Shown here: in pieces, positions 1-64,000 of the stretch | How positions within the stretch are numbered: position 1 is the stretch's first letter | Layout: the number at the start of each line of letters is the position of its first letter | DNA from: Candidatus Omnitrophota bacterium | GTDB lineage: Bacteria > Omnitrophota > Gorgyraeia > Zapsychrales > Zapsychraceae | Reading direction: 5' to 3' | Length of the DNA: 64,000 nt | Assembly (NCBI GenBank): GCA_021108075.1 | Contig: JAIORP010000012.1 | Span: 6,539-70,538, forward strand | Translations under genes and position numbers: made by a program | Notes under the pieces: generated by a model | Seen by the model: only the letters and a program-made list of their open reading frames with translations | Told to the model about the DNA's origin: nothing | Database searches by the model: none

Positions 1-2
1 AC

Positions 3-954
3 ACATACGGCGCCTATCTACATCAGGCTGACGGGATTTTTGAGGTGAAGGCGGGGGAGAAGAAGACCCGGGTTTCACCGAAGAAGGTTCAGTCTATCGT
101 GATGACAACGGGCGTTAGTTTGTCTTCGGACGCGGTACAGTTGGCTGTCGAAAATAATATCGATATTTTGTTTTTGGATTATTTTGGAAATCCATACGGG
201 CGAGTATGGCACGGCCGTTTGGGGTCGACAGCCCGTATCCGGCGTGCTCAGCTTGAATTTGCGCTCTCGGACGAGGGGCTTAAAATCGGTCAAAAATTTG
301 TTGATAAGAAATTTGATAATCAAATTGTGTTCTTGCGTAATCTGCGGGATAGACGGACGGCTATGTCTGCGGAAATTACCGCTGCTATTAACATGATCAA
401 AGATGCCAGAGAGAAATTGATGACAGTAGAAGGGAATGCCAATGAGATGCGCGGCAGTATTATGGGTATTGAAGGTCAGGCCGGACGGCGTTATTGGATG
501 ATTTTAAGCCGGTTGCTCCCCGAGCGTTTCCGTTTCAACGGACGTAGCCGTAATCCTGCCCAGGACGAATTTAATTGTCTTTTAAATTATGCCTACGGAG
601 TTTTATACGGGATCGTCGAACGGGCCTGTGTTCTGGCTGGTATTGATCCGTATGTCGGTTTTATTCATACTGATCATTATGCTAAGACTTCAATGGTTTT
701 TGACGTGATCGAGGGCTACCGTATTTTTGCGGACGAAACGGTTTTTAATTTGTTTTCTCGTAAGAAAGTTAAAAAGGCGCTTTTTAACCGCATGCAGAAC
801 GGTTTTGTCTTGAATAAAGAAGGGAAGGCCGTTTTGCTGGTTGATTACAATGAATATCTGGATAACAGCATTCTATATAACGGACGCCGCTTGAAACGGC
901 GTGATACCATTCAGTTTGATTTGCATAAATTGGCTAATAGTTGGATAAAAACAA

Positions 955-968
<14 letters not shown>
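3..968 (+). CDS. cas1: CRISPR-associated endonuclease Cas1 (5' end lies upstream of the window)
   Basis: Frame open from position 3 (TYGAYLHQADGIFEV). Cas1 motifs GIEGQAGRRYW, FNCLLNYAYGVL, GIDPYVGFIH, FDVIEGYR. Adjacent to cas2, cas4 and the array. Confidence 0.95.
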
Positions 969-1241
<273 letters not shown>

Positions 1242-1261
1242 CCTGAATCAGGTGGAGCTTC

Positions 1262-1867
1262 ATGCCTAGAACAAGCGATCCTCAGCAACAATTGATGATA
1301 ACACCCAGTGAAGTGATGGAGTACTTGTACTGTCCGCGCTTTACATATTATCTTAATGTTCTGCGGATTTCGCAATATGAGAAAAATCGATATAAAGTGC
1401 TGAAAGGAAGGCAAGTTCATGAGCAGCGTCTGCGGCATAATAAAAGTTATTTACCTAAAAAGATCCCTGTGTTAAAAAAAGAAATCGATGTTTATTTGGC
1501 GGATCCCGGGTTGAGAGTGCGGGGGATTGTTGATGAAATTTTATATCTGGAAGATGGAACACTTGCACCTGTCGACTATAAATTTAGCCCGTTTAAGGAA
1601 AGTGTATATAAGACCCATAAGGTGCAGATGTGCTTATACGCGCTTTTGATTGAAAGGACGTACGGTAGACCGGTTATAAAAGGTTATATCGCGTATATCC
1701 GCGGGGGCAGTAAGACCCTGGATGTAGATATAACAGAAGGTATGAAAGCGCACTCTCAAAAAATTGTTGATGATGTTTTTGATATAATTCTATCGGAGAA
1801 ATTGCCGGAGAAGACAAAAAGCAGGGTGCGGTGCGTTGACTGTACTTATAAAAATATTTGTGTCTAA
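1262..1867 (+). CDS. cas4: CRISPR-associated exonuclease Cas4
   Basis: YLYCPR, RecB-type GIVDE..PVDYK, QMCLYA, C-terminal CVDCTYKNIC Fe-S cysteines. Confidence 0.93.
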   Translation: MPRTSDPQQQLMITPSEVMEYLYCPRFTYYLNVLRISQYEKNRYKVLKGRQVHEQRLRHNKSYLPKKIPVLKKEIDVYLADPGLRVRGIVDEILYLEDGTLAPVDYKFSPFKESVYKTHKVQMCLYALLIERTYGRPVIKGYIAYIRGGSKTLDVDITEGMKAHSQKIVDDVFDIILSEKLPEKTKSRVRCVDCTYKNICV

Positions 1868-2040
1868 TCAGAAAAATTTTCTAAGGTCATAAGAATGAAT
1901 AGTTTAGAATATGTTAGATGTAGAAATAGTGCTAAAAAATGCGATAAAAATTGCTTTTTTTATGCTAGTTCTTTGACATTTCGGTATAATATTTGGATAA
2001 AGGAACTGTTTGACATATATCAAGTTAGAGAAAATTTGCG
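1868..2040 (+). promoter_or_regulatory. CRISPR leader
   Basis: AT-rich non-coding stretch between cas4 and the first repeat. The degenerate repeat is at the opposite end of the array. Confidence 0.75.
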
Positions 2041-5000
2041 GTCGAGAAACCTCATCCAGTAAAACAAGGATTGAAACACTTTTGCTCTAACCCAATCGAT
2101 ATTTCCGTTATTGTCGAGAAACCTCATCCAGTAAAACAAGGATTGAAACTCCACAGGTTATCCACAGGGCACACAGATGTATGGGGTCGAGAAACCTCAT
2201 CCAGTAAAACAAGGATTGAAACTCCATGCAATTATCATAGCATAGTTCTTCAAATTTTTGTCGAGAAACCTCATCCAGTAAAACAAGGATTGAAACTCGT
2301 GAGTAAACAATGAACGAGAGAAATAATTTAGTCGAGAAACCTCATCCAGTAAAACAAGGATTGAAACTCGTGAGTAAACAATGAACGAGAGAAATAATTT
2401 AGTCGAGAAACCTCATCCAGTAAAACAAGGATTGAAACAGAATTTTACGTTTTTCTTGAGTAGTAAGATTGTTGTCGAGAAACCTCATCCAGTAAAACAA
2501 GGATTGAAACCTCGCTAACAGGTGTTGATACGTCCTTAATGGGGTGTCGAGAAACCTCATCCAGTAAAACAAGGATTGAAACTATCCGCGTCTGATGGCA
2601 ATTAATTATTAACAACCAAGTCGAGAAACCTCATCCAGTAAAACAAGGATTGAAACCGCGATTATTCTGTTTTTCGCCGCGATGAATAAACGTCGAGAAA
2701 CCTCATCCAGTAAAACAAGGATTGAAACCACATGGATATACACATGCAAGTAAGTATACAGCGTCGAGAAACCTCATCCAGTAAAACAAGGATTGAAACT
2801 CAGGTCATTACCTGCTGGATTGCGCGATAATCTACGTCGAGAAACCTCATCCAGTAAAACAAGGATTGAAACTTTTTTTGCCACGGCTGCCTGCATTACT
2901 GATGATTGTCGAGAAACCTCATCCAGTAAAACAAGGATTGAAACTTGAGCAACGTTTGCAAAACGTTCAGAATCAGCGATGTCGAGAAACCTCATCCAGT
3001 AAAACAAGGATTGAAACCAGATAATATCCTTATCAACCGCTATCTGTTTTGTGTCGAGAAACCTCATCCAGTAAAACAAGGATTGAAACTTAGCAACACT
3101 CAGCGACGATAGTCGACAATGGGGTGTCGAGAAACCTCATCCAGTAAAACAAGGATTGAAACAAAGAGTCCATTCCGCCGTCCCCTGGACAGCAAAGTCG
3201 AGAAACCTCATCCAGTAAAACAAGGATTGAAACAGCACAATGTCTATTCGCACAAGCCATCCACGCATTGTCGAGAAACCTCATCCAGTAAAACAAGGAT
3301 TGAAACTGCGTAACATGTTCGAATCGCGAGTTTCCGAAGAGGTCGAGAAACCTCATCCAGTAAAACAAGGATTGAAACCCGTTTGCGACGTAAACGCCGA
3401 TCACATCAGTATCGTCGAGAAACCTCATCCAGTAAAACAAGGATTGAAACATTCTGCCCAAACCGTTGCAAAATGGGCGGTCTATCGTCGAGAAACCTCA
3501 TCCAGTAAAACAAGGATTGAAACACCATTATCTCGCCGACATTGCAGACCCTAGTTACAGTCGAGAAACCTCATCCAGTAAAACAAGGATTGAAACCGGA
3601 TTGAGCCGTAGCAGGTTGTTGCGACTGCACGGGGTCGAGAAACCTCATCCAGTAAAACAAGGATTGAAACGCTGAGCACGGTACAATTATGATTATGGGT
3701 GTTGTGGTCGAGAAACCTCATCCAGTAAAACAAGGATTGAAACTATAGGGAAATCACCGGACTAAAAAAATACTGGCCAGTCGAGAAACCTCATCCAGTA
3801 AAACAAGGATTGAAACTGAATTGGGTCAGTGTACATGGGAAGAACGACGGAAAGTCGAGAAACCTCATCCAGTAAAACAAGGATTGAAACTAAATATGAA
3901 TCCACATGTTATCAGCATCCGTTGAGTCGAGAAACCTCATCCAGTAAAACAAGGATTGAAACACCGGAACGCAATCTTACGCTGACGATGTAGCAAGTCG
4001 AGAAACCTCATCCAGTAAAACAAGGATTGAAACCGAGGTGATTGCGAGGGTACTCTAATGTTGGAAGCGTGTCGAGAAACCTCATCCAGTAAAACAAGGA
4101 TTGAAACAATTTTCTTCACTGACTGTACAAATGCGATAAGCCGTCGAGAAACCTCATCCAGTAAAACAAGGATTGAAACTAAAAAGCGAGTCTAATCATT
4201 TCAACTCTCCTTCCGGTGTCGAGAAACCTCATCCAGTAAAACAAGGATTGAAACACCGGAACGAAGGGATTGAAGTTGAAGATAAAGCAGTCGAGAAACC
4301 TCATCCAGTAAAACAAGGATTGAAACTTGTATATCCCGTTAATAGCGTTACTGGGATCTTGGTCGAGAAACCTCATCCAGTAAAACAAGGATTGAAACAC
4401 TCTAGCGGTAACGTCTCTCAGCTTACTAGGGACCGTCGAGAAACCTCATCCAGTAAAACAAGGATTGAAACCATTTTTTCGCATTTTTTTTCGAAATTGT
4501 GGCAGCGGTCGAGAAACCTCATCCAGTAAAACAAGGATTGAAACAAAAAACGCGGGGTTTGCCTCGGCTGCAGGGTTCAAGTCGAGAAACCTCATCCAGT
4601 AAAACAAGGATTGAAACGCAAGAAATTACAGTCGCAGAATTACGAGATTTTCGTCGAGAAACCTCATCCAGTAAAACAAGGATTGAAACATAATCCAAAT
4701 AAACAAACTAAAGAAATGAAAATAAAGTCGAGAAACCTCATCCAGTAAAACAAGGATTGAAACGTTTTAGCTCCAGATTATCTTTTTTTGTGGTACCCAA
4801 GTCGAGAAACCTCATCCAGTAAAACAAGGATTGAAACCTCAAGCTCCTCGTCTCCGAAAGAATCCATATAAGGTCGAGAAACCTCATCCAGTAAAACAAG
4901 GATTGAAACCAAATAACGCAAAAAGTTATTGCAAAAGCGACAGAGTCGAGAAACCTCATCCAGTAAAACAAGGATTGAAACATCCTGGGGTTGAATGAAA

Positions 5001-5492
5001 TTTATTACAGTTTCGCGGGTCGAGAAACCTCATCCAGTAAAACAAGGATTGAAACATGATTTTATTTTTGCACTAATCCGGACAGGATCAAGTCGAGAAA
5101 CCTCATCCAGTAAAACAAGGATTGAAACATCCTATGCGTCAGTTCTCCGGGTGCGGTGTGATTGTCGAGAAACCTCATCCAGTAAAACAAGGATTGAAAC
5201 ATCAACCTGCGCATACCGGTTAACGCCCAATTAAATAGTCGAGAAACCTCATCCAGTAAAACAAGGATTGAAACAGTTCTTGCTTGGAAGAGTCCCCGGA
5301 TGCCGCTTGCGTCGAGAAACCTCATCCAGTAAAACAAGGATTGAAACGCGCAGCTCGAAGCGCAGATGGCGGAGTCGCAAGAAGTCGAGAAACCTCATCC
5401 AGTAAAACAAGGATTGAAACGATACAAGGACTTCATGACGGTACCAGCGAAGTTAGTCGAGAAATCTCATCCAGTAAAACAAGGATTGATTG
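2041..5492 (+). CRISPR. CRISPR array, 48 repeats / 47 spacers, 37-bp repeat GTCGAGAAACCTCATCCAGTAAAACAAGGATTGAAAC
   Basis: Manual count, period ~73 bp. Terminal repeat at 5456 is degenerate. The 3' ATTGAAAC end is typical of Cas6-processed type I-B/III arrays; effector genes are not in the window. Confidence 0.98.
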
Positions 5493-5630
5493 AAGCTTAT
5501 CAAGGCCGCATATGGGCTGAAAGTGTTTCGCTTAAGGACTCTATCTGTTACATCTCCTTAACTATTAATTCAACTGCTGAAATTGTTTAAATGATTTTAT
5601 AGGAAAGCGTTATAGTGAATTTTTTGGTTT

Positions 5631-5648
5631 TTGTGATTTTTTTCACAA
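5631..5648. promoter_or_regulatory. Rex operator
   Basis: TTGTGATTTTTTTCACAA matches TTGTGAA-N4-TTCACAA with one mismatch, just upstream of the rex promoter. A weaker site TTGTGAAATTTGGAACAA lies at 5693-5710. Confidence 0.8.
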
Positions 5649-5654
5649 AACACC

Positions 5655-5682
5655 TTGATTTGTAGCGGGAATATGCTATAAT
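5655..5682 (+). promoter_or_regulatory. sigma70-type promoter of rex
   Basis: TTGATT, 16 bp, TATAAT with extended -10 TGc. Confidence 0.6.
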
Positions 5683-5713
5683 TTTGTAAAAATTGTGAAA
5701 TTTGGAACAAAAG

Positions 5714-6340
5714 ATGAAAACAACTAAAAATTGTATCACACGCCTTTATCAATATCGGGAGGCGTTGTATCGCATGAAGACATCAGGATGTCAAAAGGTA
5801 TTTTCTAATGATTTAGCTGAAGCAATCGGCGCGAATTCATCCCAGGTCCGTAAAGATTTTTCGCTCTTTGGTATCTCAGGAAATAAACGCGGTGGTTATG
5901 GTATTCATGAATTGATGGATCAGCTGGATACGCTGTTTAATAAGAATCAGATGCGAAAAATTATTGTTGTTGGCGTGGGGAATATCGGACGGGCCTTAAT
6001 GAATTATGAGAGCTTTGCCAGGGAGTTGATCCTTATTGAAGCCGCCTTTGATATCGATCCGATGAAGTATGACCGTGAAGCCCTGATTCCGGTCCTTCCG
6101 ATGGAAGAACTGCAGGATTACATTACCCATAACAAAATCAAGATGGCAATCATTGCTGTGCCGTATTTTGCCGCCCAGCAGGTGTTTGACCTGATGTCAG
6201 CTGCCGGTATCAGGGGCGTTGTTAATTTTTCACCTGTCAGCTTGAAAACTCCCGAGGATGTTTTTGTTAATAATGTGAATGTGCAGCTGGAAATAGATAT
6301 TGTTCATTACTTTGTTAATGCGTTAGATAAAAAAGAGTAA
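5714..6340 (+). CDS. rex: Redox-sensing transcriptional repressor Rex
   Basis: Winged helix SQVRKDFS..G.KRGGY, Rossmann VGVGNIG. ATG5714 preferred over TTG5702. Confidence 0.93.
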   Translation: MKTTKNCITRLYQYREALYRMKTSGCQKVFSNDLAEAIGANSSQVRKDFSLFGISGNKRGGYGIHELMDQLDTLFNKNQMRKIIVVGVGNIGRALMNYESFARELILIEAAFDIDPMKYDREALIPVLPMEELQDYITHNKIKMAIIAVPYFAAQQVFDLMSAAGIRGVVNFSPVSLKTPEDVFVNNVNVQLEIDIVHYFVNALDKKE

Positions 6341-6564
6341 GAAAATATATTTTTTGAAGAATTGTTTGCGTTTTGATATATTTTTACCGGAGGAGTGGGT
6401 AACTTTTGGAAATCGTTCTAAAATTCAACACGTCATTCAGTTCTTTCAGCGCAATCAATGTGATCCTTAGATAATACATTTCGGTATTTTTAATGGAGTG
6501 AATTCCTCTGAGCTCTGCTGCGAGGAGATTCATTATATTACTCAAAAAACAGGAATAGGCCCAT

Positions 6565-8397
6565 ATGAAATTAAAAAGCAAAATGCTTTTTTCTGTAATC
6601 AGTATCATTGTTTTTTTGGGACTGTTTATTTCGTTTTTTGGCTTTCTCTTTGTTAAGAAGCACATTGTCGATCAAGCCCAACGTCAAATATCCATGGATT
6701 TGAAAGTCGCCCGATCTGTCTATGAAAAGCCTTTTGAACTGATGCGCGTCGGTTTTGATATGTACCGTACGGACCAATCCCTGGGCATGATCAAGGACAA
6801 TGTCGATCTGGATTATCTCGTTCTGCTTGATCAAAGTGGACTGGGCCAATTGACCGGCAATATTGCCCGTAAGGCCTACCGGACAAAACAGGCCTGTTTC
6901 GGAACACGCGTCATGGGGCATCAGGAACTGGAAGCTTTAGGCTCCCTGGACGCGTCGCCTTACGTGATCGCTCTTAAAGCGACCCCTGAATCGAGGCCCA
7001 CAGATCAGACGATTGTTAAAGATGTTATGGTGCTTGAGTATGCTAAGCCGCTGTTAGACGCTAACGGTGTCGTCCGGCAGTTATTGTACGGCGGCCGGAT
7101 TTTGACGCGCGATTATCCTTTTGTGGATGATATTGTCAAGGTGGTCTTTGAAAATAAAATTTACAACAATAAACCCGTTGGAACGGTCACGATTTTTCAG
7201 GACGATGTTCGTATTGCCACCAATGTGATCGACGATCAAGGCCAAAGGGCGATTGGAACACGGGTGTCTGATATCGTCTATGAAAAAGTTGTCGATCAAG
7301 GCGAAGTCTGGAATGACCGGGCTTTTGTTGTGACCGACTGGTATTTGACCGCCTATGAGCCAATAAGAAATATTGATGGAAATATCCTTGGTATTTTATA
7401 TGTCGGAATACTCGAGCAGCCTTACCACGACACGCAACGGAGTATCTTTTTAGCTTTTATCTCCCTTATTGCTGTCGCTTCTCTGATAGCCGCCGGGTTA
7501 GCGGTTTGGATCAGTGACCGGATATCAAACCCGATCAGTAGCCTCATGCAAACAATACGTAAGATCGGAGCGGGTGATTTGAAAAGCAAGGTTGAGAAGA
7601 GAACGGAGATTGATGAATTCAATGAATTGATTATCGCGCTCAATGATATGTCCGACCGGTTAAGTGAAAGGGAAAAGAATGTCGCGGATTCAAAGAACGC
7701 GATGGCTGAGATGAATAAGCGTTATTTGGATTTGATCGGGTTTGTTTCGCACGAACTGAAAGGATTGTTGTCGTCGATCGTTTTGAACACCTATTTATTG
7801 CAGCAGGGTATCTTAGGTCCTGTTAACGCCAAGCAGAAAAAGATACTGCAGTCGATCGCTCGAAATTTAGATTATTTGACGGTCACGGTCAGGAATTTTT
7901 TGAATTTGAGCCGGGTTGAAAAAGCGGAATTGGTTTTGAGCCGGACGGACCTGTTATTAAAGGAACATGTTTTTGATGTCTCAACCGAAGCGTTTATGCA
8001 TCAGGCCCTGGATAAAGAATTGAAGGTGACAAACAATATTGATCCCAGTATAGAAATCAACGGGGATGCGGGGTTGCTGCAAATTGTGGTCAATAATTTA
8101 TTGAGCAATGCTGTTAAGTACGCCCGCTCTGGCGGATGTATTCAAATCACCTCAAGGGTGATTGAGGGCGAAGTGGAGGTCACGGTTTACAACGATGGAA
8201 CACCGATCGCTTCCGTCGATTTAGATAAATTATTCAAGAAGTTTTCACGTATCGTTTACCGGGGACAAGAAAAAGTCAAAGGAACGGGAATAGGACTATT
8301 TATTACAAAGGAGATTATTGAACGTCATGGTGGTCGGATTTGGGTCGAACCACAGGCGGAAGGTAATGCTTTCAAATTTAGAATAAAGATGAAGTAA
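6565..8397 (+). CDS. Membrane sensor histidine kinase (Cache sensor, HAMP, HisKA, HATPase)
   Basis: Two TM segments, Cache-like RIATNV..RAIGT..YLTAYEPI, H-box SHELKG, N-box NLLSNAVKY, G2 GTGIGL. Confidence 0.92.
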   Translation: MKLKSKMLFSVISIIVFLGLFISFFGFLFVKKHIVDQAQRQISMDLKVARSVYEKPFELMRVGFDMYRTDQSLGMIKDNVDLDYLVLLDQSGLGQLTGNIARKAYRTKQACFGTRVMGHQELEALGSLDASPYVIALKATPESRPTDQTIVKDVMVLEYAKPLLDANGVVRQLLYGGRILTRDYPFVDDIVKVVFENKIYNNKPVGTVTIFQDDVRIATNVIDDQGQRAIGTRVSDIVYEKVVDQGEVWNDRAFVVTDWYLTAYEPIRNIDGNILGILYVGILEQPYHDTQRSIFLAFISLIAVASLIAAGLAVWISDRISNPISSLMQTIRKIGAGDLKSKVEKRTEIDEFNELIIALNDMSDRLSEREKNVADSKNAMAEMNKRYLDLIGFVSHELKGLLSSIVLNTYLLQQGILGPVNAKQKKILQSIARNLDYLTVTVRNFLNLSRVEKAELVLSRTDLLLKEHVFDVSTEAFMHQALDKELKVTNNIDPSIEINGDAGLLQIVVNNLLSNAVKYARSGGCIQITSRVIEGEVEVTVYNDGTPIASVDLDKLFKKFSRIVYRGQEKVKGTGIGLFITKEIIERHGGRIWVEPQAEGNAFKFRIKMK

Positions 8398-8629
8398 TAT
8401 CAATAACAAAATATAATTTGGAGTGATGATAAAACGGAATTGGAATAACGATGTGAGACTGACAGGATCAACCGAACAAGCCTGTTCGGTCCACCCCGGT
8501 GTGAGGACGAATTAATTTTTTCACTAATGGTGTGTGGAAGAGATTGTCTCCTGTGCTTCCTGGGGTGTTCAGTATCTCCTGGGATAATAACATAAGCTGT
8601 CGGTTAAAAAACAGCAAAGAGGAAAGAAG

Positions 8630-9481
8630 ATGAAAAATAAAATTTTACTTATTGATGATGATGCTGATTTTGTGGAAGCGACTCAATTATTGTTAGAAGC
8701 CAACGGTTATGATGTCTGTTGCGCGTCGAATGGAAAGGAAGGTTTCCAAAAGGTTAAGGAGGAATCTCCTGACCTGATCTTTCTTGATATGATGATGACG
8801 TATAAGACCGAGGGGGCGGAAACGGCGAAAGCGATGGCTGCTGATGCCGCCATCAAGATGATTCCCATTATTTTGATCACAGGAGCGGGCAAAGAAAAAG
8901 ATTTTCCGATGGATTTAAAAACATCGGACATACCTGTTAAGAGGATCCTCGAGAAACCGATCAACCCGGAAACACTTATTCAAGTAGCGAAGAGCTATAT
9001 CGGTTTGACAGGTAAAGAACGCCGTGAGTTTGTTGGGACATTAGACGCGATTGTTGGGAAATGGAAGGATAAAGAAGGCAATTTGATCATGATTTTGCAC
9101 GCGATTCAAAAGCATTACGGTTATGTGCCCCGAAATGTCTCCTTTGAATTGTGCCGGCTCTTGCATGTTCCGCTCGCGCGAATTTACGAAGTTATCACGT
9201 TCTACAACTATTTTAAATTAGAACCGCCGGGAAAAAATTTGATATCCATGTGTATGGGTACCGCTTGTTATTTAAAAGGAACACCGCAAATTCTTGACGA
9301 AATTAAAAATATCCTGGGGATTGAAGCCGGAGAGACAACGAAAGATGGATTTTTTCAATTGCAAAATGTCCGTTGTTTGGGCTGTTGCGGCCTGGCTCCC
9401 GTTATGATGATCAACGATAAGGTGTATGGTAAGGTCCAACGCGGTGAGGTCATGGATATTTTATCTGAATATACAAAATGA
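8630..9481 (+). CDS. Receiver domain fused to NuoE/HydC-like [2Fe-2S] subunit of the [FeFe] hydrogenase
   Basis: aa 1-125 REC (LLIDDD, IFLDMMM, ITG, EKP). aa ~135-283 NuoE-like (LHAIQKHYGYVP, FYNYF, CMGTAC, CLGCCGLAP). Confidence 0.88.
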   Translation: MKNKILLIDDDADFVEATQLLLEANGYDVCCASNGKEGFQKVKEESPDLIFLDMMMTYKTEGAETAKAMAADAAIKMIPIILITGAGKEKDFPMDLKTSDIPVKRILEKPINPETLIQVAKSYIGLTGKERREFVGTLDAIVGKWKDKEGNLIMILHAIQKHYGYVPRNVSFELCRLLHVPLARIYEVITFYNYFKLEPPGKNLISMCMGTACYLKGTPQILDEIKNILGIEAGETTKDGFFQLQNVRCLGCCGLAPVMMINDKVYGKVQRGEVMDILSEYTK

Positions 9482-9535
9482 TATTTGAAGACGGGCACTC
9501 CGTGAGGTCGCCTGGTTGATTGAAGGAGAAAAATA

Positions 9536-9883
9536 ATGAGTTCAAGTAAAGTCAATATAGATGAGATCAAAAAGAACATCAATAAGAAATCAGGTGATTG
9601 GATAAAGGTTGGGATGAGCACGTGCGGTATTGCCGCCGGGGCTGATAAAGTTTTAGAGAAATTTCAGGAAGAAAAAGAACGCCGAAATTTGGATATCCGT
9701 TTAGAAAAATGTGGCTGTGCCGGTATGTGTTACGCCGAGCCTTTAGTTGAAATTCGCGTTAAAGGAATGCCGCAGGTTGTATATGGAAAGGTTGACGCAA
9801 AAGTAGTTGTCGAAATCATTGATCGTCATGTTCTCCGGAAGCAATTACTGGATGATCATATATATAACATTAAGGTTCAATAA
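9536..9883 (+). CDS. Thioredoxin-like [2Fe-2S] ferredoxin subunit (HydD/HndB-like)
   Basis: VGMSTCGIAAGA and GCAGMCYAEP motifs; operon position. Confidence 0.85.
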   Translation: MSSSKVNIDEIKKNINKKSGDWIKVGMSTCGIAAGADKVLEKFQEEKERRNLDIRLEKCGCAGMCYAEPLVEIRVKGMPQVVYGKVDAKVVVEIIDRHVLRKQLLDDHIYNIKVQ

Positions 9884-9964
9884 TACCAATTTCATTAAAT
9901 AATGACCAGAACCAATTCTGTTTTTCAGAGTTAAAATAGAACAATTTATTAATGGATTTGGCAT
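9883..9964. repeat. MITE-like intergenic repeat, shortened copy
   Basis: ATACCAATTTCATTAAATAA...TTAATGGATTTGGCAT inverted termini. Confidence 0.7.
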
Positions 9965-9991
9965 AAATGAGCGCATATGGGAGCAAATCAA

Positions 9992-11719
9992 ATGAAAATA
10001 ATTCTGATTAAAGATACAGGACCAACTGAGAAGACGAAGATCATTTATGATCTTTTCAACGCCTTGTTGCGCGATGCCGGTATGCATGCAGATTACCAGG
10101 TTGTGCGCGCGGCGGATATCGGTATTTACGGGAAAGGCGTGGTTGTCAAGATTTTTCCAGGCGATATTGTTTATCAAAACGTCCAGGAAGATGATGTTAA
10201 CAATATTATTGATACAACATTAAAGCAAAATAAACCGATTAAAGATTTGCGGCTTGATTTTCAAAACAAACAAATTCGTATCGTCTTAAGGAATTGTGGT
10301 GTCATTGATCCGGAGAAGATTGATGATTACATCGGGCAAGACGGTTATCAGGGCATAAAGAAGGTTCTTCAGAAGTTTGATCCTGAAAAAGTCATTGACG
10401 AAATGAAAACGAGTGGACTCCGCGGCCGGGGAGGCGGTGGTTTTCCCACCTGGATGAAATGGAATTTCGCCCGGGGCGTCGAAATGGACCAAAAGTACAT
10501 TATCTGTAATGCCGACGAAGGTGATCCAGGCGCTTACATGGACCGTAGCGTTTTAGAAGGCGATCCCCATTCCGTATTGGAAGGGATGATGATCGCTGGA
10601 TACACGGTCGGCGCGTCGAAAGGTTACCTGTATATCCGCGCTGAATATCCTCTGGCGATAGAACGGTGTCAAAAAGCGATTGACCAGGCCCGCGTGTATG
10701 GTTTCCTGGGGGAAAATATTTTAGGGTGCGGCTTTAATTTTGATTTAGATATACGTTTAGGGGCCGGTGCTTTTGTTTGCGGCGAGGAGACGGCTTTGAT
10801 CGCGTCCATTGAAGGAAAACGCGGCTGTCCACAGCCCAGACCGCCGTACCCGTCGATAAAAGGATTGTGGGGAAAGCCGACGGTTATTAATAACGTTGAG
10901 ACATTAGCCAATGTGCCGGTTATCTTGCATAAAGGAGGGGCCTGGTTTTCTAAGATCGGAAGCGAGACATCAAAGGGCACAAAAGTTTTTGCCTTAACAG
11001 GGAAAGTTCAGAATTCCAGTCTGATCGAAGTTCCGATGGGGATCACCTTACGCGAAATCGTTTTTGATATCGGCGGTGGAGTTTTGGATAATAAAAAGAT
11101 CAAGGCGATTCAGACGGGCGGACCTTCCGGCGGCGTGGTCCCGGAGGACCTGTTTGACACCCCTGTCGATTATGAGAACTTGCTTAAATTAGGATCGATT
11201 ATGGGATCCGGTGGAATGATTGTTATGGACGAAGATGATTGTATGATCGATATTTCAAAATTTTATTTAGGTTTTTGCGTCGAGGAATCCTGCGGGAAAT
11301 GCGCTCCTTGCCGGATAGGCGGAACACAGCTGTTGAACATCCTCACAGATATTTCCGAAGGCAAAGCCACGATGTCAGACCTGGACCGCTTAACGAAAAT
11401 TTCTTCCGCGATGCAGAAGGCTTCTTTGTGCGGATTGGGGCAATCAGCGGCGAACCCTGTTCTGTCAACATTGAAATTTTTTAAAAAAGAATACCACGGA
11501 CATATCGTTGAAAAGACATGTCAGGCGGGCAAGTGTTCAGGCCTGTTTAAATATGAGATTATCCAGAAAAAATGTAAGCGTTGCGGCTTGTGTCAACGGA
11601 ACTGTCCTGTTGGCGCCATCCCGGGAGATAAAGATAAAGGCTATTTAATCGAACAAGAGAAATGTATCCGTTGTGGCCGGTGCTTTGATGTTTGTAAATT
11701 TGAGGCTGTTGCCAGGTAG
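9992..11719 (+). CDS. hydB: NADH/FMN-binding diaphorase subunit (HydB/NuoF/HndC-like)
   Basis: GLRGRGGGGFPT, CNADEGDPGAYMDR, GAGAFVCGEETAL, ESCGKCAPCR, C-terminal 2x[4Fe-4S]. GGGAG RBS favours ATG9992. Confidence 0.92.
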   Translation: MKIILIKDTGPTEKTKIIYDLFNALLRDAGMHADYQVVRAADIGIYGKGVVVKIFPGDIVYQNVQEDDVNNIIDTTLKQNKPIKDLRLDFQNKQIRIVLRNCGVIDPEKIDDYIGQDGYQGIKKVLQKFDPEKVIDEMKTSGLRGRGGGGFPTWMKWNFARGVEMDQKYIICNADEGDPGAYMDRSVLEGDPHSVLEGMMIAGYTVGASKGYLYIRAEYPLAIERCQKAIDQARVYGFLGENILGCGFNFDLDIRLGAGAFVCGEETALIASIEGKRGCPQPRPPYPSIKGLWGKPTVINNVETLANVPVILHKGGAWFSKIGSETSKGTKVFALTGKVQNSSLIEVPMGITLREIVFDIGGGVLDNKKIKAIQTGGPSGGVVPEDLFDTPVDYENLLKLGSIMGSGGMIVMDEDDCMIDISKFYLGFCVEESCGKCAPCRIGGTQLLNILTDISEGKATMSDLDRLTKISSAMQKASLCGLGQSAANPVLSTLKFFKKEYHGHIVEKTCQAGKCSGLFKYEIIQKKCKRCGLCQRNCPVGAIPGDKDKGYLIEQEKCIRCGRCFDVCKFEAVAR

Positions 11720-11832
11720 GACCGGGGAGCTGATTATTAACGCGGATTGTCAGGGAACCATTGCTGAATACCATTCGCCATTTAAAAGATATTAAATGTA
11801 TTGTTGTTTATATTTATTGAGGAGGAATAGAA

Positions 11833-13578
11833 ATGATAAAAGCGCGTATTAACGGTATTACCGTTGAAGTCGAGAAAGGGACGACCATCCTTGACGCGGC
11901 CAGGACGGTTCAGATAGAGATACCGACATTATGTAAACACCAGGATTTACCGGCTTCCGCCGCCTGCGGTATTTGTATTGTTAAAGTGCGGGGCTCACGG
12001 AAAATGTTACGGGCCTGCTGTACGCCGATAGAAGACGGTCAGGAGGTTATTACCCATGATCCTGAAATCATTGAAACACGCCGCACGGTGGTTGAACTGA
12101 TTTTATCCAATCATCCCAATGATTGTTTGAAATGCGGTCGCAACAATAACTGCGAATTGCAGACGCTGGCGTCGGACTTTGCCATACGCGAAGATGTTTT
12201 TAAAAATATTGTCCGCGAAATACCAAAAGACAGTACGACCGGCACCATTGTTTTAGAACCGTCAAAATGCATCAAGTGTGGCCGTTGTGTTGAGGTGTGT
12301 CAGGGGATGCAGGACGTTTGGGCGTTGTCGTTTATTGACCGGGGGGTTGAGACGCGTATTTCTCCAGCCGGGGATATCCAATTGGGTGAATCACCCTGTG
12401 TTCGCTGTGGTCAATGTTCGGCCCATTGTCCGACGGGCGCGATTTTTGAGAAAGATGATACAATCAAAGTTTGGCGGGCATTGCAAGACGCGGATAAATA
12501 TTGTGTTGTTCAGATCGCGCCGTCCGTCCGTGTCGCTGTCGGCGAAGGATTTGGCTATGAACCGGGTACAAACTTGACCGGGAAGATTTATTCGATGTTG
12601 CGCCGGCTGGGTTTTAAAGCGGTCTTTGACACGAACTTCAGCGCTGACGTGACCATTATGGAAGAAGCCAGTGAGTTTGTCGAACGGTTTGTTCATAATA
12701 AAGGGCCCTTGCCACTCATCACGACGTGCTGCCCGGCCTGGGTTGATTTCATGGAAAAGTATGAAGCCGATATGATTGAACATTTTTCTTCCGCCAAATC
12801 ACCCCAACAGATGTTAAGCGTTTTAGCCAAGACCTATTATGCGGAAAAGATCGGAGTTGATCCTTCGAAGATTTACATGGTTTCGATCATGCCGTGCACC
12901 GCCAAGAAATATGAAATTACACGGAGTGAAGAGATGTTTATCGATGGCCGTCAAAACACGGATGTTGTTTTGACCACGCGTGAGTTTATCCGTATGATCA
13001 AACAGGCCGGAATCAATTTTAATGGGCTCAAAGATGAAGCTCCGGACCATATCCTCGGAGACTATTCCGGCGCGGGTGTTATTTTCGGCGCCACAGGTGG
13101 GGTCATGGAGGCCGCCTTAAGAACGGCGTATTATCTTGTGACCAATAAAAACCTCGACAAGTTTGAATTTGAAAATGTGCGGGGATTAAAGGGCGTGAAA
13201 GAAACGTCCATAACGATTGAAGGCACGGAAGTCAAGATCGCGATCGCGCATGGTTTAGGAAACGTCGAGTATGTGATCAATAAAGTCAAGGAAGCCAGGG
13301 CCAATAATCAACCTTTGCCTTATCACTTTATCGAGGTCATGGCCTGTCCAGGCGGGTGTGTCGGCGGCGGTGGGCAGCCTTACGGCGTCTCCGATGATGT
13401 GCGCATGAAAAGGGCTAAAGGTTTATACTCCGATGACGAAGGCAATGCCGTCCGCTGCAGTCATGATAATCCGTATGTTAAGAAATTGTATGAGGAATAT
13501 CTGGAAAAGCCCCTTAGTGAAAAAGCGCATCACCTGTTACATACAAAGTATATTCCTAAACCGGAATACCGGAAGTAA
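11833..13578 (+). CDS. hydA: [FeFe] hydrogenase catalytic subunit, group A3-type (electron-bifurcating)
   Basis: H-cluster motifs TTCCPAW, MPCTAKKYE, EVMACPGGCVGGGGQP. N-terminal 2Fe-2S, His-ligated 4Fe-4S and 2x4Fe-4S. Confidence 0.96.
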   Translation: MIKARINGITVEVEKGTTILDAARTVQIEIPTLCKHQDLPASAACGICIVKVRGSRKMLRACCTPIEDGQEVITHDPEIIETRRTVVELILSNHPNDCLKCGRNNNCELQTLASDFAIREDVFKNIVREIPKDSTTGTIVLEPSKCIKCGRCVEVCQGMQDVWALSFIDRGVETRISPAGDIQLGESPCVRCGQCSAHCPTGAIFEKDDTIKVWRALQDADKYCVVQIAPSVRVAVGEGFGYEPGTNLTGKIYSMLRRLGFKAVFDTNFSADVTIMEEASEFVERFVHNKGPLPLITTCCPAWVDFMEKYEADMIEHFSSAKSPQQMLSVLAKTYYAEKIGVDPSKIYMVSIMPCTAKKYEITRSEEMFIDGRQNTDVVLTTREFIRMIKQAGINFNGLKDEAPDHILGDYSGAGVIFGATGGVMEAALRTAYYLVTNKNLDKFEFENVRGLKGVKETSITIEGTEVKIAIAHGLGNVEYVINKVKEARANNQPLPYHFIEVMACPGGCVGGGGQPYGVSDDVRMKRAKGLYSDDEGNAVRCSHDNPYVKKLYEEYLEKPLSEKAHHLLHTKYIPKPEYRK

Positions 13579-13803
13579 TATAAGAGGGAAAAAGGTGGAG
13601 AATAGCGGTATAATTTAAGCCATAAGTTGTTGTTTTATTCTGGATAATAATAAAGTATCCGGGAGCTCTTCAAATATTGAGAAGTTGGGTTAAATCCGGT
13701 AATATGTTAGTATTTCGAAAAATAGGCCAGACGTTTTTTGTTTTATTCGTATCACCATATTTTTATTTTACCTTTTACCGTTAACCTTTTTACTTTAGAA
13801 ATT

Positions 13804-14148
13804 ATGCACGAAATGTCGATCGTAACAGTTTTGATTGATCAAGTTATTGATATCGCTCAGCGGAACCGGCTGAAAGATGTTCAGGTCGTTGTGCTCGTGG
13901 CCGGACAGTTGCGTCAGGTCGTACCGGAAATGATGCAGGAAGCTTTTAAAGCGGTTATTCCTGGCACGATTGTTGAAGGCGCTGTTTTGCGGGTTGAAGC
14001 GGAAGCGGCCCTTGTCCGTTGTCGTGCTTGCCAGGCGGAGTACCAGCCGGACGTGGATGATTTTATTTGTCGGTCGTGCCAAAAGGCGGATGTCGAGATT
14101 TTGCGAGGGAATGATATTATATTAAAAACGATAGAAGGGAACAAATAG
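13804..14148 (+). CDS. hypA: Hydrogenase nickel metallochaperone HypA
   Basis: MHEMS start at 13804; two CxxC (CRAC, CRSC). Confidence 0.92.
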   Translation: MHEMSIVTVLIDQVIDIAQRNRLKDVQVVVLVAGQLRQVVPEMMQEAFKAVIPGTIVEGAVLRVEAEAALVRCRACQAEYQPDVDDFICRSCQKADVEILRGNDIILKTIEGNK

Positions 14149-14161
14149 CCGCCGGGTGATT

Positions 14162-14266
14162 ATACCAATGCCATTAAATAATGACAAAAAACCGATTCTG
14201 TTTTTCTCGACGCTAAGGCAAGAATATCAGAATTGAAATAGAATAATTAATGAATGGATTTGGTAT
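14162..14266. repeat. MITE-like intergenic repeat, near full-length copy
   Basis: ATACCAATGCCATTAAATAA...TCGACGCTAAGGCAAGAATATCAGAATTGAAATAGAA...AATGGATTTGGTAT. Confidence 0.8.
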
Positions 14267-14293
14267 GAGTTTAAATATCGGGGAGGGGTTTTG

Positions 14294-14971
14294 ATGAAAG
14301 TGAATGTGGTAAAAAATGTTTTAAGGGCCAATGATATTGTCGCGCAGGAAAACAGATCGGTTTTTAAAGATAAAGGTGTTTTGGCCTTGAATTTGATCAG
14401 CTCCCCGGGCAGCGGGAAGACGACGTTATTAGAAAAGACATTGCCCGTGTTGAGTCCTGATAAATCGATTGTTTTAGTCGGTGATCTGGAAACCACCCGT
14501 GATGCCGAACGCGTCGCTCCACACGCCCTGAATGCCACCCAGATCAACACCGGCCTGAGCTGCCATCTTTACGCGAATCAGATCGCTCAAAGTTTGTCAG
14601 CTTTACCCCTTGATGACGCCCAATATTTGTTCATTGAGAACGTTGGCAATATGGTCTGCCCGGGAGAGTTTGATCTTGGTGAAAATTTGAAGATTATTTT
14701 GTTGAGCGTTCCGGAAGGGGATGATAAGGTCGCCAAATATCCCACGATTTTTCGTGTCGCGGACCTTATTTTGCTCACCAAATGCGAGTTGCTCGATATT
14801 TTGCCTTTTGATGTCCAACGTGTCAAAGAGGATTTAGCGAAACTCAATTCCAACACAACATTATTGCCGTTTTCATCCTTTAAAGGGGATGGCATGGATG
14901 TCTGGATCGACTGGCTGAAACAAAAGCGTCAAGAAAGCATCGGCGCCCAAGCGAAATTTGTGACGGAATAA
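14294..14971 (+). CDS. hypB: Hydrogenase nickel incorporation GTPase HypB
   Basis: SSPGSGKTTLLE, CHL, ENVGNMVCP, EGDDKVAKYP. Confidence 0.95.
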   Translation: MKVNVVKNVLRANDIVAQENRSVFKDKGVLALNLISSPGSGKTTLLEKTLPVLSPDKSIVLVGDLETTRDAERVAPHALNATQINTGLSCHLYANQIAQSLSALPLDDAQYLFIENVGNMVCPGEFDLGENLKIILLSVPEGDDKVAKYPTIFRVADLILLTKCELLDILPFDVQRVKEDLAKLNSNTTLLPFSSFKGDGMDVWIDWLKQKRQESIGAQAKFVTE

Positions 14972-15241
14972 AAAAAGTACCAACCGTCCCTACTTTTTTT
15001 ACAATGGATGATTAATAATATTTTCTTCTGGATTAGTTCTAAGTTTAACGGTATTCTTACTCATAAGGTATTCTTTTGATTTCGCGTGCGTTAACACACG
15101 GGTTTTATGGGTTCCTTTTTGAAAGGATACTCTTTTTTTTATTTTTATTTAAGCTCAAAATCACAACATTCAAGTATATCCCATATGTTATACGCGGTAG
15201 AAACCGTAATAGAAACATAAGAAAAGCAAAGGAGAAACAGC

Positions 15242-17200
15242 ATGTTTTCATTCAAAGATTTAAGTGTAAGGGCGAAAGTTTTATCAGCTGTGGGAAGTGT
15301 GTTGTTGATTTTGTTTTTTCTTGGCGCGCTGGCAATTACGAATTTTAACGCGATAAAGACAGAGATTGACGGACTTTTGCTCGCATCAGATATTCAGACA
15401 AACGCGTTTAGAATGAGGATGGAAGAGAAAAATTATCTTTTGCATCATAAGGATGAAAATTATAAAAAGGCAAAAGAAGATTTAAAGCATATTCATAAAG
15501 ATCTGGATACGATCAATGAAACATCAAAAGATAAAGGTCTTCTTGACCATGCGCGTAAAATGGGAGAAGAGGTTGAAAAATATGAAACTCTCTTTAGCCA
15601 GTTAGTGGAAGACAAAAGAAAAGAACTTCATGATGAAGAACTTATGAATAAAGAAGGAAGAAAGGTGGCAGATCTCTTTAGAGCATATTTTTCAGGGCAG
15701 GCGGCTGACATGAAAAAAGCGGTGGCAAGCGGTAATATCGAAGAGATTAAAATAAAAGAGTCACGTTATGCTAACGCGGTAAAAGGATTCAACTTAATCT
15801 CAAGTATTCGTCTCAGACAGAGAGAATATATAGTAGACCATGAGAAAGAGATATATGAAAGAATGAAAAAAGAATTAAAAGAACTTTTGGCCCTGTATGA
15901 TGAGATGCATGGGTATACAAGGCAGGAGAAAAATAAGAAGGCAATCCTTGGGGCTAAAAAGGTTACACTCGCGTATGTAAAGGAAATGGAAGAATGGGTG
16001 AAACTGGACCATGAGATCAGAGTAGAAATTTTGCCTGAGATGAGGGCATTAGGAAATGATGTTATTCATGTTGCTCAGGAATCTAACGATCACGCGGTGC
16101 ATTTAATGGTTTCAAAACAGAAGGAAGCCAAAAGCATTATTACCATAGGGTTGATTGTCGCGATATTAATAGGTGTGTTCCTTGGGTTTATGATAGGAAA
16201 TATGGTTTCGGGAGCTATTAAAAAAGTGGTTGATATGCTTAAAGATATTGCCGAAGGTGAAGGGGATTTAACCAAAAGGATACCGGTTGATTCAAAAGAT
16301 GAAACCGGCCAGCTTGCCCAGTGGTTTAATACCTTTATCGGTCAGGTTGAAGGCATTATTGGTCAGGTTGCAGACTCGGCGAATCAGCTTTCTGCCGCGA
16401 CAGAGGAGATATCATTGTCGGCACAGCAGATTTCAGACGGCGCGCAACAGCAATCATCAAGTTTTGAAGAATTATCCAGTTCTGTTCAATCTACCGCGGA
16501 AAATTCTATATTGGCAAATAAGATATCAAAAGAAGCTGAACAAAAAGCACATATAGCAGAGGAAGCTATGGGAAGCACCGTTGAGGCAATGACATCTATT
16601 GAAAAAGGCGCGGGACAGATTGCTGAGGCTGTCAGCTTGATCACTGATATCGCTGATCAAACCAACCTTTTGGCTCTTAATGCTGCGATTGAAGCGGCAC
16701 GCGCGGGTGAGCATGGAAAAGGGTTTGCTGTTGTCGCGGATGAAGTAAGGCGACTCGCGGAACGATCGGCTATCTCCGCGAAAGACATAGAAACTTTAAT
16801 AAAAGGTAGTTTAAAAGAAGTTGAAGATGGGGTGAAAGTTTCCCAAAAATCAGGTTCTGATGTCAAAGAAGTTGTTGGGAATATTAATACGATAGCGGGG
16901 CGACTGCAAGAAATTTCAAGTTCCACTCAAGAGCAGGCATCTGCAATGGAAGAAAACACTTCTATTGTTGAATCCAATGCTGCTGCTTCAGAAGAACTTG
17001 CAGCATCCGCGGAAGAGATGGCAGGGCAGGCAGAGGCGCTGCAGAATCTTGTTGCGCAGTTTAAGATAAGTGAAAGGGTGAATGCCTCGGGAATGGAAGC
17101 AACTGGCGTGAAGAAAGAGACGCCTAAGGTCCAAGCAGAAATTCCAAGAAAGGATAAAGATAGAGATAGAGATGAAGATGAAGAGTTAAGAATAGGCTGA
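15242..17200 (+). CDS. Methyl-accepting chemotaxis protein
   Basis: Two TMs around a helical sensor, HAMP, signalling hairpin [34 protein letters not shown]. Confidence 0.95.
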
Positions 17201-17217
17201 AATATTATAGAGTAGGA

Positions 17218-17245
17218 GGGGATCAAAGAATATTTTTTGATCCCC
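17218..17245 (+). terminator. Hairpin after mcp
   Basis: GGGGATCAAAGAA-TA-TTTTTTGATCCCC. Confidence 0.5.
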
Positions 17246-17320
17246 TGGAAGAAAGATGCTAGCCTGTGAATGAATTTGAAAACGTCAAAAAATCCACTTG
17301 AGAAAAAAGTAAATTCTAAT

Positions 17321-17359
17321 TATATGAGGGGTCGGGGAGCTTTTCCGACCCCTCATATA
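17321..17359. terminator. 15-bp perfect inverted repeat, possible bidirectional terminator
   Basis: TATATGAGGGGTCGG-9 nt-CCGACCCCTCATATA. Confidence 0.5.
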
Positions 17360-17698
17360 TATTTTAAAATTTTCAGTTTTCCTCCAAAGAGAATGTCGGG
17401 ATTGTTTATCGCGACCCCATCAAGTATAGCTCCGCAACTCCAATGCCTGTGAAAGTGGGATGAGAGTTAAATCCAGAAACGAAGATTAGCGCCAATAGCG
17501 CTTGTAATAGTAAGTCCCCCGGGTGTGAACCCGTGGGAAGCTATTTTTCAGGCTCATTTTGCAGTAGAAAAGACTCTATTTTGATATATAATAATATATG
17601 TTGTATACTTATTTAGTTAAGTATTAATTTTCTTTATATTATGGCATTCATTGCAAGATGAGTTGCCATCCCTAATTCTACCATCGAATTTTTAACCG

Positions 17699-20600
17699 TT
17701 GATTATTTTTATGCCGTCAAAATCTATGTCTTACAAATTGTTTTGCCTCTTTTTGATCCTCGCGCTCGGTGTTCATATGATCATGCCTGCCACGGGTTTT
17801 GCGCAAGGGATGATATCTTTGCCCATACCAGGTGAAATGGTGAGGGTCAGCCCGGTCTTTGATCCCATGATGATCCGGGGCGTGATGGTCAGTCCGGATA
17901 ACCCCTTTGAACTGAAATTTTTAATGGATAGCGGTGACGCGATCCTGGCTGATGAAGCCCTTAAGAAGGAGGGGCAGGGATTAATCAAGTATTTTTTGGC
18001 TACATTAACGACTCCGGATGAGGATCTGTGGGTTAATCTTTCTCCTTATGAAAACGACCGTATCATGGCCAATGAATTCGGTCAGACCGAAATGGGCCGG
18101 GATATGTTGGCCCAGGATTACTTGTTGAAGCAATTGACCGCCTCTTTAATGTATCCGGAAGAAGAACTGGGTAGACGGTTTTGGGAACGTGTTTACGAAG
18201 AAGCGTACAAACGCTTCCGCACGACGAATATTTTAGTCAACACGTTTAATAAGGTATGGATCATTCCTGAGTACGCGGATGTGTATGAAAAAGACGGTGT
18301 GGCGTATATTCTTGACTGCCGGCTAAAGGTTATGTTGGAGGAAGATTATATCGCCTCCCAGCAAGTGTTGGGTAATGCTGCTTGGGCCCGTAAGCTTGGC
18401 GTGGCTGACTTGACGGAAGAAGATAAAGCGAATTTGTTCGCCTCACAGAGCGATCCTTTAAAAGCCATCCTTAAGGAAATCATTGTTCCTGAAATTGAAC
18501 GGGAAGTCAATGAAGGACGAAATTTTGGACAGCTTCGTCAGATATTCTACTCGATGATTTTAGCGACATGGTACAAAGAGCGCCTGAAAAATTCCATCCT
18601 CAATCATGTCTACTCGAATCAAAAAAAAATAAACGGCATTGATGTCGAGGACAAAGACATTAAAGAAAAGATCTACCAACAGTATATCACCGCCTTTAAA
18701 CGTGGTGTTTACAATTACATTAAAGAGCAGTATGATCCGCAAAAAGGCGAGGTCATCCCACGCAAATATTTTTCCGGCGGGGCGACGTGGATCAATATCA
18801 AGGATGTGACCCGTTACCACAAAGAACTTCCATCAAATTTCGATAAGGTTCCCCGGTCCGATTTTGCCATGCTGACCAGGTTAGATGATTCCGCCCAAGC
18901 GGCGCCGCGCGCGATGGACGCGGCGATGCTCGACACCTCAGGCCGTCAAAGAGCCCGCCAGGATGCTTTTGAAAAGCTTGTCCGTGACCGTTTTGAGTTT
19001 GATAACGTGATCGCTTCTTTTAATGATTTGCTCAAGGGAGCTAATCTTAAAGTTTATCCATCCCGCGCGGATCTCTATCAGTATGAAGGCGGTCTGGATA
19101 CCGGAAGTTACTTCTTTACAAAATTAGTCGGGTATGGCCTCGACGCTCAGAGGAAATACATCGCGTTAAGGCGCTTGATTGAGCAGGATCAGTTTTTAGA
19201 TTTTATAAGTGGAGAGGCAACCTTTTCTCGTGGTGACCTATTGCGGATATTGAAAAATAAAGAATTGGACGATGAACTGGACCTGATATTAAAAGATCAA
19301 GACAGTTATGATGATTTTATTTCGATGTTAGCAGACCGGGACTATATGGATATTCTTTTCAGTCACACAGGGACCGCTGAGATTTATATTGAAAATAACA
19401 AGTTGGTTGCTCAATTACCCAATACTCAGCTCGTCGATGTACTGGGATTTATTTCTTTTTCCCCTGAGGATCGAAATATTGAGTTCCTCCTGTCCGAGAA
19501 TTCCATGGCCCAGTTCCTTTTTGATATCCGCCGACAAGTGCTGCCATTGTTAGTTGAGGCCGCGCAGGAATATGGATGGGGATTCCGCTCTCCGCTTGAA
19601 GTTGAGCTTTCGGATGCTGTCAGGCCAATCGCAAATGTGATTTCAAGAGTCCGGGAGCAGGAATTAGAACGGTTTTTAGGCCAGGATACGTTTAGCCGCC
19701 GGGTCGAAGACTTAGAACATGGGGCTTTTCAAAATTTAAAGGATTTGTTCCAGGAAAGGAAGCAGCAGGGGCAGCCGGTAATGATTGGCATCAGCGGTTT
19801 ACCCGGAGGCGGGAAAACGCAGAAAGATAAACGTGTCGCGGCAGCGATAGCAGAAGTTGTTAAGGAAGATATTGTGATCATCGACGAAGACCGGTTTATA
19901 AAACAGCGGGCGCCCGTGGACACCCGGGGGGAAGGATTGGGAGGGAAATTTGACTGGTCTGCGCATGATCAGAGCCTTAAGGACTTGCGGGAAGGCCGCT
20001 CCGTAATGGCACAGATGTATGATCCTGTGACGGGGGGGAATCCGATGTTGGCCCTCACGGAGGCCGGAAACATCATTATTTTGAATGGAAACAGGACGAT
20101 AACCATTGTCGCTGATAAAGACCAGAATCTTTTTGACTTGATCGAAGAAGAGCATCAACCCGGTCAACCAGCGCAAGTGATCAGGCATCATTTTAAGACG
20201 GAGAACTTGACGCAGAGCGGTCCGTTTACATCAGGTTCAACGGTCTATCAATTTAAAATAGAGAACGGAAAGTTAATGGTCGGATTTCAGGGGTATGATG
20301 TCTTACGATTGGAAGAACAGAACGCGCCCCGCAACATCTTGGCCATGACACAATATGAAATTGATTTAACACGTGAAGACCTCGTCGCGCGGATCCAACT
20401 GTCGGGAGAACATAAACATCTCGAAGCGCAAAGTGTTTTTCCCCTGAACGTCGTGTCTGACCGGATGGATGTGAACGCTGTGAGTCGTGCTATTCTCTTA
20501 AAGGAAGTCATCCCGACGGACAAACCGATTGTGTTTTCAGGAACGCATGCCTATACCCAGTATAAAGATAATAAGTTCGTGTCGAATGATCAGATCTTTG

Positions 20601-23600
20601 ATGTGAGTCTGTATTATCAGACGCCATGGATTGTGCGCTGGACGCGTGATTGGTTAAGGAGCCAAGAACGAGGCAAGCAAAGAGGGGAACAGCTCGGGAA
20701 TGCGGCACGTTTTTATGACCGTTTGAATGTGGAGGAAACGATTTCCTTACAGACAAAACCTCAGGTCGTTCGCGATATTAAAATTATGGGTGTCACGGAA
20801 GCTATCGCGTATTTGTTGCACGCGTCGCCTGAAAAATTATTTGTGCATGAAGCGTATCTTCGGCAATTAGGTCTGGACCTGAATACAATTCGTGAGTGGC
20901 AACGGGAATATCTTGTTAAGCCGGAGCTGCTGAGTCTTTTTAATGAATTTAGAGAGAAAACGGAATTTGTACGGACATATGACGGCCATGATGAGTATTC
21001 GATCGGAGATTTCATTTTCAACGTGAAGAGCGGACAGAGCGCGTTATCTCAGGCTGAGATTCTTCATCATGACCGGCTTCAGGACCGGTTAAGGGGGATT
21101 TGGGGCGGCAGCACGATTATTCATTTGGATCAGCTGGGTGATGTTGTTGTCGACGGGGATAAAAAAAGGTTCGGTTATGTTTCCGTCTGGAATAAAGGCG
21201 AGCTGGTCGGAGAACGTTTGAAGGCGCTGGCTCAAAGAACGGATCCAGACAGTTTGACTGAAGCGCAAATTCTGATCGATCAATTTGTAGAGCAAGAGCA
21301 GCAACTGCACCTGAGAGGGGTTGTCGATAAAAATCCTGATATTATGACGAATCGCCGGATTTTGCCGATGGATAATCAGATGAAAGTGATGGTCGCGAGT
21401 CCGGCCGCCCAGTTGACGATTTGGGAGAATGCGTTATCTGTGTACCAGTCCCGATATGCCTCACGCCGGGCGGATGAGAATATATATTTATCTCCTCAGA
21501 TTTTACAAAGCATTCCAGAGGCGTTCAGGCCCTATTATGAACAAAAAGTAACGGAACAATTGTTGCCTTCTGCCGGACAGACAAAAGAAGACGCTTTTCA
21601 GCAATTTTACAATAATGTCTTTGAACTCGCCTTACATGTCGCGGATCGATCTCCCTTCGGAGACCTGATAAAATTTGGTTTAGTCCGTAATGAACAGGCG
21701 CATTTGATTGTTGAGAATTTGAAGAATACAGACGTGGAACATCCGGCCCTATTTGAACGCCGACTGAATCATATCCGGTTTATTTTTACACGGGCCCTCA
21801 TCGATCAGACCCGTCGTGATTATTTTGATTACGTCAATACGTCAAAAGGAAATCCGCTGCTTGCCTGGACCATGCTTTTTGTTGATTCATACCCGGAAGT
21901 TTATAATAAATTTAATTTGCTCATTAAAATTTTTCTGAACGAATTGATGGAAAATGCGGGATTGTTACAGTCCTTCCCCTCGAATGAAGAACTCTGGCAG
22001 TACATTTCAGCACGGTATCAAGAGACTTATTCTGTTAGAGGGTTAGCGACTCCCGGGTTAAGTGCATATGTGCGGCGTTCTTTTGAATATTTTATCGATA
22101 TCGCCCGTCAAATGCCGTTAAGCTGGGACTTGATACAAGAACGGCCAGCGGTCACCGGTGATTTGGCCTCAGATCCATACGAGTTTTCCCTAACATCTTA
22201 TGCCAATGAAACGCAAGGGTATCCCGATATGATGGGGGTACAAGTTTTAGATGAGCGTGAGTTTGGTCGTCTCAGGACCTATATGGATCAACCGCGTAAA
22301 GCGGTCTTGACAGACCTCGACGGCACAGCAACACTCGTTGATCAGAAATCAGGTCGAGTTAGTGAAAGCGTAAAAGAATCGCATAAGGCCAATATTCAAC
22401 GCTTTGCTGAGCTGGTCACTGATGGCGTCTTAGTTGTTCCGACCACAAACCGCCGGGAGTCAAAAGCGGTTGCTTACGCTGAAGAAATTGATCAGGTCAT
22501 CCAGCAGACTCCCGGGTATCGGTATCGTCAAGATTCTAGGACGGGCGGATCGTTTTTATTGTTTTGGGCCTCTGGGATGAATGGCATGGATGTTGGTCAG
22601 AATAAATTATTAGATGATTTTCAGTTAAAATTTAATCCGCAACAACAGGAAGAGGTCGTTCAATCCTTGCTGAAGGATCAGGTTATCGCGTCACGCGCCA
22701 CAAGACATGTTGAGATCCTTGATGGAAAAATTAATGTTTATTATTCAGGTGGTACGCGCGTAAGCCGGGCAGGTTTTTTAGATGCTATCCGGGGTGTTTT
22801 AGATGGTTTGAATACCCTGGTCCGTCAAGACGGTTTTGCCCCAAAGGGCGAATATTCTTTGCTGCGGGTTGTCGACGGGGGAGAAAATGTCATCTCGATA
22901 CTGCCGCAGGACGCTAATAAGGCCCGGCCAAAGAATTATATTCAAAATCGTTATGCTATATCTGAAGATGAAACATTGATCCTTGTTGACCAACCGCAAC
23001 AAGGACGGGCGGACAATGACCTTGTCCGTTTGTCAGGTATTCATGTTGGGGATGATATCGATGATTTACCAGAAGGAGTTATCAGCACCAAGAAAGCAAT
23101 CGGCCTGGTTGGTCCGCAGGCGGTTCAATGGCTGCTAACAAACACAGAATTTTCTTCTCCTTTTATTGAAGAAGAAACCTTCCGCTCGATACTGGCAAAG
23201 AATATCCCACCGACACGGAATGTCGTCATTGAAAAGGTCGGAAACTTGCGTTTGGTGAGAACTCCCTGGCGCAAAAGACGTGTTAATCCGACAACCCCTT
23301 TTAGCGCGGTTGTTCTTCCCTTTGATCCTGGCCTTTTTAATTTTCGGAACGAAAACATTGATGAAAGCGATATCTTTTTCGAAGGCATTATCGAAGGGCA
23401 GGAAACAACGTTATTGTTGCAAAAGTCTCCCTTTGCCCCCGATCATTTTCTTGTAATTCCTGAGCGTGATCTTGAGCGTCCGCAGGTATTGCAGCCAAAG
23501 GACATCGCTTTTGGTGCCCGGTTTGTCCGTTCGCAAGCTTTGCCGCATTTGCGTTTGGGGTTTACAAGTTTAAAAGGCGGCGCATCTATTAATCAGCTGC

Positions 23601-26600
23601 ATATGCAGGCCTTCACGACGATCGAAGACCTTTCCGCGTTAGAATTGGTTCCTAAAAAAGAGGAGTACCGTATTCAAGGCGTCAGTGTGAATGTATTGGA
23701 AACAATGGAGGACTATCATTATAACGGCCTGATGTTCCATTCAGAGAACATTGAAGACCTTTCTGTTGTTGTTTATCGATACATCGAAATATTGAACCGG
23801 TTTGATATCCCCTATACCGTTAATTGGACCCAGGTCGGGGTGTATGTTATGCCGGTAAGAAGTTCCGTCGGGATACAAGGACGATTGGGTTTTTATGAAC
23901 ATATGGGTTTTGTTATTTCTAAAGATGTCAGCGAAAGCCGAGAGCAGGCTGTCGCAAAGTATGCTGATGAAATGCAATCAGCATCTCTGAACGATGCGGA
24001 CTTTATCCTAACGCATCAGTTTACCTTCTCGACCGAAGAGATTGAAGCTGCATCATTGAGGGAATTATCTTCCCGGTTAAATGAAGGAACGGACCGTCCG
24101 TCTGACGCGGCGATGTTGGGTGGCAGGGATGACAGGAATGAAGAGCGGCTTAATCTGGAGGCGTTAGAAAAGATAAATCTGCAAGCCTACGGGCCCGGGG
24201 GGCGCCATGGACTGATTGACCTGGAAAAATCTTACAATGATTCGCGTGTTTTTATGAGTTATATTTTCGGGTTAGCCGGGGCCGGGATGGTTGGTCTTCC
24301 GACAGCACTAATGACTCAGGACATCTATTCGTCCGCGACGGGGGCGCTCGTTGGTGCCGGGGTCGCGATCGCGACATATGTAAAATTATTTCCACAATCA
24401 AAATATAAAAATATTGAAGAGGGTATCCAGGCGTTGGAGAAAGCGCGTACTCAAGAGGAGATCCAGTCTGCGCGAGGTTTATTTATCGATGGAATGGCAG
24501 GCACAGATTCAGTATTGCTTCATCGTTTGGGCTTAACAGGTTTGGAAACATCGGAAAAATTATTTGCTAAAATGATGGGCGCAGAACAAACAGAGCTTGT
24601 TCTTCCTTCTGATATCCAACCCATCCAGGCTGATCAGATCAGGCAATTAGAAATAAATATGGGACTGGCTGGACTGGCTGATTTGTTAAAGATTGTTGTT
24701 CATGAAAAATTCGCGTACTTTTCCGTTGTTCCATCAATTCCGACCGATGAGCAACGGAAGTCATTAAGGGCCGCGATATCAGACCCTGATGTGATCAGGC
24801 GGCTTTTTAAAAACGTATCTGATGATAGCAATACGATAGAACGCCTGCAAGAAAGGGTATGGCACGGGATCTTTGATCTGTTGTACCGGCAGGATGGAGA
24901 CTCTATATTCTCTCCGGAGTATTTAGAGCTTTACAGGGATAATGAGATTTTTATGGAACAGGGGGTTTTGCGGGAGCTTGCCAATGATCAAGAACGCTCT
25001 CAGGAAGATTATCTGGTTGACGCGGTGAAATCAGAAATTAAAGCGGACAAACAGTATAAAATTCTTGTTTTCGCGACTGGCTCGGGAGCACTGATTAATA
25101 ATTTGTTGCAACAAATTTCAAATATTGGTGAGATCGTTGAATATGACCGTAGCGCTACTTCCAATGAAACGGCTGATCGCAAACGCAGAGAATTGTTGCC
25201 GCCCGATTTATATAATAAAGTTCGGCAGATTACAGCTGATGTTAGAGATTTTAAATCTGAGCTGAATGGCGAAGAGTTTGATTTTATTATTTCCACGGCA
25301 TCATTGCGCCTGATGAGTTCCGAAGCCCGGGAAAGCATATTAGAATTTTTGCAGGAAAAAGCAGGGTTGCGCAAGGGGGGATCGTTTATCTATATGGATA
25401 CCAGGGAGCATTCAGAAATCATGGGGCAGGCGGTCGACCAGATGCGGACGTCCGGTTTTAATGTGAGCGTTGATGATAAGTTTTTCGCGGGCCACAGAGA
25501 CGCGATGTTTTATATTTTTGTGCATCAATACCGAAAGAATCAAATCTTTAGAAATTTTATTGATCAGTTAATGAGCTTAAAGCGTAAAGATAATTTATAC
25601 AATTTTCTTTATGAGATGGCCGGTCACAGGAGAATCAAATTCGAATTATTAAAGGCGACGCAAACATCTGAGAGTTTGAGGAAAAAGAATTTTGAATCAA
25701 TGGTGAATCGATTTTCTGACGCCACAAAACAGATGTTTGGTTCTGTGTTTGAAGATGCACGGGTGACAGTCCAAAAGGGACCCAGTTCACGAATCACAAT
25801 CCGTTTATTTGAAAAGGATCCAGATGTTGATTATTTAGACAGCTATGATATCAGCGTCGATACCGCGCTGGGCCAGGTGTATGCGGTCACTCTTTATGAT
25901 GGGCGGAGTATCGGGAAAAACACTTTAATTGTTGGACGCGCGGTCTTGCAGGATCCAACAGTGGATAGAGTCATTCTGACGCAGCATGTGTTGTCTTCAA
26001 AATATGGATATGATGAAGCGTTAAAGGAATTGAAGTCCGTGTTATCTGAAATATTGCCTGAGGGGATGTTAAATTTTGATGAATCGGAAACATTGGATCG
26101 TTTAGCGACACATGCCGCGGGGTTAACAAAGAGTGATATGTCGGAGGCTATTAACGCCATTCCGGTCGATGCGGAAAATTACGAAGATATGATCATTGAA
26201 GCGTTTCGTTCATATTCTCGAACAGTCTATCCTTCACAAGAGCGTTTGCCTTTCCGGGGAGCGGCAAAGATTTTTCGAGAGAATGCCTCGATGGCGATGC
26301 GTTTGGCCGGCGAAGAGGGTTATTCATCAATTAGCGGACTCGTTTCTTTACCTGATGGTTTTCAAAATTTAGCGTTATATCAGAGGCTTGGTTTTAATCC
26401 GATAATCCCGGAAGGAAGAAGCGATTATTTTGGACAGGTGCAAGCAGCGTTAACAGATAAGAGCGCGGGCGCGACCTTAAAGGAAAAGGCCTGGTATTTG
26501 TCGCAACGTCTGGAGCAATTGATATTACTCGTTCAAAAAGATATTCCTGATCAAGACGCGGCGATGTTGGGCAAAATCAATCGTTATCAACTTAAAAATG

Positions 26601-29600
26601 GGGCAACGGTTTTAGGCCCGTTATCTGAGGACGCGTTTAATCAGATGGCAGGCGAAGACGCGTTTTTTCTTGTCAGAGATAAGGAAAAAGGAGTCTATGC
26701 TCAAAAGACAACCCCCGAGGAGCAGGGTTATAGTGTTGTTGCAACGGAATTTAGTGAGATCGAAACAATTTTTAAGGATGCCGGTGTGGATATGGTCACT
26801 CATATTTTGTCGACGTTATGGGAGAATCCAGATCGTGAAGTCGTCGTGTTAGCTGATGGAGTTGGCCGGGGAGTGGAATTGCAGGGACTTGTTGAAAAAT
26901 TAAAGAAAGAGGTAGAGGCTTTCGGCCTTGATATATCAAAAATCAAAATTTATGGTCTTTCAGACATGTATTTTCAGGACTGGCAGGACGCAGACCCGAT
27001 GATCAATTTTATTCTTGATGATCGAGAGAACTTGCCGGACTATTTCTCGAGAAGGCAAATTGACGTGATGATGAGTTATAAGGGCATTTCTCATATCGGT
27101 CAGCAAGCGGAATATATCAATCATATGAGAATGATGAAGCCGCACTTTAAATACAACGCCTTAATTGTCCATGATTTTTATTTTGGGAATTTAGACGCCG
27201 TTGAATCGATGCTGGAGCGGAATGGTTTTTCGGTTAAGAGGGAACGGTTGCCGGGTATGACGGAGTTATTTGTTCTGCGACCGGTCGATTTTAATAAAGA
27301 TGCGCCTGCCGATGTATCAGAAAACACGAATAGGGAGGTTAAAACGGTGCCGTATCAACAGGCGGAGTTTTTTGAACTCACGCCTGATTACAAACTAGCA
27401 GGAACATACACCACCCGAAAGGGAGAAGAATTCAATATTTATTTTAAAGATAATGATTTTGTGTTGATGAACGTTGAAGGGCAGTTTATCGGTAAGGTTG
27501 TATTTGATTTTACGGAAGAGGGTGTCGCGGAAATTGATTTAGTGCGCGTTTCAGAGTATGTTCAGGGGGAAGGATATCTGTATGATTTGATTGATGCTAT
27601 ATCTTTTTATTTAGGACAATTGGGAGCCGAAAGTATTGTCGTTACGGAAATTTATAATCCATTTTTGTCCTATGTTTTGACAAAAGAATATGGATTTCAT
27701 CCTGAGATTAAAGAGGGTGATGAACGCAAACAATTGATTATTGGTTCACGAGAGCCAGGTGAGAGACTGCCCGTTTATCTTTCCGGAGAAGGCGCTAAGA
27801 AAGTTTTCTCGCCGGGCTCAGGGTATGATGTTCTATTAGAAAAGTTAGATATCCTTGATACCCCTCCCGATGATGGCGTTGTCAGCTATGTGTTTGTTGA
27901 TTATGTTAAGGACGTTAATAACGCGCGATACCAACAGCAAATAAGTTCTGTCAAAAACAGGATGGCGATTGATGGAGAAATTCTTGAGCAAAGGAAGAAC
28001 GAATATCAAACAAAATTTCAGCGACGAGGAACAGACGACATGTCAGAAGATCACCGCGATCAAGCGATGTTGATAACCTATACGGAAAAAGAGTGGCAGC
28101 AAATAGACCAGACGTATCAAATTTTGCAGCAGTTGGCGCAGGTGGTTGATACTCAGATGGAACAGAGTGGTATGGTTGAAATTTTTGATGTCTTCCGTCA
28201 ATGGCTCAATCAAGGACCGCGGGATGCTTTGGCCCAAATCGAATTGATTGAGGACCCTCAGGAACAACAGGAAGCTTACCAGAAATTAAGCGCTGCCCTA
28301 TCACGTTTTGTTCATGAATTTGAGACAACATATGATCATGTATCGAAAAGATGGGGGCAGGAAATCGCGGGCGTTAACGGCCGGTCCTTTGTTCAATTTG
28401 ATACGGATGGGAAGGTCCTTTCTTATCCATGGTTTGATTTGACGTATGACCTGAATGACAAGTTGGATAAACTGGCCACCTTTATTCTTGGCTGGGGGAA
28501 GCTTTTGGTTACGGATGGCGCTGTTGCCAAAGATAATTTTTTGCTTTTGGTCAACAAATTGGAATCTACGTACCGCATATGGGATGGTTACCGGCAATAT
28601 TTGCGCCATGTTGCGGATCCGCTGTCAATTCAAGATAGTCAGATCGCGGATAATCAAGAAGAAAGAACACAGCCGCGTTTGGGTTATGATGAGTTTTTAT
28701 TGCCGTACCGCAATGCGTTATTAGCGCGCGATGCGGACCAGGATACTTTGGAGCAACCGCGTGAAGAATATGTTGCCCTGGTGGATGCGCAGGGGAATTT
28801 TTTGCGGGCTGTTCCACGTTCTGAGCGTAAAAATAAGGCGCCGGATGAATTTACTCAGGGTGCTGTTATTATTGTTGTCGATGAGGATGGGAATGTTTTG
28901 ATGCAGCAGCGATCAGAAGGGAAGATGGAAGGGCACGAAACCTTTGGCCCCATGGATTGGACCATCGGGGGGCATCGTTCTGATGAGGATGCCGACATTG
29001 AAGCCGCTGCTTTGCGCGAAGGCAATGAAGAGGCCGGGGGCATTATCAATTTTAAGAAATCAAATCTGGTGCAGATCGATCAGCGTCCTGTTAATCCGGA
29101 CACGGATGGCCGCTGGGTGCGCTCAACGTTCATTTATGTGGTCAGTGCAACAGAGAAGAACAATATTCAGGAACAGATGATCGAGGGCTGGCAAGGGAAT
29201 GACGAAGTTGACGGCTGGGAGTGGTGGGGGCAAGATGATTTTACAACAGAGGCAAAAACGAGCCAGAAATGGTCAACCGTGATTGATCTGTTAAGAGACA
29301 TTCCTGATTTTCCGGCGATGGTAGAAACGGCTGTTGTGGGTGTTACGCAGCGTCGCCGAGATAGCACGGTTCGAGACGGGGCAGCACTGACAACCTATAC
29401 GGAAAAAGAGTGGCAGCAAATCGACCGGACCTACCAGACGCTGCAGGAGATCGCCTTAAGCGTTCAGGGGAAATTGCAGGAAACAGGTATGACCACTCTC
29501 TTTCTACGCATCGACCAGTTCCTGGTCCAGGAGGACCCACGGCTGATGTTTGAACAATTACAAGACTTACCGAGCAAAGAGGCTCAAGATCGGGTTTATG

Positions 29601-30313
29601 CGGTAATAAACACGGCCATGCAGGGCTATGCCCTGAATATCAAAACCATGTATCAGGAAAACATATCAGAGATTGACGCTCAACTCGCCCGGATCAAAGG
29701 CCGATCCTTTGTTCAATTTAGCGCGGAGGGGGCATTGGAAGCATACTCTGCAGAGGAGTTGATCTATGACATCAAAGATAAGATAGGCAAAATAACGACT
29801 AATATTTTTTCCTGGTGGGATATGCTGTCATCAGACGGTGATCTCCCAAGGGAACAATTTTTGTTTATGCTGGATCAGTTTGAATATGCGAGTGAGGCAT
29901 TCCATCAGTACCGTTCTTATCTGGGACACATTCTTCAACCAATTCGTATTCTGGATGAAGATATCGTTGACAACCAAGAAGAACAAAGCCACCCACGGCA
30001 AAGCTATGATCAATTTTTACTGCCCTACCGTGATGCGTTGATCGCGCGTGATACCGCAGTCCAGGACGCTGCCATGCTGGGCAGAGAGCAAAGTGACAAT
30101 GTCGGTGGTATCGATCTTAATCCCGCCAATTTGAATCTGCGCATCAAGCGTGACGGGGATGGTCAGCCGTTGCCGTTTGATGCCCAACCGATCGATAGTA
30201 TTAACATTGAAGGACTGGTCCCTGTGATCATTAATGTTACACCGATCATAAACCTGCCGCTATTGCTTGGAGCGGCTGAGCCGGGTGAAGTCGATCAGGT
30301 CCTATCCCTTTAA
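17699..30313 (+). CDS. Giant (4204 aa) putatively exported modular multi-enzyme protein with DxAML-delimited cargo modules
   Basis: Uninterrupted ORF; start may be ATG17711 or later. Signal-peptide-like N-terminus (LFCLFLILALGVHMIMPATGFA/QG). N- and C-terminal domains shared with 47473..51309. Internal P-loop, HAD, HIT-like, SAM-MTase, GNAT and Nudix motifs. Confidence 0.9.
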   Translation: MIIFMPSKSMSYKLFCLFLILALGVHMIMPATGFAQGMISLPIPGEMVRVSPVFDPMMIRGVMVSPDNPFELKFLMDSGDAILADEALKKEGQGLIKYFLATLTTPDEDLWVNLSPYENDRIMANEFGQTEMGRDMLAQDYLLKQLTASLMYPEEELGRRFWERVYEEAYKRFRTTNILVNTFNKVWIIPEYADVYEKDGVAYILDCRLKVMLEEDYIASQQVLGNAAWARKLGVADLTEEDKANLFASQSDPLKAILKEIIVPEIEREVNEGRNFGQLRQIFYSMILATWYKERLKNSILNHVYSNQKKINGIDVEDKDIKEKIYQQYITAFKRGVYNYIKEQYDPQKGEVIPRKYFSGGATWINIKDVTRYHKELPSNFDKVPRSDFAMLTRLDDSAQAAPRAMDAAMLDTSGRQRARQDAFEKLVRDRFEFDNVIASFNDLLKGANLKVYPSRADLYQYEGGLDTGSYFFTKLVGYGLDAQRKYIALRRLIEQDQFLDFISGEATFSRGDLLRILKNKELDDELDLILKDQDSYDDFISMLADRDYMDILFSHTGTAEIYIENNKLVAQLPNTQLVDVLGFISFSPEDRNIEFLLSENSMAQFLFDIRRQVLPLLVEAAQEYGWGFRSPLEVELSDAVRPIANVISRVREQELERFLGQDTFSRRVEDLEHGAFQNLKDLFQERKQQGQPVMIGISGLPGGGKTQKDKRVAAAIAEVVKEDIVIIDEDRFIKQRAPVDTRGEGLGGKFDWSAHDQSLKDLREGRSVMAQMYDPVTGGNPMLALTEAGNIIILNGNRTITIVADKDQNLFDLIEEEHQPGQPAQVIRHHFKTENLTQSGPFTSGSTVYQFKIENGKLMVGFQGYDVLRLEEQNAPRNILAMTQYEIDLTREDLVARIQLSGEHKHLEAQSVFPLNVVSDRMDVNAVSRAILLKEVIPTDKPIVFSGTHAYTQYKDNKFVSNDQIFDVSLYYQTPWIVRWTRDWLRSQERGKQRGEQLGNAARFYDRLNVEETISLQTKPQVVRDIKIMGVTEAIAYLLHASPEKLFVHEAYLRQLGLDLNTIREWQREYLVKPELLSLFNEFREKTEFVRTYDGHDEYSIGDFIFNVKSGQSALSQAEILHHDRLQDRLRGIWGGSTIIHLDQLGDVVVDGDKKRFGYVSVWNKGELVGERLKALAQRTDPDSLTEAQILIDQFVEQEQQLHLRGVVDKNPDIMTNRRILPMDNQMKVMVASPAAQLTIWENALSVYQSRYASRRADENIYLSPQILQSIPEAFRPYYEQKVTEQLLPSAGQTKEDAFQQFYNNVFELALHVADRSPFGDLIKFGLVRNEQAHLIVENLKNTDVEHPALFERRLNHIRFIFTRALIDQTRRDYFDYVNTSKGNPLLAWTMLFVDSYPEVYNKFNLLIKIFLNELMENAGLLQSFPSNEELWQYISARYQETYSVRGLATPGLSAYVRRSFEYFIDIARQMPLSWDLIQERPAVTGDLASDPYEFSLTSYANETQGYPDMMGVQVLDEREFGRLRTYMDQPRKAVLTDLDGTATLVDQKSGRVSESVKESHKANIQRFAELVTDGVLVVPTTNRRESKAVAYAEEIDQVIQQTPGYRYRQDSRTGGSFLLFWASGMNGMDVGQNKLLDDFQLKFNPQQQEEVVQSLLKDQVIASRATRHVEILDGKINVYYSGGTRVSRAGFLDAIRGVLDGLNTLVRQDGFAPKGEYSLLRVVDGGENVISILPQDANKARPKNYIQNRYAISEDETLILVDQPQQGRADNDLVRLSGIHVGDDIDDLPEGVISTKKAIGLVGPQAVQWLLTNTEFSSPFIEEETFRSILAKNIPPTRNVVIEKVGNLRLVRTPWRKRRVNPTTPFSAVVLPFDPGLFNFRNENIDESDIFFEGIIEGQETTLLLQKSPFAPDHFLVIPERDLERPQVLQPKDIAFGARFVRSQALPHLRLGFTSLKGGASINQLHMQAFTTIEDLSALELVPKKEEYRIQGVSVNVLETMEDYHYNGLMFHSENIEDLSVVVYRYIEILNRFDIPYTVNWTQVGVYVMPVRSSVGIQGRLGFYEHMGFVISKDVSESREQAVAKYADEMQSASLNDADFILTHQFTFSTEEIEAASLRELSSRLNEGTDRPSDAAMLGGRDDRNEERLNLEALEKINLQAYGPGGRHGLIDLEKSYNDSRVFMSYIFGLAGAGMVGLPTALMTQDIYSSATGALVGAGVAIATYVKLFPQSKYKNIEEGIQALEKARTQEEIQSARGLFIDGMAGTDSVLLHRLGLTGLETSEKLFAKMMGAEQTELVLPSDIQPIQADQIRQLEINMGLAGLADLLKIVVHEKFAYFSVVPSIPTDEQRKSLRAAISDPDVIRRLFKNVSDDSNTIERLQERVWHGIFDLLYRQDGDSIFSPEYLELYRDNEIFMEQGVLRELANDQERSQEDYLVDAVKSEIKADKQYKILVFATGSGALINNLLQQISNIGEIVEYDRSATSNETADRKRRELLPPDLYNKVRQITADVRDFKSELNGEEFDFIISTASLRLMSSEARESILEFLQEKAGLRKGGSFIYMDTREHSEIMGQAVDQMRTSGFNVSVDDKFFAGHRDAMFYIFVHQYRKNQIFRNFIDQLMSLKRKDNLYNFLYEMAGHRRIKFELLKATQTSESLRKKNFESMVNRFSDATKQMFGSVFEDARVTVQKGPSSRITIRLFEKDPDVDYLDSYDISVDTALGQVYAVTLYDGRSIGKNTLIVGRAVLQDPTVDRVILTQHVLSSKYGYDEALKELKSVLSEILPEGMLNFDESETLDRLATHAAGLTKSDMSEAINAIPVDAENYEDMIIEAFRSYSRTVYPSQERLPFRGAAKIFRENASMAMRLAGEEGYSSISGLVSLPDGFQNLALYQRLGFNPIIPEGRSDYFGQVQAALTDKSAGATLKEKAWYLSQRLEQLILLVQKDIPDQDAAMLGKINRYQLKNGATVLGPLSEDAFNQMAGEDAFFLVRDKEKGVYAQKTTPEEQGYSVVATEFSEIETIFKDAGVDMVTHILSTLWENPDREVVVLADGVGRGVELQGLVEKLKKEVEAFGLDISKIKIYGLSDMYFQDWQDADPMINFILDDRENLPDYFSRRQIDVMMSYKGISHIGQQAEYINHMRMMKPHFKYNALIVHDFYFGNLDAVESMLERNGFSVKRERLPGMTELFVLRPVDFNKDAPADVSENTNREVKTVPYQQAEFFELTPDYKLAGTYTTRKGEEFNIYFKDNDFVLMNVEGQFIGKVVFDFTEEGVAEIDLVRVSEYVQGEGYLYDLIDAISFYLGQLGAESIVVTEIYNPFLSYVLTKEYGFHPEIKEGDERKQLIIGSREPGERLPVYLSGEGAKKVFSPGSGYDVLLEKLDILDTPPDDGVVSYVFVDYVKDVNNARYQQQISSVKNRMAIDGEILEQRKNEYQTKFQRRGTDDMSEDHRDQAMLITYTEKEWQQIDQTYQILQQLAQVVDTQMEQSGMVEIFDVFRQWLNQGPRDALAQIELIEDPQEQQEAYQKLSAALSRFVHEFETTYDHVSKRWGQEIAGVNGRSFVQFDTDGKVLSYPWFDLTYDLNDKLDKLATFILGWGKLLVTDGAVAKDNFLLLVNKLESTYRIWDGYRQYLRHVADPLSIQDSQIADNQEERTQPRLGYDEFLLPYRNALLARDADQDTLEQPREEYVALVDAQGNFLRAVPRSERKNKAPDEFTQGAVIIVVDEDGNVLMQQRSEGKMEGHETFGPMDWTIGGHRSDEDADIEAAALREGNEEAGGIINFKKSNLVQIDQRPVNPDTDGRWVRSTFIYVVSATEKNNIQEQMIEGWQGNDEVDGWEWWGQDDFTTEAKTSQKWSTVIDLLRDIPDFPAMVETAVVGVTQRRRDSTVRDGAALTTYTEKEWQQIDRTYQTLQEIALSVQGKLQETGMTTLFLRIDQFLVQEDPRLMFEQLQDLPSKEAQDRVYAVINTAMQGYALNIKTMYQENISEIDAQLARIKGRSFVQFSAEGALEAYSAEELIYDIKDKIGKITTNIFSWWDMLSSDGDLPREQFLFMLDQFEYASEAFHQYRSYLGHILQPIRILDEDIVDNQEEQSHPRQSYDQFLLPYRDALIARDTAVQDAAMLGREQSDNVGGIDLNPANLNLRIKRDGDGQPLPFDAQPIDSINIEGLVPVIINVTPIINLPLLLGAAEPGEVDQVLSL

Positions 30314-30503
30314 CACAACGCAGGGGTGTAGCATGCCAAGTCCTGACAGAAAACATTTTTGTTACACTCCGTCTCTGTTTCTTCCCACAAGAAATTTTTC
30401 TTGAAAAGAAATAATTAATAGTTATAATTTATTTAATTATATTATTACTAATAATTAGTGTTCTTTTCAAATTTTTTTTTCTACATGGAATTATTTAAAA
30501 TTA

Positions 30504-30557
30504 CGCGGGGTTTATTGTAAGTGCGTAACATGCGCATCCCCTACAATAAACCCCGCG
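30504..30557. repeat. Long hairpin in the hox leader region
   Basis: CGCGGGGTTTATTGTA...TACAATAAACCCCGCG, 16-bp perfect stem. Confidence 0.6.
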
Positions 30558-30624
30558 ATGATCCTACGGGTGTGTGCACCCAAAGAATTAAATCCGTTTA
30601 ATTTCAATATCAAAGGTGAAGTCT

Positions 30625-32442
30625 ATGAGTGTAGAATTCAAGCAGACGATCAAAGAAATCTGTGAAGCCTGTGGTAACGACCGTTCCCTGATGATGGACG
30701 TTGTTATTGCGACGCAAAAGCGTTTTGGCTGTGTTTCCAATGAGGCGATGGATCTTATTGCTGAGAATATGAACGCCCATCGCGTCGAAGTAGAAGGCGT
30801 TGTTTCCTTCTATTCCTTCCTGTCGCCTGACCCCAAAGGTCAAGTCGTCATCCGGTTATGTAATGATGTTGTTGATCAAATGCAAGGCGTTCAAGCCGTT
30901 GCCGAGGCCTTCAAAAAAGAACTCGGCATTGATTTCGGCCAAACCACTCCGGACGGAAAAATTACCCTCGAATGGACTCCCTGTATCGGGATGTGCGATC
31001 AAGCCCCGGCCGCTCTCATCAATGATATGGTTTTTACCTATCTCTCCACAGATAAAGTCCGTGAAATTACGGATGAATTAAAAAAACATGGGGACCCGGA
31101 ACAGATTCCTATTCGCTATGGTGACGGGAATAACGCCCATGATCTGGTCAAATCCATGGTGAATAATGGACTGAGAAAAAAAGGCGCGGTTATCTTTGGC
31201 CAGCATGAAGCCGAAAAGGGTGTAAAGAATGCGCTGTCTATGAGTGCTGTTGAGGTCATTCGGGAAGTGAAGAACGCCCGTTTACGCGGTCGGGGAGGAG
31301 CCGGTTTTCCAACAGGGATGAAATGGGAATTCACCCGCGCGGCTGATGGCGATAAAAAGTATATCCTCTGTAATGCGGACGAAGGGGAGCCGGGCACATT
31401 TAAAGACCGTGTTATCCTCACGGAACGCGCGGATTTGCTTTTTGAAGGTATGACAATCGGCGGTTACGCGGTCGGATCAGATGAAGGAATTTTGTATTTG
31501 AGAGCTGAATATGCCTACTTACGCGCTTTCCTGGAAAATGTTTTGAAGGAAAGACGAGATAGGGGTCTTTTAGGAAAGAACGCTTGTGGTAAAGACGGTT
31601 TTGATTTTGACATCCGCATTCAGATGGGTGCGGGGGCCTATATATGCGGGGAAGAAACAGCCTTGATCAGTTCCTGTGAAGGCCTTAGAGGTGATCCGAA
31701 GAACCGGCCGCCTTTTCCCGCGCAAAAAGGTTATAAGGAGTGTCCGACATCGGTGAATAATGTTGAAACGTTCTGTGCTGTCGCCCGTATTTTGGATAAA
31801 GGGGCGGCCTGGTTTTCTGAAGTCGGTTCTCAGGGAAGCCCGAGCACGAAGTTGCTCAGTGTGTCCGGTGACTGCACGAATCCCGGCGTTTATGAATTTC
31901 CATTCGGGATGAGGGTCGATGATTTATTAAAAAAAGTTGGGGCGCAGGATGTCCAGGCTGTTTTGATTGGTGGTCCGTCTGGACAGCTGATCGGTTCAGC
32001 TGATTTTGAGAGAACGATTTGTTACGACGATTTGGCCACGGGCGGTTCGGTTATCGTTTTTAATTCCAAACGGAATATTCTTGAGATCGTTGGCCAGTAT
32101 ATGGACTTTTTCGTCGAAGAAAGTTGTGGATACTGCACGCCTTGCCGGGTGGGTAATGTTTTGCTCAGGAACGGTATTGAGAAAATTATTCATGGGCAGG
32201 GGGAAAAAGCAGACCTCGATTACCTTCAGGAATTGGGGGAAACCGTTAAATTGGCCAGCCGTTGTGGATTGGGGCAGACATCACCGAACCCTGTCTTAAC
32301 AAGCCTGAAAAATTTTAGAGCTGTTTACGAAGCCGTTTTGATTGAACCAACTGACGGACAGCAACCTTCGTTTGATATTAAAGCTGCCTTAAGCGTTTCA
32401 GAAGACTTAACAGGTCGTAAATCTGAGATATATAAAGATTAA
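30625..32442 (+). CDS. hoxF: NAD-reducing [NiFe] hydrogenase diaphorase large subunit (NuoE+NuoF-like)
   Basis: N-terminal NuoE-like domain (SFYSF, CIGMCDQAP), LRGRGGAGFPTG, CNADEGEPGTFKDR, ESCGYCTPCR. AAAGG RBS favours ATG30625. Confidence 0.9.
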   Translation: MSVEFKQTIKEICEACGNDRSLMMDVVIATQKRFGCVSNEAMDLIAENMNAHRVEVEGVVSFYSFLSPDPKGQVVIRLCNDVVDQMQGVQAVAEAFKKELGIDFGQTTPDGKITLEWTPCIGMCDQAPAALINDMVFTYLSTDKVREITDELKKHGDPEQIPIRYGDGNNAHDLVKSMVNNGLRKKGAVIFGQHEAEKGVKNALSMSAVEVIREVKNARLRGRGGAGFPTGMKWEFTRAADGDKKYILCNADEGEPGTFKDRVILTERADLLFEGMTIGGYAVGSDEGILYLRAEYAYLRAFLENVLKERRDRGLLGKNACGKDGFDFDIRIQMGAGAYICGEETALISSCEGLRGDPKNRPPFPAQKGYKECPTSVNNVETFCAVARILDKGAAWFSEVGSQGSPSTKLLSVSGDCTNPGVYEFPFGMRVDDLLKKVGAQDVQAVLIGGPSGQLIGSADFERTICYDDLATGGSVIVFNSKRNILEIVGQYMDFFVEESCGYCTPCRVGNVLLRNGIEKIIHGQGEKADLDYLQELGETVKLASRCGLGQTSPNPVLTSLKNFRAVYEAVLIEPTDGQQPSFDIKAALSVSEDLTGRKSEIYKD

Positions 32443-32467
32443 ATCATTGATAACATAAGGACGATTT

Positions 32468-33187
32468 ATGAGTGAAAAAACGATAACATTTACTATTGAT
32501 GGTGTTGAAGTCAAGGGGGCACCCGGTCAAACTATTCTTGATGCGGCTGATGCCGCGGGTATTTATATTCCCCGTCTGTGTCACTTCAAAGGCCTGAATC
32601 CGCACGGAAGTTGCCGCGTGTGTACCGTCATTGTGAACGGCCGGCCGCAAGCCGCCTGCACGCAACCCATCGCCGAAGGAACGACAGTTGAAAATGATAC
32701 GGAAGATATAAAGAAACACCGCAGCAACATCGTTGATATGATGTTTGTGGAGGGGAATCATTTTTGCATGTTCTGTGAAAAGAGCGGCAATTGTGAACTG
32801 CAGGCCCTTGCCTATCGTTTAGGTATCTGTGCCCCGAAATATCCGTTTCAATTCCCTGACTGCACGCTCGACGCGTCTCATCCGGATATCTTTATTGACC
32901 GCAATCGTTGTATATTATGTGGCCGCTGTGTTCAGGCGTCGAAAGATCTTGATGGGAAGTGTGTTTTTGAATTTGTCGGACGCGGCGCGGAAAAGAAAAT
33001 TGCTGTTAACGCCGAGGCGAAGTTATCTGACACGAATGTTGATGTGACGGATAGAGCGGTTAATATCTGTCCGGTTGGTGCCATTTTGAAGAAGCGTGAA
33101 GGCTTTAAAATTCCTATTGGGGAACGGATGTATGATGCTCAACCGATTGGTTCTGACATAGAGTCTGATACCAAATCCATTAAGTAA
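32468..33187 (+). CDS. hoxU: Diaphorase small subunit HoxU
   Basis: IPRLCH, SCRVC, HFCMFCEKSGNCELQ, CILCGRC, CPVGA. Confidence 0.9.
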   Translation: MSEKTITFTIDGVEVKGAPGQTILDAADAAGIYIPRLCHFKGLNPHGSCRVCTVIVNGRPQAACTQPIAEGTTVENDTEDIKKHRSNIVDMMFVEGNHFCMFCEKSGNCELQALAYRLGICAPKYPFQFPDCTLDASHPDIFIDRNRCILCGRCVQASKDLDGKCVFEFVGRGAEKKIAVNAEAKLSDTNVDVTDRAVNICPVGAILKKREGFKIPIGERMYDAQPIGSDIESDTKSIK

Positions 33188-33310
33188 TTGTTCTATTTTA
33201 ATTCTGATATTTTTGCCTTAGAGTCGAGGAAATCAGAACCGGTTTTGGTAATGATACCAATGATTGAATTTGGTCTCGTTATTCGTACTATTATTTAATG
33301 GAATGGGTCT
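33168..33310. repeat. MITE-like repeat, reverse orientation, overlapping the hoxU stop
   Basis: ATACCAAATCCATTAAGTAATTGTTCTATTTTAATTCTGATATTTTTGCCTTAGAGTCGA...TTATTTAATGGAATGGGT. Confidence 0.75.
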
Positions 33311-33354
33311 AAATAACAATTTATATTAATTTATTTGGGAAAAGGTAAAGAATT

Positions 33355-33900
33355 ATGGAAAAACCAAAAATTGCTACTGCTTCGCTCGCGGGTTGTTTTG
33401 GCTGTCATATGTCTTTATTGGATATTGATGACCGCATCCTGAAACTTTTTGAGCTCGTTCAATTTGATAAATCCCCTATTGATGATATTAAGAAGTTTAC
33501 GGGCCAGTGCGCTATAGGCCTGATTGAGGGGGGATGTTGCAATGAAGAAAATGTTCATAACCTGCAGAATTTTCGTAAGCATTGTGGCATCCTGATCTCT
33601 GTCGGTGACTGCGCGATCAATGGCGGGATTCCAGCGATGCGCAATAACATTCCTTTAAAAGAATGCTTTGACGAGGCCTACAGGGATGGACCTTCGGTTT
33701 ATAATCCTGAAGGTATTATTCCGAATGACAAAGAAATCCCTCTTCTGTTAGATAAGGTTTATCCTTGCCATCATGTGGTTAAAGTTGATTATTATTTGCC
33801 AGGTTGTCCACCGCCTGCTGATACACTGTGGGAAGCGCTTGTGGCCTTGTTAAGCAATAAGCCGCTTGATTTACCTTATGAGTTAATAAAGTATGATTAA
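33355..33900 (+). CDS. hoxY: [NiFe] hydrogenase small subunit HoxY
   Basis: LAGCFGCHMS, VGDCAINGG, PGCPP. Confidence 0.92.
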   Translation: MEKPKIATASLAGCFGCHMSLLDIDDRILKLFELVQFDKSPIDDIKKFTGQCAIGLIEGGCCNEENVHNLQNFRKHCGILISVGDCAINGGIPAMRNNIPLKECFDEAYRDGPSVYNPEGIIPNDKEIPLLLDKVYPCHHVVKVDYYLPGCPPPADTLWEALVALLSNKPLDLPYELIKYD

Positions 33901-33923
33901 TTTTTTAATGTGGAGATAAAGCC

Positions 33924-35366
33924 GTGAGCGATCAAAATTTAAAAAGAGTTATCATTGAGCCCGTCACTCGTGTTGAGGGGCATGGCAAAGTGTCGATCCT
34001 TTTGGATCAAGATAACAAAGTTAAACAGGCTCGGCTGCATATTGTCGAGTTCCGGGGCTTTGAACGTTTTATTCAAGGCCGACCTTATTGGGAAGTTCCC
34101 GTCCTGGTTCAACGTTTATGCGGTATCTGTCCGGTGAGTCATCATCTGGCGGCCGCTAAGGCCATGGACTGGATTGTGGGCGGAGAGAATCTGACTCCCA
34201 CCGCCGAGAAGATGCGCCGTTTGATGCATTACGGTCAGACGTTTCAATCCCATGCCTTACATTTTTTCCATCTCTGTTCACCTGATCTATTGTTTGGTTT
34301 TGACGCTGATCCATCCATCCGCAACGTGATCGGTGTCGCCCGGAAATATCCTGATTTGGCTGTGCAAGGGGTGATGATGCGCAAATATGGTCAGGAAATC
34401 ATTAAAGCCACCGCAGGGAAAAAGATCCATGGCACGGGCGCGATCCCCGGCGGGGTCAATAAGAATTTGTCCATTGAAGAACGGGATGTCTTTCTGAAAG
34501 ATATTGACCAGATGCTGGAATGGGGCAGAGGCGCTTTAAAAATCGCCAGAGATTACACGATTGAAAATTTGGATAAGGTGAAGGATTTTGGATCCTTTGA
34601 GTCGAACCATGCCGGTCTGGTCCGCAAAGATGGCTGCCTTGATTTGTATGACGGTTATTTGCGGGCTGTTGACTCCCAGGGCAATCGGATATTGGATGAC
34701 ATGGACCCTCAAAAATATACCGAGTTTATTCAAGAAGGTGTGAAGTCCTGGACATACATGAAATTCCCATTCTTGAAATCGATTGGGCCTGAAGATGGAT
34801 GGTATCGTGTCGGTCCGTTATCGCGTATCAATGTGTGTGATTTCATTGACACACCGGAAGCCGAAGCCGCCCGTAAAGAGTTTAAGGCCATTACAGATGA
34901 TAAACCGAATCATATCACGATGGCGTATCATTGGACGCGCATGATTGAGGTCCTGCACTCGATCGAAAAAATTAATGAATTGTTGCACGACACTGACCTG
35001 CAGGGGACTGATCTGGTTGTTAAAGGCCAGAGAAGAGAAGAGGCGGCCTCGATCCTTGAAGCGCCACGCGGATCCCTGTTCCATCATTATAAGGTCGATG
35101 AAAATGATCAAGTTGTGATGGCGAACCTGATTGTCTCGACGACAAATAACAATGAACCTATGAACCGCGCGGTGACAAAGGTCGCGGAAGATTATCTCAG
35201 CGGTCAGGCCGAGATCACGGAAGGTTTATTGAATCATATTGAAGTGGCTATCCGCGCCTATGATCCGTGTTTGTCTTGTGCGACGCATGCGATGGGTAAG
35301 ATGCCTTTGATTGTGAGCCTGTTTGATCATGAGGGTCAGTTGCTTGATAAGAAAGTTAAGGAATGA
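33924..35366 (+). CDS. hoxH: [NiFe] hydrogenase large subunit HoxH (group 3d-type)
   Basis: TRVEGHG, L1 RLCGICPVSH, L2 YDPCLSCATH followed by a cleavable C-terminal tail. Confidence 0.95.
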   Translation: MSDQNLKRVIIEPVTRVEGHGKVSILLDQDNKVKQARLHIVEFRGFERFIQGRPYWEVPVLVQRLCGICPVSHHLAAAKAMDWIVGGENLTPTAEKMRRLMHYGQTFQSHALHFFHLCSPDLLFGFDADPSIRNVIGVARKYPDLAVQGVMMRKYGQEIIKATAGKKIHGTGAIPGGVNKNLSIEERDVFLKDIDQMLEWGRGALKIARDYTIENLDKVKDFGSFESNHAGLVRKDGCLDLYDGYLRAVDSQGNRILDDMDPQKYTEFIQEGVKSWTYMKFPFLKSIGPEDGWYRVGPLSRINVCDFIDTPEAEAARKEFKAITDDKPNHITMAYHWTRMIEVLHSIEKINELLHDTDLQGTDLVVKGQRREEAASILEAPRGSLFHHYKVDENDQVVMANLIVSTTNNNEPMNRAVTKVAEDYLSGQAEITEGLLNHIEVAIRAYDPCLSCATHAMGKMPLIVSLFDHEGQLLDKKVKE

Positions 35367-35842
35367 TACCTGCTGAACCAAGGATTCTTTTGATCGGGTA
35401 TGGTAATCCCGGACGTTTGGATGATGGTTTGGGCCCGGCCGTGGCAGCCGCCGTCGAGAAGTTGGCCTTGCCGAACGTGACCATTGAGTCTGATTATCAA
35501 CTGACGGTAGAAGATGCTTCCCAGATCGCCGAGCACGATATTGTTATTTTTTGTGATGCCGCTGTTTCCGGGGCGGAACCATTTGATTTTTTTGAAATAG
35601 CACCTAAAAAGGATGATATTTCGTTCAGTACTCACAGCATTGATCCGAGCGCTGTTTTAGGTTTAGCCTGTACGTTATTTCAGGCAAAAACAAAGGCGTA
35701 CGTCCTGGCCATTCGCGGTTATGATTTTAACGAGTTTGGTGAGAAGCTGTCGGATAAAGCGCAAAATAATTTATTAGATGCTTTTAAATTTTTAGAGAAG
35801 CGCCTTAAAACCAGGGATTTTTCTCAGGTAAATAAAAGATGA
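35363..35842 (+). CDS. hoxW: Hydrogenase maturation protease
   Basis: LIGYGNPGRLDDGLG, FCDA, STH; overlaps the hoxH stop. Confidence 0.9.
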   Translation: MIPAEPRILLIGYGNPGRLDDGLGPAVAAAVEKLALPNVTIESDYQLTVEDASQIAEHDIVIFCDAAVSGAEPFDFFEIAPKKDDISFSTHSIDPSAVLGLACTLFQAKTKAYVLAIRGYDFNEFGEKLSDKAQNNLLDAFKFLEKRLKTRDFSQVNKR

Positions 35843-35918
35843 TGCGACGTTGACGCTGCTTTGTCCGCGTTATCAAAAAGAACGTAACCAACGAACCCGG
35901 AACGGTAAGGAGAGTAAA

Positions 35919-36299
35919 ATGCAAGATGGTAAATATGTGATTCTGGTTATTGATGATAACGCTGATTTCCGTGAAGCAGTCCGGCTTATCCTGGAGGCGA
36001 ATGATTATTTAATGGTCGAAGCAAGCAGTGCGGAGCAGGGTTTGAAGAAATATAAGGCTGAAACCCCTGATCTTATCATCGTTGATTTGATGATGGAAGA
36101 GGTCGACGCTGGCGCAAACTTCGCGAAAGAACTTAAACTTCTAAATAACACGGCACCCATTTATCTTCTTAGCGGAGCCGGGGATAGTATGGCGTCCAGC
36201 ACGGATTATAATGATCTGGGCTTTAATGGTGTTTTTCAAAAGCCGATTAATGCTCAAAGATTGCTGGGTGTGTTAAAGGCTAAGTTACCGGAAGCGTAG
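35919..36299 (+). CDS. Stand-alone response regulator receiver protein
   Basis: LVIDDN, IIVDLMME, LSG, QKP. AGGAG RBS before ATG35919; no output domain. Confidence 0.85.
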   Translation: MQDGKYVILVIDDNADFREAVRLILEANDYLMVEASSAEQGLKKYKAETPDLIIVDLMMEEVDAGANFAKELKLLNNTAPIYLLSGAGDSMASSTDYNDLGFNGVFQKPINAQRLLGVLKAKLPEA

Positions 36300-36321
36300 G
36301 AACGATAGAAAATAGTAAACG

Positions 36322-36374
36322 TAGTGACAGAGACCATATTCAGACAGAAAATGGATTCTGTCACTATTTTTTTT
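36322..36374 (+). terminator. Rho-independent terminator candidate
   Basis: TAGTGACAGA...TCTGTCACTA followed by a T run. Confidence 0.55.
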
Positions 36375-36388
36375 AATGAAAGGAAATC

Positions 36389-38725
36389 GTGCAAGACACC
36401 AAACGTTTATATGTTGAAATATTCGGACTTGTCCAGGGGGTCGGTTTTCGTCCGTTTGTTCATCGGTTGGCGCGAGGATTGAACCTGTTGGGTTGGGTTA
36501 AGAATTCATCCCAGGGCGTGTTGATTGAGGCCGAAGGGCCAACCGACCGATTAGAGACATTTATTTTACGTTTGCCCCGGGAAAAACCCCTGGTTTCCGC
36601 TATTTACAGTTTTAAATATTCCTATCTCGACCCTGTCGGATACAAGGAGTTTCAAATTCTTACCAGTGATGTCTCAGCTAAAAAGACAACACTGATCATG
36701 CCGGATATTGCCACTTGTCCGGAATGCTTAAAAGAAATTTTTGATCCAAACGACCGCCGGTATTTCTATCCATTTGCAAATTGCACACATTGCGGGCCGC
36801 GTTATACGATCATTGAAGGGTTGCCGTATGACCGCCCGAATACCTCTATGCGGAGGTTTAAAATGTGTGATGAATGCCAGGCAGAGTATGATAATCCGAG
36901 CAGCCGAAGGTTTCACGCGCAACCAAACGCGTGTCCTCAATGCGGTCCAGTCGTTGAGTTATGGGATAAGAACGGAAGGCGCCTTTCCTTTAAACAACAG
37001 GCGATTGACGATGTTGTCGTTCATTTAAAGGAAGGCCGGATTGTCGCGGTCAAAGGTCTGGGTGGTTTTCACCTGGTCTGTGACGCGATGAATGAAGAGT
37101 CGATCAGGCAGTTGAGGAGGAGGAAACACCGCGAGGCTAAACCGTTCGCGCTTATGTTTCCCCGGCTTGAAGACGTCCGCGATATTGTTGAAGTGTCTTT
37201 GCTGGAGGAACAGTTATTAACCTCCATTGAGTCTCCGATTGTCCTGTTAAGAAAAAATAAACGTGATATGGGCATGTGTCTGTCTGATAACATCGCGCCG
37301 GACAACCCTCACATCGGGGTCATGTTGCCGTATACTCCGTTGCATCACATTTTATTAAAATTGTTTGATCGTCCGGTCATCGCGACGAGCGCGAATATTT
37401 CCGATGAGCCGATTTGTATTCATGAGCGGGACGCTGTTGAACGCTTGAACGGCATCGCGGATTTCTTTTTGGTCCACAATCGTCCTATCGTTCATCATTG
37501 CGATGATTCCATTGTGCGTCTCATGCATCAACGGCCCATGGTGCTGAGACGGGCGAGAGGGTATGCGCCATTGCCGGTACCTATTCGACAGGGAAGGGGG
37601 AATATCCTTGCTGTTGGGGCACATTTGAAGAATTCGATTGCCATGAGCGTTAATAACCATGTCTTTTTAAGTCAACATATCGGCGATTTGGAGACAAAAA
37701 TGTCTTATGACACATTTGAAAGGACGATTAATGCTTTTAAGAGTTTGTATGATATCCACGATATCCGGATTGTTCGCGATCAACATGATCATTATTTTTC
37801 GAGTCAATACGCGCAAAAGATGCGTTCGGATTGCGTAAAAGTGCAGCATCACCATGCTCATATCGTTTCGTGTATGGTGGAGAACCAATTGGAGGGCACT
37901 GTCCTGGGGGTGGCCTGGGATGGAACGGGGCTGGGATTAGATCATACCTTGTGGGGTGGCGAGTTCCTTAAAGCCTCGTTGGAGTCGTTTAAGCGGATCG
38001 GTACGATTTATCCTTTTTCTTTGCCTGGAGGTGAAGTCGCGATCAAAGAACCCCGCCGGACAGCTGTTTCTTTATTGTGGGTCACGTTGGGAGATGACAT
38101 TTGGGATTATCAGGATTTGCCCGCGTTGAAATCATTTACCGCTGAAGAGTTGAAAATTTTGATCCGGATGCTGACACAAGATGTGAACGCGCCCGCTTCA
38201 ACAAGTATCGGCCGTTTATTTGATGGTATCGCTTCTATTTGTGGTTTGAATCACATTAATCAATTTGAAGGACAGGCGCCGATGGCCCTGGAACATTGTG
38301 TCCGGCATCATGATGACAACGCCGCCTATTCGTTCTTAATTAATAACATGGGAGATGAACAAACTGATATTATTAACGATGATAATCTTATGTGGATTGT
38401 TGATTGGCGTCCCATCTTGCGGGAAATCATTTTTGATTTGCGAATTGAAAAAACAGTAGACATTATCGCTGAAAAATTTCATAATACGCTCGTTAATATT
38501 CTGATCGCTATCGCCAGGAAAGCCGGATTGTCAAAGGTTGTTTTGTCCGGTGGCTGTTTTCAGAATCAGTATTTGTTAGAACATGCCGTAGATCAGTTGT
38601 TAAAGGCCGGTTTTAGCCCGTACTGGCATCAACTGATCCCTCCAAACGATGGAGGCATCGCTTTAGGACAAGCGGCTGTTTGTCACTACCGCTTGATAAA
38701 AGAAAGAGGAGATCGGGAATCGTGA
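36389..38725 (+). CDS. hypF: Carbamoyltransferase HypF
   Basis: Acylphosphatase GLVQGVGFRP, Zn fingers, KGLGGFHL, QHHHAH, DGTG, PNDGGIALGQ. Confidence 0.96.
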   Translation: MQDTKRLYVEIFGLVQGVGFRPFVHRLARGLNLLGWVKNSSQGVLIEAEGPTDRLETFILRLPREKPLVSAIYSFKYSYLDPVGYKEFQILTSDVSAKKTTLIMPDIATCPECLKEIFDPNDRRYFYPFANCTHCGPRYTIIEGLPYDRPNTSMRRFKMCDECQAEYDNPSSRRFHAQPNACPQCGPVVELWDKNGRRLSFKQQAIDDVVVHLKEGRIVAVKGLGGFHLVCDAMNEESIRQLRRRKHREAKPFALMFPRLEDVRDIVEVSLLEEQLLTSIESPIVLLRKNKRDMGMCLSDNIAPDNPHIGVMLPYTPLHHILLKLFDRPVIATSANISDEPICIHERDAVERLNGIADFFLVHNRPIVHHCDDSIVRLMHQRPMVLRRARGYAPLPVPIRQGRGNILAVGAHLKNSIAMSVNNHVFLSQHIGDLETKMSYDTFERTINAFKSLYDIHDIRIVRDQHDHYFSSQYAQKMRSDCVKVQHHHAHIVSCMVENQLEGTVLGVAWDGTGLGLDHTLWGGEFLKASLESFKRIGTIYPFSLPGGEVAIKEPRRTAVSLLWVTLGDDIWDYQDLPALKSFTAEELKILIRMLTQDVNAPASTSIGRLFDGIASICGLNHINQFEGQAPMALEHCVRHHDDNAAYSFLINNMGDEQTDIINDDNLMWIVDWRPILREIIFDLRIEKTVDIIAEKFHNTLVNILIAIARKAGLSKVVLSGGCFQNQYLLEHAVDQLLKAGFSPYWHQLIPPNDGGIALGQAAVCHYRLIKERGDRES

Positions 38726-38786
38726 CGGGCAGGCAGGGATCGTTCCTTACGATTGTTTTTACGCAGGAACAGGAGGATGTGTTTAT

Positions 38787-39020
38787 ATGTGTTTAGCCGT
38801 ACCTGGAAAAATAATGAATATCGATGGAGAGGACCCGCTTACCCGTCAGGGCAAGATTGACTTTGGGGGCATATTTAAAGAATCTTCCCTGGCCTATGTG
38901 CCGGAAGCAAAGATCGGCGATTATGTGATTGTCCACGCGGGTTTTGCTATCAGCATTGTTGATGAAGAAGAAGCCGTAGAGACGTTAAAGATGTTGGCTG
39001 AGATGGGGGACTTGAGCTAG
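38787..39020 (+). CDS. hypC: HypC chaperone
   Basis: MCLAVPGK, VHAGFAI. Confidence 0.96.
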   Translation: MCLAVPGKIMNIDGEDPLTRQGKIDFGGIFKESSLAYVPEAKIGDYVIVHAGFAISIVDEEEAVETLKMLAEMGDLS

Positions 39021-39114
39021 GAGAAATAAAACTTAGCTCCAAACGTGATCGACCGGAAGACAACCAGGAGAGGTCATTCTTTTGCTCCGGCCGCCATGCT
39101 CAAAATTTATTACC

Positions 39115-40203
39115 ATGAAATATATCGACGAATTCAGAAATCCACAATTAGCTCAGGCATTAATCGCTCAAATCCAAAAGGTTGTCACTCGGCCCCATGT
39201 TATCATGGAGGTCTGTGGGGGGCAAACCCACGCGATTGTTAAATACGGCATTGATAAATTACTGCCCCGAGGAGTGGAACTGGTGCACGGTCCAGGATGT
39301 CCTGTGTGCGTGACTCCCGTGGAACTGATTGATAAAGCGGTTGAAATCGCCGCCTTACCGCATGTCATTTTTTGTTCTTTTGGGGATATGCTGCGGGTGC
39401 CGGGAACACAGAAAGATTTATTCTCGGTAAAGGCGGAAGGGGGAGATATTCGCGTTGTCTATTCCCCTCTGGATGCCCTGAAGATCGCTAAAGAAAATCA
39501 GGATAAAGAGGTCGTGTTCTTCGCGATAGGTTTTGAAACAACAGCTCCGGGCAATGCCATGGTTGTTTATCAAGCGCGGGAACAACATGTTTCAAATTTT
39601 TCTGTGCTTGTCTCACATGTACTTGTTCCTCCGGCCGTGGAAGCGGTGTTGTCCTCACCGGAAAATAAAGTGCAGGGGTTTTTAGCGGCAGGTCATGTTT
39701 GCACGGTTATGGGGCTGGAGGAATACGAGCGGCTGGCTGAAAAGTATCATGTGCCGTTTGTCATAACGGGCTTTGAGCCGCTGGACCTTCTGTGGGGAAT
39801 TTATCAATGCTTAAAACAATTAGAAGAACGGCGTTATGACGTCGAGAATGCCTACGCCCGGTCTGTTCGTCATGACGGAAATGTTCATGCCAAACAGATT
39901 ATGCGGAAAGTTTTTCGGATTGCGACGCGTAAATGGCGTGGTATCGGTCCGATCGAGAACAGTGGTTATGAATTAACAGAGGATTACGCGGCTTATGATG
40001 CCCAAAAAAAATTTGGTTTAACCTTGTATCAGGTTGAAGAGAACACAGAGTGTATCAGCGGACTGATTTTGCGGGGTTTGAAAAAACCGGATGAATGCCC
40101 TTTGTTCGCCCGTTCCTGTAGCCCGGAACATCCTTACGGGGCGACAATGGTTTCCAGTGAAGGGGCCTGCGCGGCATACTATTTGTACCGTGCGAGATCA
40201 TAG
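39115..40203 (+). CDS. hypD: HypD
   Basis: [33 protein letters not shown]; start at MKYIDEFR. Confidence 0.96.
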
Positions 40204-40332
40204 GGTCCGGAAGGTCATCCTGTCTTTCCGTGCCTGATTTGAGTCGTATAAATAATCATGAACGTCCTTTGGATGGTATAAGAATATCTTTAAGAGCGCC
40301 TGTTTCAGGGGATATCAGATACAGGGTTTGTT

Positions 40333-40438
40333 ATCCCTGTCTTATTAAATAATTTTTCTGTTTTCTCGTCGCTATTTTCGTAAAAGCGTTCGCAAAAAAC
40401 GATGAGAATTTTTGGCGATTCATTAATGGATTTGGTAT
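40333..40438. repeat. MITE-like repeat, diverged copy
   Basis: ATTAAATAATTTTTCTGTTTTCTCG...ATTCATTAATGGATTTGGTAT. Confidence 0.6.
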
Positions 40439-40456
40439 GACTGCCCGTGAGGTTTT

Positions 40457-41506
40457 ATGATGAATGATTTCAATGTTTCTTGTCCTATCCCGGTTAAGGA
40501 TTATCCCTATGTTTTGTTGTCGCACGGGAGCGGCGGGAAATTAATGTACCAGTTGATTAACAAAATGTTTTTAAAGGCCTTTGAGAATGATATTTTATTA
40601 CAAGGCCATGATGCCGCTGTTCTGCCGGCTGAGGCCGGGGAGCTGGCCTTCACAACAGACTCCTATGTCGTGCATCCGCTCTTTTTTCCCGGCGGTGATA
40701 TTGGCTCAATGGCCGTTTATGGAACGGTGAATGATTTATCCATGGCCGGGGCGCGGCCAAAGTATATCAGCGTCGGTTTTATCATTGAAGAAGGCTTAGC
40801 GATGGACACATTATGGCGGATCGTCCAATCCATGGGCCAGGCCGCTCAAAGAGTGGGCGTTCAAATCGCCACAGGTGACACGAAAGTTGTGGATAAAGGA
40901 CATGGCGATGGAATTTTTATTAACACCGCGGGTATCGGGGTGCTACCGGCTAATCAGGCCATTGGGCCAGGGCATATTCAATCCGGTGACGCCATCATTG
41001 TTAGCGGTGATATCGGTCGGCATGGGATCGCGATTATGAGCGTCCGTCAGGGCATCGCTTTTGAAACAGAGATTACGAGCGACTTAGCCCCGTTGCATCG
41101 CCTGGTCCAGTCCTTGCTTGACGCTGGTTTGAATATTCATTGTCTGCGTGATTTAACACGGGGAGGATTGGCCACAACCTTAAATGAATTCGCCCGGTCT
41201 TCTCATCGGGGGATGAAGATCGATGAAAACGCGGTGCCTGTTCGTCAGGATGTCGTGAATGCTTGCGAAATTTTAGGATTCGATCCTCTGCAGATGGCCT
41301 GCGAAGGCCGGTGTGTGATATGTGTTCCCCAGGATCAGGTTGAGCAAACATTGGCGATTTGCAGAGATTTTCCTGAAGGGCAATCCGCCAGTGTCGTGGG
41401 GCGGGTCATTGACTCGGCCCCCGGTCAAGTTGTTCTTCAAACGCCTTTAGGTGTTGACCGTTTGATTGACATGCCAACCGGGGAACAGCTTCCCCGTATT
41501 TGTTAG
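40457..41506 (+). CDS. hypE: HypE
   Basis: HGSGG, TTDSYVV, GTVNDL, GDTKVV, RDLTRGG, C-terminal PRIC. Confidence 0.96.
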   Translation: MMNDFNVSCPIPVKDYPYVLLSHGSGGKLMYQLINKMFLKAFENDILLQGHDAAVLPAEAGELAFTTDSYVVHPLFFPGGDIGSMAVYGTVNDLSMAGARPKYISVGFIIEEGLAMDTLWRIVQSMGQAAQRVGVQIATGDTKVVDKGHGDGIFINTAGIGVLPANQAIGPGHIQSGDAIIVSGDIGRHGIAIMSVRQGIAFETEITSDLAPLHRLVQSLLDAGLNIHCLRDLTRGGLATTLNEFARSSHRGMKIDENAVPVRQDVVNACEILGFDPLQMACEGRCVICVPQDQVEQTLAICRDFPEGQSASVVGRVIDSAPGQVVLQTPLGVDRLIDMPTGEQLPRIC

Positions 41507-41710
41507 CCGGGCATGTTTCCCCCGTGTGTTCTTTCTGATGACCCGGGCCATGTTTGATTCGGTTTCTTGTGATTGACAAGAGCTTTTAAGATAGTACAAT
41601 TGTTGGTATTCAAGGAGGGGGATCAGGAGACGGTTTATTCAACGTGAAAGGCCGCGTCTAAAAACAGTTTCCATATCAGCATTTTTTACTAATGCCAGTT
41701 TCTGTTTAAT

Positions 41711-42430
41711 ATGAGGTTTCCATTAATATTTTTTGTTTTTTGTGTCGCCGTTATTCTGGGCTTTTTGCTTTTAGGCCGAAGTCTTTGGTATCCGTGGTAT
41801 CTTTCGGCAAAAGGAGATAAGACGGTCGTCTCTGTCATCGAGGAATTATCTCCCGATGTTCGGCAAAGATTAATAATTCTTTTTCAAACGGCGGATATGA
41901 CTTATCCTCCGAAAGAGGTCGCCTTTTTAGCCATCAAAGATCTGAAGGTGTTAGAGTTGTGGGCAAAGGATAACAGCGTCTGGAAGCATATAACAACGTA
42001 TGACATCCAGGCGGCCAGTGGGCGATTAGGGCCTAAACTTAAAGAGGGGGATGGGCAAGTGCCTGAGGGGATTTATCAGATTGAAGGTTTGAACCCCAAT
42101 AGCGCGTATCATTTATCCATGAAAATAAATTACCCGAATGATTTTGACCTGAAATGGGCGAAAGTTGAAGGCCGGTCCCGGCCGGGTTCGGATATCTTTA
42201 TTCATGGTGAGGCTGTTTCCGTGGGGTGCCTGGCCATGGGCAATGAAGCGATCGAAGAATTATTTTTTCTCGCGGACGCGGTCGGTATCCCCAATGCCAC
42301 GGTCATCATTGCCCCGACAGATCCAAGAATATCAAGTTTGATCAAGTCGGAGTACCAAAGGAATTGGCATAAAGAACTTGATCAAATAATTGAATCGGCT
42401 TTTTCTGAAATAGTTTCAGGCGCGCGTTAA
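41711..42430 (+). CDS. L,D-transpeptidase (YkuD) family protein, YafK/DpaA-like
   Basis: N-terminal anchor, GPKLKEGDGQVPEG, catalytic IFIHG...SVGC. Confidence 0.85.
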   Translation: MRFPLIFFVFCVAVILGFLLLGRSLWYPWYLSAKGDKTVVSVIEELSPDVRQRLIILFQTADMTYPPKEVAFLAIKDLKVLELWAKDNSVWKHITTYDIQAASGRLGPKLKEGDGQVPEGIYQIEGLNPNSAYHLSMKINYPNDFDLKWAKVEGRSRPGSDIFIHGEAVSVGCLAMGNEAIEELFFLADAVGIPNATVIIAPTDPRISSLIKSEYQRNWHKELDQIIESAFSEIVSGAR

Positions 42431-42560
42431 TACCCATCATTCCCCCGGAGTATTTTTCTCACGTAAGTTTCCTTGACATAATAATGTTCTCTACCTGCCC
42501 GGATAGAAATGATAAGTGCCATATTCATGAAGAAAAGGTATATTCAGTATGAAGGCTAAG

Positions 42561-42631
42561 GAAATTTTTTTTCGACGCTAAGGCAAAAATATCAGAATTG
42601 AAATAGAACAATTCATTAATGGACTTGGTAT
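42561..42631. repeat. MITE-like repeat, right-hand part
   Basis: TTCGACGCTAAGGCAAAAATATCAGAATTGAAATAGAACAATTCATTAATGGACTTGGTAT. Confidence 0.75.
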
Positions 42632-42644
42632 AACACGCGAGCTT

Positions 42645-42684
42645 AAAAAAAGAGTCAGCAACCGAAGGTCGCCGGCTCTTTTTT
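42645..42684. terminator. Bidirectional terminator between convergent genes
   Basis: AAAAAAAGAGTCAGC...GCCGGCTCTTTTTT. Confidence 0.6.
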
Positions 42685-42685
42685 A

Positions 42686-44143
42686 TCAGGACAATGAAGC
42701 CGGGTGTGTGCCGATAGGCCGGGCTTCTTGCCTTTGGGGTAAGTCATTTGGCAACATGTTTCTTAAACGTTTAAATAAAAAGTTCGGGTTAAAATCATTA
42801 AGGATGAGTTCCAGCAAAGGCAGCATGTATTTCAGCATTTTTTTTTGAATGACGATATCCCAGACCGGGTCGATTTTTTTCCAGCCGCCGGTATAAGCGA
42901 TTTGCCGGATGGCCTTTGGCAGTGAATCCTGCTTGAGCGCGCCTTTAAAAATGGAACGCCATTTGTAGAAATTGTCATGGGCGTCAATCAGCCCCTGGTC
43001 CAGCCTTTCAGGGCTCATTTTAGAGGGTTGAAAGACGGCATGTTTGGCGTCATAGAGTTTCCAGTTCTTATGAAGCAGCCTGTTTTGTTTTTCCAGTTGT
43101 GTGTATAGCGTCGTGCCCGGGTAGGGGGTCAGGATATGAAAGGAAGAGGTCTCGACGCTGTTTTTGATCGCCCAATCCACGGTCCTTTTGAAAACAGATT
43201 CATCATCATTGTCCATGCCAAAAACAAAACTGGCGTTGACCATAACACCCAATGAATGAAGTTTATGGATCGCGGCGACGTAATCGCGGTTTAAGTTTTG
43301 GTGTTTGTTATACGCCTTCAAATTTGACGCGCTCAATGTTTCAAACCCGACGAACAAACTTCGCAGGCCACAGGCGGCCGCTTTTTCAACGAGGTCCGTG
43401 TTTAAGATCGCGTGAACGGTACCGGCGGCTTGCCAGGCTTTTTTCATCGGACGCATTCCCTTAAATAAATCGGAAGCAAAGCGGGGATCTCCAAATAAAT
43501 TATCATCCAAAAAAAATAAATGTTTGCCTTCCAGGCTTTCGATTTCTTCTAAGGCCGCGTCGACACGCATCGTATAAAAAGAACGGCCGCCTTGATAAAA
43601 ATTGTTTTTGTAGCAAAAGTCACAACGGTGGGGGCATCCGCGTGAGACAACAATTGAGTTGGGTGTGAGGTAAAGGTCTTTTTTGAAAAGGTCCCGCCTG
43701 ATCCTCGGAGCGCCGACGAGCGTTCGGTGACACGATTGATATTTCTTTTGGGGATGACCGGCGCGGAAATCTTTGAGAAATACCGGCCAGATATCCTCCC
43801 CGGGTCCCAGGCAAATGGTGTCGGCGTGTCGCGCCGCTTCATCCGGCAGCGCGGTAACATGCAACCCGCCCATAACCACGTGAACAGATTTTTTTCGATA
43901 CGCGTCAGCGATCGCGTACGCCCGAAAAGCATTTGTTATATAGGTCTGAATGACGACCAAATCCGGGCGATCATCCAGATTCAGTTCCTGAACATGTTCG
44001 TCTTCAATGGTCACGTCGTCGTCCGGGTCAAGGTACCCGGCGAGGGTGGCTAAGCCTAGGGGCGGGAATCGGTAATAACCTATTTTTCGCCAATTTTCAT
44101 TTGTTTCATCGATAAGGGCGGGTAAAATCATTTTGATTTTCAT
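42686..44143 (-). CDS. B12-binding radical SAM protein
   Basis: PPLGLATLA, VMGGLH, SRGCPHRCDFC. AGGAG RBS supports start 44143 (MKIKMIL). Confidence 0.9.
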   Translation of the reverse strand: MKIKMILPALIDETNENWRKIGYYRFPPLGLATLAGYLDPDDDVTIEDEHVQELNLDDRPDLVVIQTYITNAFRAYAIADAYRKKSVHVVMGGLHVTALPDEAARHADTICLGPGEDIWPVFLKDFRAGHPQKKYQSCHRTLVGAPRIRRDLFKKDLYLTPNSIVVSRGCPHRCDFCYKNNFYQGGRSFYTMRVDAALEEIESLEGKHLFFLDDNLFGDPRFASDLFKGMRPMKKAWQAAGTVHAILNTDLVEKAAACGLRSLFVGFETLSASNLKAYNKHQNLNRDYVAAIHKLHSLGVMVNASFVFGMDNDDESVFKRTVDWAIKNSVETSSFHILTPYPGTTLYTQLEKQNRLLHKNWKLYDAKHAVFQPSKMSPERLDQGLIDAHDNFYKWRSIFKGALKQDSLPKAIRQIAYTGGWKKIDPVWDIVIQKKMLKYMLPLLELILNDFNPNFLFKRLRNMLPNDLPQRQEARPIGTHPASLS

Positions 44144-44234
44144 TGTCAATCTCCTGTGCGGGTAAAGTGAAGCCATCAATGATGAACTTCATTGTTTATG
44201 TTTTTTACCGGGCCCCGGGGGTATTTTTAACACT

Positions 44235-44274
44235 AGTGTATTAGTAGTATAATACACTAATACACGCATGTCAA
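44235..44274 (-). promoter_or_regulatory. sigma70 promoter overlapped by a GntR/YtrA-like palindromic operator
   Basis: Minus strand TTGACA, 17 bp, TATACT. Palindrome AGTGTATTA-N6-TAATACACT at 44235-44258. Confidence 0.65.
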
Positions 44275-44350
44275 TAGTGATACCAAATCCATATGGCAGG
44301 ATTTGACAATTTGTTCTAACGCTATAAAATGATTAAACATTTGCTTTTTT

Positions 44351-44432
44351 ATACCAAATCCATTAATGAATTGTTCTATTTCAATTTTGATATTTTTGCC
44401 GTAGCGTCGAGGAAAGCGGAACCGGTTCAGGT
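44351..44432. repeat. MITE-like repeat, reverse orientation, partial
   Basis: ATACCAAATCCATTAATGAATTGTTCTATTTCAATTTTGATATTTTTGCCGTAGCGTCGA; an extra terminus ATACCAAATCCAT lies at 44280. Confidence 0.75.
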
Positions 44433-44614
44433 GTTAATCCATCCTCGCGTCGATCAGCCGGGATGTTGGCCTGTTTTATGACAATCCGGGTTTTCCGTTT
44501 GTGAACAAGATTGACAGCTTTGTCTGAAAAAAAATTGAGGTTCGGGTGCTGAAGCATTGTATGCGTCCGGGAGAAATGAGTCGACATTCCGTCAACAAAA
44601 TATAAGGAGAGCGC

Positions 44615-45937
44615 ATGGGAGGTTTTATTTTTTTATTTGTCATGATCGGCGTTATCTATATCGATGCGCGGTCGATGCAGCAAAAAGACAGCGGGTTGTA
44701 CCGGACGACCGTCAAATCACCGCCGGTCGCCTGGGCCTTGTTTTCATTCCTGTTTTTTATCGTGGTTGGCCCGATATATTATTATCTTCGCCGCCGGTTC
44801 CTTGAGGGATTAGAATTGAAAAGAGAGGAAGACGCGTTTTCAGGTGATGGTCCGCCTGTCGACCAGGACCGGTCAGATGCTTGTGAGGAGCATTTTTCAT
44901 GTGTTATGGAGTCGACCGGGGTTGTCATTCGATGGTTTTTTATTCTGGTGTGCGTCTCTTTGGCCTATGCCGCGCTCGCGTTATTTTTCCCGAATTTGAA
45001 CAGTATGCTCGTTCAGTTTGTTATTGTCGGACAGATAACGAGTCTTTCGATGCTTTTTCTTATTTATCAGGTGATAAAAAAGAACAGGGTCGCCGGGTTT
45101 TGGAAATCCTTGTCTGTGGTTAAGGTCGATCGTTTCTGGATAAAGGCGATTGTCATTCCGGTTGTGGCCGGGTGTGTGATGGCCGCTATCAACTATGCCA
45201 TTATTTCCAGCCGCGGGACAGATTCTCCCAGTCCTCTGGGGCAGGCGATGGTGGGCAGTGATGGTCTCACCATAACCATTTTTTTTCTGCTGGCGATTTT
45301 ATCCGCGCCGTTGGTCGAGGAATTGATTTTCCGGGGATATTTTTACGCGACAATAGCTCACGTGAAAGGCAAGGTCTATGCCTTTGTTGTGATTTCTTTG
45401 CTGTTTGCTTCCATACACATCGCGCAGTTATGGGGTGATTGGTTGGGGATCGGGGCTATTTTCTTTTTGGGCTTTTGTTTAACTTTTCTACGGTATTGGT
45501 CAGGGACAACAGTCGCGAGCATGATCGCCCACTTTGTTTATAATACCAGTATCGTGATTATTCCGTTGGTCTTTCTCGTCACCTCTTCTCCATCATTTTT
45601 TGAGTACACGTGGAAATATTCTCAGCTGGATTTTATTCAAAAAGAGGAGTTGTTGTTAACTAGTCTGGAAGAGGACCCTGATTTTCCAGCAGCATTGAAC
45701 GCCCTGGCCTGGCTGTATGCCGAACAGCATCAGGACCTGGAAAGGGCGTTGGAGCTGGTGGAAAAGGCCTTGACGCTTGAGCCGAATACCGCCGCCTATT
45801 TGGACACAAAGGCGGAGGTGCTGTATCAGTTGGACCGCTGTGAAGAAGCGGCCGCGATTGAAAGCAAACTTGTTGAACAATTTCCCGTTGTTGGTTTTTA
45901 TCAGGAGCAGTTAGAAAAGTTTGAGGCATGCCGGTAA
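44615..45937 (+). CDS. CPBP (Abi/CAAX) intramembrane metalloprotease with C-terminal TPRs
   Basis: EELIFRG, FASIH, AHFVYN; TPR ALNALAWLYA..ALELVEKAL..YLDTKAEV. Confidence 0.88.
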   Translation: MGGFIFLFVMIGVIYIDARSMQQKDSGLYRTTVKSPPVAWALFSFLFFIVVGPIYYYLRRRFLEGLELKREEDAFSGDGPPVDQDRSDACEEHFSCVMESTGVVIRWFFILVCVSLAYAALALFFPNLNSMLVQFVIVGQITSLSMLFLIYQVIKKNRVAGFWKSLSVVKVDRFWIKAIVIPVVAGCVMAAINYAIISSRGTDSPSPLGQAMVGSDGLTITIFFLLAILSAPLVEELIFRGYFYATIAHVKGKVYAFVVISLLFASIHIAQLWGDWLGIGAIFFLGFCLTFLRYWSGTTVASMIAHFVYNTSIVIIPLVFLVTSSPSFFEYTWKYSQLDFIQKEELLLTSLEEDPDFPAALNALAWLYAEQHQDLERALELVEKALTLEPNTAAYLDTKAEVLYQLDRCEEAAAIESKLVEQFPVVGFYQEQLEKFEACR

Positions 45938-46230
45938 AAGAAGAGCGGGGTTCGGGCATGCCCGTTCCCTACAGGATTATTGATTATTATGCCATGTAGG
46001 TTTGGCATAATAATATATTGATCTAAATCGATATTGTTGAAATGTGCGGGTATTTCTAACCAGGTTTTTTTAATAATTTCTCCTGATTCGTTTAATATCA
46101 TTTTGTCATTACTGATTGTTCCAAATTTTTCAATTCTATTATGCGCACAAATTGTTACAAAATAATATCCCGGCATGCGATAATCATATTCTTTTAATCT
46201 GTTTTGTTTTCGTTTTGGTGATTTGTCCAT
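45901..46230 (-). pseudogene. Truncated REP-associated tyrosine transposase (RAYT/Y1)
   Basis: RLKEYDYRMPGYYFVTIC N-terminus. HUH motif damaged (MPNLHGII vs MPNHxHGI). Runs into a GTAG REP; catalytic Tyr region missing. Confidence 0.8.
45946..45972 (-). repeat. GTAG-family REP palindrome
   Basis: Minus strand GTAGGGAACGGGCATGCCCGAACCCCG. Confidence 0.7.
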
Positions 46231-46243
46231 TTTATTATTTTGA

Positions 46244-46317
46244 TTATAACGAGAAAATCAGCCGCCTTTGGAGCCGTGAAGCGGCGGAAAAGGTCGGCTG
46301 TATTGCTTTGATATATG
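46244..46317 (-). mobile_element. Integron attC site
   Basis: Minus strand: R'' CATATATC, L'' AAT(A)CAG, CCG(A)CC ... GGCGG, L' CTGATT, R' GTTATAA. Two extrahelical bases; directly follows the stop of 46318..46923. Confidence 0.7.
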
Positions 46318-46923
46318 TTAATTTTCTATTTCACAAGCTCTAATTACCCCTTTAAGAATTATTTTGCGTAAATCATTAGTTGAGATTTTGGGGGAGACAG
46401 ATTGCTTGATTTTCCACTGGAAAATAATATTATCGTCATCGGGATTGTCATTAAAAAATATGATATCAAAATAAACTCCACGATGTACTATATCACAGCG
46501 TACCTTATATAGTAATGCTACAACTTCTTTCAGGGATAAATATGCGTCCTTTTGTAATTTTTCAGAGGGATATTTAATAAAAGATTTTTCTAACTTATCT
46601 TTTTCTTCCTCATTGAGAATATTTTCGAAAAATTTGTATACATACTTTTTGCTATCTCTTTCACCTGTATAATTAAATTTTATTTTTGCCGCCGCCTCAG
46701 CGATAATTATAAAAAATAAAACATCAAATGCTGGACGGCCTTGTTGATGTATTTTGTCTGCTAAATAGAGCATTCTTGCGCATTGGTGAACGATTATTCT
46801 TGAATTTCGATTTCCTCTTGCTTTCTTTACAAAGATTTTTGCATCTTTTTCAGAATTTAATACAGGTAAAAAATATTCCCACGGATCAATTTCTGCTATG
46901 TGTTTTTCTGTTTTAATTCTCAT
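46318..46923 (-). CDS. Integron cassette gene, HEPN-like (R-x4-H) putative RNase
   Basis: AT-rich. LYKVRCDIVHRG motif plus upstream IIIAE. Start codon lies inside a GTTATATG core site. Confidence 0.6.
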   Translation of the reverse strand: MRIKTEKHIAEIDPWEYFLPVLNSEKDAKIFVKKARGNRNSRIIVHQCARMLYLADKIHQQGRPAFDVLFFIIIAEAAAKIKFNYTGERDSKKYVYKFFENILNEEEKDKLEKSFIKYPSEKLQKDAYLSLKEVVALLYKVRCDIVHRGVYFDIIFFNDNPDDDNIIFQWKIKQSVSPKISTNDLRKIILKGVIRACEIEN

Positions 46924-47472
46924 ATAACAATTATTATACGACAGTCCGATTTACTTGCTTAACAGGACATCGCAGGTTGAGTTTGATTAAAATCATTAAG
47001 AATATATGCTTTTTATAACTAAAATAGCTGATAAATGGACAGTCGTTGAAGCTGTGCGTATTTGTATTCCGGACATTATTTCTGATATAAATCAATCCTT
47101 AAAAAACAAATTCCCTATCGACATACAAACATTCTAGTCTTCCCCTTAATTATTGTCAATGACTTGAATCGACTTAAAATGGACTAAAAGGTCAGTTTTT
47201 TGGACGCAAATCCATATCCGTTCATACGCGCGTATCGCGAAATTTATCACAAACTAAAATTCATCCGGTTTTGTGAGGGGGGCAATATTTTGATATGAAA
47301 GGCGCCTTTTAGGCCGGGGGAGGGGTGTTAAACGTCCCCATTTTGATTTTTTTCATCGGGAAGGTGAGCTGACAATAGGATCTTGTTAATAAATACAAAA
47401 TATGCTATTGTTCATATATAGAATATTTATACTAATATTTATTTCCAATTTCCAAAAAACAGGAGCAGACGT

Positions 47473-50400
47473 ATGAACGCGTTATTTTTCTCGAACCTTT
47501 CCACATTTTCTCGAAAAATTTTATCTGTTACTTTATGTCTTTTTCTCATTCTGATATCCACCCCGGTCCCGCTTGTCAGGGCCCAAACGCCATTGAATCT
47601 GCCCTTGCCAGGGGCGGCGGTCCCTTTAACCTCCGCGTATGAACCCGCGTTATTAAGGGGATTGACCATTTATCCGGATAATCCTTTGCAGTTTGAATTT
47701 TTGTTGGATGCGGGCGACACTTTTTTGCGAGGTCAAGCATTGCGAAAGCAAGGTGAAAAGTTAATCAAATATTTTTTGGCCGCCTTAACCATTCCTGAAG
47801 AAGAGATGTGGGTGAATCTTTCTCCCTATGAAGATAATCTTATCATTCCGGATAGTTTTGGTGACACGACCATGGGGAGCGACCTTTTAGCCCAGGATTA
47901 TTTGCTCAAGCAATTAACCGCTTCTTTAATGACCCCTGAAGATGAGATCGGCCGGATTTTTTGGGACCGTATTTATGAAAAAGTTTACAATATGTACAAG
48001 ACAACGGACATTCCATTGAACACGTTTAATAAAATTTGGATTGTGCCGGAATCAGCCACAGTCGTGGAGAAGGGTAATGATGTTTACCTTATGAATAGCC
48101 GGTTAAGCGTGATGCTGGAAGAAGATTATGTCGCCTTAAAACAAAATCTTGGCGACGAGAAATTCGGCACCGAGCAAATGGAAATGGATGAAGCTCAGGT
48201 AATCAGTCAGGTCGCGACAGAATTGGTGCGTGAGATTATTATCCCTGAAATTGAAAGAGAGGTCAATGAAGGCCAAACTTTCGCTCAGTTGCGGCAAATT
48301 TATCATGCCATGGTTTTATCCACCTGGTATAAGCAGAATTTAAAAGAATCATTCCTGGGGCAGGTCTATATCGATCAATCCAAGACAAAAGGTGTGGATA
48401 CCTGGGATAAACAGGTCACGAATAAGATTTATGATCAGTACATTCAAGCCTTTAAATCAGGAGTCCAAAATATCATCCGTGATGAGTATAATCAGCATGA
48501 TGGAGTTGTTGTGCCGCGGAAATATTTTTCCGGTGGTTTTACCACGCAACGTTTTGATGGCCGTGATTTGGCGATGTTGACCACCCGGATCAATTTGGAG
48601 TATTTCCAAAATGTTGACGCGAAGTCAAGAGCGGAAGTTCGGGATTGGCTGATGGAAGCGGATAATAGTGAGTTGTTTCAGTTTTCATTGTCTTTGATCG
48701 AATACACGGAAAATAATGAACTGCACATGGACGATGTTGTTAACGCCGGTTTTTTTGATAATGTGATTGATGAACTTCACTCACAAAGGATAAACTTACT
48801 AAAGGAGGCTCAGATCGCGCCTTTTATGCTGGAAATTCCTTTTGATCAGCGGATACAAGAAGACGGAATATCTCACCCTACGACCAAAGATGACCTGATT
48901 ATTATCGGGGAAAGATTTCGCAAGGGAATTGATCGTATTTCTAAAATCGTTCACCGGGATAAACTGACAGGTCTGTATAATTTAGATGGATACATGTTGC
49001 GGTTGCAAGAGATGGTCGATTGGATCAGACGTCAGGGTGATAAGGATGATCAGCTGCAGTATGTCTTTTTTGATATCGATCATTTTAAGGCGGTAAATGA
49101 TACTTTCGGTCACGATAATGGGGATATTGTCTTGCAGGAATTCGCCGAGATTTTAAGTTCAAACGTGCGCGCTTCAACCACAGTCGCCCGGATCGGCGGG
49201 GAAGAGTTCATCGTTATGATGTTTGATAAATCATCTGAAGATGCTGTTCTCGCCATGAAAAGAATGAAAGGCGTTTTGCGGGATCATTTTCAAACGCAGG
49301 TCAGCAAGACGGACAAGACATTTTTGTACGATAAAAAACAACTTGTTATCCAGGCGAAGAAAAGGATCGGTAAACTCCTTGAAGCAAAGACCGCCGGGCA
49401 GTCGGTTGGTTTTGATATAACAAAGTTACGGGACGCGATCGCGCACCAGGTTAAGGTCCAGGCAACCAATGACGCCGAAAGGCGATTCGCTCAAGCCCTC
49501 CAGTCGGAAGCTCTTTTTAACGCGGATGAAACCGGAGTTAATCCTGAAATTGAAAAGGCGCTTGACCTATTAGCGGGCTGGATGATCACGTTCAGCGCGG
49601 GGATAACGATTTTTGATTTGCCCCAGTATGAAAAGCTGCTTCAACGTGATGGCATCAAATCCGGTGACGCTTTGACGCAAGTGGCGACATTGCTTTATCG
49701 TCAGGGTCAAGCCGCTGTTGAGGTGGCTAAAAACAGTGGACGGGATGAAATAACGGTTTTTGATCCAGAGACAATGGAAATCGATGAAGACAGGGATCTG
49801 GGCAGTTATGCCAGTCCGGCCCCCTCTTATGAAGCGCATGACCTGGACAAAATGACGAGACGACGATTATTGAAAGAAGTCAACGGGCTCCGTAAGAGGT
49901 TTGTATCCTTGATAAATAAATCCGAGACCGATCCGTTAACAGGAATGAAAAACCGCAATGGCTTATATCAAAAGTATATTGAACGGGTGCATTACGGCGC
50001 GCGTTACCAGCCTGATACGAGTATGGCGTTAGCCTATACGGATATTGATTTCTTTAAGACCATTAATGATAGTTTTGGCCATGAAATAGGGGATGATGTT
50101 TTAAAGGCTTTAGCCGCTGGGTTTAAAGAAAATTTAAGAACGATTGATACCGTGGCCCGTTTCGGCGGCGAAGAAGTCATTATTTTTTTGCCGGCCATGA
50201 AGCGCATGGATGAGCAACGGACGATTTTAAAAGTTAGAGATATTGTCAGGAGAACAACAAAATACATTCGGGAAAATGTTTCTTTATTCGGGAACAAGAC
50301 TGAGGTGATTAAAAAAATTAGAGCGCGCATCGGGGCCCTCGACGAAAGTCAAAAAGAAGGGCTTGGCGTGGACGCTGATCTGGCGAATCTACGTAACGGT

Positions 50401-51309
50401 CTGGTTCATCAGTTAACCGTGCAGGAAGTTTTTACGGATGAAAATGAAGCAGAAAAGAAAAGATACCTTAACGATACGGGTATTGCCACCCTCTATGAAT
50501 TAGCCGATTTGCTTAATGGTTGGGACGTTACTTTAAGCGTCGGTGTTGAGATCGATGATTTTACGGAAGAGGGCAAGATCCAGTCTTATCTGAAAAAAGG
50601 AGATTTAGACACGGGGTTAACCTTGATGGTTGCCAAAGCGGAAATCGCCGCCGGTTATGTCAAAGAGACGGGCCGTAACCGCGCGGCTTATCACAGTGAG
50701 GTCCCTCGAGTGTCAAGACCCGCGCCAAATATCTTAGCGATCATCGAAAAGGAACAGGACCGTGACGGGTTCAAGGCTTATTTTGAAAATAAAGGTTATG
50801 TTGTGACAGTTGTTGGCGACTTAGAATCGGCTGAAGGTGAGTTAGCGGAACAATTAGCCAGGTATAGTTTTGTTTTAACGGAAAAACAATCCGCGGTTTC
50901 TGCCGACGATGATTCTTACCTTCCTGGCAATGAGGTGATTGATCGTTTAAGATCGATATTTCCCGGGATAAAGTCTTTGATTTTAGGCAGCCCGGAGGAA
51001 ATCTATGATGTTGATCATATTGAAGAGATGATCACAGGCGCGATTGGTGAGGGAAAAACAGATCAAGCCATGTTGACGGCTCGTTTGGATAACACCCCGG
51101 TCGGTGGTATCGATCTTGACCCGGCTCTGCTTGATTTGAAAATTAAACGCGATGGAGAGGGCATTGCCTTACCACTACTGCAACAACCGCCCGAAGCGCT
51201 GCAAATTGAGGGCTTTATCCCTGTGATCATGAACGTGACACCCGTGCAGACGCTGCCGATTTTTCTTGGAAACCTGGCGACTGAAGGGGATACGTTAGCC
51301 CAATTATAG
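47473..51309 (+). CDS. Putatively exported modular protein (paralogue of the giant protein) with tandem GGDEF domains and a degenerate REC-like domain
   Basis: Signal peptide (ILSVTLCLFLILISTPVPLVRA/Q), shared N-domain, DLAML/DQAML boundaries, DIDHFKAVNDTFGH..RIGGEEF, DIDFFKTINDSFGH..RFGGEEV, shared C-domain VGGIDLDP..IKRDG. Confidence 0.9.
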   Translation: MNALFFSNLSTFSRKILSVTLCLFLILISTPVPLVRAQTPLNLPLPGAAVPLTSAYEPALLRGLTIYPDNPLQFEFLLDAGDTFLRGQALRKQGEKLIKYFLAALTIPEEEMWVNLSPYEDNLIIPDSFGDTTMGSDLLAQDYLLKQLTASLMTPEDEIGRIFWDRIYEKVYNMYKTTDIPLNTFNKIWIVPESATVVEKGNDVYLMNSRLSVMLEEDYVALKQNLGDEKFGTEQMEMDEAQVISQVATELVREIIIPEIEREVNEGQTFAQLRQIYHAMVLSTWYKQNLKESFLGQVYIDQSKTKGVDTWDKQVTNKIYDQYIQAFKSGVQNIIRDEYNQHDGVVVPRKYFSGGFTTQRFDGRDLAMLTTRINLEYFQNVDAKSRAEVRDWLMEADNSELFQFSLSLIEYTENNELHMDDVVNAGFFDNVIDELHSQRINLLKEAQIAPFMLEIPFDQRIQEDGISHPTTKDDLIIIGERFRKGIDRISKIVHRDKLTGLYNLDGYMLRLQEMVDWIRRQGDKDDQLQYVFFDIDHFKAVNDTFGHDNGDIVLQEFAEILSSNVRASTTVARIGGEEFIVMMFDKSSEDAVLAMKRMKGVLRDHFQTQVSKTDKTFLYDKKQLVIQAKKRIGKLLEAKTAGQSVGFDITKLRDAIAHQVKVQATNDAERRFAQALQSEALFNADETGVNPEIEKALDLLAGWMITFSAGITIFDLPQYEKLLQRDGIKSGDALTQVATLLYRQGQAAVEVAKNSGRDEITVFDPETMEIDEDRDLGSYASPAPSYEAHDLDKMTRRRLLKEVNGLRKRFVSLINKSETDPLTGMKNRNGLYQKYIERVHYGARYQPDTSMALAYTDIDFFKTINDSFGHEIGDDVLKALAAGFKENLRTIDTVARFGGEEVIIFLPAMKRMDEQRTILKVRDIVRRTTKYIRENVSLFGNKTEVIKKIRARIGALDESQKEGLGVDADLANLRNGLVHQLTVQEVFTDENEAEKKRYLNDTGIATLYELADLLNGWDVTLSVGVEIDDFTEEGKIQSYLKKGDLDTGLTLMVAKAEIAAGYVKETGRNRAAYHSEVPRVSRPAPNILAIIEKEQDRDGFKAYFENKGYVVTVVGDLESAEGELAEQLARYSFVLTEKQSAVSADDDSYLPGNEVIDRLRSIFPGIKSLILGSPEEIYDVDHIEEMITGAIGEGKTDQAMLTARLDNTPVGGIDLDPALLDLKIKRDGEGIALPLLQQPPEALQIEGFIPVIMNVTPVQTLPIFLGNLATEGDTLAQL

Positions 51310-51468
51310 GAACAAAAGAGAGGCAGCTGTTATCTGAGTAAAAAGGTAGCGGCTGTTTCCACTTTTTTCTTGCTCTCTTTGATATATCAGTTATAATATT
51401 TGAATTCTATCCTGCAAAACATAAAACTATCGTAAAACATTAGGTCTATTATACTTTCATCGTTAATG

Positions 51469-51571
51469 ATACCAAATCCATTAAATAATTACCAAAGTCA
51501 GTATGATATTCTCGACGTTTAAACGCGAATATTGGTATTCAGATAGGACAATTATTTAATGGATTTGGTAT
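51469..51571. repeat. MITE-like repeat with 22-bp perfect terminal inverted repeats
   Basis: ATACCAAATCCATTAAATAATT...AATTATTTAATGGATTTGGTAT. Confidence 0.8.
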
Positions 51572-51595
51572 GACTTGTTTAAAAGGGAGTGAACT

Positions 51596-51916
51596 ATGTC
51601 TGTCCTTCATGCGACCAACGCGAATTTTGACAAAGAAGTTTTGCAGTCATCTATACCTGTCCTTGTCGATTTCTGGGCAGAATGGTGTAATCCCTGTAAA
51701 ATGATTGGTCCGATTATTGATGAGATTGAAACAGAAATGGCAGACAAGATAAAAGTCGTTAAAGTCAATATTGATGAAGCCGCTGATATTGCCGGCAAGT
51801 ATAATGTCATGTCTATCCCCACCATTATGGTTTTTAAGGGTGGTCAGATCGCGAATCAGACCGTCGGCGTTTTACCGAAAGAGGCGTTAATGGCGAAAGT
51901 CAATGAGGTTTTGTAA
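51596..51916 (+). CDS. trxA: Thioredoxin
   Basis: VLVDFWAEWCNPCK, VMSIPT. Confidence 0.95.
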   Translation: MSVLHATNANFDKEVLQSSIPVLVDFWAEWCNPCKMIGPIIDEIETEMADKIKVVKVNIDEAADIAGKYNVMSIPTIMVFKGGQIANQTVGVLPKEALMAKVNEVL

Positions 51917-51965
51917 GGATAAGAGAGTTGAAACGTCATATTAAATGAGGAGTTAGAAGACGATC

Positions 51966-52316
51966 ATGATGATCCCCATGTTGAGAACGAAGATAGCCTA
52001 TGCGACGATTACGGAATCGAATCTATACTATGAAGGCAGTATTTCCATCGACCGGGATTTGATGGACACGGTTGGACTGATCCCGGGGCAGAAAGTTGAA
52101 ATTCTTAATATCAATAATGGTCAGCGTTTTGAGACGTACACCATTGTCGGTGAAAGAGGTAGTGGCCAAATTTGTTTGAATGGTCCCGCGGCACGTTTGG
52201 GTGTTATCGGCGATCAGATTATGATACTGAGTTACGTGTATGTTGATGTTGAGGAAGCAAAAAGCGTTAAACAGGAGATTGTGCATTTAGATGAGCGGAA
52301 TAAGGTTAAAAGTTAG
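51966..52316 (+). CDS. panD: Aspartate 1-decarboxylase
   Basis: YEG/SISID autocleavage site, NGQRFETY, ICLNGPAAR. Confidence 0.93.
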   Translation: MMIPMLRTKIAYATITESNLYYEGSISIDRDLMDTVGLIPGQKVEILNINNGQRFETYTIVGERGSGQICLNGPAARLGVIGDQIMILSYVYVDVEEAKSVKQEIVHLDERNKVKS

Positions 52317-52785
52317 AATTTACGGTGACCCTTGCTTGCGGGAAAAGACCAGGCCGGTGGACAAGATAACACCCGCCTTGCGGTTGATGTTAAAGACAAT
52401 GGTCAATACGATGTACGAAGAGGATGGCGTTGGGTTGGCCGCTTCCCAGGTCGGGATCAATGAAAGTTTTTTTGTCGCTGATATGGGGGATGGTCCGGGA
52501 GTTTATATTAATCCGCAAATTTATAAACAATCGGGCGAAGAAACGATGGAAGAAGGATGTTTGAGTTTGCCCGGTTTGACGATCAAGGTCGCTCGCCCAA
52601 AGAATATTCAAGTGTCGTATAGAGATGTGAATTTTGAGAATATTACCAGAGACCTGGAAGGACTTCACGCCAGGATTTTTCTGCATGAATCAGATCATTT
52701 AATCGGTCGTCTTCTGCTTGATTACGTCGACGAAAAGGACCGGCCAGCCCTGGAGAAAAAGATTCAACCTAATCCGTCTGGATAA
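52291..52785 (+). CDS. def: Peptide deformylase
   Basis: GVGLAASQ, EGCLS, HESDH. Confidence 0.95.
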   Translation: MSGIRLKVRIYGDPCLREKTRPVDKITPALRLMLKTMVNTMYEEDGVGLAASQVGINESFFVADMGDGPGVYINPQIYKQSGEETMEEGCLSLPGLTIKVARPKNIQVSYRDVNFENITRDLEGLHARIFLHESDHLIGRLLLDYVDEKDRPALEKKIQPNPSG

Positions 52786-52805
52786 CTTTTATTTCCCAGA
52801 AGAAC

Positions 52806-53711
52806 ATGCCATCTTCCCACACAAATTTGGAAGGATCTGACGACAAGATTTTACCTCCGTGGTTTTGTCAGCCTATTCCTGTTCCCTCCGCGGTTGATTC
52901 CATGCGAAGCCTTTTAGAGGAGTTCAACATCAATACGGTTTGTCAATCAGCCCGTTGCCCAAACAGTGGGCAATGTTGGTTGCGCAAGGCAGCCGCGTTT
53001 ATGATTTTAGGTGATGTGTGTACCCGTTCTTGCCGTTTCTGCGCTGTGCCATCCGGTCAAGCCCCGTCAGTCGTTGATCCATATGAACCTCAGCATATTG
53101 CCGAAGCTGTTAATCGTTTAGATCTGAATTATGTTGTGATGACATCTGTGACACGTGATGACCTGCCTGATTGTGGCGTGGGCCAATTCATTCAGACGAT
53201 TCAAGCTATTCGGCAATGGCATTCAAAGGCGAAGATTGAGGTCTTGATCCCTGATTTTCAGGGTGATGCGGACTTGCTGGATTCCCTGTTGCGGGTCAAA
53301 CCGGATGTTATCGGGCACAATATTGAGATGCCCGGAAGATTCTTTCCTGATTTGCGGCCGCAGGGGGATTACCGGAGATCCGTCGATGTATTAACTTATT
53401 TAAAAAAGAACCGTTCGCGAATGATTGTGAAAACAGGTTTTATGGTCGGTTTCGGCGAGACGGATGAAGAGATTGAGCGTCTTCTGGACGACCTGATCCA
53501 AACGGGTTGTGATATTTTAACGATCGGGCAGTATCTTAAACCCGTGAAAAATGAATCAATGGCGCAAGTCCAACGTTATGTGACACCGGCGGAGTTTGAT
53601 CAATTGCGTCTGCTCGCCCTGAACAAAGGCTTCAGGCATGTCGTGAGCGGTCCGCTTGTGCGCAGTTCTTTTTTAGCCGAAGAGAGTTTCAACGCTCTGA
53701 AGATCCACTAA
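52806..53711 (+). CDS. lipA: Lipoyl synthase
   Basis: CQSARCPNSGQC, CTRSCRFC, TIGQYL, PLVRSS. Confidence 0.93.
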   Translation: MPSSHTNLEGSDDKILPPWFCQPIPVPSAVDSMRSLLEEFNINTVCQSARCPNSGQCWLRKAAAFMILGDVCTRSCRFCAVPSGQAPSVVDPYEPQHIAEAVNRLDLNYVVMTSVTRDDLPDCGVGQFIQTIQAIRQWHSKAKIEVLIPDFQGDADLLDSLLRVKPDVIGHNIEMPGRFFPDLRPQGDYRRSVDVLTYLKKNRSRMIVKTGFMVGFGETDEEIERLLDDLIQTGCDILTIGQYLKPVKNESMAQVQRYVTPAEFDQLRLLALNKGFRHVVSGPLVRSSFLAEESFNALKIH

Positions 53712-53755
53712 ATATTTTCTACTGGGCATGGTGTTTTTTGCCCATCCGTTAGACT

Positions 53756-54799
53756 ATGGCAAATACAAAGAATGAATTTCAATTAAAATTTTTTATTGTT
53801 TATTTGATCTGTTTGTTTTTAATCCTGGAGGGAACCGCCCGTCTGTATCTTTGTTTTAGATACAAAATCAATCCACTCAATCCTGGAAGAACCATTTCTT
53901 CTTTTTATCCCGAGCTTTTTCCAGCAGCCGATCATCAGATTGTCCCTGATGACGCGTTTTTTGATGTCCTCCTGTTAGGTGCGTCTGTCGTTAATTATCG
54001 AATCAGTGACATTGATCGACGGCTGGTCGAGGGCCTAACAGAGCAATTAGGAAGAAAAGTCCGGATTTTTAATTTGTCCAAGTTCGCGCATTCTTCACGG
54101 GATAGCCTGATGAAGTATCAGTTTCTGCGGGACAAGAGTTTTGATTTAGTGCTGATTTATCACGGCATCAATGAGGTGAGATCCAATAATATTCCGGCCC
54201 ATCTGTTTAAAAGCGATTATTCTCATTGTCCTTTTTATGAAAGAGTGAATACATTTAACCGGCACCAGGAAATATCTTTTGTTGTTTTTCCCTGGCTTGT
54301 GCACGATTTGATCATTAACATGAAACAGCGTTTTTCTCCGGACAACTATATCCCTTTTGAACAACCCAGAGCCGGTTGGCTGCGGTATGGTAAAGAACTG
54401 AAGGCGACAGAATCTTTTAAACAAAATTTTGAGGATATAATAAACATCGCTGCCGCGAAGAATGAGCCCATTGTGTTATCCACCTTCGCCTATTATCTTC
54501 CGGAACAGTATTCAAGACAAAATTTTGAAGGAGGCCTTCTGGATTATACCCCTGGCGAGCAGGCGGTTCCGGCTGAAATATGGGGGCATCCGCAAAATGT
54601 TGTTTCGGGGTTGGATGCCCATAACACGGTCATCGAGAATTTACGGGATATGCCTGGCCAGATCATTTTTGTCGATCAAAGAAAGCTTATTCCCGCGTCA
54701 GGCGATTATTTTATCGATATCTGTCACTTCTCTCCTAAAGGCAATCAGCAGTTTATCAACAATATCATCTCTCCGGTTGTTGACTTCTTTAGGCCGTAG
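53756..54799 (+). CDS. Membrane-anchored SGNH/GDSL hydrolase-like protein
   Basis: N-terminal TM, LLGAS, HGINE, FIDICH. Confidence 0.7.
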   Translation: MANTKNEFQLKFFIVYLICLFLILEGTARLYLCFRYKINPLNPGRTISSFYPELFPAADHQIVPDDAFFDVLLLGASVVNYRISDIDRRLVEGLTEQLGRKVRIFNLSKFAHSSRDSLMKYQFLRDKSFDLVLIYHGINEVRSNNIPAHLFKSDYSHCPFYERVNTFNRHQEISFVVFPWLVHDLIINMKQRFSPDNYIPFEQPRAGWLRYGKELKATESFKQNFEDIINIAAAKNEPIVLSTFAYYLPEQYSRQNFEGGLLDYTPGEQAVPAEIWGHPQNVVSGLDAHNTVIENLRDMPGQIIFVDQRKLIPASGDYFIDICHFSPKGNQQFINNIISPVVDFFRP

Positions 54800-54921
54800 T
54801 TATTAAGGGGAACGGAGAATCAGCATAGGCTTTAATAGAAAAGTTTGATTATATTCACTTTGTGATTATAATACATAAAAAATGATAGACAATCAATTCG
54901 ACAAACAAGGGTGAACGTAAC

Positions 54922-55914
54922 ATGAAAGATAAAGTAAAGAATATATTGAGTTTTGTTCTGCGGCTGGGGTTGAGCGGGCTTTTGTTGTGGTATTTATTCT
55001 CAAAGATTGATATGGAAAAGACCCTGGATATCTTACGGACCGCAGATTTAAACTATATTTATTTAGCGGGAGGGATATTTCTTGTTTGCCAATCTTTTTT
55101 ATTGCTGCGGTGGTTTATCTTTATTAAAGCCTTGAAACTGGAGGCCCATCCATTGGTTGTCACCCGTTTTTTCTTTATTGGTCTATTTGGGAATTTATTC
55201 CTGCCAAGTTCGATCGGGGGAGACCTCATAAAAATTATCGGGCTTTGCAAGAACAGTTCTCAAAAACCACGCGTGGTTGCCTCGGTGTTGCTGGACCGCC
55301 TGAGTGGCTTCGCCTCAATCGTCATTGTCGCGGTGGGGGCTTTTATTGTCGGGTATCGGTATGTTAATGAACCGCAATTGATTTTGCCGATTGCCCTGAT
55401 CGGGGTTGGTTCAATCGTTGTCGCTGCCGTTTTATTTAATGAGAGAATTTATGGTTTTGGCTGCCGGATTTTTAATTTTTTCCCAAAGGTTAAAGAAAGT
55501 TTAATGCAGATGCATTACGATATCATGTTAATGCAAGACAATAAGATGGAAGGATTCAAAGCGATCGCATTGTCTATCGTCGGTCAGCTGGTCTACGCGC
55601 TGACATTTTATTTAAGTGCTAAGGCGCTACACTCTGATATCCCGCTGCTTTATTTTTTTATTTTTGTTCCTCTTATTTGTGTCGCTTCATCATTGCCGTC
55701 AATCGGAGGGTTGGGTGTGCGTGAAGCAGGAGCGGCATATTTTTTTGGCAAAGTCGGGGTGGCGTCTGAGGTCGCGATCAGTATTTCCTTAATAAGTTTT
55801 CTTTTTATGATTATGATGGGTTTATTGGGTGGGGTGATTTATGTCTTTACATTATCTTCTGGACGGGTACAACATTGTTCATCAGATGCCGACGTTGATC
55901 CATCAACAACTTGA
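54922..55914 (+). CDS. Lysylphosphatidylglycerol-synthase TM domain (UPF0104) flippase-like protein
   Basis: Multi-TM; NLFLPSSIGGD, DRLSG, PSIGGLGVRE. Confidence 0.85.
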   Translation: MKDKVKNILSFVLRLGLSGLLLWYLFSKIDMEKTLDILRTADLNYIYLAGGIFLVCQSFLLLRWFIFIKALKLEAHPLVVTRFFFIGLFGNLFLPSSIGGDLIKIIGLCKNSSQKPRVVASVLLDRLSGFASIVIVAVGAFIVGYRYVNEPQLILPIALIGVGSIVVAAVLFNERIYGFGCRIFNFFPKVKESLMQMHYDIMLMQDNKMEGFKAIALSIVGQLVYALTFYLSAKALHSDIPLLYFFIFVPLICVASSLPSIGGLGVREAGAAYFFGKVGVASEVAISISLISFLFMIMMGLLGGVIYVFTLSSGRVQHCSSDADVDPSTT

Positions 55915-56371
55915 GACGCAAAGGCATTCATTTGTTCATATGATTCACACCCGGCGGCCGCAGGGCAGTTCACGCAATAAGGTCACGGTCGTGTTTGACG
56001 GATATCCGGCCGGGTTTGGGGCGGACTTATCTTCCGGGCATGTTCAAATTCTTTATTCCTGCGACATAACAGCGGACGACCGTATTAAACAAATTGTCCA
56101 GAAGTCAATTTTAAAAAAGAACATTATTGTTGTTACCAATGATCGGGCGATACAATATGCTGTTCGGGCTCTGGGGGCAAAAGTTATTTCTGTCGAGAGT
56201 TTTCTGCAAAAGATAAACAAGTCCGCGTCTTCCGGTTCAGTTGACTCACAGAGAAATCAATCCGGTCTGAAAAAGAATATTTCAAACCGCGAAAAACAAC
56301 ATATCAATTTAGAATTGGAAGATCTCTGGCTTAAAAAAAAGTCTAACAAAAAGAATAAACGGGATGAATGA
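55841..56371 (+). CDS. NYN domain ribonuclease (YacP/Rae1-like)
   Basis: YLLDGYN, VVFDG, TADDRI, VVTND. Confidence 0.85.
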   Translation: MSLHYLLDGYNIVHQMPTLIHQQLETQRHSFVHMIHTRRPQGSSRNKVTVVFDGYPAGFGADLSSGHVQILYSCDITADDRIKQIVQKSILKKNIIVVTNDRAIQYAVRALGAKVISVESFLQKINKSASSGSVDSQRNQSGLKKNISNREKQHINLELEDLWLKKKSNKKNKRDE

Positions 56372-56424
56372 TAAATCGTGTTGTGTTTGCTTCGGGAATT
56401 GGGCCCTGTGTTCACGGCCTTTAG

Positions 56425-56543
56425 TTAGTTGTTCTATTTCAATTCTGATATTCTCACTGAAGCTTCGAGAAAAGCGGAAATCAGAAGAATTATTTATCGG
56501 ATTTGGTCTCGCTAGTTGTTCAATAATTTAGTGGAATTGGTAT
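56425..56543. repeat. MITE-like repeat, diverged reverse copy
   Basis: TTGTTCTATTTCAATTCTGATATT...TTTAGTGGAATTGGTAT. Confidence 0.6.
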
Positions 56544-57046
56544 TATCGATGATTCAAGACAAAAGGGGGTTCATCAGGTGTCGGTCGTTTCACAACCCGG
56601 GCGGTTGTCTGCTCTTATATCCTCAGTATTTTTTAGAACGCATTATTAACAAAATTTATTTTGACTTTTTGGGGATAAGTACTATTTTAAGGGAAAAGGT
56701 TAAAGTCTTAATAATATGGAGCAGCGTATTATTGAGGGATGATTGTTCGGGGAAAATGATAATCCTTATCATGTTCAATTTGTGTCCTGGATTTTCAGGT
56801 TGCCGCTTGACTGGCGGAAATGTCGGTAAGGCGCGGAGTTATCCTTTTCCTTTTCAGGCGTCTCGCGGGCGGTCACGGACGCTTCAGAAGAGATGGAGTA
56901 TGTGGCCACGAAGTCAAAATAATTGCTGGACCGGGTTGAAGAAAAAATTGTTGATGGATCATCGTTTAAGGTTTTTTGACCCATTGGCAGGCAAATGTTC
57001 CACCTTCCGGAGGCAGGTTTAATAGATTTAAAGAAAGGGATCATGC

Positions 57047-57361
57047 ATGTTTATTTTAGGTAATTTTATTGGTTCAATTGGTTTTATCCTGGGTGTTATT
57101 TTGAACATTTTAAAATGGCTTGTCATTATCCGGGCTTTGATTAGCTGGGTTAACCCCGATCCCTTAAATCCGGTTGTCCAATTTTTAAGGCGCGCGACCG
57201 ACCCGATCCTTATTCCCATCCGCAACCGGATGCCGGTTACGGGGGGATTTGACCTCTCGCCTTTAGTCGCCTTGCTTATTATTCTTTTTCTGGACATTTT
57301 TTTGGTGAATACGATTTATGCCGTAGCGAATTCGTTAGGGGCAACCATCTATTTCAGGTGA
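57047..57361 (+). CDS. yggT: YggT family membrane protein
   Basis: LISWVNPDPLNP, TDPILIPIR, FDLSP. Confidence 0.92.
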   Translation: MFILGNFIGSIGFILGVILNILKWLVIIRALISWVNPDPLNPVVQFLRRATDPILIPIRNRMPVTGGFDLSPLVALLIILFLDIFLVNTIYAVANSLGATIYFR

Positions 57362-57476
57362 TTTTGATAAAATAAATTAATTCTTGAAATATTTTTCATG
57401 AAGGTATATGATTGAACATCTTATTAAACAAAGAAAATAGAACTCATAAATGACAGAAAGGTTTAAGGTGTAGCGT

Positions 57477-57770
57477 ATGTTTGATAAAATGAAGCAACTG
57501 ATGGATATGAAGAAACAAGCGGACCGTTTAAAGAAAGAATTGGATGGAATTACGACTGAAGTTTCAGAAGTTCGTGGCATTACAATTGTTATTAACGGGT
57601 CGCAGAATTTTAAGTCCATTGAAGTTGATGAGTCATTATTACAGGCCGGCAATAAAAAAGGCTTTGAAGCGGATATGCTTAGGAGCATGAATGCTGCGAT
57701 TAAGAAGTCTCAGGAGTTAGCGGCAAAAAAGATGCGGGAATCAATGCCGGCAGGCTTTCCAGGTCTTTAA
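57477..57770 (+). CDS. YbaB/EbfC nucleoid-associated protein
   Basis: Coiled N-terminus, ITIVINGSQ..SIEVD, NAAIKK, PGL tail. Confidence 0.85.
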   Translation: MFDKMKQLMDMKKQADRLKKELDGITTEVSEVRGITIVINGSQNFKSIEVDESLLQAGNKKGFEADMLRSMNAAIKKSQELAAKKMRESMPAGFPGL

Positions 57771-57824
57771 TCATAGATTCAGTAAGAGCAATGTATTATT
57801 AATATTAATTTTGAGGAGGAAGAA

Positions 57825-58058
57825 ATGCCATACGACCAATCATTAGATGTTGATTGTTTTAAGGAAGTTAAAGAATTTGAGGATACACGCATTACGGTTG
57901 GTGTCTTTTCATATAATGAAGGGCCAAAAAAATTACAGTTATCCCGGGAAAATAGAGGTCAGACCGGAGAATGGCGTTTTGCCAAATTAGGCCGGATGAC
58001 AAAGGATGAAGCAAAAGAAATTATGCCTGTCATTATGAAAGCTGTAGAAAATATGTAA
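57825..58058 (+). CDS. Small hypothetical protein
   Basis: Strong GAGGAGG RBS and a downstream terminator. Confidence 0.75.
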   Translation: MPYDQSLDVDCFKEVKEFEDTRITVGVFSYNEGPKKLQLSRENRGQTGEWRFAKLGRMTKDEAKEIMPVIMKAVENM

Positions 58059-58073
58059 ATGAATTTTATCCTG

Positions 58074-58113
58074 GAAAGGCTACTTTTATTTTAAAAGTAG
58101 CCTTTCTTTTTTT
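58074..58113 (+). terminator. Rho-independent terminator
   Basis: GAAAGGCTACTTTTA-TTT-TAAAAGTAGCCTTTC followed by T7. Confidence 0.75.
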
Positions 58114-58127
58114 AACAAGGAGGAAAT

Positions 58128-58601
58128 ATGGCTGATGATATTTATTTGACCAGAGAGGGAAATGAAAAAATGTATCAAGCCTTACAGGATCTCAAAACAG
58201 AGCGGGGAAAAATAGCTAAAGCCATTGAAGAGGCCCGTTTGCAGGGTGATTTATCAGAGAACGCTGAATACGATGCCGCCAAAGAGGCCCAGGGGCATAA
58301 TAATGCCCGCGTTCAAGATTTGGAAGACAAGTTGTCACGCGTCCGTGTTATTGAAGACGTGGATATCCCCGGAGACCGGATTTACATCGGCGCGATTGCT
58401 AAATTGCTGGACAGGCAATCAAATGAAGAAGTTGTTTATCAACTGCTATCTGAAGAAGAATCCAACTATGAAGAGAATAAGATTTCTATTTATTCTCCGA
58501 TCGGTAAAGCCCTGATGGGGAAAGCTGAAGGGGAAGAAGTGACCGCTCATGTGCCGGCCGGCATATTAAAGTACAAGGTCTTAAAGATTGACCGCCCATA
58601 G
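58128..58601 (+). CDS. greA: Transcription elongation factor GreA
   Basis: GDLSENAEYDAAKE, ISIYSPIGKAL. Confidence 0.97.
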   Translation: MADDIYLTREGNEKMYQALQDLKTERGKIAKAIEEARLQGDLSENAEYDAAKEAQGHNNARVQDLEDKLSRVRVIEDVDIPGDRIYIGAIAKLLDRQSNEEVVYQLLSEEESNYEENKISIYSPIGKALMGKAEGEEVTAHVPAGILKYKVLKIDRP

Positions 58602-58723
58602 TTTTTTTGTCGTTTTTTGCGAGTTCATTGTCCCGGGATATTTTGATCGCGTAGGATATAGGATTGAATATTATTTCGAAACGTTCAGTTTGGATGAAGA
58701 CAGGGGTTCAAAAAGAAATGACA

Positions 58724-60088
58724 CTACTCCATTCGTTCCCTCCAGAAGGAATAAAAACACCAAAAAGTAATGATCGGTAATAAGGACAGTTCAATCCGGT
58801 TAAAAGAGACCGACAACCACCACTCGATCTTGAAGTGCGTGTTAACATAGTAGTACATTGTGACGATGCCGATATAGCTGAGCAGGAACAATGGAATGAC
58901 GAGGGTCTCGCTCCTGAAGATTTTTTTTCCGCTTAACAAGAGTCCGAAGATAATGACAATCCAAAGACCATTCCATCCCTGTTTCCCCACTTTAAATATT
59001 TCATGGAAGTAAAAGGAGAGGATTGTTTGCAGCCTCGGCCATGTTGAGGGATTTGTCTGAGATGTCAGTCCGTTGGTCATCGTGATGTTGTCAGGGGCAT
59101 AAAAATATTTAAAAACAAACGGAATGATGGAAAATAGAAACAGGGAACCGAAAAAGAAGCGTAAGCATTTCGGCCGGTCAAATTTTTGGATGGTTTTCCA
59201 GAGGATACCGGGGATGATGATCAAGAGGATCCCTGTCGCGACATAACCTTCCGGTTTCACAAAACTCAGGAAACCTAAGAAAGCGCCGGTTAACAACAGA
59301 TACCGGGGATTATGATGGCGTATGTTTAAAATGAAGCAAAGCATGCCGGCAAACAGATAAAAGCTGAGGACGATATCGGCATACTGGGCACTACTCAGGG
59401 TGAGAAAATAGGGTTGCAGAAAAAACAGAAAAACAACCAGACTTGACCAATATGACCGCGTCAGATCTTTCAGGGCGGAAAATATGAGGCCGATAGTTAT
59501 GAGATTGAAAATGACGGTGGTTATTTGTGTTGTTGTATGTGTGGGGCTGTGATGAAAGATCCAACCCCAAACATTGATTAAAGGCAAAAGCAATGGATAG
59601 TGCGGACTTGATCTCCAGAGGGTGGGGTGGAAGATGTTTTCCCAATAGACTCCTGCTTCAAATAAAAATTTTGCCTTAAAGTTCCAAACGCTCCAGGCGT
59701 CCCAACCTCCGTAAGGGTGGATGTGGATGTTTAATAATACCGTGCCGGACATTATCAGCAATAACGTTAAACCGATGACGTCATCTTTTGTGATGGGTGC
59801 GAGGGTCCAGAAAGGAATACGGAGTTTACGGCAACGGTAAATAAGAGCGGCTAAAATAGCCCCGAGAAATGTCATGTGCAGGATGATGACAAGATTTTTA
59901 TTCAGTTGCCAGATAAAAAGGTAACTGAGGAATGTCAGATAGGAACTGATTCCAAGGCCTAATCCCCCGCCCAAGCAGAACGCTGTTAAAAAGGATATTT
60001 GCGGGCGTTTCTGAAAGATTAAATTTAGCAGGCCTAGACCTATCATAAAGGATAGGAGAAAAGGCGTTATCGTTTTTAATAATACCAT
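58724..60088 (-). CDS. Polytopic membrane protein, GT-C glycosyltransferase-like
   Basis: About 12 TMs; GWDAWSVWNFKAK loop, HYPLLLP, YAD, VKPEG. Confidence 0.65.
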   Translation of the reverse strand: MVLLKTITPFLLSFMIGLGLLNLIFQKRPQISFLTAFCLGGGLGLGISSYLTFLSYLFIWQLNKNLVIILHMTFLGAILAALIYRCRKLRIPFWTLAPITKDDVIGLTLLLIMSGTVLLNIHIHPYGGWDAWSVWNFKAKFLFEAGVYWENIFHPTLWRSSPHYPLLLPLINVWGWIFHHSPTHTTTQITTVIFNLITIGLIFSALKDLTRSYWSSLVVFLFFLQPYFLTLSSAQYADIVLSFYLFAGMLCFILNIRHHNPRYLLLTGAFLGFLSFVKPEGYVATGILLIIIPGILWKTIQKFDRPKCLRFFFGSLFLFSIIPFVFKYFYAPDNITMTNGLTSQTNPSTWPRLQTILSFYFHEIFKVGKQGWNGLWIVIIFGLLLSGKKIFRSETLVIPLFLLSYIGIVTMYYYVNTHFKIEWWLSVSFNRIELSLLPIITFWCFYSFWRERME

Positions 60089-60510
60089 GGTTTCTTTTCA
60101 GCCAATATAATGTTTAAGCTGTTTTTAACGTGCGGTGTTGCCCTGATTTTATTGATAATCGCGAGAGCTTTTTCGTCAGAGTTATAGGCAAAAAAGATAT
60201 AGTTATGATTTAAGCTATTGGGCACTAGAATAATAGGGGCTAATTCATATTGGGCTTGAGTGAAAATAGCGTTATGATAGGGTTCGTTAAGATTTTTGTC
60301 GGTGCAGTACCCGATAAATTGGTTCTTTTTTAGTCTGTCCTTAACTTCTGTGAAATAATGAGCATAGAACTGGTAGGGCCCCCTGGCGCGTTTATTTAAA
60401 GATACCTTAAGGTGCGGGATCAGATAAAAGAGGTTCACCGCGATACAGATGAAAATAACAATAATAAATGCCGTTTGCTTGTATCGAACTGTCCGGGGAT
60501 TTTTGTTCAT
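60076..60510 (-). CDS. Hypothetical membrane-anchored protein
   Basis: N-terminal TM; overlaps the start of the downstream gene. Confidence 0.65.
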   Translation of the reverse strand: MNKNPRTVRYKQTAFIIVIFICIAVNLFYLIPHLKVSLNKRARGPYQFYAHYFTEVKDRLKKNQFIGYCTDKNLNEPYHNAIFTQAQYELAPIILVPNSLNHNYIFFAYNSDEKALAIINKIRATPHVKNSLNIILAEKKPWYY

Positions 60511-61112
60511 TATGATTCCGTTATTTGATGAGATCTTCAGTCAGGGTGTCGGGAAAGGATCAAATCCTGGCTTTTGTTTAAGTTTAAATCATTGTTTAGA
60601 CTCTACTTTATTATCAGAAAAATTTTGATATACTAATATGACGTTAACCGGTAAACAAGAAGGATGGGCAGATTTCAATAGAACTTTAAAAGCAAGGCCA
60701 CGTCGCAACTGTTTTTATTTAAATAAACATTTCCATTGTACTATAAAGAGAATCTATTGCCAATAGGAGCATCACAAAGTTATAAAAAAAATGATTAGCT
60801 GATTTGCGGACATAGGTTTGTGCGCCGACCGGGGGACATGAATTCGCCGTTTAACCCGGATTTTTCAATAGAAGAGGTAATCCGGCTTGAACCGCTGCTT
60901 TTCTCGTCAGTAATTGAGGAAGCAGACGATTTTGTAATAAAACCTTTTTTTCCCGTCCGTTTATGTCGAGAAAAAGATTCTATTGCAAAATTTCGGTTTA
61001 TTCATGCCTGTCTGTTTTGTTTCAAAAGTCATCAATGATGACATGTTGTTTTGTTCAATTTTATCAAATAAATCATTTTTGTCATTTGCAATCTCAGACC
61101 ATAGGAGTAAAT

Positions 61113-62126
61113 ATGATTAATGTTGGAATCATCGGTTGTGGCCATTGGGGGCCAAACCATATCAGGATTTTTTCTCAATTACCAAACACGTGTAGTTTGA
61201 TGTGTGCTGATTTAGAACCGAAAAGATTAGGTTTTGTGAAGTCGTTATTCCCGGATATTCAAACAACACAGGACTATAAAGAGATGTTAACGAATGCTGA
61301 CATTGATGCTGTTTGTATCGCGTCTCCGACCAAAACGCATTATGAAATTGCCCTTCAGGCCCTTGCTCAGGGCAAACATGTTCTTTGTGAAAAACCATTA
61401 ACTCTTAAACCGGAAGAAAGCCTTAAATTGAAGGATTTCGCCGAAGAAAAAGGACTTGTTTTAATGGTCGGCCATATTTTTTTGTTTAATTCCGGAATAA
61501 GATGGTTGAAGGAATACATCAAGTCCGGGGCTTTGGGCCAGGTCTATTACGCCTATGCAACGAGGACGAATTTAGGTCCATTCCGTTATGATGTCAATGC
61601 GTTGTGGGACTTAGCCCCTCATGACATTTCCATTTTTAATTACCTGTTCGATTCCTGCCCGACCACTGTTGCCGCTACAGGGCATAAATTTATTGGCGAC
61701 ACGCATGATGATGTGACGTTTGCGACATTGTCTTATCCCAATAACATCGCTGCAAATGTGCATGTCAGTTGGCTTGACCCGAAGAAAGTCCGTCAGATGA
61801 CGATTGTCGGCGATCAACAAATGGTTGTTTGGGACGATTTAGATAATTTAGGACCGATTAAAGTATACGATAAACATGTTGAGAAGACGTCAACCTATTA
61901 CGAGACATATGGCGAGTTTCAACTGTTGTCACGGGAAGGAAGCATCACGATTCCGAAGATTGCTTCCAGCGAACCGTTAAAAGCTCAGGGGCAATATTTT
62001 ATCAACTGTGTTGAGGAGAATCAATATCCCGCGTTGACGGATGCCCAAAAAGGGATGGAAGTGGTCCGGGTTTTATGCGCGATCGATGAGTCCGTTAAGA
62101 ACAAAGGGGCGTGTATAAATATTTAA
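61113..62126 (+). CDS. Gfo/Idh/MocA oxidoreductase (nucleotide-sugar dehydrogenase-like)
   Basis: AGGAG RBS; GIIGCGHWG, HVLCEKP, DLAPHD. Confidence 0.9.
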   Translation: MINVGIIGCGHWGPNHIRIFSQLPNTCSLMCADLEPKRLGFVKSLFPDIQTTQDYKEMLTNADIDAVCIASPTKTHYEIALQALAQGKHVLCEKPLTLKPEESLKLKDFAEEKGLVLMVGHIFLFNSGIRWLKEYIKSGALGQVYYAYATRTNLGPFRYDVNALWDLAPHDISIFNYLFDSCPTTVAATGHKFIGDTHDDVTFATLSYPNNIAANVHVSWLDPKKVRQMTIVGDQQMVVWDDLDNLGPIKVYDKHVEKTSTYYETYGEFQLLSREGSITIPKIASSEPLKAQGQYFINCVEENQYPALTDAQKGMEVVRVLCAIDESVKNKGACINI

Positions 62127-62201
62127 GGCGGGTTAGTTTTTTTTAGGTCATTCATCGCCTGAGCGCTTGCCGGCGTATGGCGGTATAAGACAGGAGTTCT
62201 T

Positions 62202-62759
62202 ATGAGTTTTTTTAAACATGAACTGGCTACGGTTTCTTTAGAAGCGGATATTGGTGAAGGAACACGCATATGGGCTCGCACCAATATTCAGTCCGGAGCG
62301 AAAATCGGACAGCATTGCAATATTTGTGATGGGACTTTTGTTGAAAAAGGGGCGATCATTGGTGACCATGTGACCGTTAAACATAATGTTTCCGTGTTTA
62401 ACGGCGTTGTCATTGGTGATGATGTTTTTATCGGCTCCAATATCGCTTTTATCAATGACCGCTATCCCCGCAGCCATCGGCAAGATGAATGGACGTTAGA
62501 AAAGACATGGATAAAGAAAGGGGCAACGTTAGGGGCGAATGTTACTATCCTTTGCGGTTTAACCGTTGGTGAATACGCCGTTGTCGGGGCTGGAAGCGTG
62601 GTGACTGGAGATGTTCCCGCTTATACGATTGTTTGTGGGAACCCCGCTCGAGAAAAAGGGTTTGCCTGTCAGTGTGGTCGGCCGTTAAATGATTATCTTA
62701 AATGTCATTGTGAAAAACAGTATTTTTTAACTGAGGAAGGAAGGATCGTTGAAAAATAA
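62202..62759 (+). CDS. Hexapeptide-repeat sugar N-acetyltransferase (WbpD/WlbB-like)
   Basis: Left-handed beta-helix repeats, FINDRYPRS, GAGSVV, GNPAR. Confidence 0.9.
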   Translation: MSFFKHELATVSLEADIGEGTRIWARTNIQSGAKIGQHCNICDGTFVEKGAIIGDHVTVKHNVSVFNGVVIGDDVFIGSNIAFINDRYPRSHRQDEWTLEKTWIKKGATLGANVTILCGLTVGEYAVVGAGSVVTGDVPAYTIVCGNPAREKGFACQCGRPLNDYLKCHCEKQYFLTEEGRIVEK

Positions 62760-63486
62760 CCGTATCTTGGTCACGCCGGTGGCGTACAATGAGTGCGTTA
62801 AGTTAAAAAATGTGATTGAACGTTTTCTGCTCAGTCCTGTTCGAAAAGATGTTGATTACATGGTCGTTGATGACGGATCGACGGACGGGACGTCTGAGCT
62901 TATTCAACAGTACTCAGACCAGGGTGTTATGCATTTGAAACATGAGCAGCGTCAGGGCGTGGGTTCGGCGATTCGGACCGCCATTAAATATGCCTGTGAA
63001 AATCATTATGAAATTTTGGTTATCATGGCTGGAAATGATAAAGACAATCCTGAAGAAATTCCGCAGCTCATTGATCCCATCCTTAAAGATAATTTTGACT
63101 TTGTCCAGGGATCACGTTATAAAGGGGGAAAAGGTATCGGTGGGGATATGCCTTTTTATAGAAAGATAGCGACCAGAATCCATCCCCTTCTCATGTCGGC
63201 ATTCACCGGGAAGAAACTGACGGACACGACTAATGGTTTTCGCGCTTTTCGCCTGGCGATATTTGAAGATAATCGCATTAATATTGACCAGGATTGGCTT
63301 GATAAGTATGAATTAGAACCCTATTTGTTGTTTAAGGCCATTGCATTAAACTACCGTTTTACAGAAGCATTTGTGACGAAGATATATCCTCCTAAGAAAT
63401 TAGGCTATACGAAGATGAAACCCCTGATCGGTTGGTGGAGCATCTTACGCCCGGTCTTTTATTTAGGCTTTAGATTAAAGAAATAG
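62749..63486 (+). CDS. Glycosyltransferase family 2 (DPM synthase-like)
   Basis: AYNE, VVDDGSTDGT, VQGSRY, DTTNGFRA. Confidence 0.9.
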   Translation: MKNNRILVTPVAYNECVKLKNVIERFLLSPVRKDVDYMVVDDGSTDGTSELIQQYSDQGVMHLKHEQRQGVGSAIRTAIKYACENHYEILVIMAGNDKDNPEEIPQLIDPILKDNFDFVQGSRYKGGKGIGGDMPFYRKIATRIHPLLMSAFTGKKLTDTTNGFRAFRLAIFEDNRINIDQDWLDKYELEPYLLFKAIALNYRFTEAFVTKIYPPKKLGYTKMKPLIGWWSILRPVFYLGFRLKK

Positions 63487-63519
63487 GTGATATTAACAAT
63501 AATACAGGGGAAGAATATT

Positions 63520-63765
63520 ATGAAGAAGGGGGCCATATTAATTTTTTTATTGTTAGTTAGCACTCCGGGCTGTCAATATCTTGAAAATCCACGAACCTTA
63601 ATAAGAGACCCACACTTTGCTGAATATAAAAAACAACGGGATGAATTAGAACGCGAGTATTTACGAAAGGAAATCATGTACGATGATTATATTTTGCGGC
63701 GGGACGAGCTGGATAATATTTATTCAAAAGAGGTTCAAGAGCGCCAGGAAAAAATGAATTATTAG
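63520..63765 (+). CDS. Small putative lipoprotein
   Basis: MKK + hydrophobic stretch + TPGC lipobox-like motif. Confidence 0.6.
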   Translation: MKKGAILIFLLLVSTPGCQYLENPRTLIRDPHFAEYKKQRDELEREYLRKEIMYDDYILRRDELDNIYSKEVQERQEKMNY

Positions 63766-63830
63766 AAATCATTGAGTTAAACTTGCCATTGGAGGGATTA
63801 TTCCCTTGAATGCCGTCAGATGGATGTCAT

Positions 63831-64000
63831 ATGAAATTATACGGAAGAAATCCAGTTATTGAAAGGTTACGTTTTAACCCAAATAGCGTTATTAAAATTT
63901 ATTTGCAGGAAGGCTTGAGAAAGGCGGGATATATTCGGCAACGGGCAAAGAAGTTTGGAATTCCGCTTTTTACCGTGCCGAAGTCAAAAATTCAGAAGAT
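63831..64000 (+). CDS. TrmH/RlmB-family RNA methyltransferase, N-terminal part (runs off the window)
   Basis: MKLYGRNPVIERLRFNPNSVIKIYLQEG resembles the SpoU substrate-binding N-terminus. Confidence 0.6.
   Translation, partial: MKLYGRNPVIERLRFNPNSVIKIYLQEGLRKAGYIRQRAKKFGIPLFTVPKSKIQK

Follow-up and report, generated by a model that had tools for sequence, protein, structure and literature searches.

The window, a stretch of 64,000 nucleotides from an Omnitrophota genome, contains two large genes on the forward strand that are built on the same plan. Gene 1 (17699..30313, 4204 aa) is open from a TTG start, with an alternative ATG at 17711, and encodes a signal, the N part of a carrier, cargo in five modules with motifs at their borders, and a carrier tail. 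Gene 2 (47473..51309, 1278 aa) has the same ends around a single GGDEF-GGDEF-(receiver-like) module, again bordered by motifs. A simple rule (basic n-region, hydrophobic h-region, A-x-A|Q site) predicts a Sec-type signal peptide in both, as the first-pass annotation had proposed, with cleavage at GFA|Q in gene 1 (17711..17803) and at VRA|Q in gene 2 (47473..47583). The N parts that follow (17804..18781, ending in RKYFSGG, and 47584..48537) are 53% identical, and the C-terminal blocks are 42% identical, with carrier tails (GGIDL...) at 30104..30313 and 51103..51309; all of the N-domain and C-block motifs listed earlier are present in both reading frames. The middles had been described as unrelated, in line with a BLAST comparison of cargo which, at E<=1e-8 and leaving out pairs that are nearly identical, lists no match between gene 1 and gene 2. 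The junction motif and the near lack of cysteine described below were not part of the first-pass annotation.

The cargo of gene 1 is punctuated by short peptide motifs of the form D-x-A-M-L, and all features given here and for gene 2 lie on the plus strand. Two of these motifs, DFAML and DAAML, are found directly downstream of the N part (18860..18931), followed by a P-loop kinase-like module with the sequence GLPGGGKT (19757..20089) and by a region with a HAD-type motif DLDGT and a HIT-like motif QLHMQ (22313..23608), these last two read at the motif level only. The next DAAML (24104..24118) precedes a class I SAM methyltransferase (25046..25447), and a further DAAML (26555..26569) precedes a GNAT-like domain (27440..27703); a module common to gene 1 and paralogue C14 begins 7 residues past the latter motif. 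An internally duplicated module is opened by DQAML in its first copy (28058..28072) and by the variant DGAAL in its second (29375..29389), a NUDIX hydrolase domain with a complete Nudix box lies at 28856..29248, and a final DAAML (30065..30079) stands ahead of the tail. In gene 2, DLAML (48565..48579) and DQAML (51061..51075) enclose two GGDEF domains, the first (48949..49287) with GGEEF, an intact metal-binding motif and the inhibitory RxxD altered to RxxT, the second (49885..50259) with GGEEV and RxxD present. The initial assignment of enzyme cargo stands for the SAM methyltransferase, NUDIX and both GGDEF domains, which pass the Pfam cut-offs; GNAT (E 0.036) and the P-loop kinase, at E 0.0015 and with 3e-4 for the NCBIfam uridine kinase, fall below them. 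RTX, RHS, CPD and Hint families were not matched, consistent with the absence of such motifs noted before.

The two genes belong to a family with 19 members in the source genome and 8,282 clusters at 50% identity elsewhere. Its layout is a Sec-type signal, a domain of ~320 aa, variable enzyme cargo nearly without cysteine and a tail of ~60 aa. Many paralogues with differing middles had been expected if the ends were a carrier, and all 19 keep both ends around mostly unrelated middles; the signal fits the simple rule in 17, and the conserved tail is the C-terminus in 19 of 19 and in 110 of 150 library matches. The paralogues are 857-5392 aa long with 0-3 hydrophobic stretches. Across genomes the family numbers from 1 to >60 members, each gene standing alone at a separate place. 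As possible orphan cargo cassettes of the polymorphic toxin kind, one orphan piece consisting of motif and tail (G000 C61) and one relic with an internal deletion (C130) were seen, neither of which adjoins an intact gene. No immunity-like gene follows any of the 19 paralogues, whose neighbours, judged by eye, are unrelated and mostly housekeeping genes, with some loci situated at contig ends. A palindromic repeat of ~110 bp was seen near several paralogues; it was rejected as family-specific, being present in 383 places genome-wide.

The carrier has no match in Pfam, NCBIfam or PDB, and the possibility that its N-domain is a known enzyme domain found no support in these searches. Eight N-domains gave no useful Pfam match at E<=10, PDB searches gave none either for profiles of the two ends (N and C) or for two cargo stretches, and the ESM Atlas returned nothing or only Omnitrophota clusters without names. 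DUF1598 (PF07643), which we took to be a candidate relative of the N-domain, had no match at the family loci of 5 genomes at E<=10, a result obtained with an 84-position model that leaves room for remote kinship. The invariant polar residues of the N-domain are T, D, K, N, R and K. The idea of a self-cleaving protease is disfavoured by the lack of an invariant Ser, Cys or His, by the independence of the motif dialect from N-domain lineage and by the occurrence of the motif in giant proteins without the domain. Judged from sequence, the two genes, from an uncultured and probably predatory bacterium, are members of a large, uncatalogued family of putatively exported proteins. No description of the carrier, the junction motif or the actinomycete form discussed below was found in titles and abstracts, although supplementary domain tables of bioRxiv preprints may mention the family, and none is contained in the accessible parts of PMC12419801 and 10.64898/2026.09.08.750141.

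Cargo across the family includes PGK, PPDK, PGM/PMM, phosphoglycerate mutase, malate synthase and sucrose synthase as well as diguanylate cyclases, receiver domains, histidine-kinase ATPases, helix-turn-helix domains and protein kinases. Nuclease and deaminase families were absent from the 50 Omnitrophota proteins scanned. On these domain matches the Omnitrophota cargo consists of enzymes of metabolism and signalling rather than of classical toxins. It probably crosses the inner membrane, because the paralogue cargo contains 2 cysteines in about 31,000 residues compared with a background of 1.3%; the cargo of both window proteins contains zero. Of the other long ORFs, 20 of 354 are equally poor in cysteine, and these are mostly exported-looking.

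The D-x-A-M-L motif is 19-fold enriched and marks module junctions. Copies within shared modules number 38 of 908 where 118 would be expected, and closeness of motifs to module starts is seen in 76 of 206 cases (random mean 37, maximum 51). Three dialects, DxAM, SSP and DGG, are distinguished by genome. The dialect tracks the genome in 77 of 81 cases and the nearest N-domain in 52 of 81; it is thus a genome dialect which follows the genome rather than the domain lineage. A role as a DNA recombination site was rejected, as the enrichment is limited to frame 0, the motif is spelled with varying synonymous codons, its serines come from either codon family, and its codon skews are no different from the codon-pair background. 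The junction motif is a feature of the peptide.

The dialect is also found in the giant proteins of the same genomes, being strongly common to family and giant in 5 of 8 informative genomes and weakly in 3 (observed against expected: G216, 8 vs 3.5; G292, 5 vs 1.2; G395, 4 vs 1.7). Two other giant fragments of the source genome have 0 and 1 copies. In G143, a closed genome of one contig, both family and giant use the SSP dialect and a C39 peptidase had no detectable match, which disfavours the C39 peptidase of the giants as sole processor. Giants are reported to be anchored in the inner membrane (10.64898/2026.06.07.730766), so processing in or on the producer fits equally well.

The N-domain also has circularly permuted counterparts in >1,000 proteins, most of them from actinomycetes (Streptomyces, Micromonospora, Nocardia), which it matches at an hhalign probability of 99.9% (E 1e-31). 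Here, the N-terminus is a variable domain resembling a deaminase or a nuclease, followed by the strand that probably corresponds to the Omnitrophota tail. Pfam identifies an N-terminal XOO_2897 deaminase in 9 of 32 homologues; an HxE..PC motif occurs in 18 of 58 and a restriction-endonuclease-type motif in 17 of 58. A conserved DUF6278-like neighbour is a candidate immunity gene of the nuclease type. It lies beside 10 of the 15 loci of that cluster, three being seeds or almost identical to seeds, but beside 0 of 41 others, and has three tandem copies in L297. Deaminase and nuclease domains are known to target nucleic acids (PMC3239186), and therefore need access to a cell interior. These toxin-type domains suggest, independently of the Omnitrophota proteins, a delivery role for the carrier.

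The permuted order bears on the architecture of the carrier, in which N part and tail probably make up a single split domain and not a pair of modules. In 203 of 233 scored proteins, a profile built on the first strand of the actinomycete domain finds its best match in the Omnitrophota tail, and the best match of the gene 1 tail is in turn this first strand; the pairwise similarity is weak (hhalign probability 12%, E 0.0025; best single HMM match E 0.012). A further point against the split is that the last strand of the actinomycete domain, too, opens with a GG sequence (GGVDF). Covariation between N part and tail in 185 sequences gave top couplings of z 7.5, 7.2 and 6.4 against maxima of 4.7, 3.7 and 6.5 in three shuffles, and is suggestive only, since shuffling strips relatedness too. 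In the AlphaFold model the start of the tail has a pLDDT of 88 and the cargo is mostly <50. The carrier model (564 residues, mean pLDDT 62.7) had no Foldseek match in the PDB and no BFVD match at E<=0.001, and reached a best VIA-align Z of 3.4 (rmsd 5.8, 109 aligned); absent fold matches are no proof of a new fold.

Several known systems resemble this arrangement. Cargo proteins of the type IX secretion system (T9SS) of Bacteroidota combine a Sec signal, a variable passenger and a short conserved C-terminal element, as do the proteins described here. In contrast to T9SS cargo, the carrier has a large conserved N part and homologues in monoderm actinomycetes, and the T9SS C-terminal sorting domain had no Pfam or NCBIfam match on the window proteins. 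MARTX toxins are exported by type I secretion, whereas the carrier proteins have a Sec signal, presumed prokaryotic targets and a motif that would be recognised in trans and varies from genome to genome. They also differ from MARTX in the absence of RTX or glycine-rich repeats from their ends, of any such Pfam or NCBIfam match and of a matched built-in cysteine protease domain, with window cargo devoid of cysteine. The likeness lies in conserved ends around a variable effector string, which in MARTX is freed by inter-module proteolysis (PMC4453568, PMC3153235); the junction motifs at module boundaries would parallel the MARTX processing sites if they are cut.

Polymorphic toxin systems consist of a secretion signal, a conserved trafficking domain and exchangeable cargo (PMC3482391, PMC3239186), and the signal, conserved carrier and swappable cargo correspond to this, as do the XOO_2897 deaminase, the restriction-endonuclease-type domains and the candidate immunity neighbour of the actinomycete homologues. 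Iyer et al. (2011; PMC3239186) also include “polytoxins” and immunity-free, host-directed deaminases. The toxin of these systems is C-terminal, unlike the cargo here, which is central in Omnitrophota and N-terminal in actinomycetes; the carrier also lies outside the catalogued families, and the window cargo is metabolic or signalling and comes without immunity genes. The first-pass reading of a polymorphic effector system thus holds for the fixed ends, the variable cargo and its probable passage across the inner membrane, and “polymorphic toxin” suits the actinomycete form better than the two window genes, because the Omnitrophota cargo is not made up of classical toxins and the paralogues lack an immunity-like gene. 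The Omnitrophota giants, including the “Archaeovorins”, share the phylum, low cysteine and the kinds of enzyme cargo (in the Archaeovorin type methyltransferase, NUDIX, kinase and sugar enzymes) (10.1101/2023.11.21.568195, 10.64898/2026.06.07.730766) and, as found in the present analysis, the junction motif within a genome. Giants exceed 10,000 aa and those of the Archaeovorin type, rich in transmembrane helices, 30,000 aa, whereas carrier proteins measure 860-9,000 aa with few or none and lack the N-terminal C39/S8 peptidase or SecA DEAD domain of the Archaeovorin type. Neither the carrier nor the cleavage points are described in the parts of these two sources that were consulted.

We infer export, cleavage and delivery of the cargo in four steps. 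Export of the whole chain by Sec would come first and is well supported; with moderate support, the C-terminal GGID strand would then fold back on the N part, so that the carrier is completed and the cargo loops out of it. The carrier would next move the cargo over the outer membrane, probably through the Tad/secretin system encoded beside the giant gene, and either present it to a host or prey cell that is attached or hand it over into that cell. Finally, a factor present once per genome, most likely a protease which would also process the giant protein, would read the junction motif (DxAML here) and cut after the small residue, releasing single enzymes (tandem diguanylate cyclase, kinases, methyltransferases, sugar-phosphate enzymes) that may rewire signalling and carbon metabolism of the other cell. 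That the carrier presents or delivers cargo to another cell, with a genome-encoded protease freeing the modules there or en route, seems to us evenly balanced between right and wrong. More tentative is an extension in which actinomycetes and Omnitrophota epibionts use one undescribed delivery route, the former for single nucleic-acid toxins, the latter, with the domain split around polyproteins in up to about 60 copies per genome, for metabolic and signalling modules sent into host cells. A single co-evolving factor would read the junction code (DxAML, SSP, DGG), which would also map the cuts in giants of 14,000-75,000 residues.

The protein might also stay uncut, with the junction motif as a repeated grip for a secretion machine or folding chaperone, a rather unlikely reading that would be compatible with either destination of the cargo. 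A cognate protease was not found and no protease candidate tracks the dialect, the three dialects differ beyond most protease specificities, and SSP could be an ordinary linker. Cleavage is favoured by the isolation of carrier from cargo by motifs at both ends and, in our reading, by an alignment that gives every dialect a small residue in the same place (D-x-A|ML, D-G-G|x, S-S-S|PV), with DxSML and SSAL as intermediate forms.

Delivery into another cell has to be weighed against display of the enzymes at the surface or in the periplasm, where the carrier would hold them on the producer's side of the contact to use ATP, SAM, sugars and nucleotides leaking from punctured prey, and the motif would be the target of a periplasmic protease or the docking site of a chaperone. 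The loss of cysteine indicates passage to an oxidising compartment rather than uptake by a second cell, central-carbon enzymes abound in the cargo, the actinomycete form terminates in a membrane or sortase anchor, and extracellular sugar processing was suggested for giants by West-Roberts et al. (2023; 10.1101/2023.11.21.568195). Display is nevertheless unlikely, as the signalling, helix-turn-helix and protein kinase cargo (diguanylate cyclases, receivers and histidine-kinase ATPases included) has no obvious extracytoplasmic use and the homologous domain elsewhere bears nucleic-acid-targeting domains.

Quite improbable is a polyprotein that loses its cargo at the first motif, either ahead of export or in the course of it, with the cargo active in the producer cytoplasm and only the carrier leaving. 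A motif within about 70 residues past the N part in most source-genome paralogues, the many transmembrane segments of giants with the same motif (10.64898/2026.06.07.730766) and immunity genes that would be neither needed nor seen are in agreement with this; the near-total loss of cysteine would be unexplained for cytoplasmic enzymes, the tail would be stranded apart from its partner, and a stop-transfer helix behind the N part is missing from most paralogues. That the cargo is dead filler of a variable decoy or adhesin under diversifying selection is very improbable despite the share without Pfam match (16 of 31 in one set, 7 of 17 in another) and a 2.6-Mb genome in which as many as 75 profile matches occur, given the intact catalytic motifs of the GGDEF, NUDIX, P-loop and HAD modules in the window and a PGK matched full-length at E 2e-82.

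Omnitrophota are among the commonest ultra-small bacteria, and the family bears on how their hosts are acted upon. Whether and where giants are cut is a stated open question, information on cleavage points being declared absent by West-Roberts et al. (2023; 10.1101/2023.11.21.568195), and the dialect gives exact, genome-specific positions for proteomes, which are public for a cultured relative (PMC12583861). The actinomycete homologues bring the question of carrier function into culturable soil Streptomyces and Micromonospora. The 118 kb that the family occupies in a genome of 4.06 Mb are a major investment whatever its role, and the presence of the same domain next to nuclease- and deaminase-like toxin domains in soil actinomycetes hints at a new route by which proteins may be brought into other cells.

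Both open reading frames predicted in the first-pass annotation, gene 1 (17699..30313, forward strand, 4204 aa) and gene 2 (47473..51309, forward strand, 1278 aa), are present with intact reading frames, each as a single gene in surroundings of hydrogenase and housekeeping genes. The fixed ends and variable middles claimed for them hold throughout their own genome (4.06 Mb, 219 contigs), where a profile built from the two N-domains of the window finds 19 ORFs of 857-5392 aa, all 19 ending in the conserved tail. The N-domains of these paralogues are 45-57% identical to that of gene 1, while only four cargo matches were found among them. Pfam assigns to this cargo methyltransferases, NUDIX, GGDEF, PGK, UDP-glucose pyrophosphorylase, protein kinases, histidine-kinase ATPase, HEAT and HTH domains, and to 31 proteins from five other genomes malate synthase, PPDK, phosphomutases, sucrose synthase and receivers, with 16 of the 31 left unmatched.

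Also encoded in the window (45-1867 and 6565-41506) are Cas1, Cas4 and a Rex-like regulator. Two hydrogenase clusters, one for a three-subunit FeFe enzyme and one for a NiFe HoxFUYH enzyme with hyp genes, lie on either side of gene 1. Within it (28058-30079), two diverged copies of a module of ~200 aa, starting TYTEKEWQQID, flank a NUDIX domain, each with a junction motif at its opening. A ~110-bp palindromic intergenic repeat (REP/MITE-like) occurs in 383 places genome-wide, once directly downstream of gene 2 (about 51464-51576). Elsewhere in the genome, a 61-codon frame (contig C130:2729-2911) joins the VNLSPYE segment of the N-domain straight to the tail end and is a relic of a family gene after internal deletion, and an orphan junction motif plus tail (contig C61:7146-7484) lacks both N part and cargo.

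Named relatives of the N-domain carry the label Ca. Omnitrophota, including Ca. Zapsychrus and Ca. Aceula. The N profile matches 8,282 clusters at 50% identity; among the best 150, the tail is present once and at the protein end in 110, the other 40 being counted regardless of truncation. Of 401 genomes sampled from the phylum, 116 have the domain (50/54 in the own order), or 135 with a wider profile (60/66), and a single 2.6-Mb genome has 75 profile matches, pieces among them. Tails vary: family f21 (loci L045-L047, L073-L082) has a different tail beyond its GGIDF strand, helical, ~100 aa long and marked by LEEER and a Cys-Cys/Cys pair, and f30 and f20 proteins end ~10 residues beyond GGID.

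A simple rule detects a Sec signal in 17 of the 19 paralogues, mostly with A-x-A|Q, and most have no stop-transfer helix behind the N part. Of roughly 31,000 residues in their cargo, 2 are cysteine, compared with 1.3% in other ORFs, and cargo cysteine in library hits is 0.065%; 20 of 354 other long ORFs of the genome also fall below 0.1%, mostly with signal-like starts as read by eye. Because of the Sec-like signals, the usual lack of a stop-transfer helix and the loss of cysteine, cargo would cross the inner membrane together with its carrier, and Sec export of the family is likely on these sequence features.

Paralogue sequence totalling 39,252 aa contains the motif D-x-A-M 57 times; in 865,642 aa from other ORFs there are 67 copies. 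In the paralogues it stands directly behind the N part, between modules and directly ahead of the tail. In a set of 269 family proteins, shared modules contain 38 of the 908 motif copies, against an expectation of 118. A motif stands no more than 40 residues from 76 of 206 module starts (random mean 37, maximum 51). The junction motif is a peptide signal; a DNA site was ruled out. Cleavage at this signal is probable, the rival being that the motif serves as a grip on a protein that stays uncleaved. Both GGDEF domains of gene 2 are kept together in one motif-bounded piece, which would suit the requirement of a dimeric cyclase.

Other Omnitrophota genomes (G numbers) use their own versions, as sampled in 100 genes from 21 genomes picked among the best-scoring hits. 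Cargo of G358 has SSP 47 times and DxAM 3 times, G143 SSP 19 and DxAM 0, G216 DxAM 42 and SSP 4, G341 DxAM 40 and SSP 1, and G236 DGG 61; motif counts in cargo gave no clear version in some genomes, namely G276, G388 and G349. A clear version is seen in 84 of 119 proteins, 81 of which also have a genome-mate; it is predicted by genome-mates in 77 of these 81, versus 52 by the nearest N-domain from another genome. An own-genome DxAML protein and a G358 SSP protein are even sisters in the tree (support 0.98). By these counts, the junction motif is a dialect of the genome.

The dialect extends to giant proteins. SSP[ILVA] occurs 170 times in the G358 giant (4.2 expected) with no DxAM[LM], DGG 101 times in that of G236 (17.7 expected; 4 of the 101 in an adjoining ORF), SSP 87 times in that of G143 (6.5 expected, sub-dialect SSPA included), the dialect motif 21 times in that of G205 (2.9 expected) and DxAM[LM] 7 times in the own-genome C39 giant (0.2 expected). 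Sharing is weak in G216 (8 versus 3.5 expected), G292 (5 versus 1.2) and G395 (4 versus 1.7), and pieces from G341 and G251 are too short to inform. The DxAML dialect is absent from two other own-genome giant fragments, C10:2-79594 (26,531 aa) and C7:3-68228 (22,742 aa). These pieces are slightly enriched in RAPP/RGPP-type words, and perhaps form a second giant class with a separate junction code. A search of G143 found no C39 match, so something besides the C39 domain of the giant must read the motif; the reader would be a factor acting in trans, most simply a protease.

A profile built from divergent N-domains retrieved 16 proteins of different build (E 1e-32 to 1e-54), six named Streptomyces or Micromonospora, and a search from one of them gave 1,051 relatives among 7,999 candidates scored, with Streptomyces, Nocardia, Micromonospora, Actinoplanes, Kutzneria and Mycobacterium among the names. 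Profile-profile comparison of the Omnitrophota and actinomycete domains gave a probability of 99.9% over 245 columns. The actinomycete proteins run from a signal through a variable domain, GG[IV]DFSTLELRY, the shared domain and YxxGGVDF to a membrane or sortase anchor. Their 58 variable regions fall into 22 clusters. The deaminase motif HxE..PC is present in 18 of the regions, and another 17 have the nuclease-type motif G-x-x-F-E..D..ExK, for which no Pfam match was found. Pfam identifies an XOO_2897 deaminase in 9 of 32 proteins scanned (37 submitted), a clade described as toxin domains (PMC3239186). A DUF6278-like gene adjoins 10 of 15 nuclease-cluster loci versus 0 of 41 others, by a profile seeded from two of those loci; one nuclease-cluster homologue has on its upstream side three DUF6278-like genes in tandem (L297:2-3824), resembling a polyimmunity array. 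From its sequences, the actinomycete form looks like an inverted polymorphic toxin system. Judging by G+C contents of 50-61% on the contigs that carry the actinomycete-type homologues at loci L321, L333 and L344, the permuted form probably extends beyond Actinomycetota.

N part and tail of the Omnitrophota proteins probably make up a single domain that the cargo interrupts. The two builds share how cargo is attached, its C-terminus being joined to the GG[IV]D strand in both. The Omnitrophota tail is the best hit of the actinomycete first strand in 203 of 233 scored proteins (280 have a tail), as in GGIDFSTLELRY aligned with GGIDFRVMDIKY, with weak single E-values and a weak hhalign result; the shortest tails consist of the GGID strand alone. 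Part of this strand recurs, as read by eye, in the Omnitrophota N part (F-x-P-x-x-L-[RK]), which would allow strand exchange. Closure of the carrier by the tail onto the N part is probable. A protease or translocator fold, raised earlier as something the ends might reveal, was not matched. In the AlphaFold model of P0091, a natural short member (36 paired sequences), most blocks of residues 41-280 form an alpha/beta core of pLDDT 83-96, the cargo is mostly unconfident and the tail begins at pLDDT 88. A structure search of PDB and BFVD at E<=0.001 matched no solved or viral fold to the carrier model. A weak lead for model m101829a65068 in BFVD is the Tupanvirus J-domain protein A0A6N1NXY0 (E 0.014, probability 0.82, rmsd 13.4), which may hint at eukaryotic or giant-virus relatives.

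The sequences show how the proteins are built, how their cargo varies and loses cysteine, where the motif sits, that giant proteins can share its dialect and that the carrier has toxin-bearing homologues. The further step to delivery of cargo into another cell has about an even chance of being right. Its rivals keep the enzymes on the producer's side, either displayed or as a polyprotein working there, or make the cargo decoys. A Tad/secretin cluster, read by eye, adjoins the C39 giant gene and is a candidate for the route across the outer membrane; for Omnitrophota, PMC10066038 proposes both Tad complexes and a predatory lifestyle. In its way of working the family resembles MARTX toxins and polytoxins, yet by its features it belongs to neither, nor to T9SS cargo or Archaeovorins. 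A literature search, with subscription papers and preprint supplements outside its scope, found no published description of carrier, motif or actinomycete form. The family is best regarded as a new form of polymorphic effector system whose carrier domain is uncatalogued.

Follow-up and report, generated by a model that had tools for sequence, protein, structure and literature searches.

The 64,000-nucleotide stretch of DNA analysed here (the window) comes from an uncultivated Candidatus Omnitrophota bacterium, whose genome is labelled G000 (contig C8, 6539-70538), and encodes on its forward strand a protein of 4,204 amino acids in which a five-residue motif, Asp-x-Ala-Met-Leu (DxAML), recurs between recognizable domains. 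The question raised by this locus is whether the motif is read as a peptide, as DNA, or as both. A preliminary description listed nine copies in this protein and a paralogue, and regarded them as protease sites that release individual effectors, as microhomology joints for module shuffling, or as both. All nine are in frame where they were placed. The reading towards which we lean slightly is that DxAML is this genome's version of a tag that brackets cargo modules, and that the tag is the cut site of a single trans-acting protease.

The 4,204-residue open reading frame (17699..30313, forward strand, as are all features below) is counted from its first TTG and has two cysteines; its likelier start is the ATG at 17711 or 17726. 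A putative Sec-type signal peptide (17711..17803), recognized by eye and by alignment of 19 paralogues, has a basic n-region, a hydrophobic h-region, a proline and a small residue before a glutamine. It is followed by a conserved head domain that ends in RKYFSGG (17804..18781) and is homologous to a secreted actinobacterial domain. The motif DFAML (18860..18874) marks the junction of head and cargo, and DAAML follows closely (18917..18931); paired post-head motifs are common in the family and lie 7-42 residues apart. The first cargo block (18932..24103) spans 1,729 residues with no internal motif and has weak matches to a uridine-kinase/zeta-like P-loop kinase, a HAD-like and a HIT-like domain. 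DAAML (24104..24118) separates it from a block with a class I SAM methyltransferase and one domain without assignment (24119..26554), and DAAML (26555..26569) separates the latter from a block with weak methyltransferase-like and GNAT-like matches (26570..28057). Beyond DQAML (28058..28072) lies a module without assignment (28073..28741) that is the first copy of an internal duplication. It ends at DTLEQ (28742..28756), a decayed site overlooked in the preliminary description, which aligns with the DAAML of the second copy and with DKAML in the nearest orthologue, L230. A NUDIX hydrolase module (28757..29374), a degenerate DGAAL (29375..29389) that corresponds to DAAMM in L230, and the second copy of the duplicated module (29390..30064; 40% amino acid and 58% nucleotide identity to the first) complete the cargo. 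The cargo-tail junction carries DAAML (30065..30079), and the chain closes with a conserved tail that begins GGIDL (30104..30310), covaries with the head and has a start that matches the pre-core segment of actinobacterial homologues. Overlapping contigs of a public run span 20752-30600; the same run may be the source. The paralogue of 1,278 residues (47473..51309) has the same layout: signal peptide, head (47584-48537), DLAML at the head-cargo junction (48565..48579), a cargo with two GGDEF domains, DQAML at the cargo-tail junction (51061..51075) and tail (51103-51306).

These two proteins belong to a set of 19 head/tail paralogues in G000 (857-5,392 residues; 600-5,400 across the head/tail family). 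All 19 combine a signal-peptide-like start, a head of 330 residues ending in R[KR]YF[SL]GG, a variable cargo and a tail of 70 residues starting with GGID; this tail forms the C-terminal end in 19/19, with no C-terminal toxin domain. One orphan tail open reading frame lies at C61:7146. Among 201 sampled genomes of the phylum, 27 encode the head, and these 27 belong to one class; 7,944 clusters at 50% identity contain it. Named homologues and loci are nearly all from Candidatus Omnitrophota MAGs, with some filed as uncultured Planctomycetales. The cargo enzymes are cytoplasmic in type (methyltransferases, kinases, NUDIX, GGDEF, UGPase, PGK), yet the family has only 10 cysteines in 38,112 residues, against 1.14% genome-wide, and 0-2 per mature protein, which is consistent with passage through the envelope. 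It is likely that the 19 paralogues are exported, and likely that the bacterium is host-dependent. A crude hydropathy scan placed internal membrane helices in 2 of the 19. Their Pfam matches include no C39, S8 peptidase or SecA-like domain and no RTX family, none matches the C80 protease, and head and tail are non-repetitive. No neighbour recurs among three genes per side at the 19 dispersed loci, a comparison that unrelated immunity genes would escape. No Rfam riboswitch was found upstream of family genes at 18 sources, and a family-specific upstream RNA element was ruled out, the upstream repeat being genome-wide.

The motif is concentrated in this family. The 39,252 residues of the family contain 50 copies of DxAML, and the 973,460 residues of the other stop-to-stop reading frames of 250 amino acids or more in G000 contain 12, a 103-fold enrichment; six of these 12 fall in one giant of 13,943 residues. 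When the cargo was scanned for gapped k-mers without bias, D.AML was the top word (50 against 0.45 expected, in 18/19 proteins). With degenerate forms DxA[QSLVIA]L included, a motif lies no more than 35 residues after the head in 17/19 members, compared with 3.0% of random cargo windows, and no more than 20 residues before the tail in 16/19, compared with 1.7%. Since Q, S, L, V, I or A may stand in place of the junction Met, an internal start codon was ruled out. Homologous cargo blocks, defined by 45 BLAST matches to non-orthologous proteins after removal of self matches, matches at or above 52% identity and four near-orthologues, contain none of 25 internal motifs where 8.1 were expected (0 of 20,000 permutations). 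The linker position that had been claimed thus stands in one direction: all motifs lie between domains, but not all domain borders have one, as within the kinase/HAD/HIT block. The largest motif-free blocks have 1,729 and 3,503 residues, and some units between successive motifs comprise several domains over 1,700-3,500 residues, so that release of "individual effectors" was an overstatement. Likewise, in both proteins of the window the last motif begins 82 residues from the C-terminal end, but that distance varies from 77 to 111 in the family and is 82 in 5 of the 16 paralogues with a C-junction motif.

Module gains, losses and duplications run from motif to motif. The duplication in the window is bounded by motif sites. 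C35, another paralogue, resembles P0137 as far as DQAML and is unrelated to it beyond, and has an extra block between two motifs. L230, with 1,041 residues against 4,204 and 66% identity over the head region, reads head, DKAML, the same NUDIX module directly after the head, DAAMM, another module, tail. Such events, together with up to 17 nt common to some copies, are what a DNA microhomology joint for module shuffling would produce, with the peptide as a by-product. The copies at 24104 and 26555 do share 17 nt, and those at 18917 and 24104 share 12 nt, but the codons force this likeness: the 17-nt run is the longest and occurs in only 2 of 1,596 site pairs, so that the DNA resemblance is what the codons impose. 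Moreover, 50/50 DNA matches in family genes are in the coding frame, the Asp and Leu codons are used at background frequency (p 0.38 and 0.24), the flanks are 28% identical, and the versions of the motif in other genomes share no DNA word. A skew in the Ala codons at the motif (p 7e-5) is equally strong in non-motif Ala-Met pairs. No strain-level breakpoint fell at a motif in four contig sets, from 4 of 7 runs at low depth and hence with low power. A joint in the DNA is therefore a very improbable reason for the motif, and selection is on the peptide. Modules that end at motifs are no more than expected if only motif-bounded modules survive selection, and selection for such modules appears to be the simplest reading. 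What the preliminary description had right is a module delimiter under selection at the protein level, as enrichment, frame, module borders and the comparison with the orthologue all indicate.

The tag is not the same everywhere. A version could be named clearly in 14 of the 27 head-bearing genomes and weakly in five, and none was found in eight (1-19 proteins per genome); the patterns were picked after viewing the data, and kin genomes are not independent. DxAM is enriched, as observed/expected counts, in G000 (57/4.6), G139 (24/0.8), G129 (18/1.0) and G167 (8/0.6), and SSP in G197 (19/1.0), G200 (12/0.6), G157 (27/1.7), G143 (19/0.6), G193 (16/2.2), G189 (10/1.0) and G095 (7/0.5). Other genomes use NxA[VMI] (G151, 17/3.9), SSS[LVI] (G079, 17/1.5) or DGG (G179, 18/2.1), and SSP[VIL], NxAVL, SSS/SSA and DGG all occur among relatives. 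The versions have a common shape, [D/N/S]-x-[A/P/S/G] followed by a hydrophobic or small residue. DxAM and SSP[VIL] co-occur in only 4 of 120 database homologues (p 9e-5), and among named genomes, which may partly overlap the 27, classifiable proteins of one genome belong to the same class in 33 of 38 pairs against 19.4 expected; two named MAGs have mixed classes. The same cargo can be found with a different tag in register (EAAMF/NAAVL/SSAI, DRAML/SSSI and DAAML/SSPL). In a quick tree of head domains the 19 paralogues are scattered and there are ten tag changes, of which only two are forced by strong branches; one pair of sister heads (SH-aLRT 96) carries DxAM in G000 and SSP in G197. By these patterns the tag follows the genome and not the protein lineage.

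A second, unrelated family carries the tag as well. The one giant encoded at the Tad locus of G000 (contig C1), with an N-terminal C39 domain, has neither head nor tail, and contains seven DxAM[LM] where 0.24 are expected. This giant carries the tag of its own genome in 8 of the 11 clear-dialect genomes sampled, G000 included. Observed/expected counts are 18/0.9 for SSP in G197, 9/2.3 for DxAM in G139 and 10/1.0 for NxA[VMI]L in G151, and, for the own version, 11/2.8 in G129, 16/0.6 in G157, 12/0.24 in G095 and 8/0.3 in G189. The own tag was not found in a 6,666-residue sample from G167 or in the short N-terminal pieces from G079 and G193. Tag patterns are not enriched in C39-bearing reading frames of five head-negative genomes (one sample being 1,280 residues), nor is DxAM in the two other giants of G000 (22,742 and 26,531 residues, both 5'-incomplete). 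One tag version per genome across two unrelated families is most economically explained by one trans-acting reader per genome. Such uniformity would also fit one host per lineage, and the tag might be cut after delivery, by a host or prey protease, with its version tracking host range. The cytoplasmic type of the cargo and the lack of an own protease that fits the distribution favour this alternative; it is unlikely, as versions differ within one family or genus (G000/G200; G151/G167), which would require frequent host switches.

Head and tail appear to belong together. The head was modelled without the tail at high confidence (pLDDT 93, pTM 0.91), with a long beta-hairpin at 149-180. Searches with it against Pfam, NCBIfam, PDB sequences and the ESM Atlas returned nothing named, and no phage match was found. 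No fold match was found either, the best being Foldseek E 0.12 (PDB) and 0.039 (BFVD) and a VIA Z of 3.7, and such an absence proves neither a new fold nor the lack of a relative. A suspected resemblance to DUF1598 was dropped after a search of the genome with PF07643 gave no match up to E 1. Across 203 full-length members the top-ranked covarying pair joins F39 of the head to L38 of the tail; the F/L swap at these positions is significant (p 2e-9), and both states occur inside single genomes. By mutual information the head-tail covariation is weaker (z 3.6), and on nine independent pairs it is not significant (median p 0.125). Streptomyces plasmids encode a homologue of the head (25-32% identity, best E 3e-28) in proteins of 770-790 residues that run from signal peptide through a variable N-terminal region, a GGIDF segment, the core and YxYGGVD[LF] to a membrane anchor. 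GGID precedes the core in 120/120 actinobacterial homologues, in one piece with it and behind N-terminal cargo, and also follows it in 119; in hhalign the start of the Omnitrophota tail aligns with the pre-core segment over 20 columns (71.6%). Of the 120, 7 are recorded with an XOO_2897-like deaminase, which scored above the Pfam cut-off in 2 of 28 rescanned. Given the uninterrupted order in Streptomyces and the match of tail to pre-core segment, head and tail are likely a circularly permuted single domain. They would thus form one split carrier domain with the cargo always just before GGID; the packing of head on tail is likely on the grounds of covariation and homology.

Could such a domain process itself, or the C39 domain of the Tad-locus giant do so? 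Invariant residues of the head include Asn, Asp, Lys and Arg; the C39 domain retains its Cys and His wherever it was aligned from family-positive genomes, and mostly occurs in one copy; and processing of giants by C39 or S8 domains was proposed in the accessible text of West-Roberts et al. 2023 (10.1101/2023.11.21.568195). Yet the head lacks an invariant Cys, His or Ser, no column of head or tail (148 and 125 sequences) separates DxAM from SS-type tags, the tags follow the genome and not the head tree, and C39 giants also occur where neither family nor tag was found. Self-processing is for these reasons quite improbable. Sharing across the genome together with difference between genomes points to a trans-acting reader rather than to self-cleavage by the head.

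No candidate for that reader passed among C39, S8 and Peptidase_MA_2. Of 20 family-positive genomes, 11 lack S8, and C39 was missing from single-contig G143 with both queries. Peptidase_MA_2, a small secreted metalloprotease, is near-universal (20/20 family-positive genomes, 36/39 overall), and no residue linked to the dialect was seen in it. One copy lies between gspF and gspG of a type II secretion-like operon in eight genomes; this copy was not found in G151, G139, G079, G141 or G157. HtrA, S41, M48 and Rce1-like proteases also occur and are possible candidates. By the tag profile, the chain might be cut on either side of the hydrophobic residue, or behind Leu where P1' is small, as by the MARTX CPD; judging by sequence, only the cuts next to the hydrophobic residue fit all versions. 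A cut before a hydrophobic residue is zincin-like. Counted against a protease as reader were the eight of 27 genomes with no clear tag, the large tag-free blocks and the decay of tags.

A reader that binds and does not cut would leave the same pattern in the sequences, and would equally explain the sharing across a genome and the position in linkers. The tag would then be a docking site, once per module, for a periplasmic chaperone, a subunit of the secretion machine or a modifying enzyme, and docking would keep a long chain unfolded or ratchet it through a channel. Paired tags after the head and tag-like words within the tail loop of some members would suit avidity, and the interchange of Asp, Asn and Ser at the first position is typical of Asx/ST turns. 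Tags stand, however, at both carrier junctions even in members with a single cargo, where they are needed for release and not for threading; intervals that vary over 7-3,503 residues are uneven for a ratchet, and no modifiable residue is common to all versions. We regard docking as possible, though considerably less probable than cutting.

With a protease as the reader, the chain would cross the inner membrane by Sec, and head and tail would close into a split carrier domain, with the cargo held between them as a loop. The chain would be handed on by a secretion or Tad/pilus machine, and the reader would cut at every tag and free cysteine-free enzymes of cytoplasmic type to act in a host or prey cell. 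Drift in the specificity of the reader would be followed by rewriting of all tag sites of that genome. The widest form of this proposal is put forward tentatively, and we consider it less probable than its core: a genome-wide peptide address code with one fast-evolving reader protease per genome, cutting dozens of carriers and the Tad-locus giant, and a split, circularly permuted toxin-carrier domain of new fold, shared with Streptomyces, that delivers its cargo into host or prey. Concerted rewriting of a motif in genes that are not related implies that the motif and one reader have strongly co-evolved, and finding that reader would yield a protease or binder family with natural variants of specificity, and the homologue in culturable Streptomyces offers a bench route to the carrier domain.

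One comparison is with the giant proteins of the same phylum, which combine multi-enzyme cargo, signal peptides and a proposed post-translational cleavage. The papers on them, as far as their accessible text goes, cover proteins of more than about 10,000 residues or reading frames above 20 kb (10.1101/2023.11.21.568195; 10.64898/2026.06.07.730766; PMC10066038). The C39 giant at the Tad locus of G000 is of this published kind and bears the tag. The head/tail proteins, by contrast, have fewer than 10,000 residues, mostly lack internal membrane anchors and are encoded at dispersed loci that are not adjacent to Tad or T2SS genes. Whether the huge Omnitrophota proteins act whole or cut is an open question for which missing cut points are the obstacle: in the accessible part of West-Roberts et al. 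2023 cleavage is proposed and the cut points are stated as not known (10.1101/2023.11.21.568195), the corresponding part of Seymour et al. 2023 names no cleavage points in Omnitrophota giants (PMC10066038), and the available text of Nielsen and Lui 2026 is without 'motif', 'cleav' or 'linker' (10.64898/2026.06.07.730766). No account of the family or the tag was found in the literature, where supplements could list these proteins, and neither the sharing of the tag across families nor the link to Streptomyces was found in print. With a tag for each genome, the precise ends of modules can be predicted for thousands of proteins as well as for the Tad-locus giants, so that the question of whole or cut becomes testable; if the reading is correct, tags would supply, genome by genome, the cut points that the giant-protein papers lacked.

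Polymorphic toxin systems, in the parts of their descriptions available, share with the family a constant trafficking module with an exchangeable payload (PMC3482391; PMC3239186), and some actinobacterial head homologues carry XOO_2897-like deaminase domains. The family differs in that head and tail enclose the payload, which has several domains and is mostly metabolic or signalling, and in that no shared neighbours, immunity genes or orphan cassettes were seen at its loci; its carrier domain matches no Pfam or NCBIfam model. The MARTX toxins of Vibrio, in the account accessible to us (PMC3153235), resemble the family too, in that a variable series of effectors is flanked by conserved regions at both termini and several cut sites lie in interdomain linkers, a position that the motif matches here on the evidence of sequence. 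Processed multi-effector toxins are described in the same text as showing a motif of 4-5 residues in these linkers, and the tag of G000 ends in Leu followed by a small residue, like the MARTX CPD site with its P1 Leu and small P1' (PMC3153235). Unlike MARTX, the family is without RTX repeats and without a CPD or other protease in the chain, has a Sec signal peptide and 19 dispersed paralogues, and uses a tag that is specific to the genome and common to an unrelated family. Viral polyproteins and Kex2-processed repeat precursors likewise depend on one reader and one short motif repeated between products; the present system is bacterial, and its motif, spread over unrelated genes, changes from one genome to the next. 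By analogy, then, the tag would work like the punctuation of MARTX or of a viral polyprotein, and belongs to neither.

The C-terminal GGID domain, or tail, of the head/tail family is also found apart from the N-terminal head domain in the source genome, where an orphan ORF (L017; contig C61, 7146-7484) encodes a tail with the DxAM motif and without a head. Some members (P0125, P0012, P0022, P0097 and P0112) match the head query along two stretches, which may represent either two heads or insertions. Some members (the loci L056, L063, L065, L042 and L043) carry the junction motif, or tag, of their own genome in the variable tail loop as well; the words present there are DQAML, DAAMF, DPAMV and SSPT.

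The gene encoding the giant protein is enclosed by a hydrogenase region. An [FeFe] hydrogenase, NADH-dehydrogenase-like subunits and hypA/hypB precede it (window 8630-14971), and additional subunits follow it, together with hypD and hypE-like genes (30616-41506). A GC-rich hairpin repeat upstream of the gene (17457-17545) is found in at least 15 places in the genome and is not specific to the head/tail family. Upstream of the 1,278-residue paralogue is an intergenic repeat (47120-47325), which has 67-80% copies on contigs C8, C111 and C2. Also within the window, a cas4 gene (1262-1867) directly precedes a CRISPR array of 47 CRISPR-DR7-type repeats (2041-5420).

An Rce1-like (CPBP) intramembrane protease with TPR is encoded 1.5 kb upstream of the paralogue (window 44615-45937), and no such neighbor was found at the other head/tail family loci. 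A secreted Peptidase_MA_2 metalloprotease (L158; contig C20, 24974-25801) is encoded between gspF and gspG in a type II secretion-like operon, a gene order common to eight genomes; in most relatives a Peptidase_MA_2 paralogue lies between murG and murC. The source genome harbors both gspE/gspF-like gene pairs and secretin-like genes, at least seven of each (contigs C4, C9, C20, C27, C56 and C84).

Homologues of the carrier domain in actinobacteria form a large family (417 matches; for example, L309, 7855-10176, and L310, 7798-10179), whose carrier domain has neither a Pfam model nor a name. Members of this family are secreted and membrane-anchored, with toxin-like domains located N-terminal to the carrier domain.
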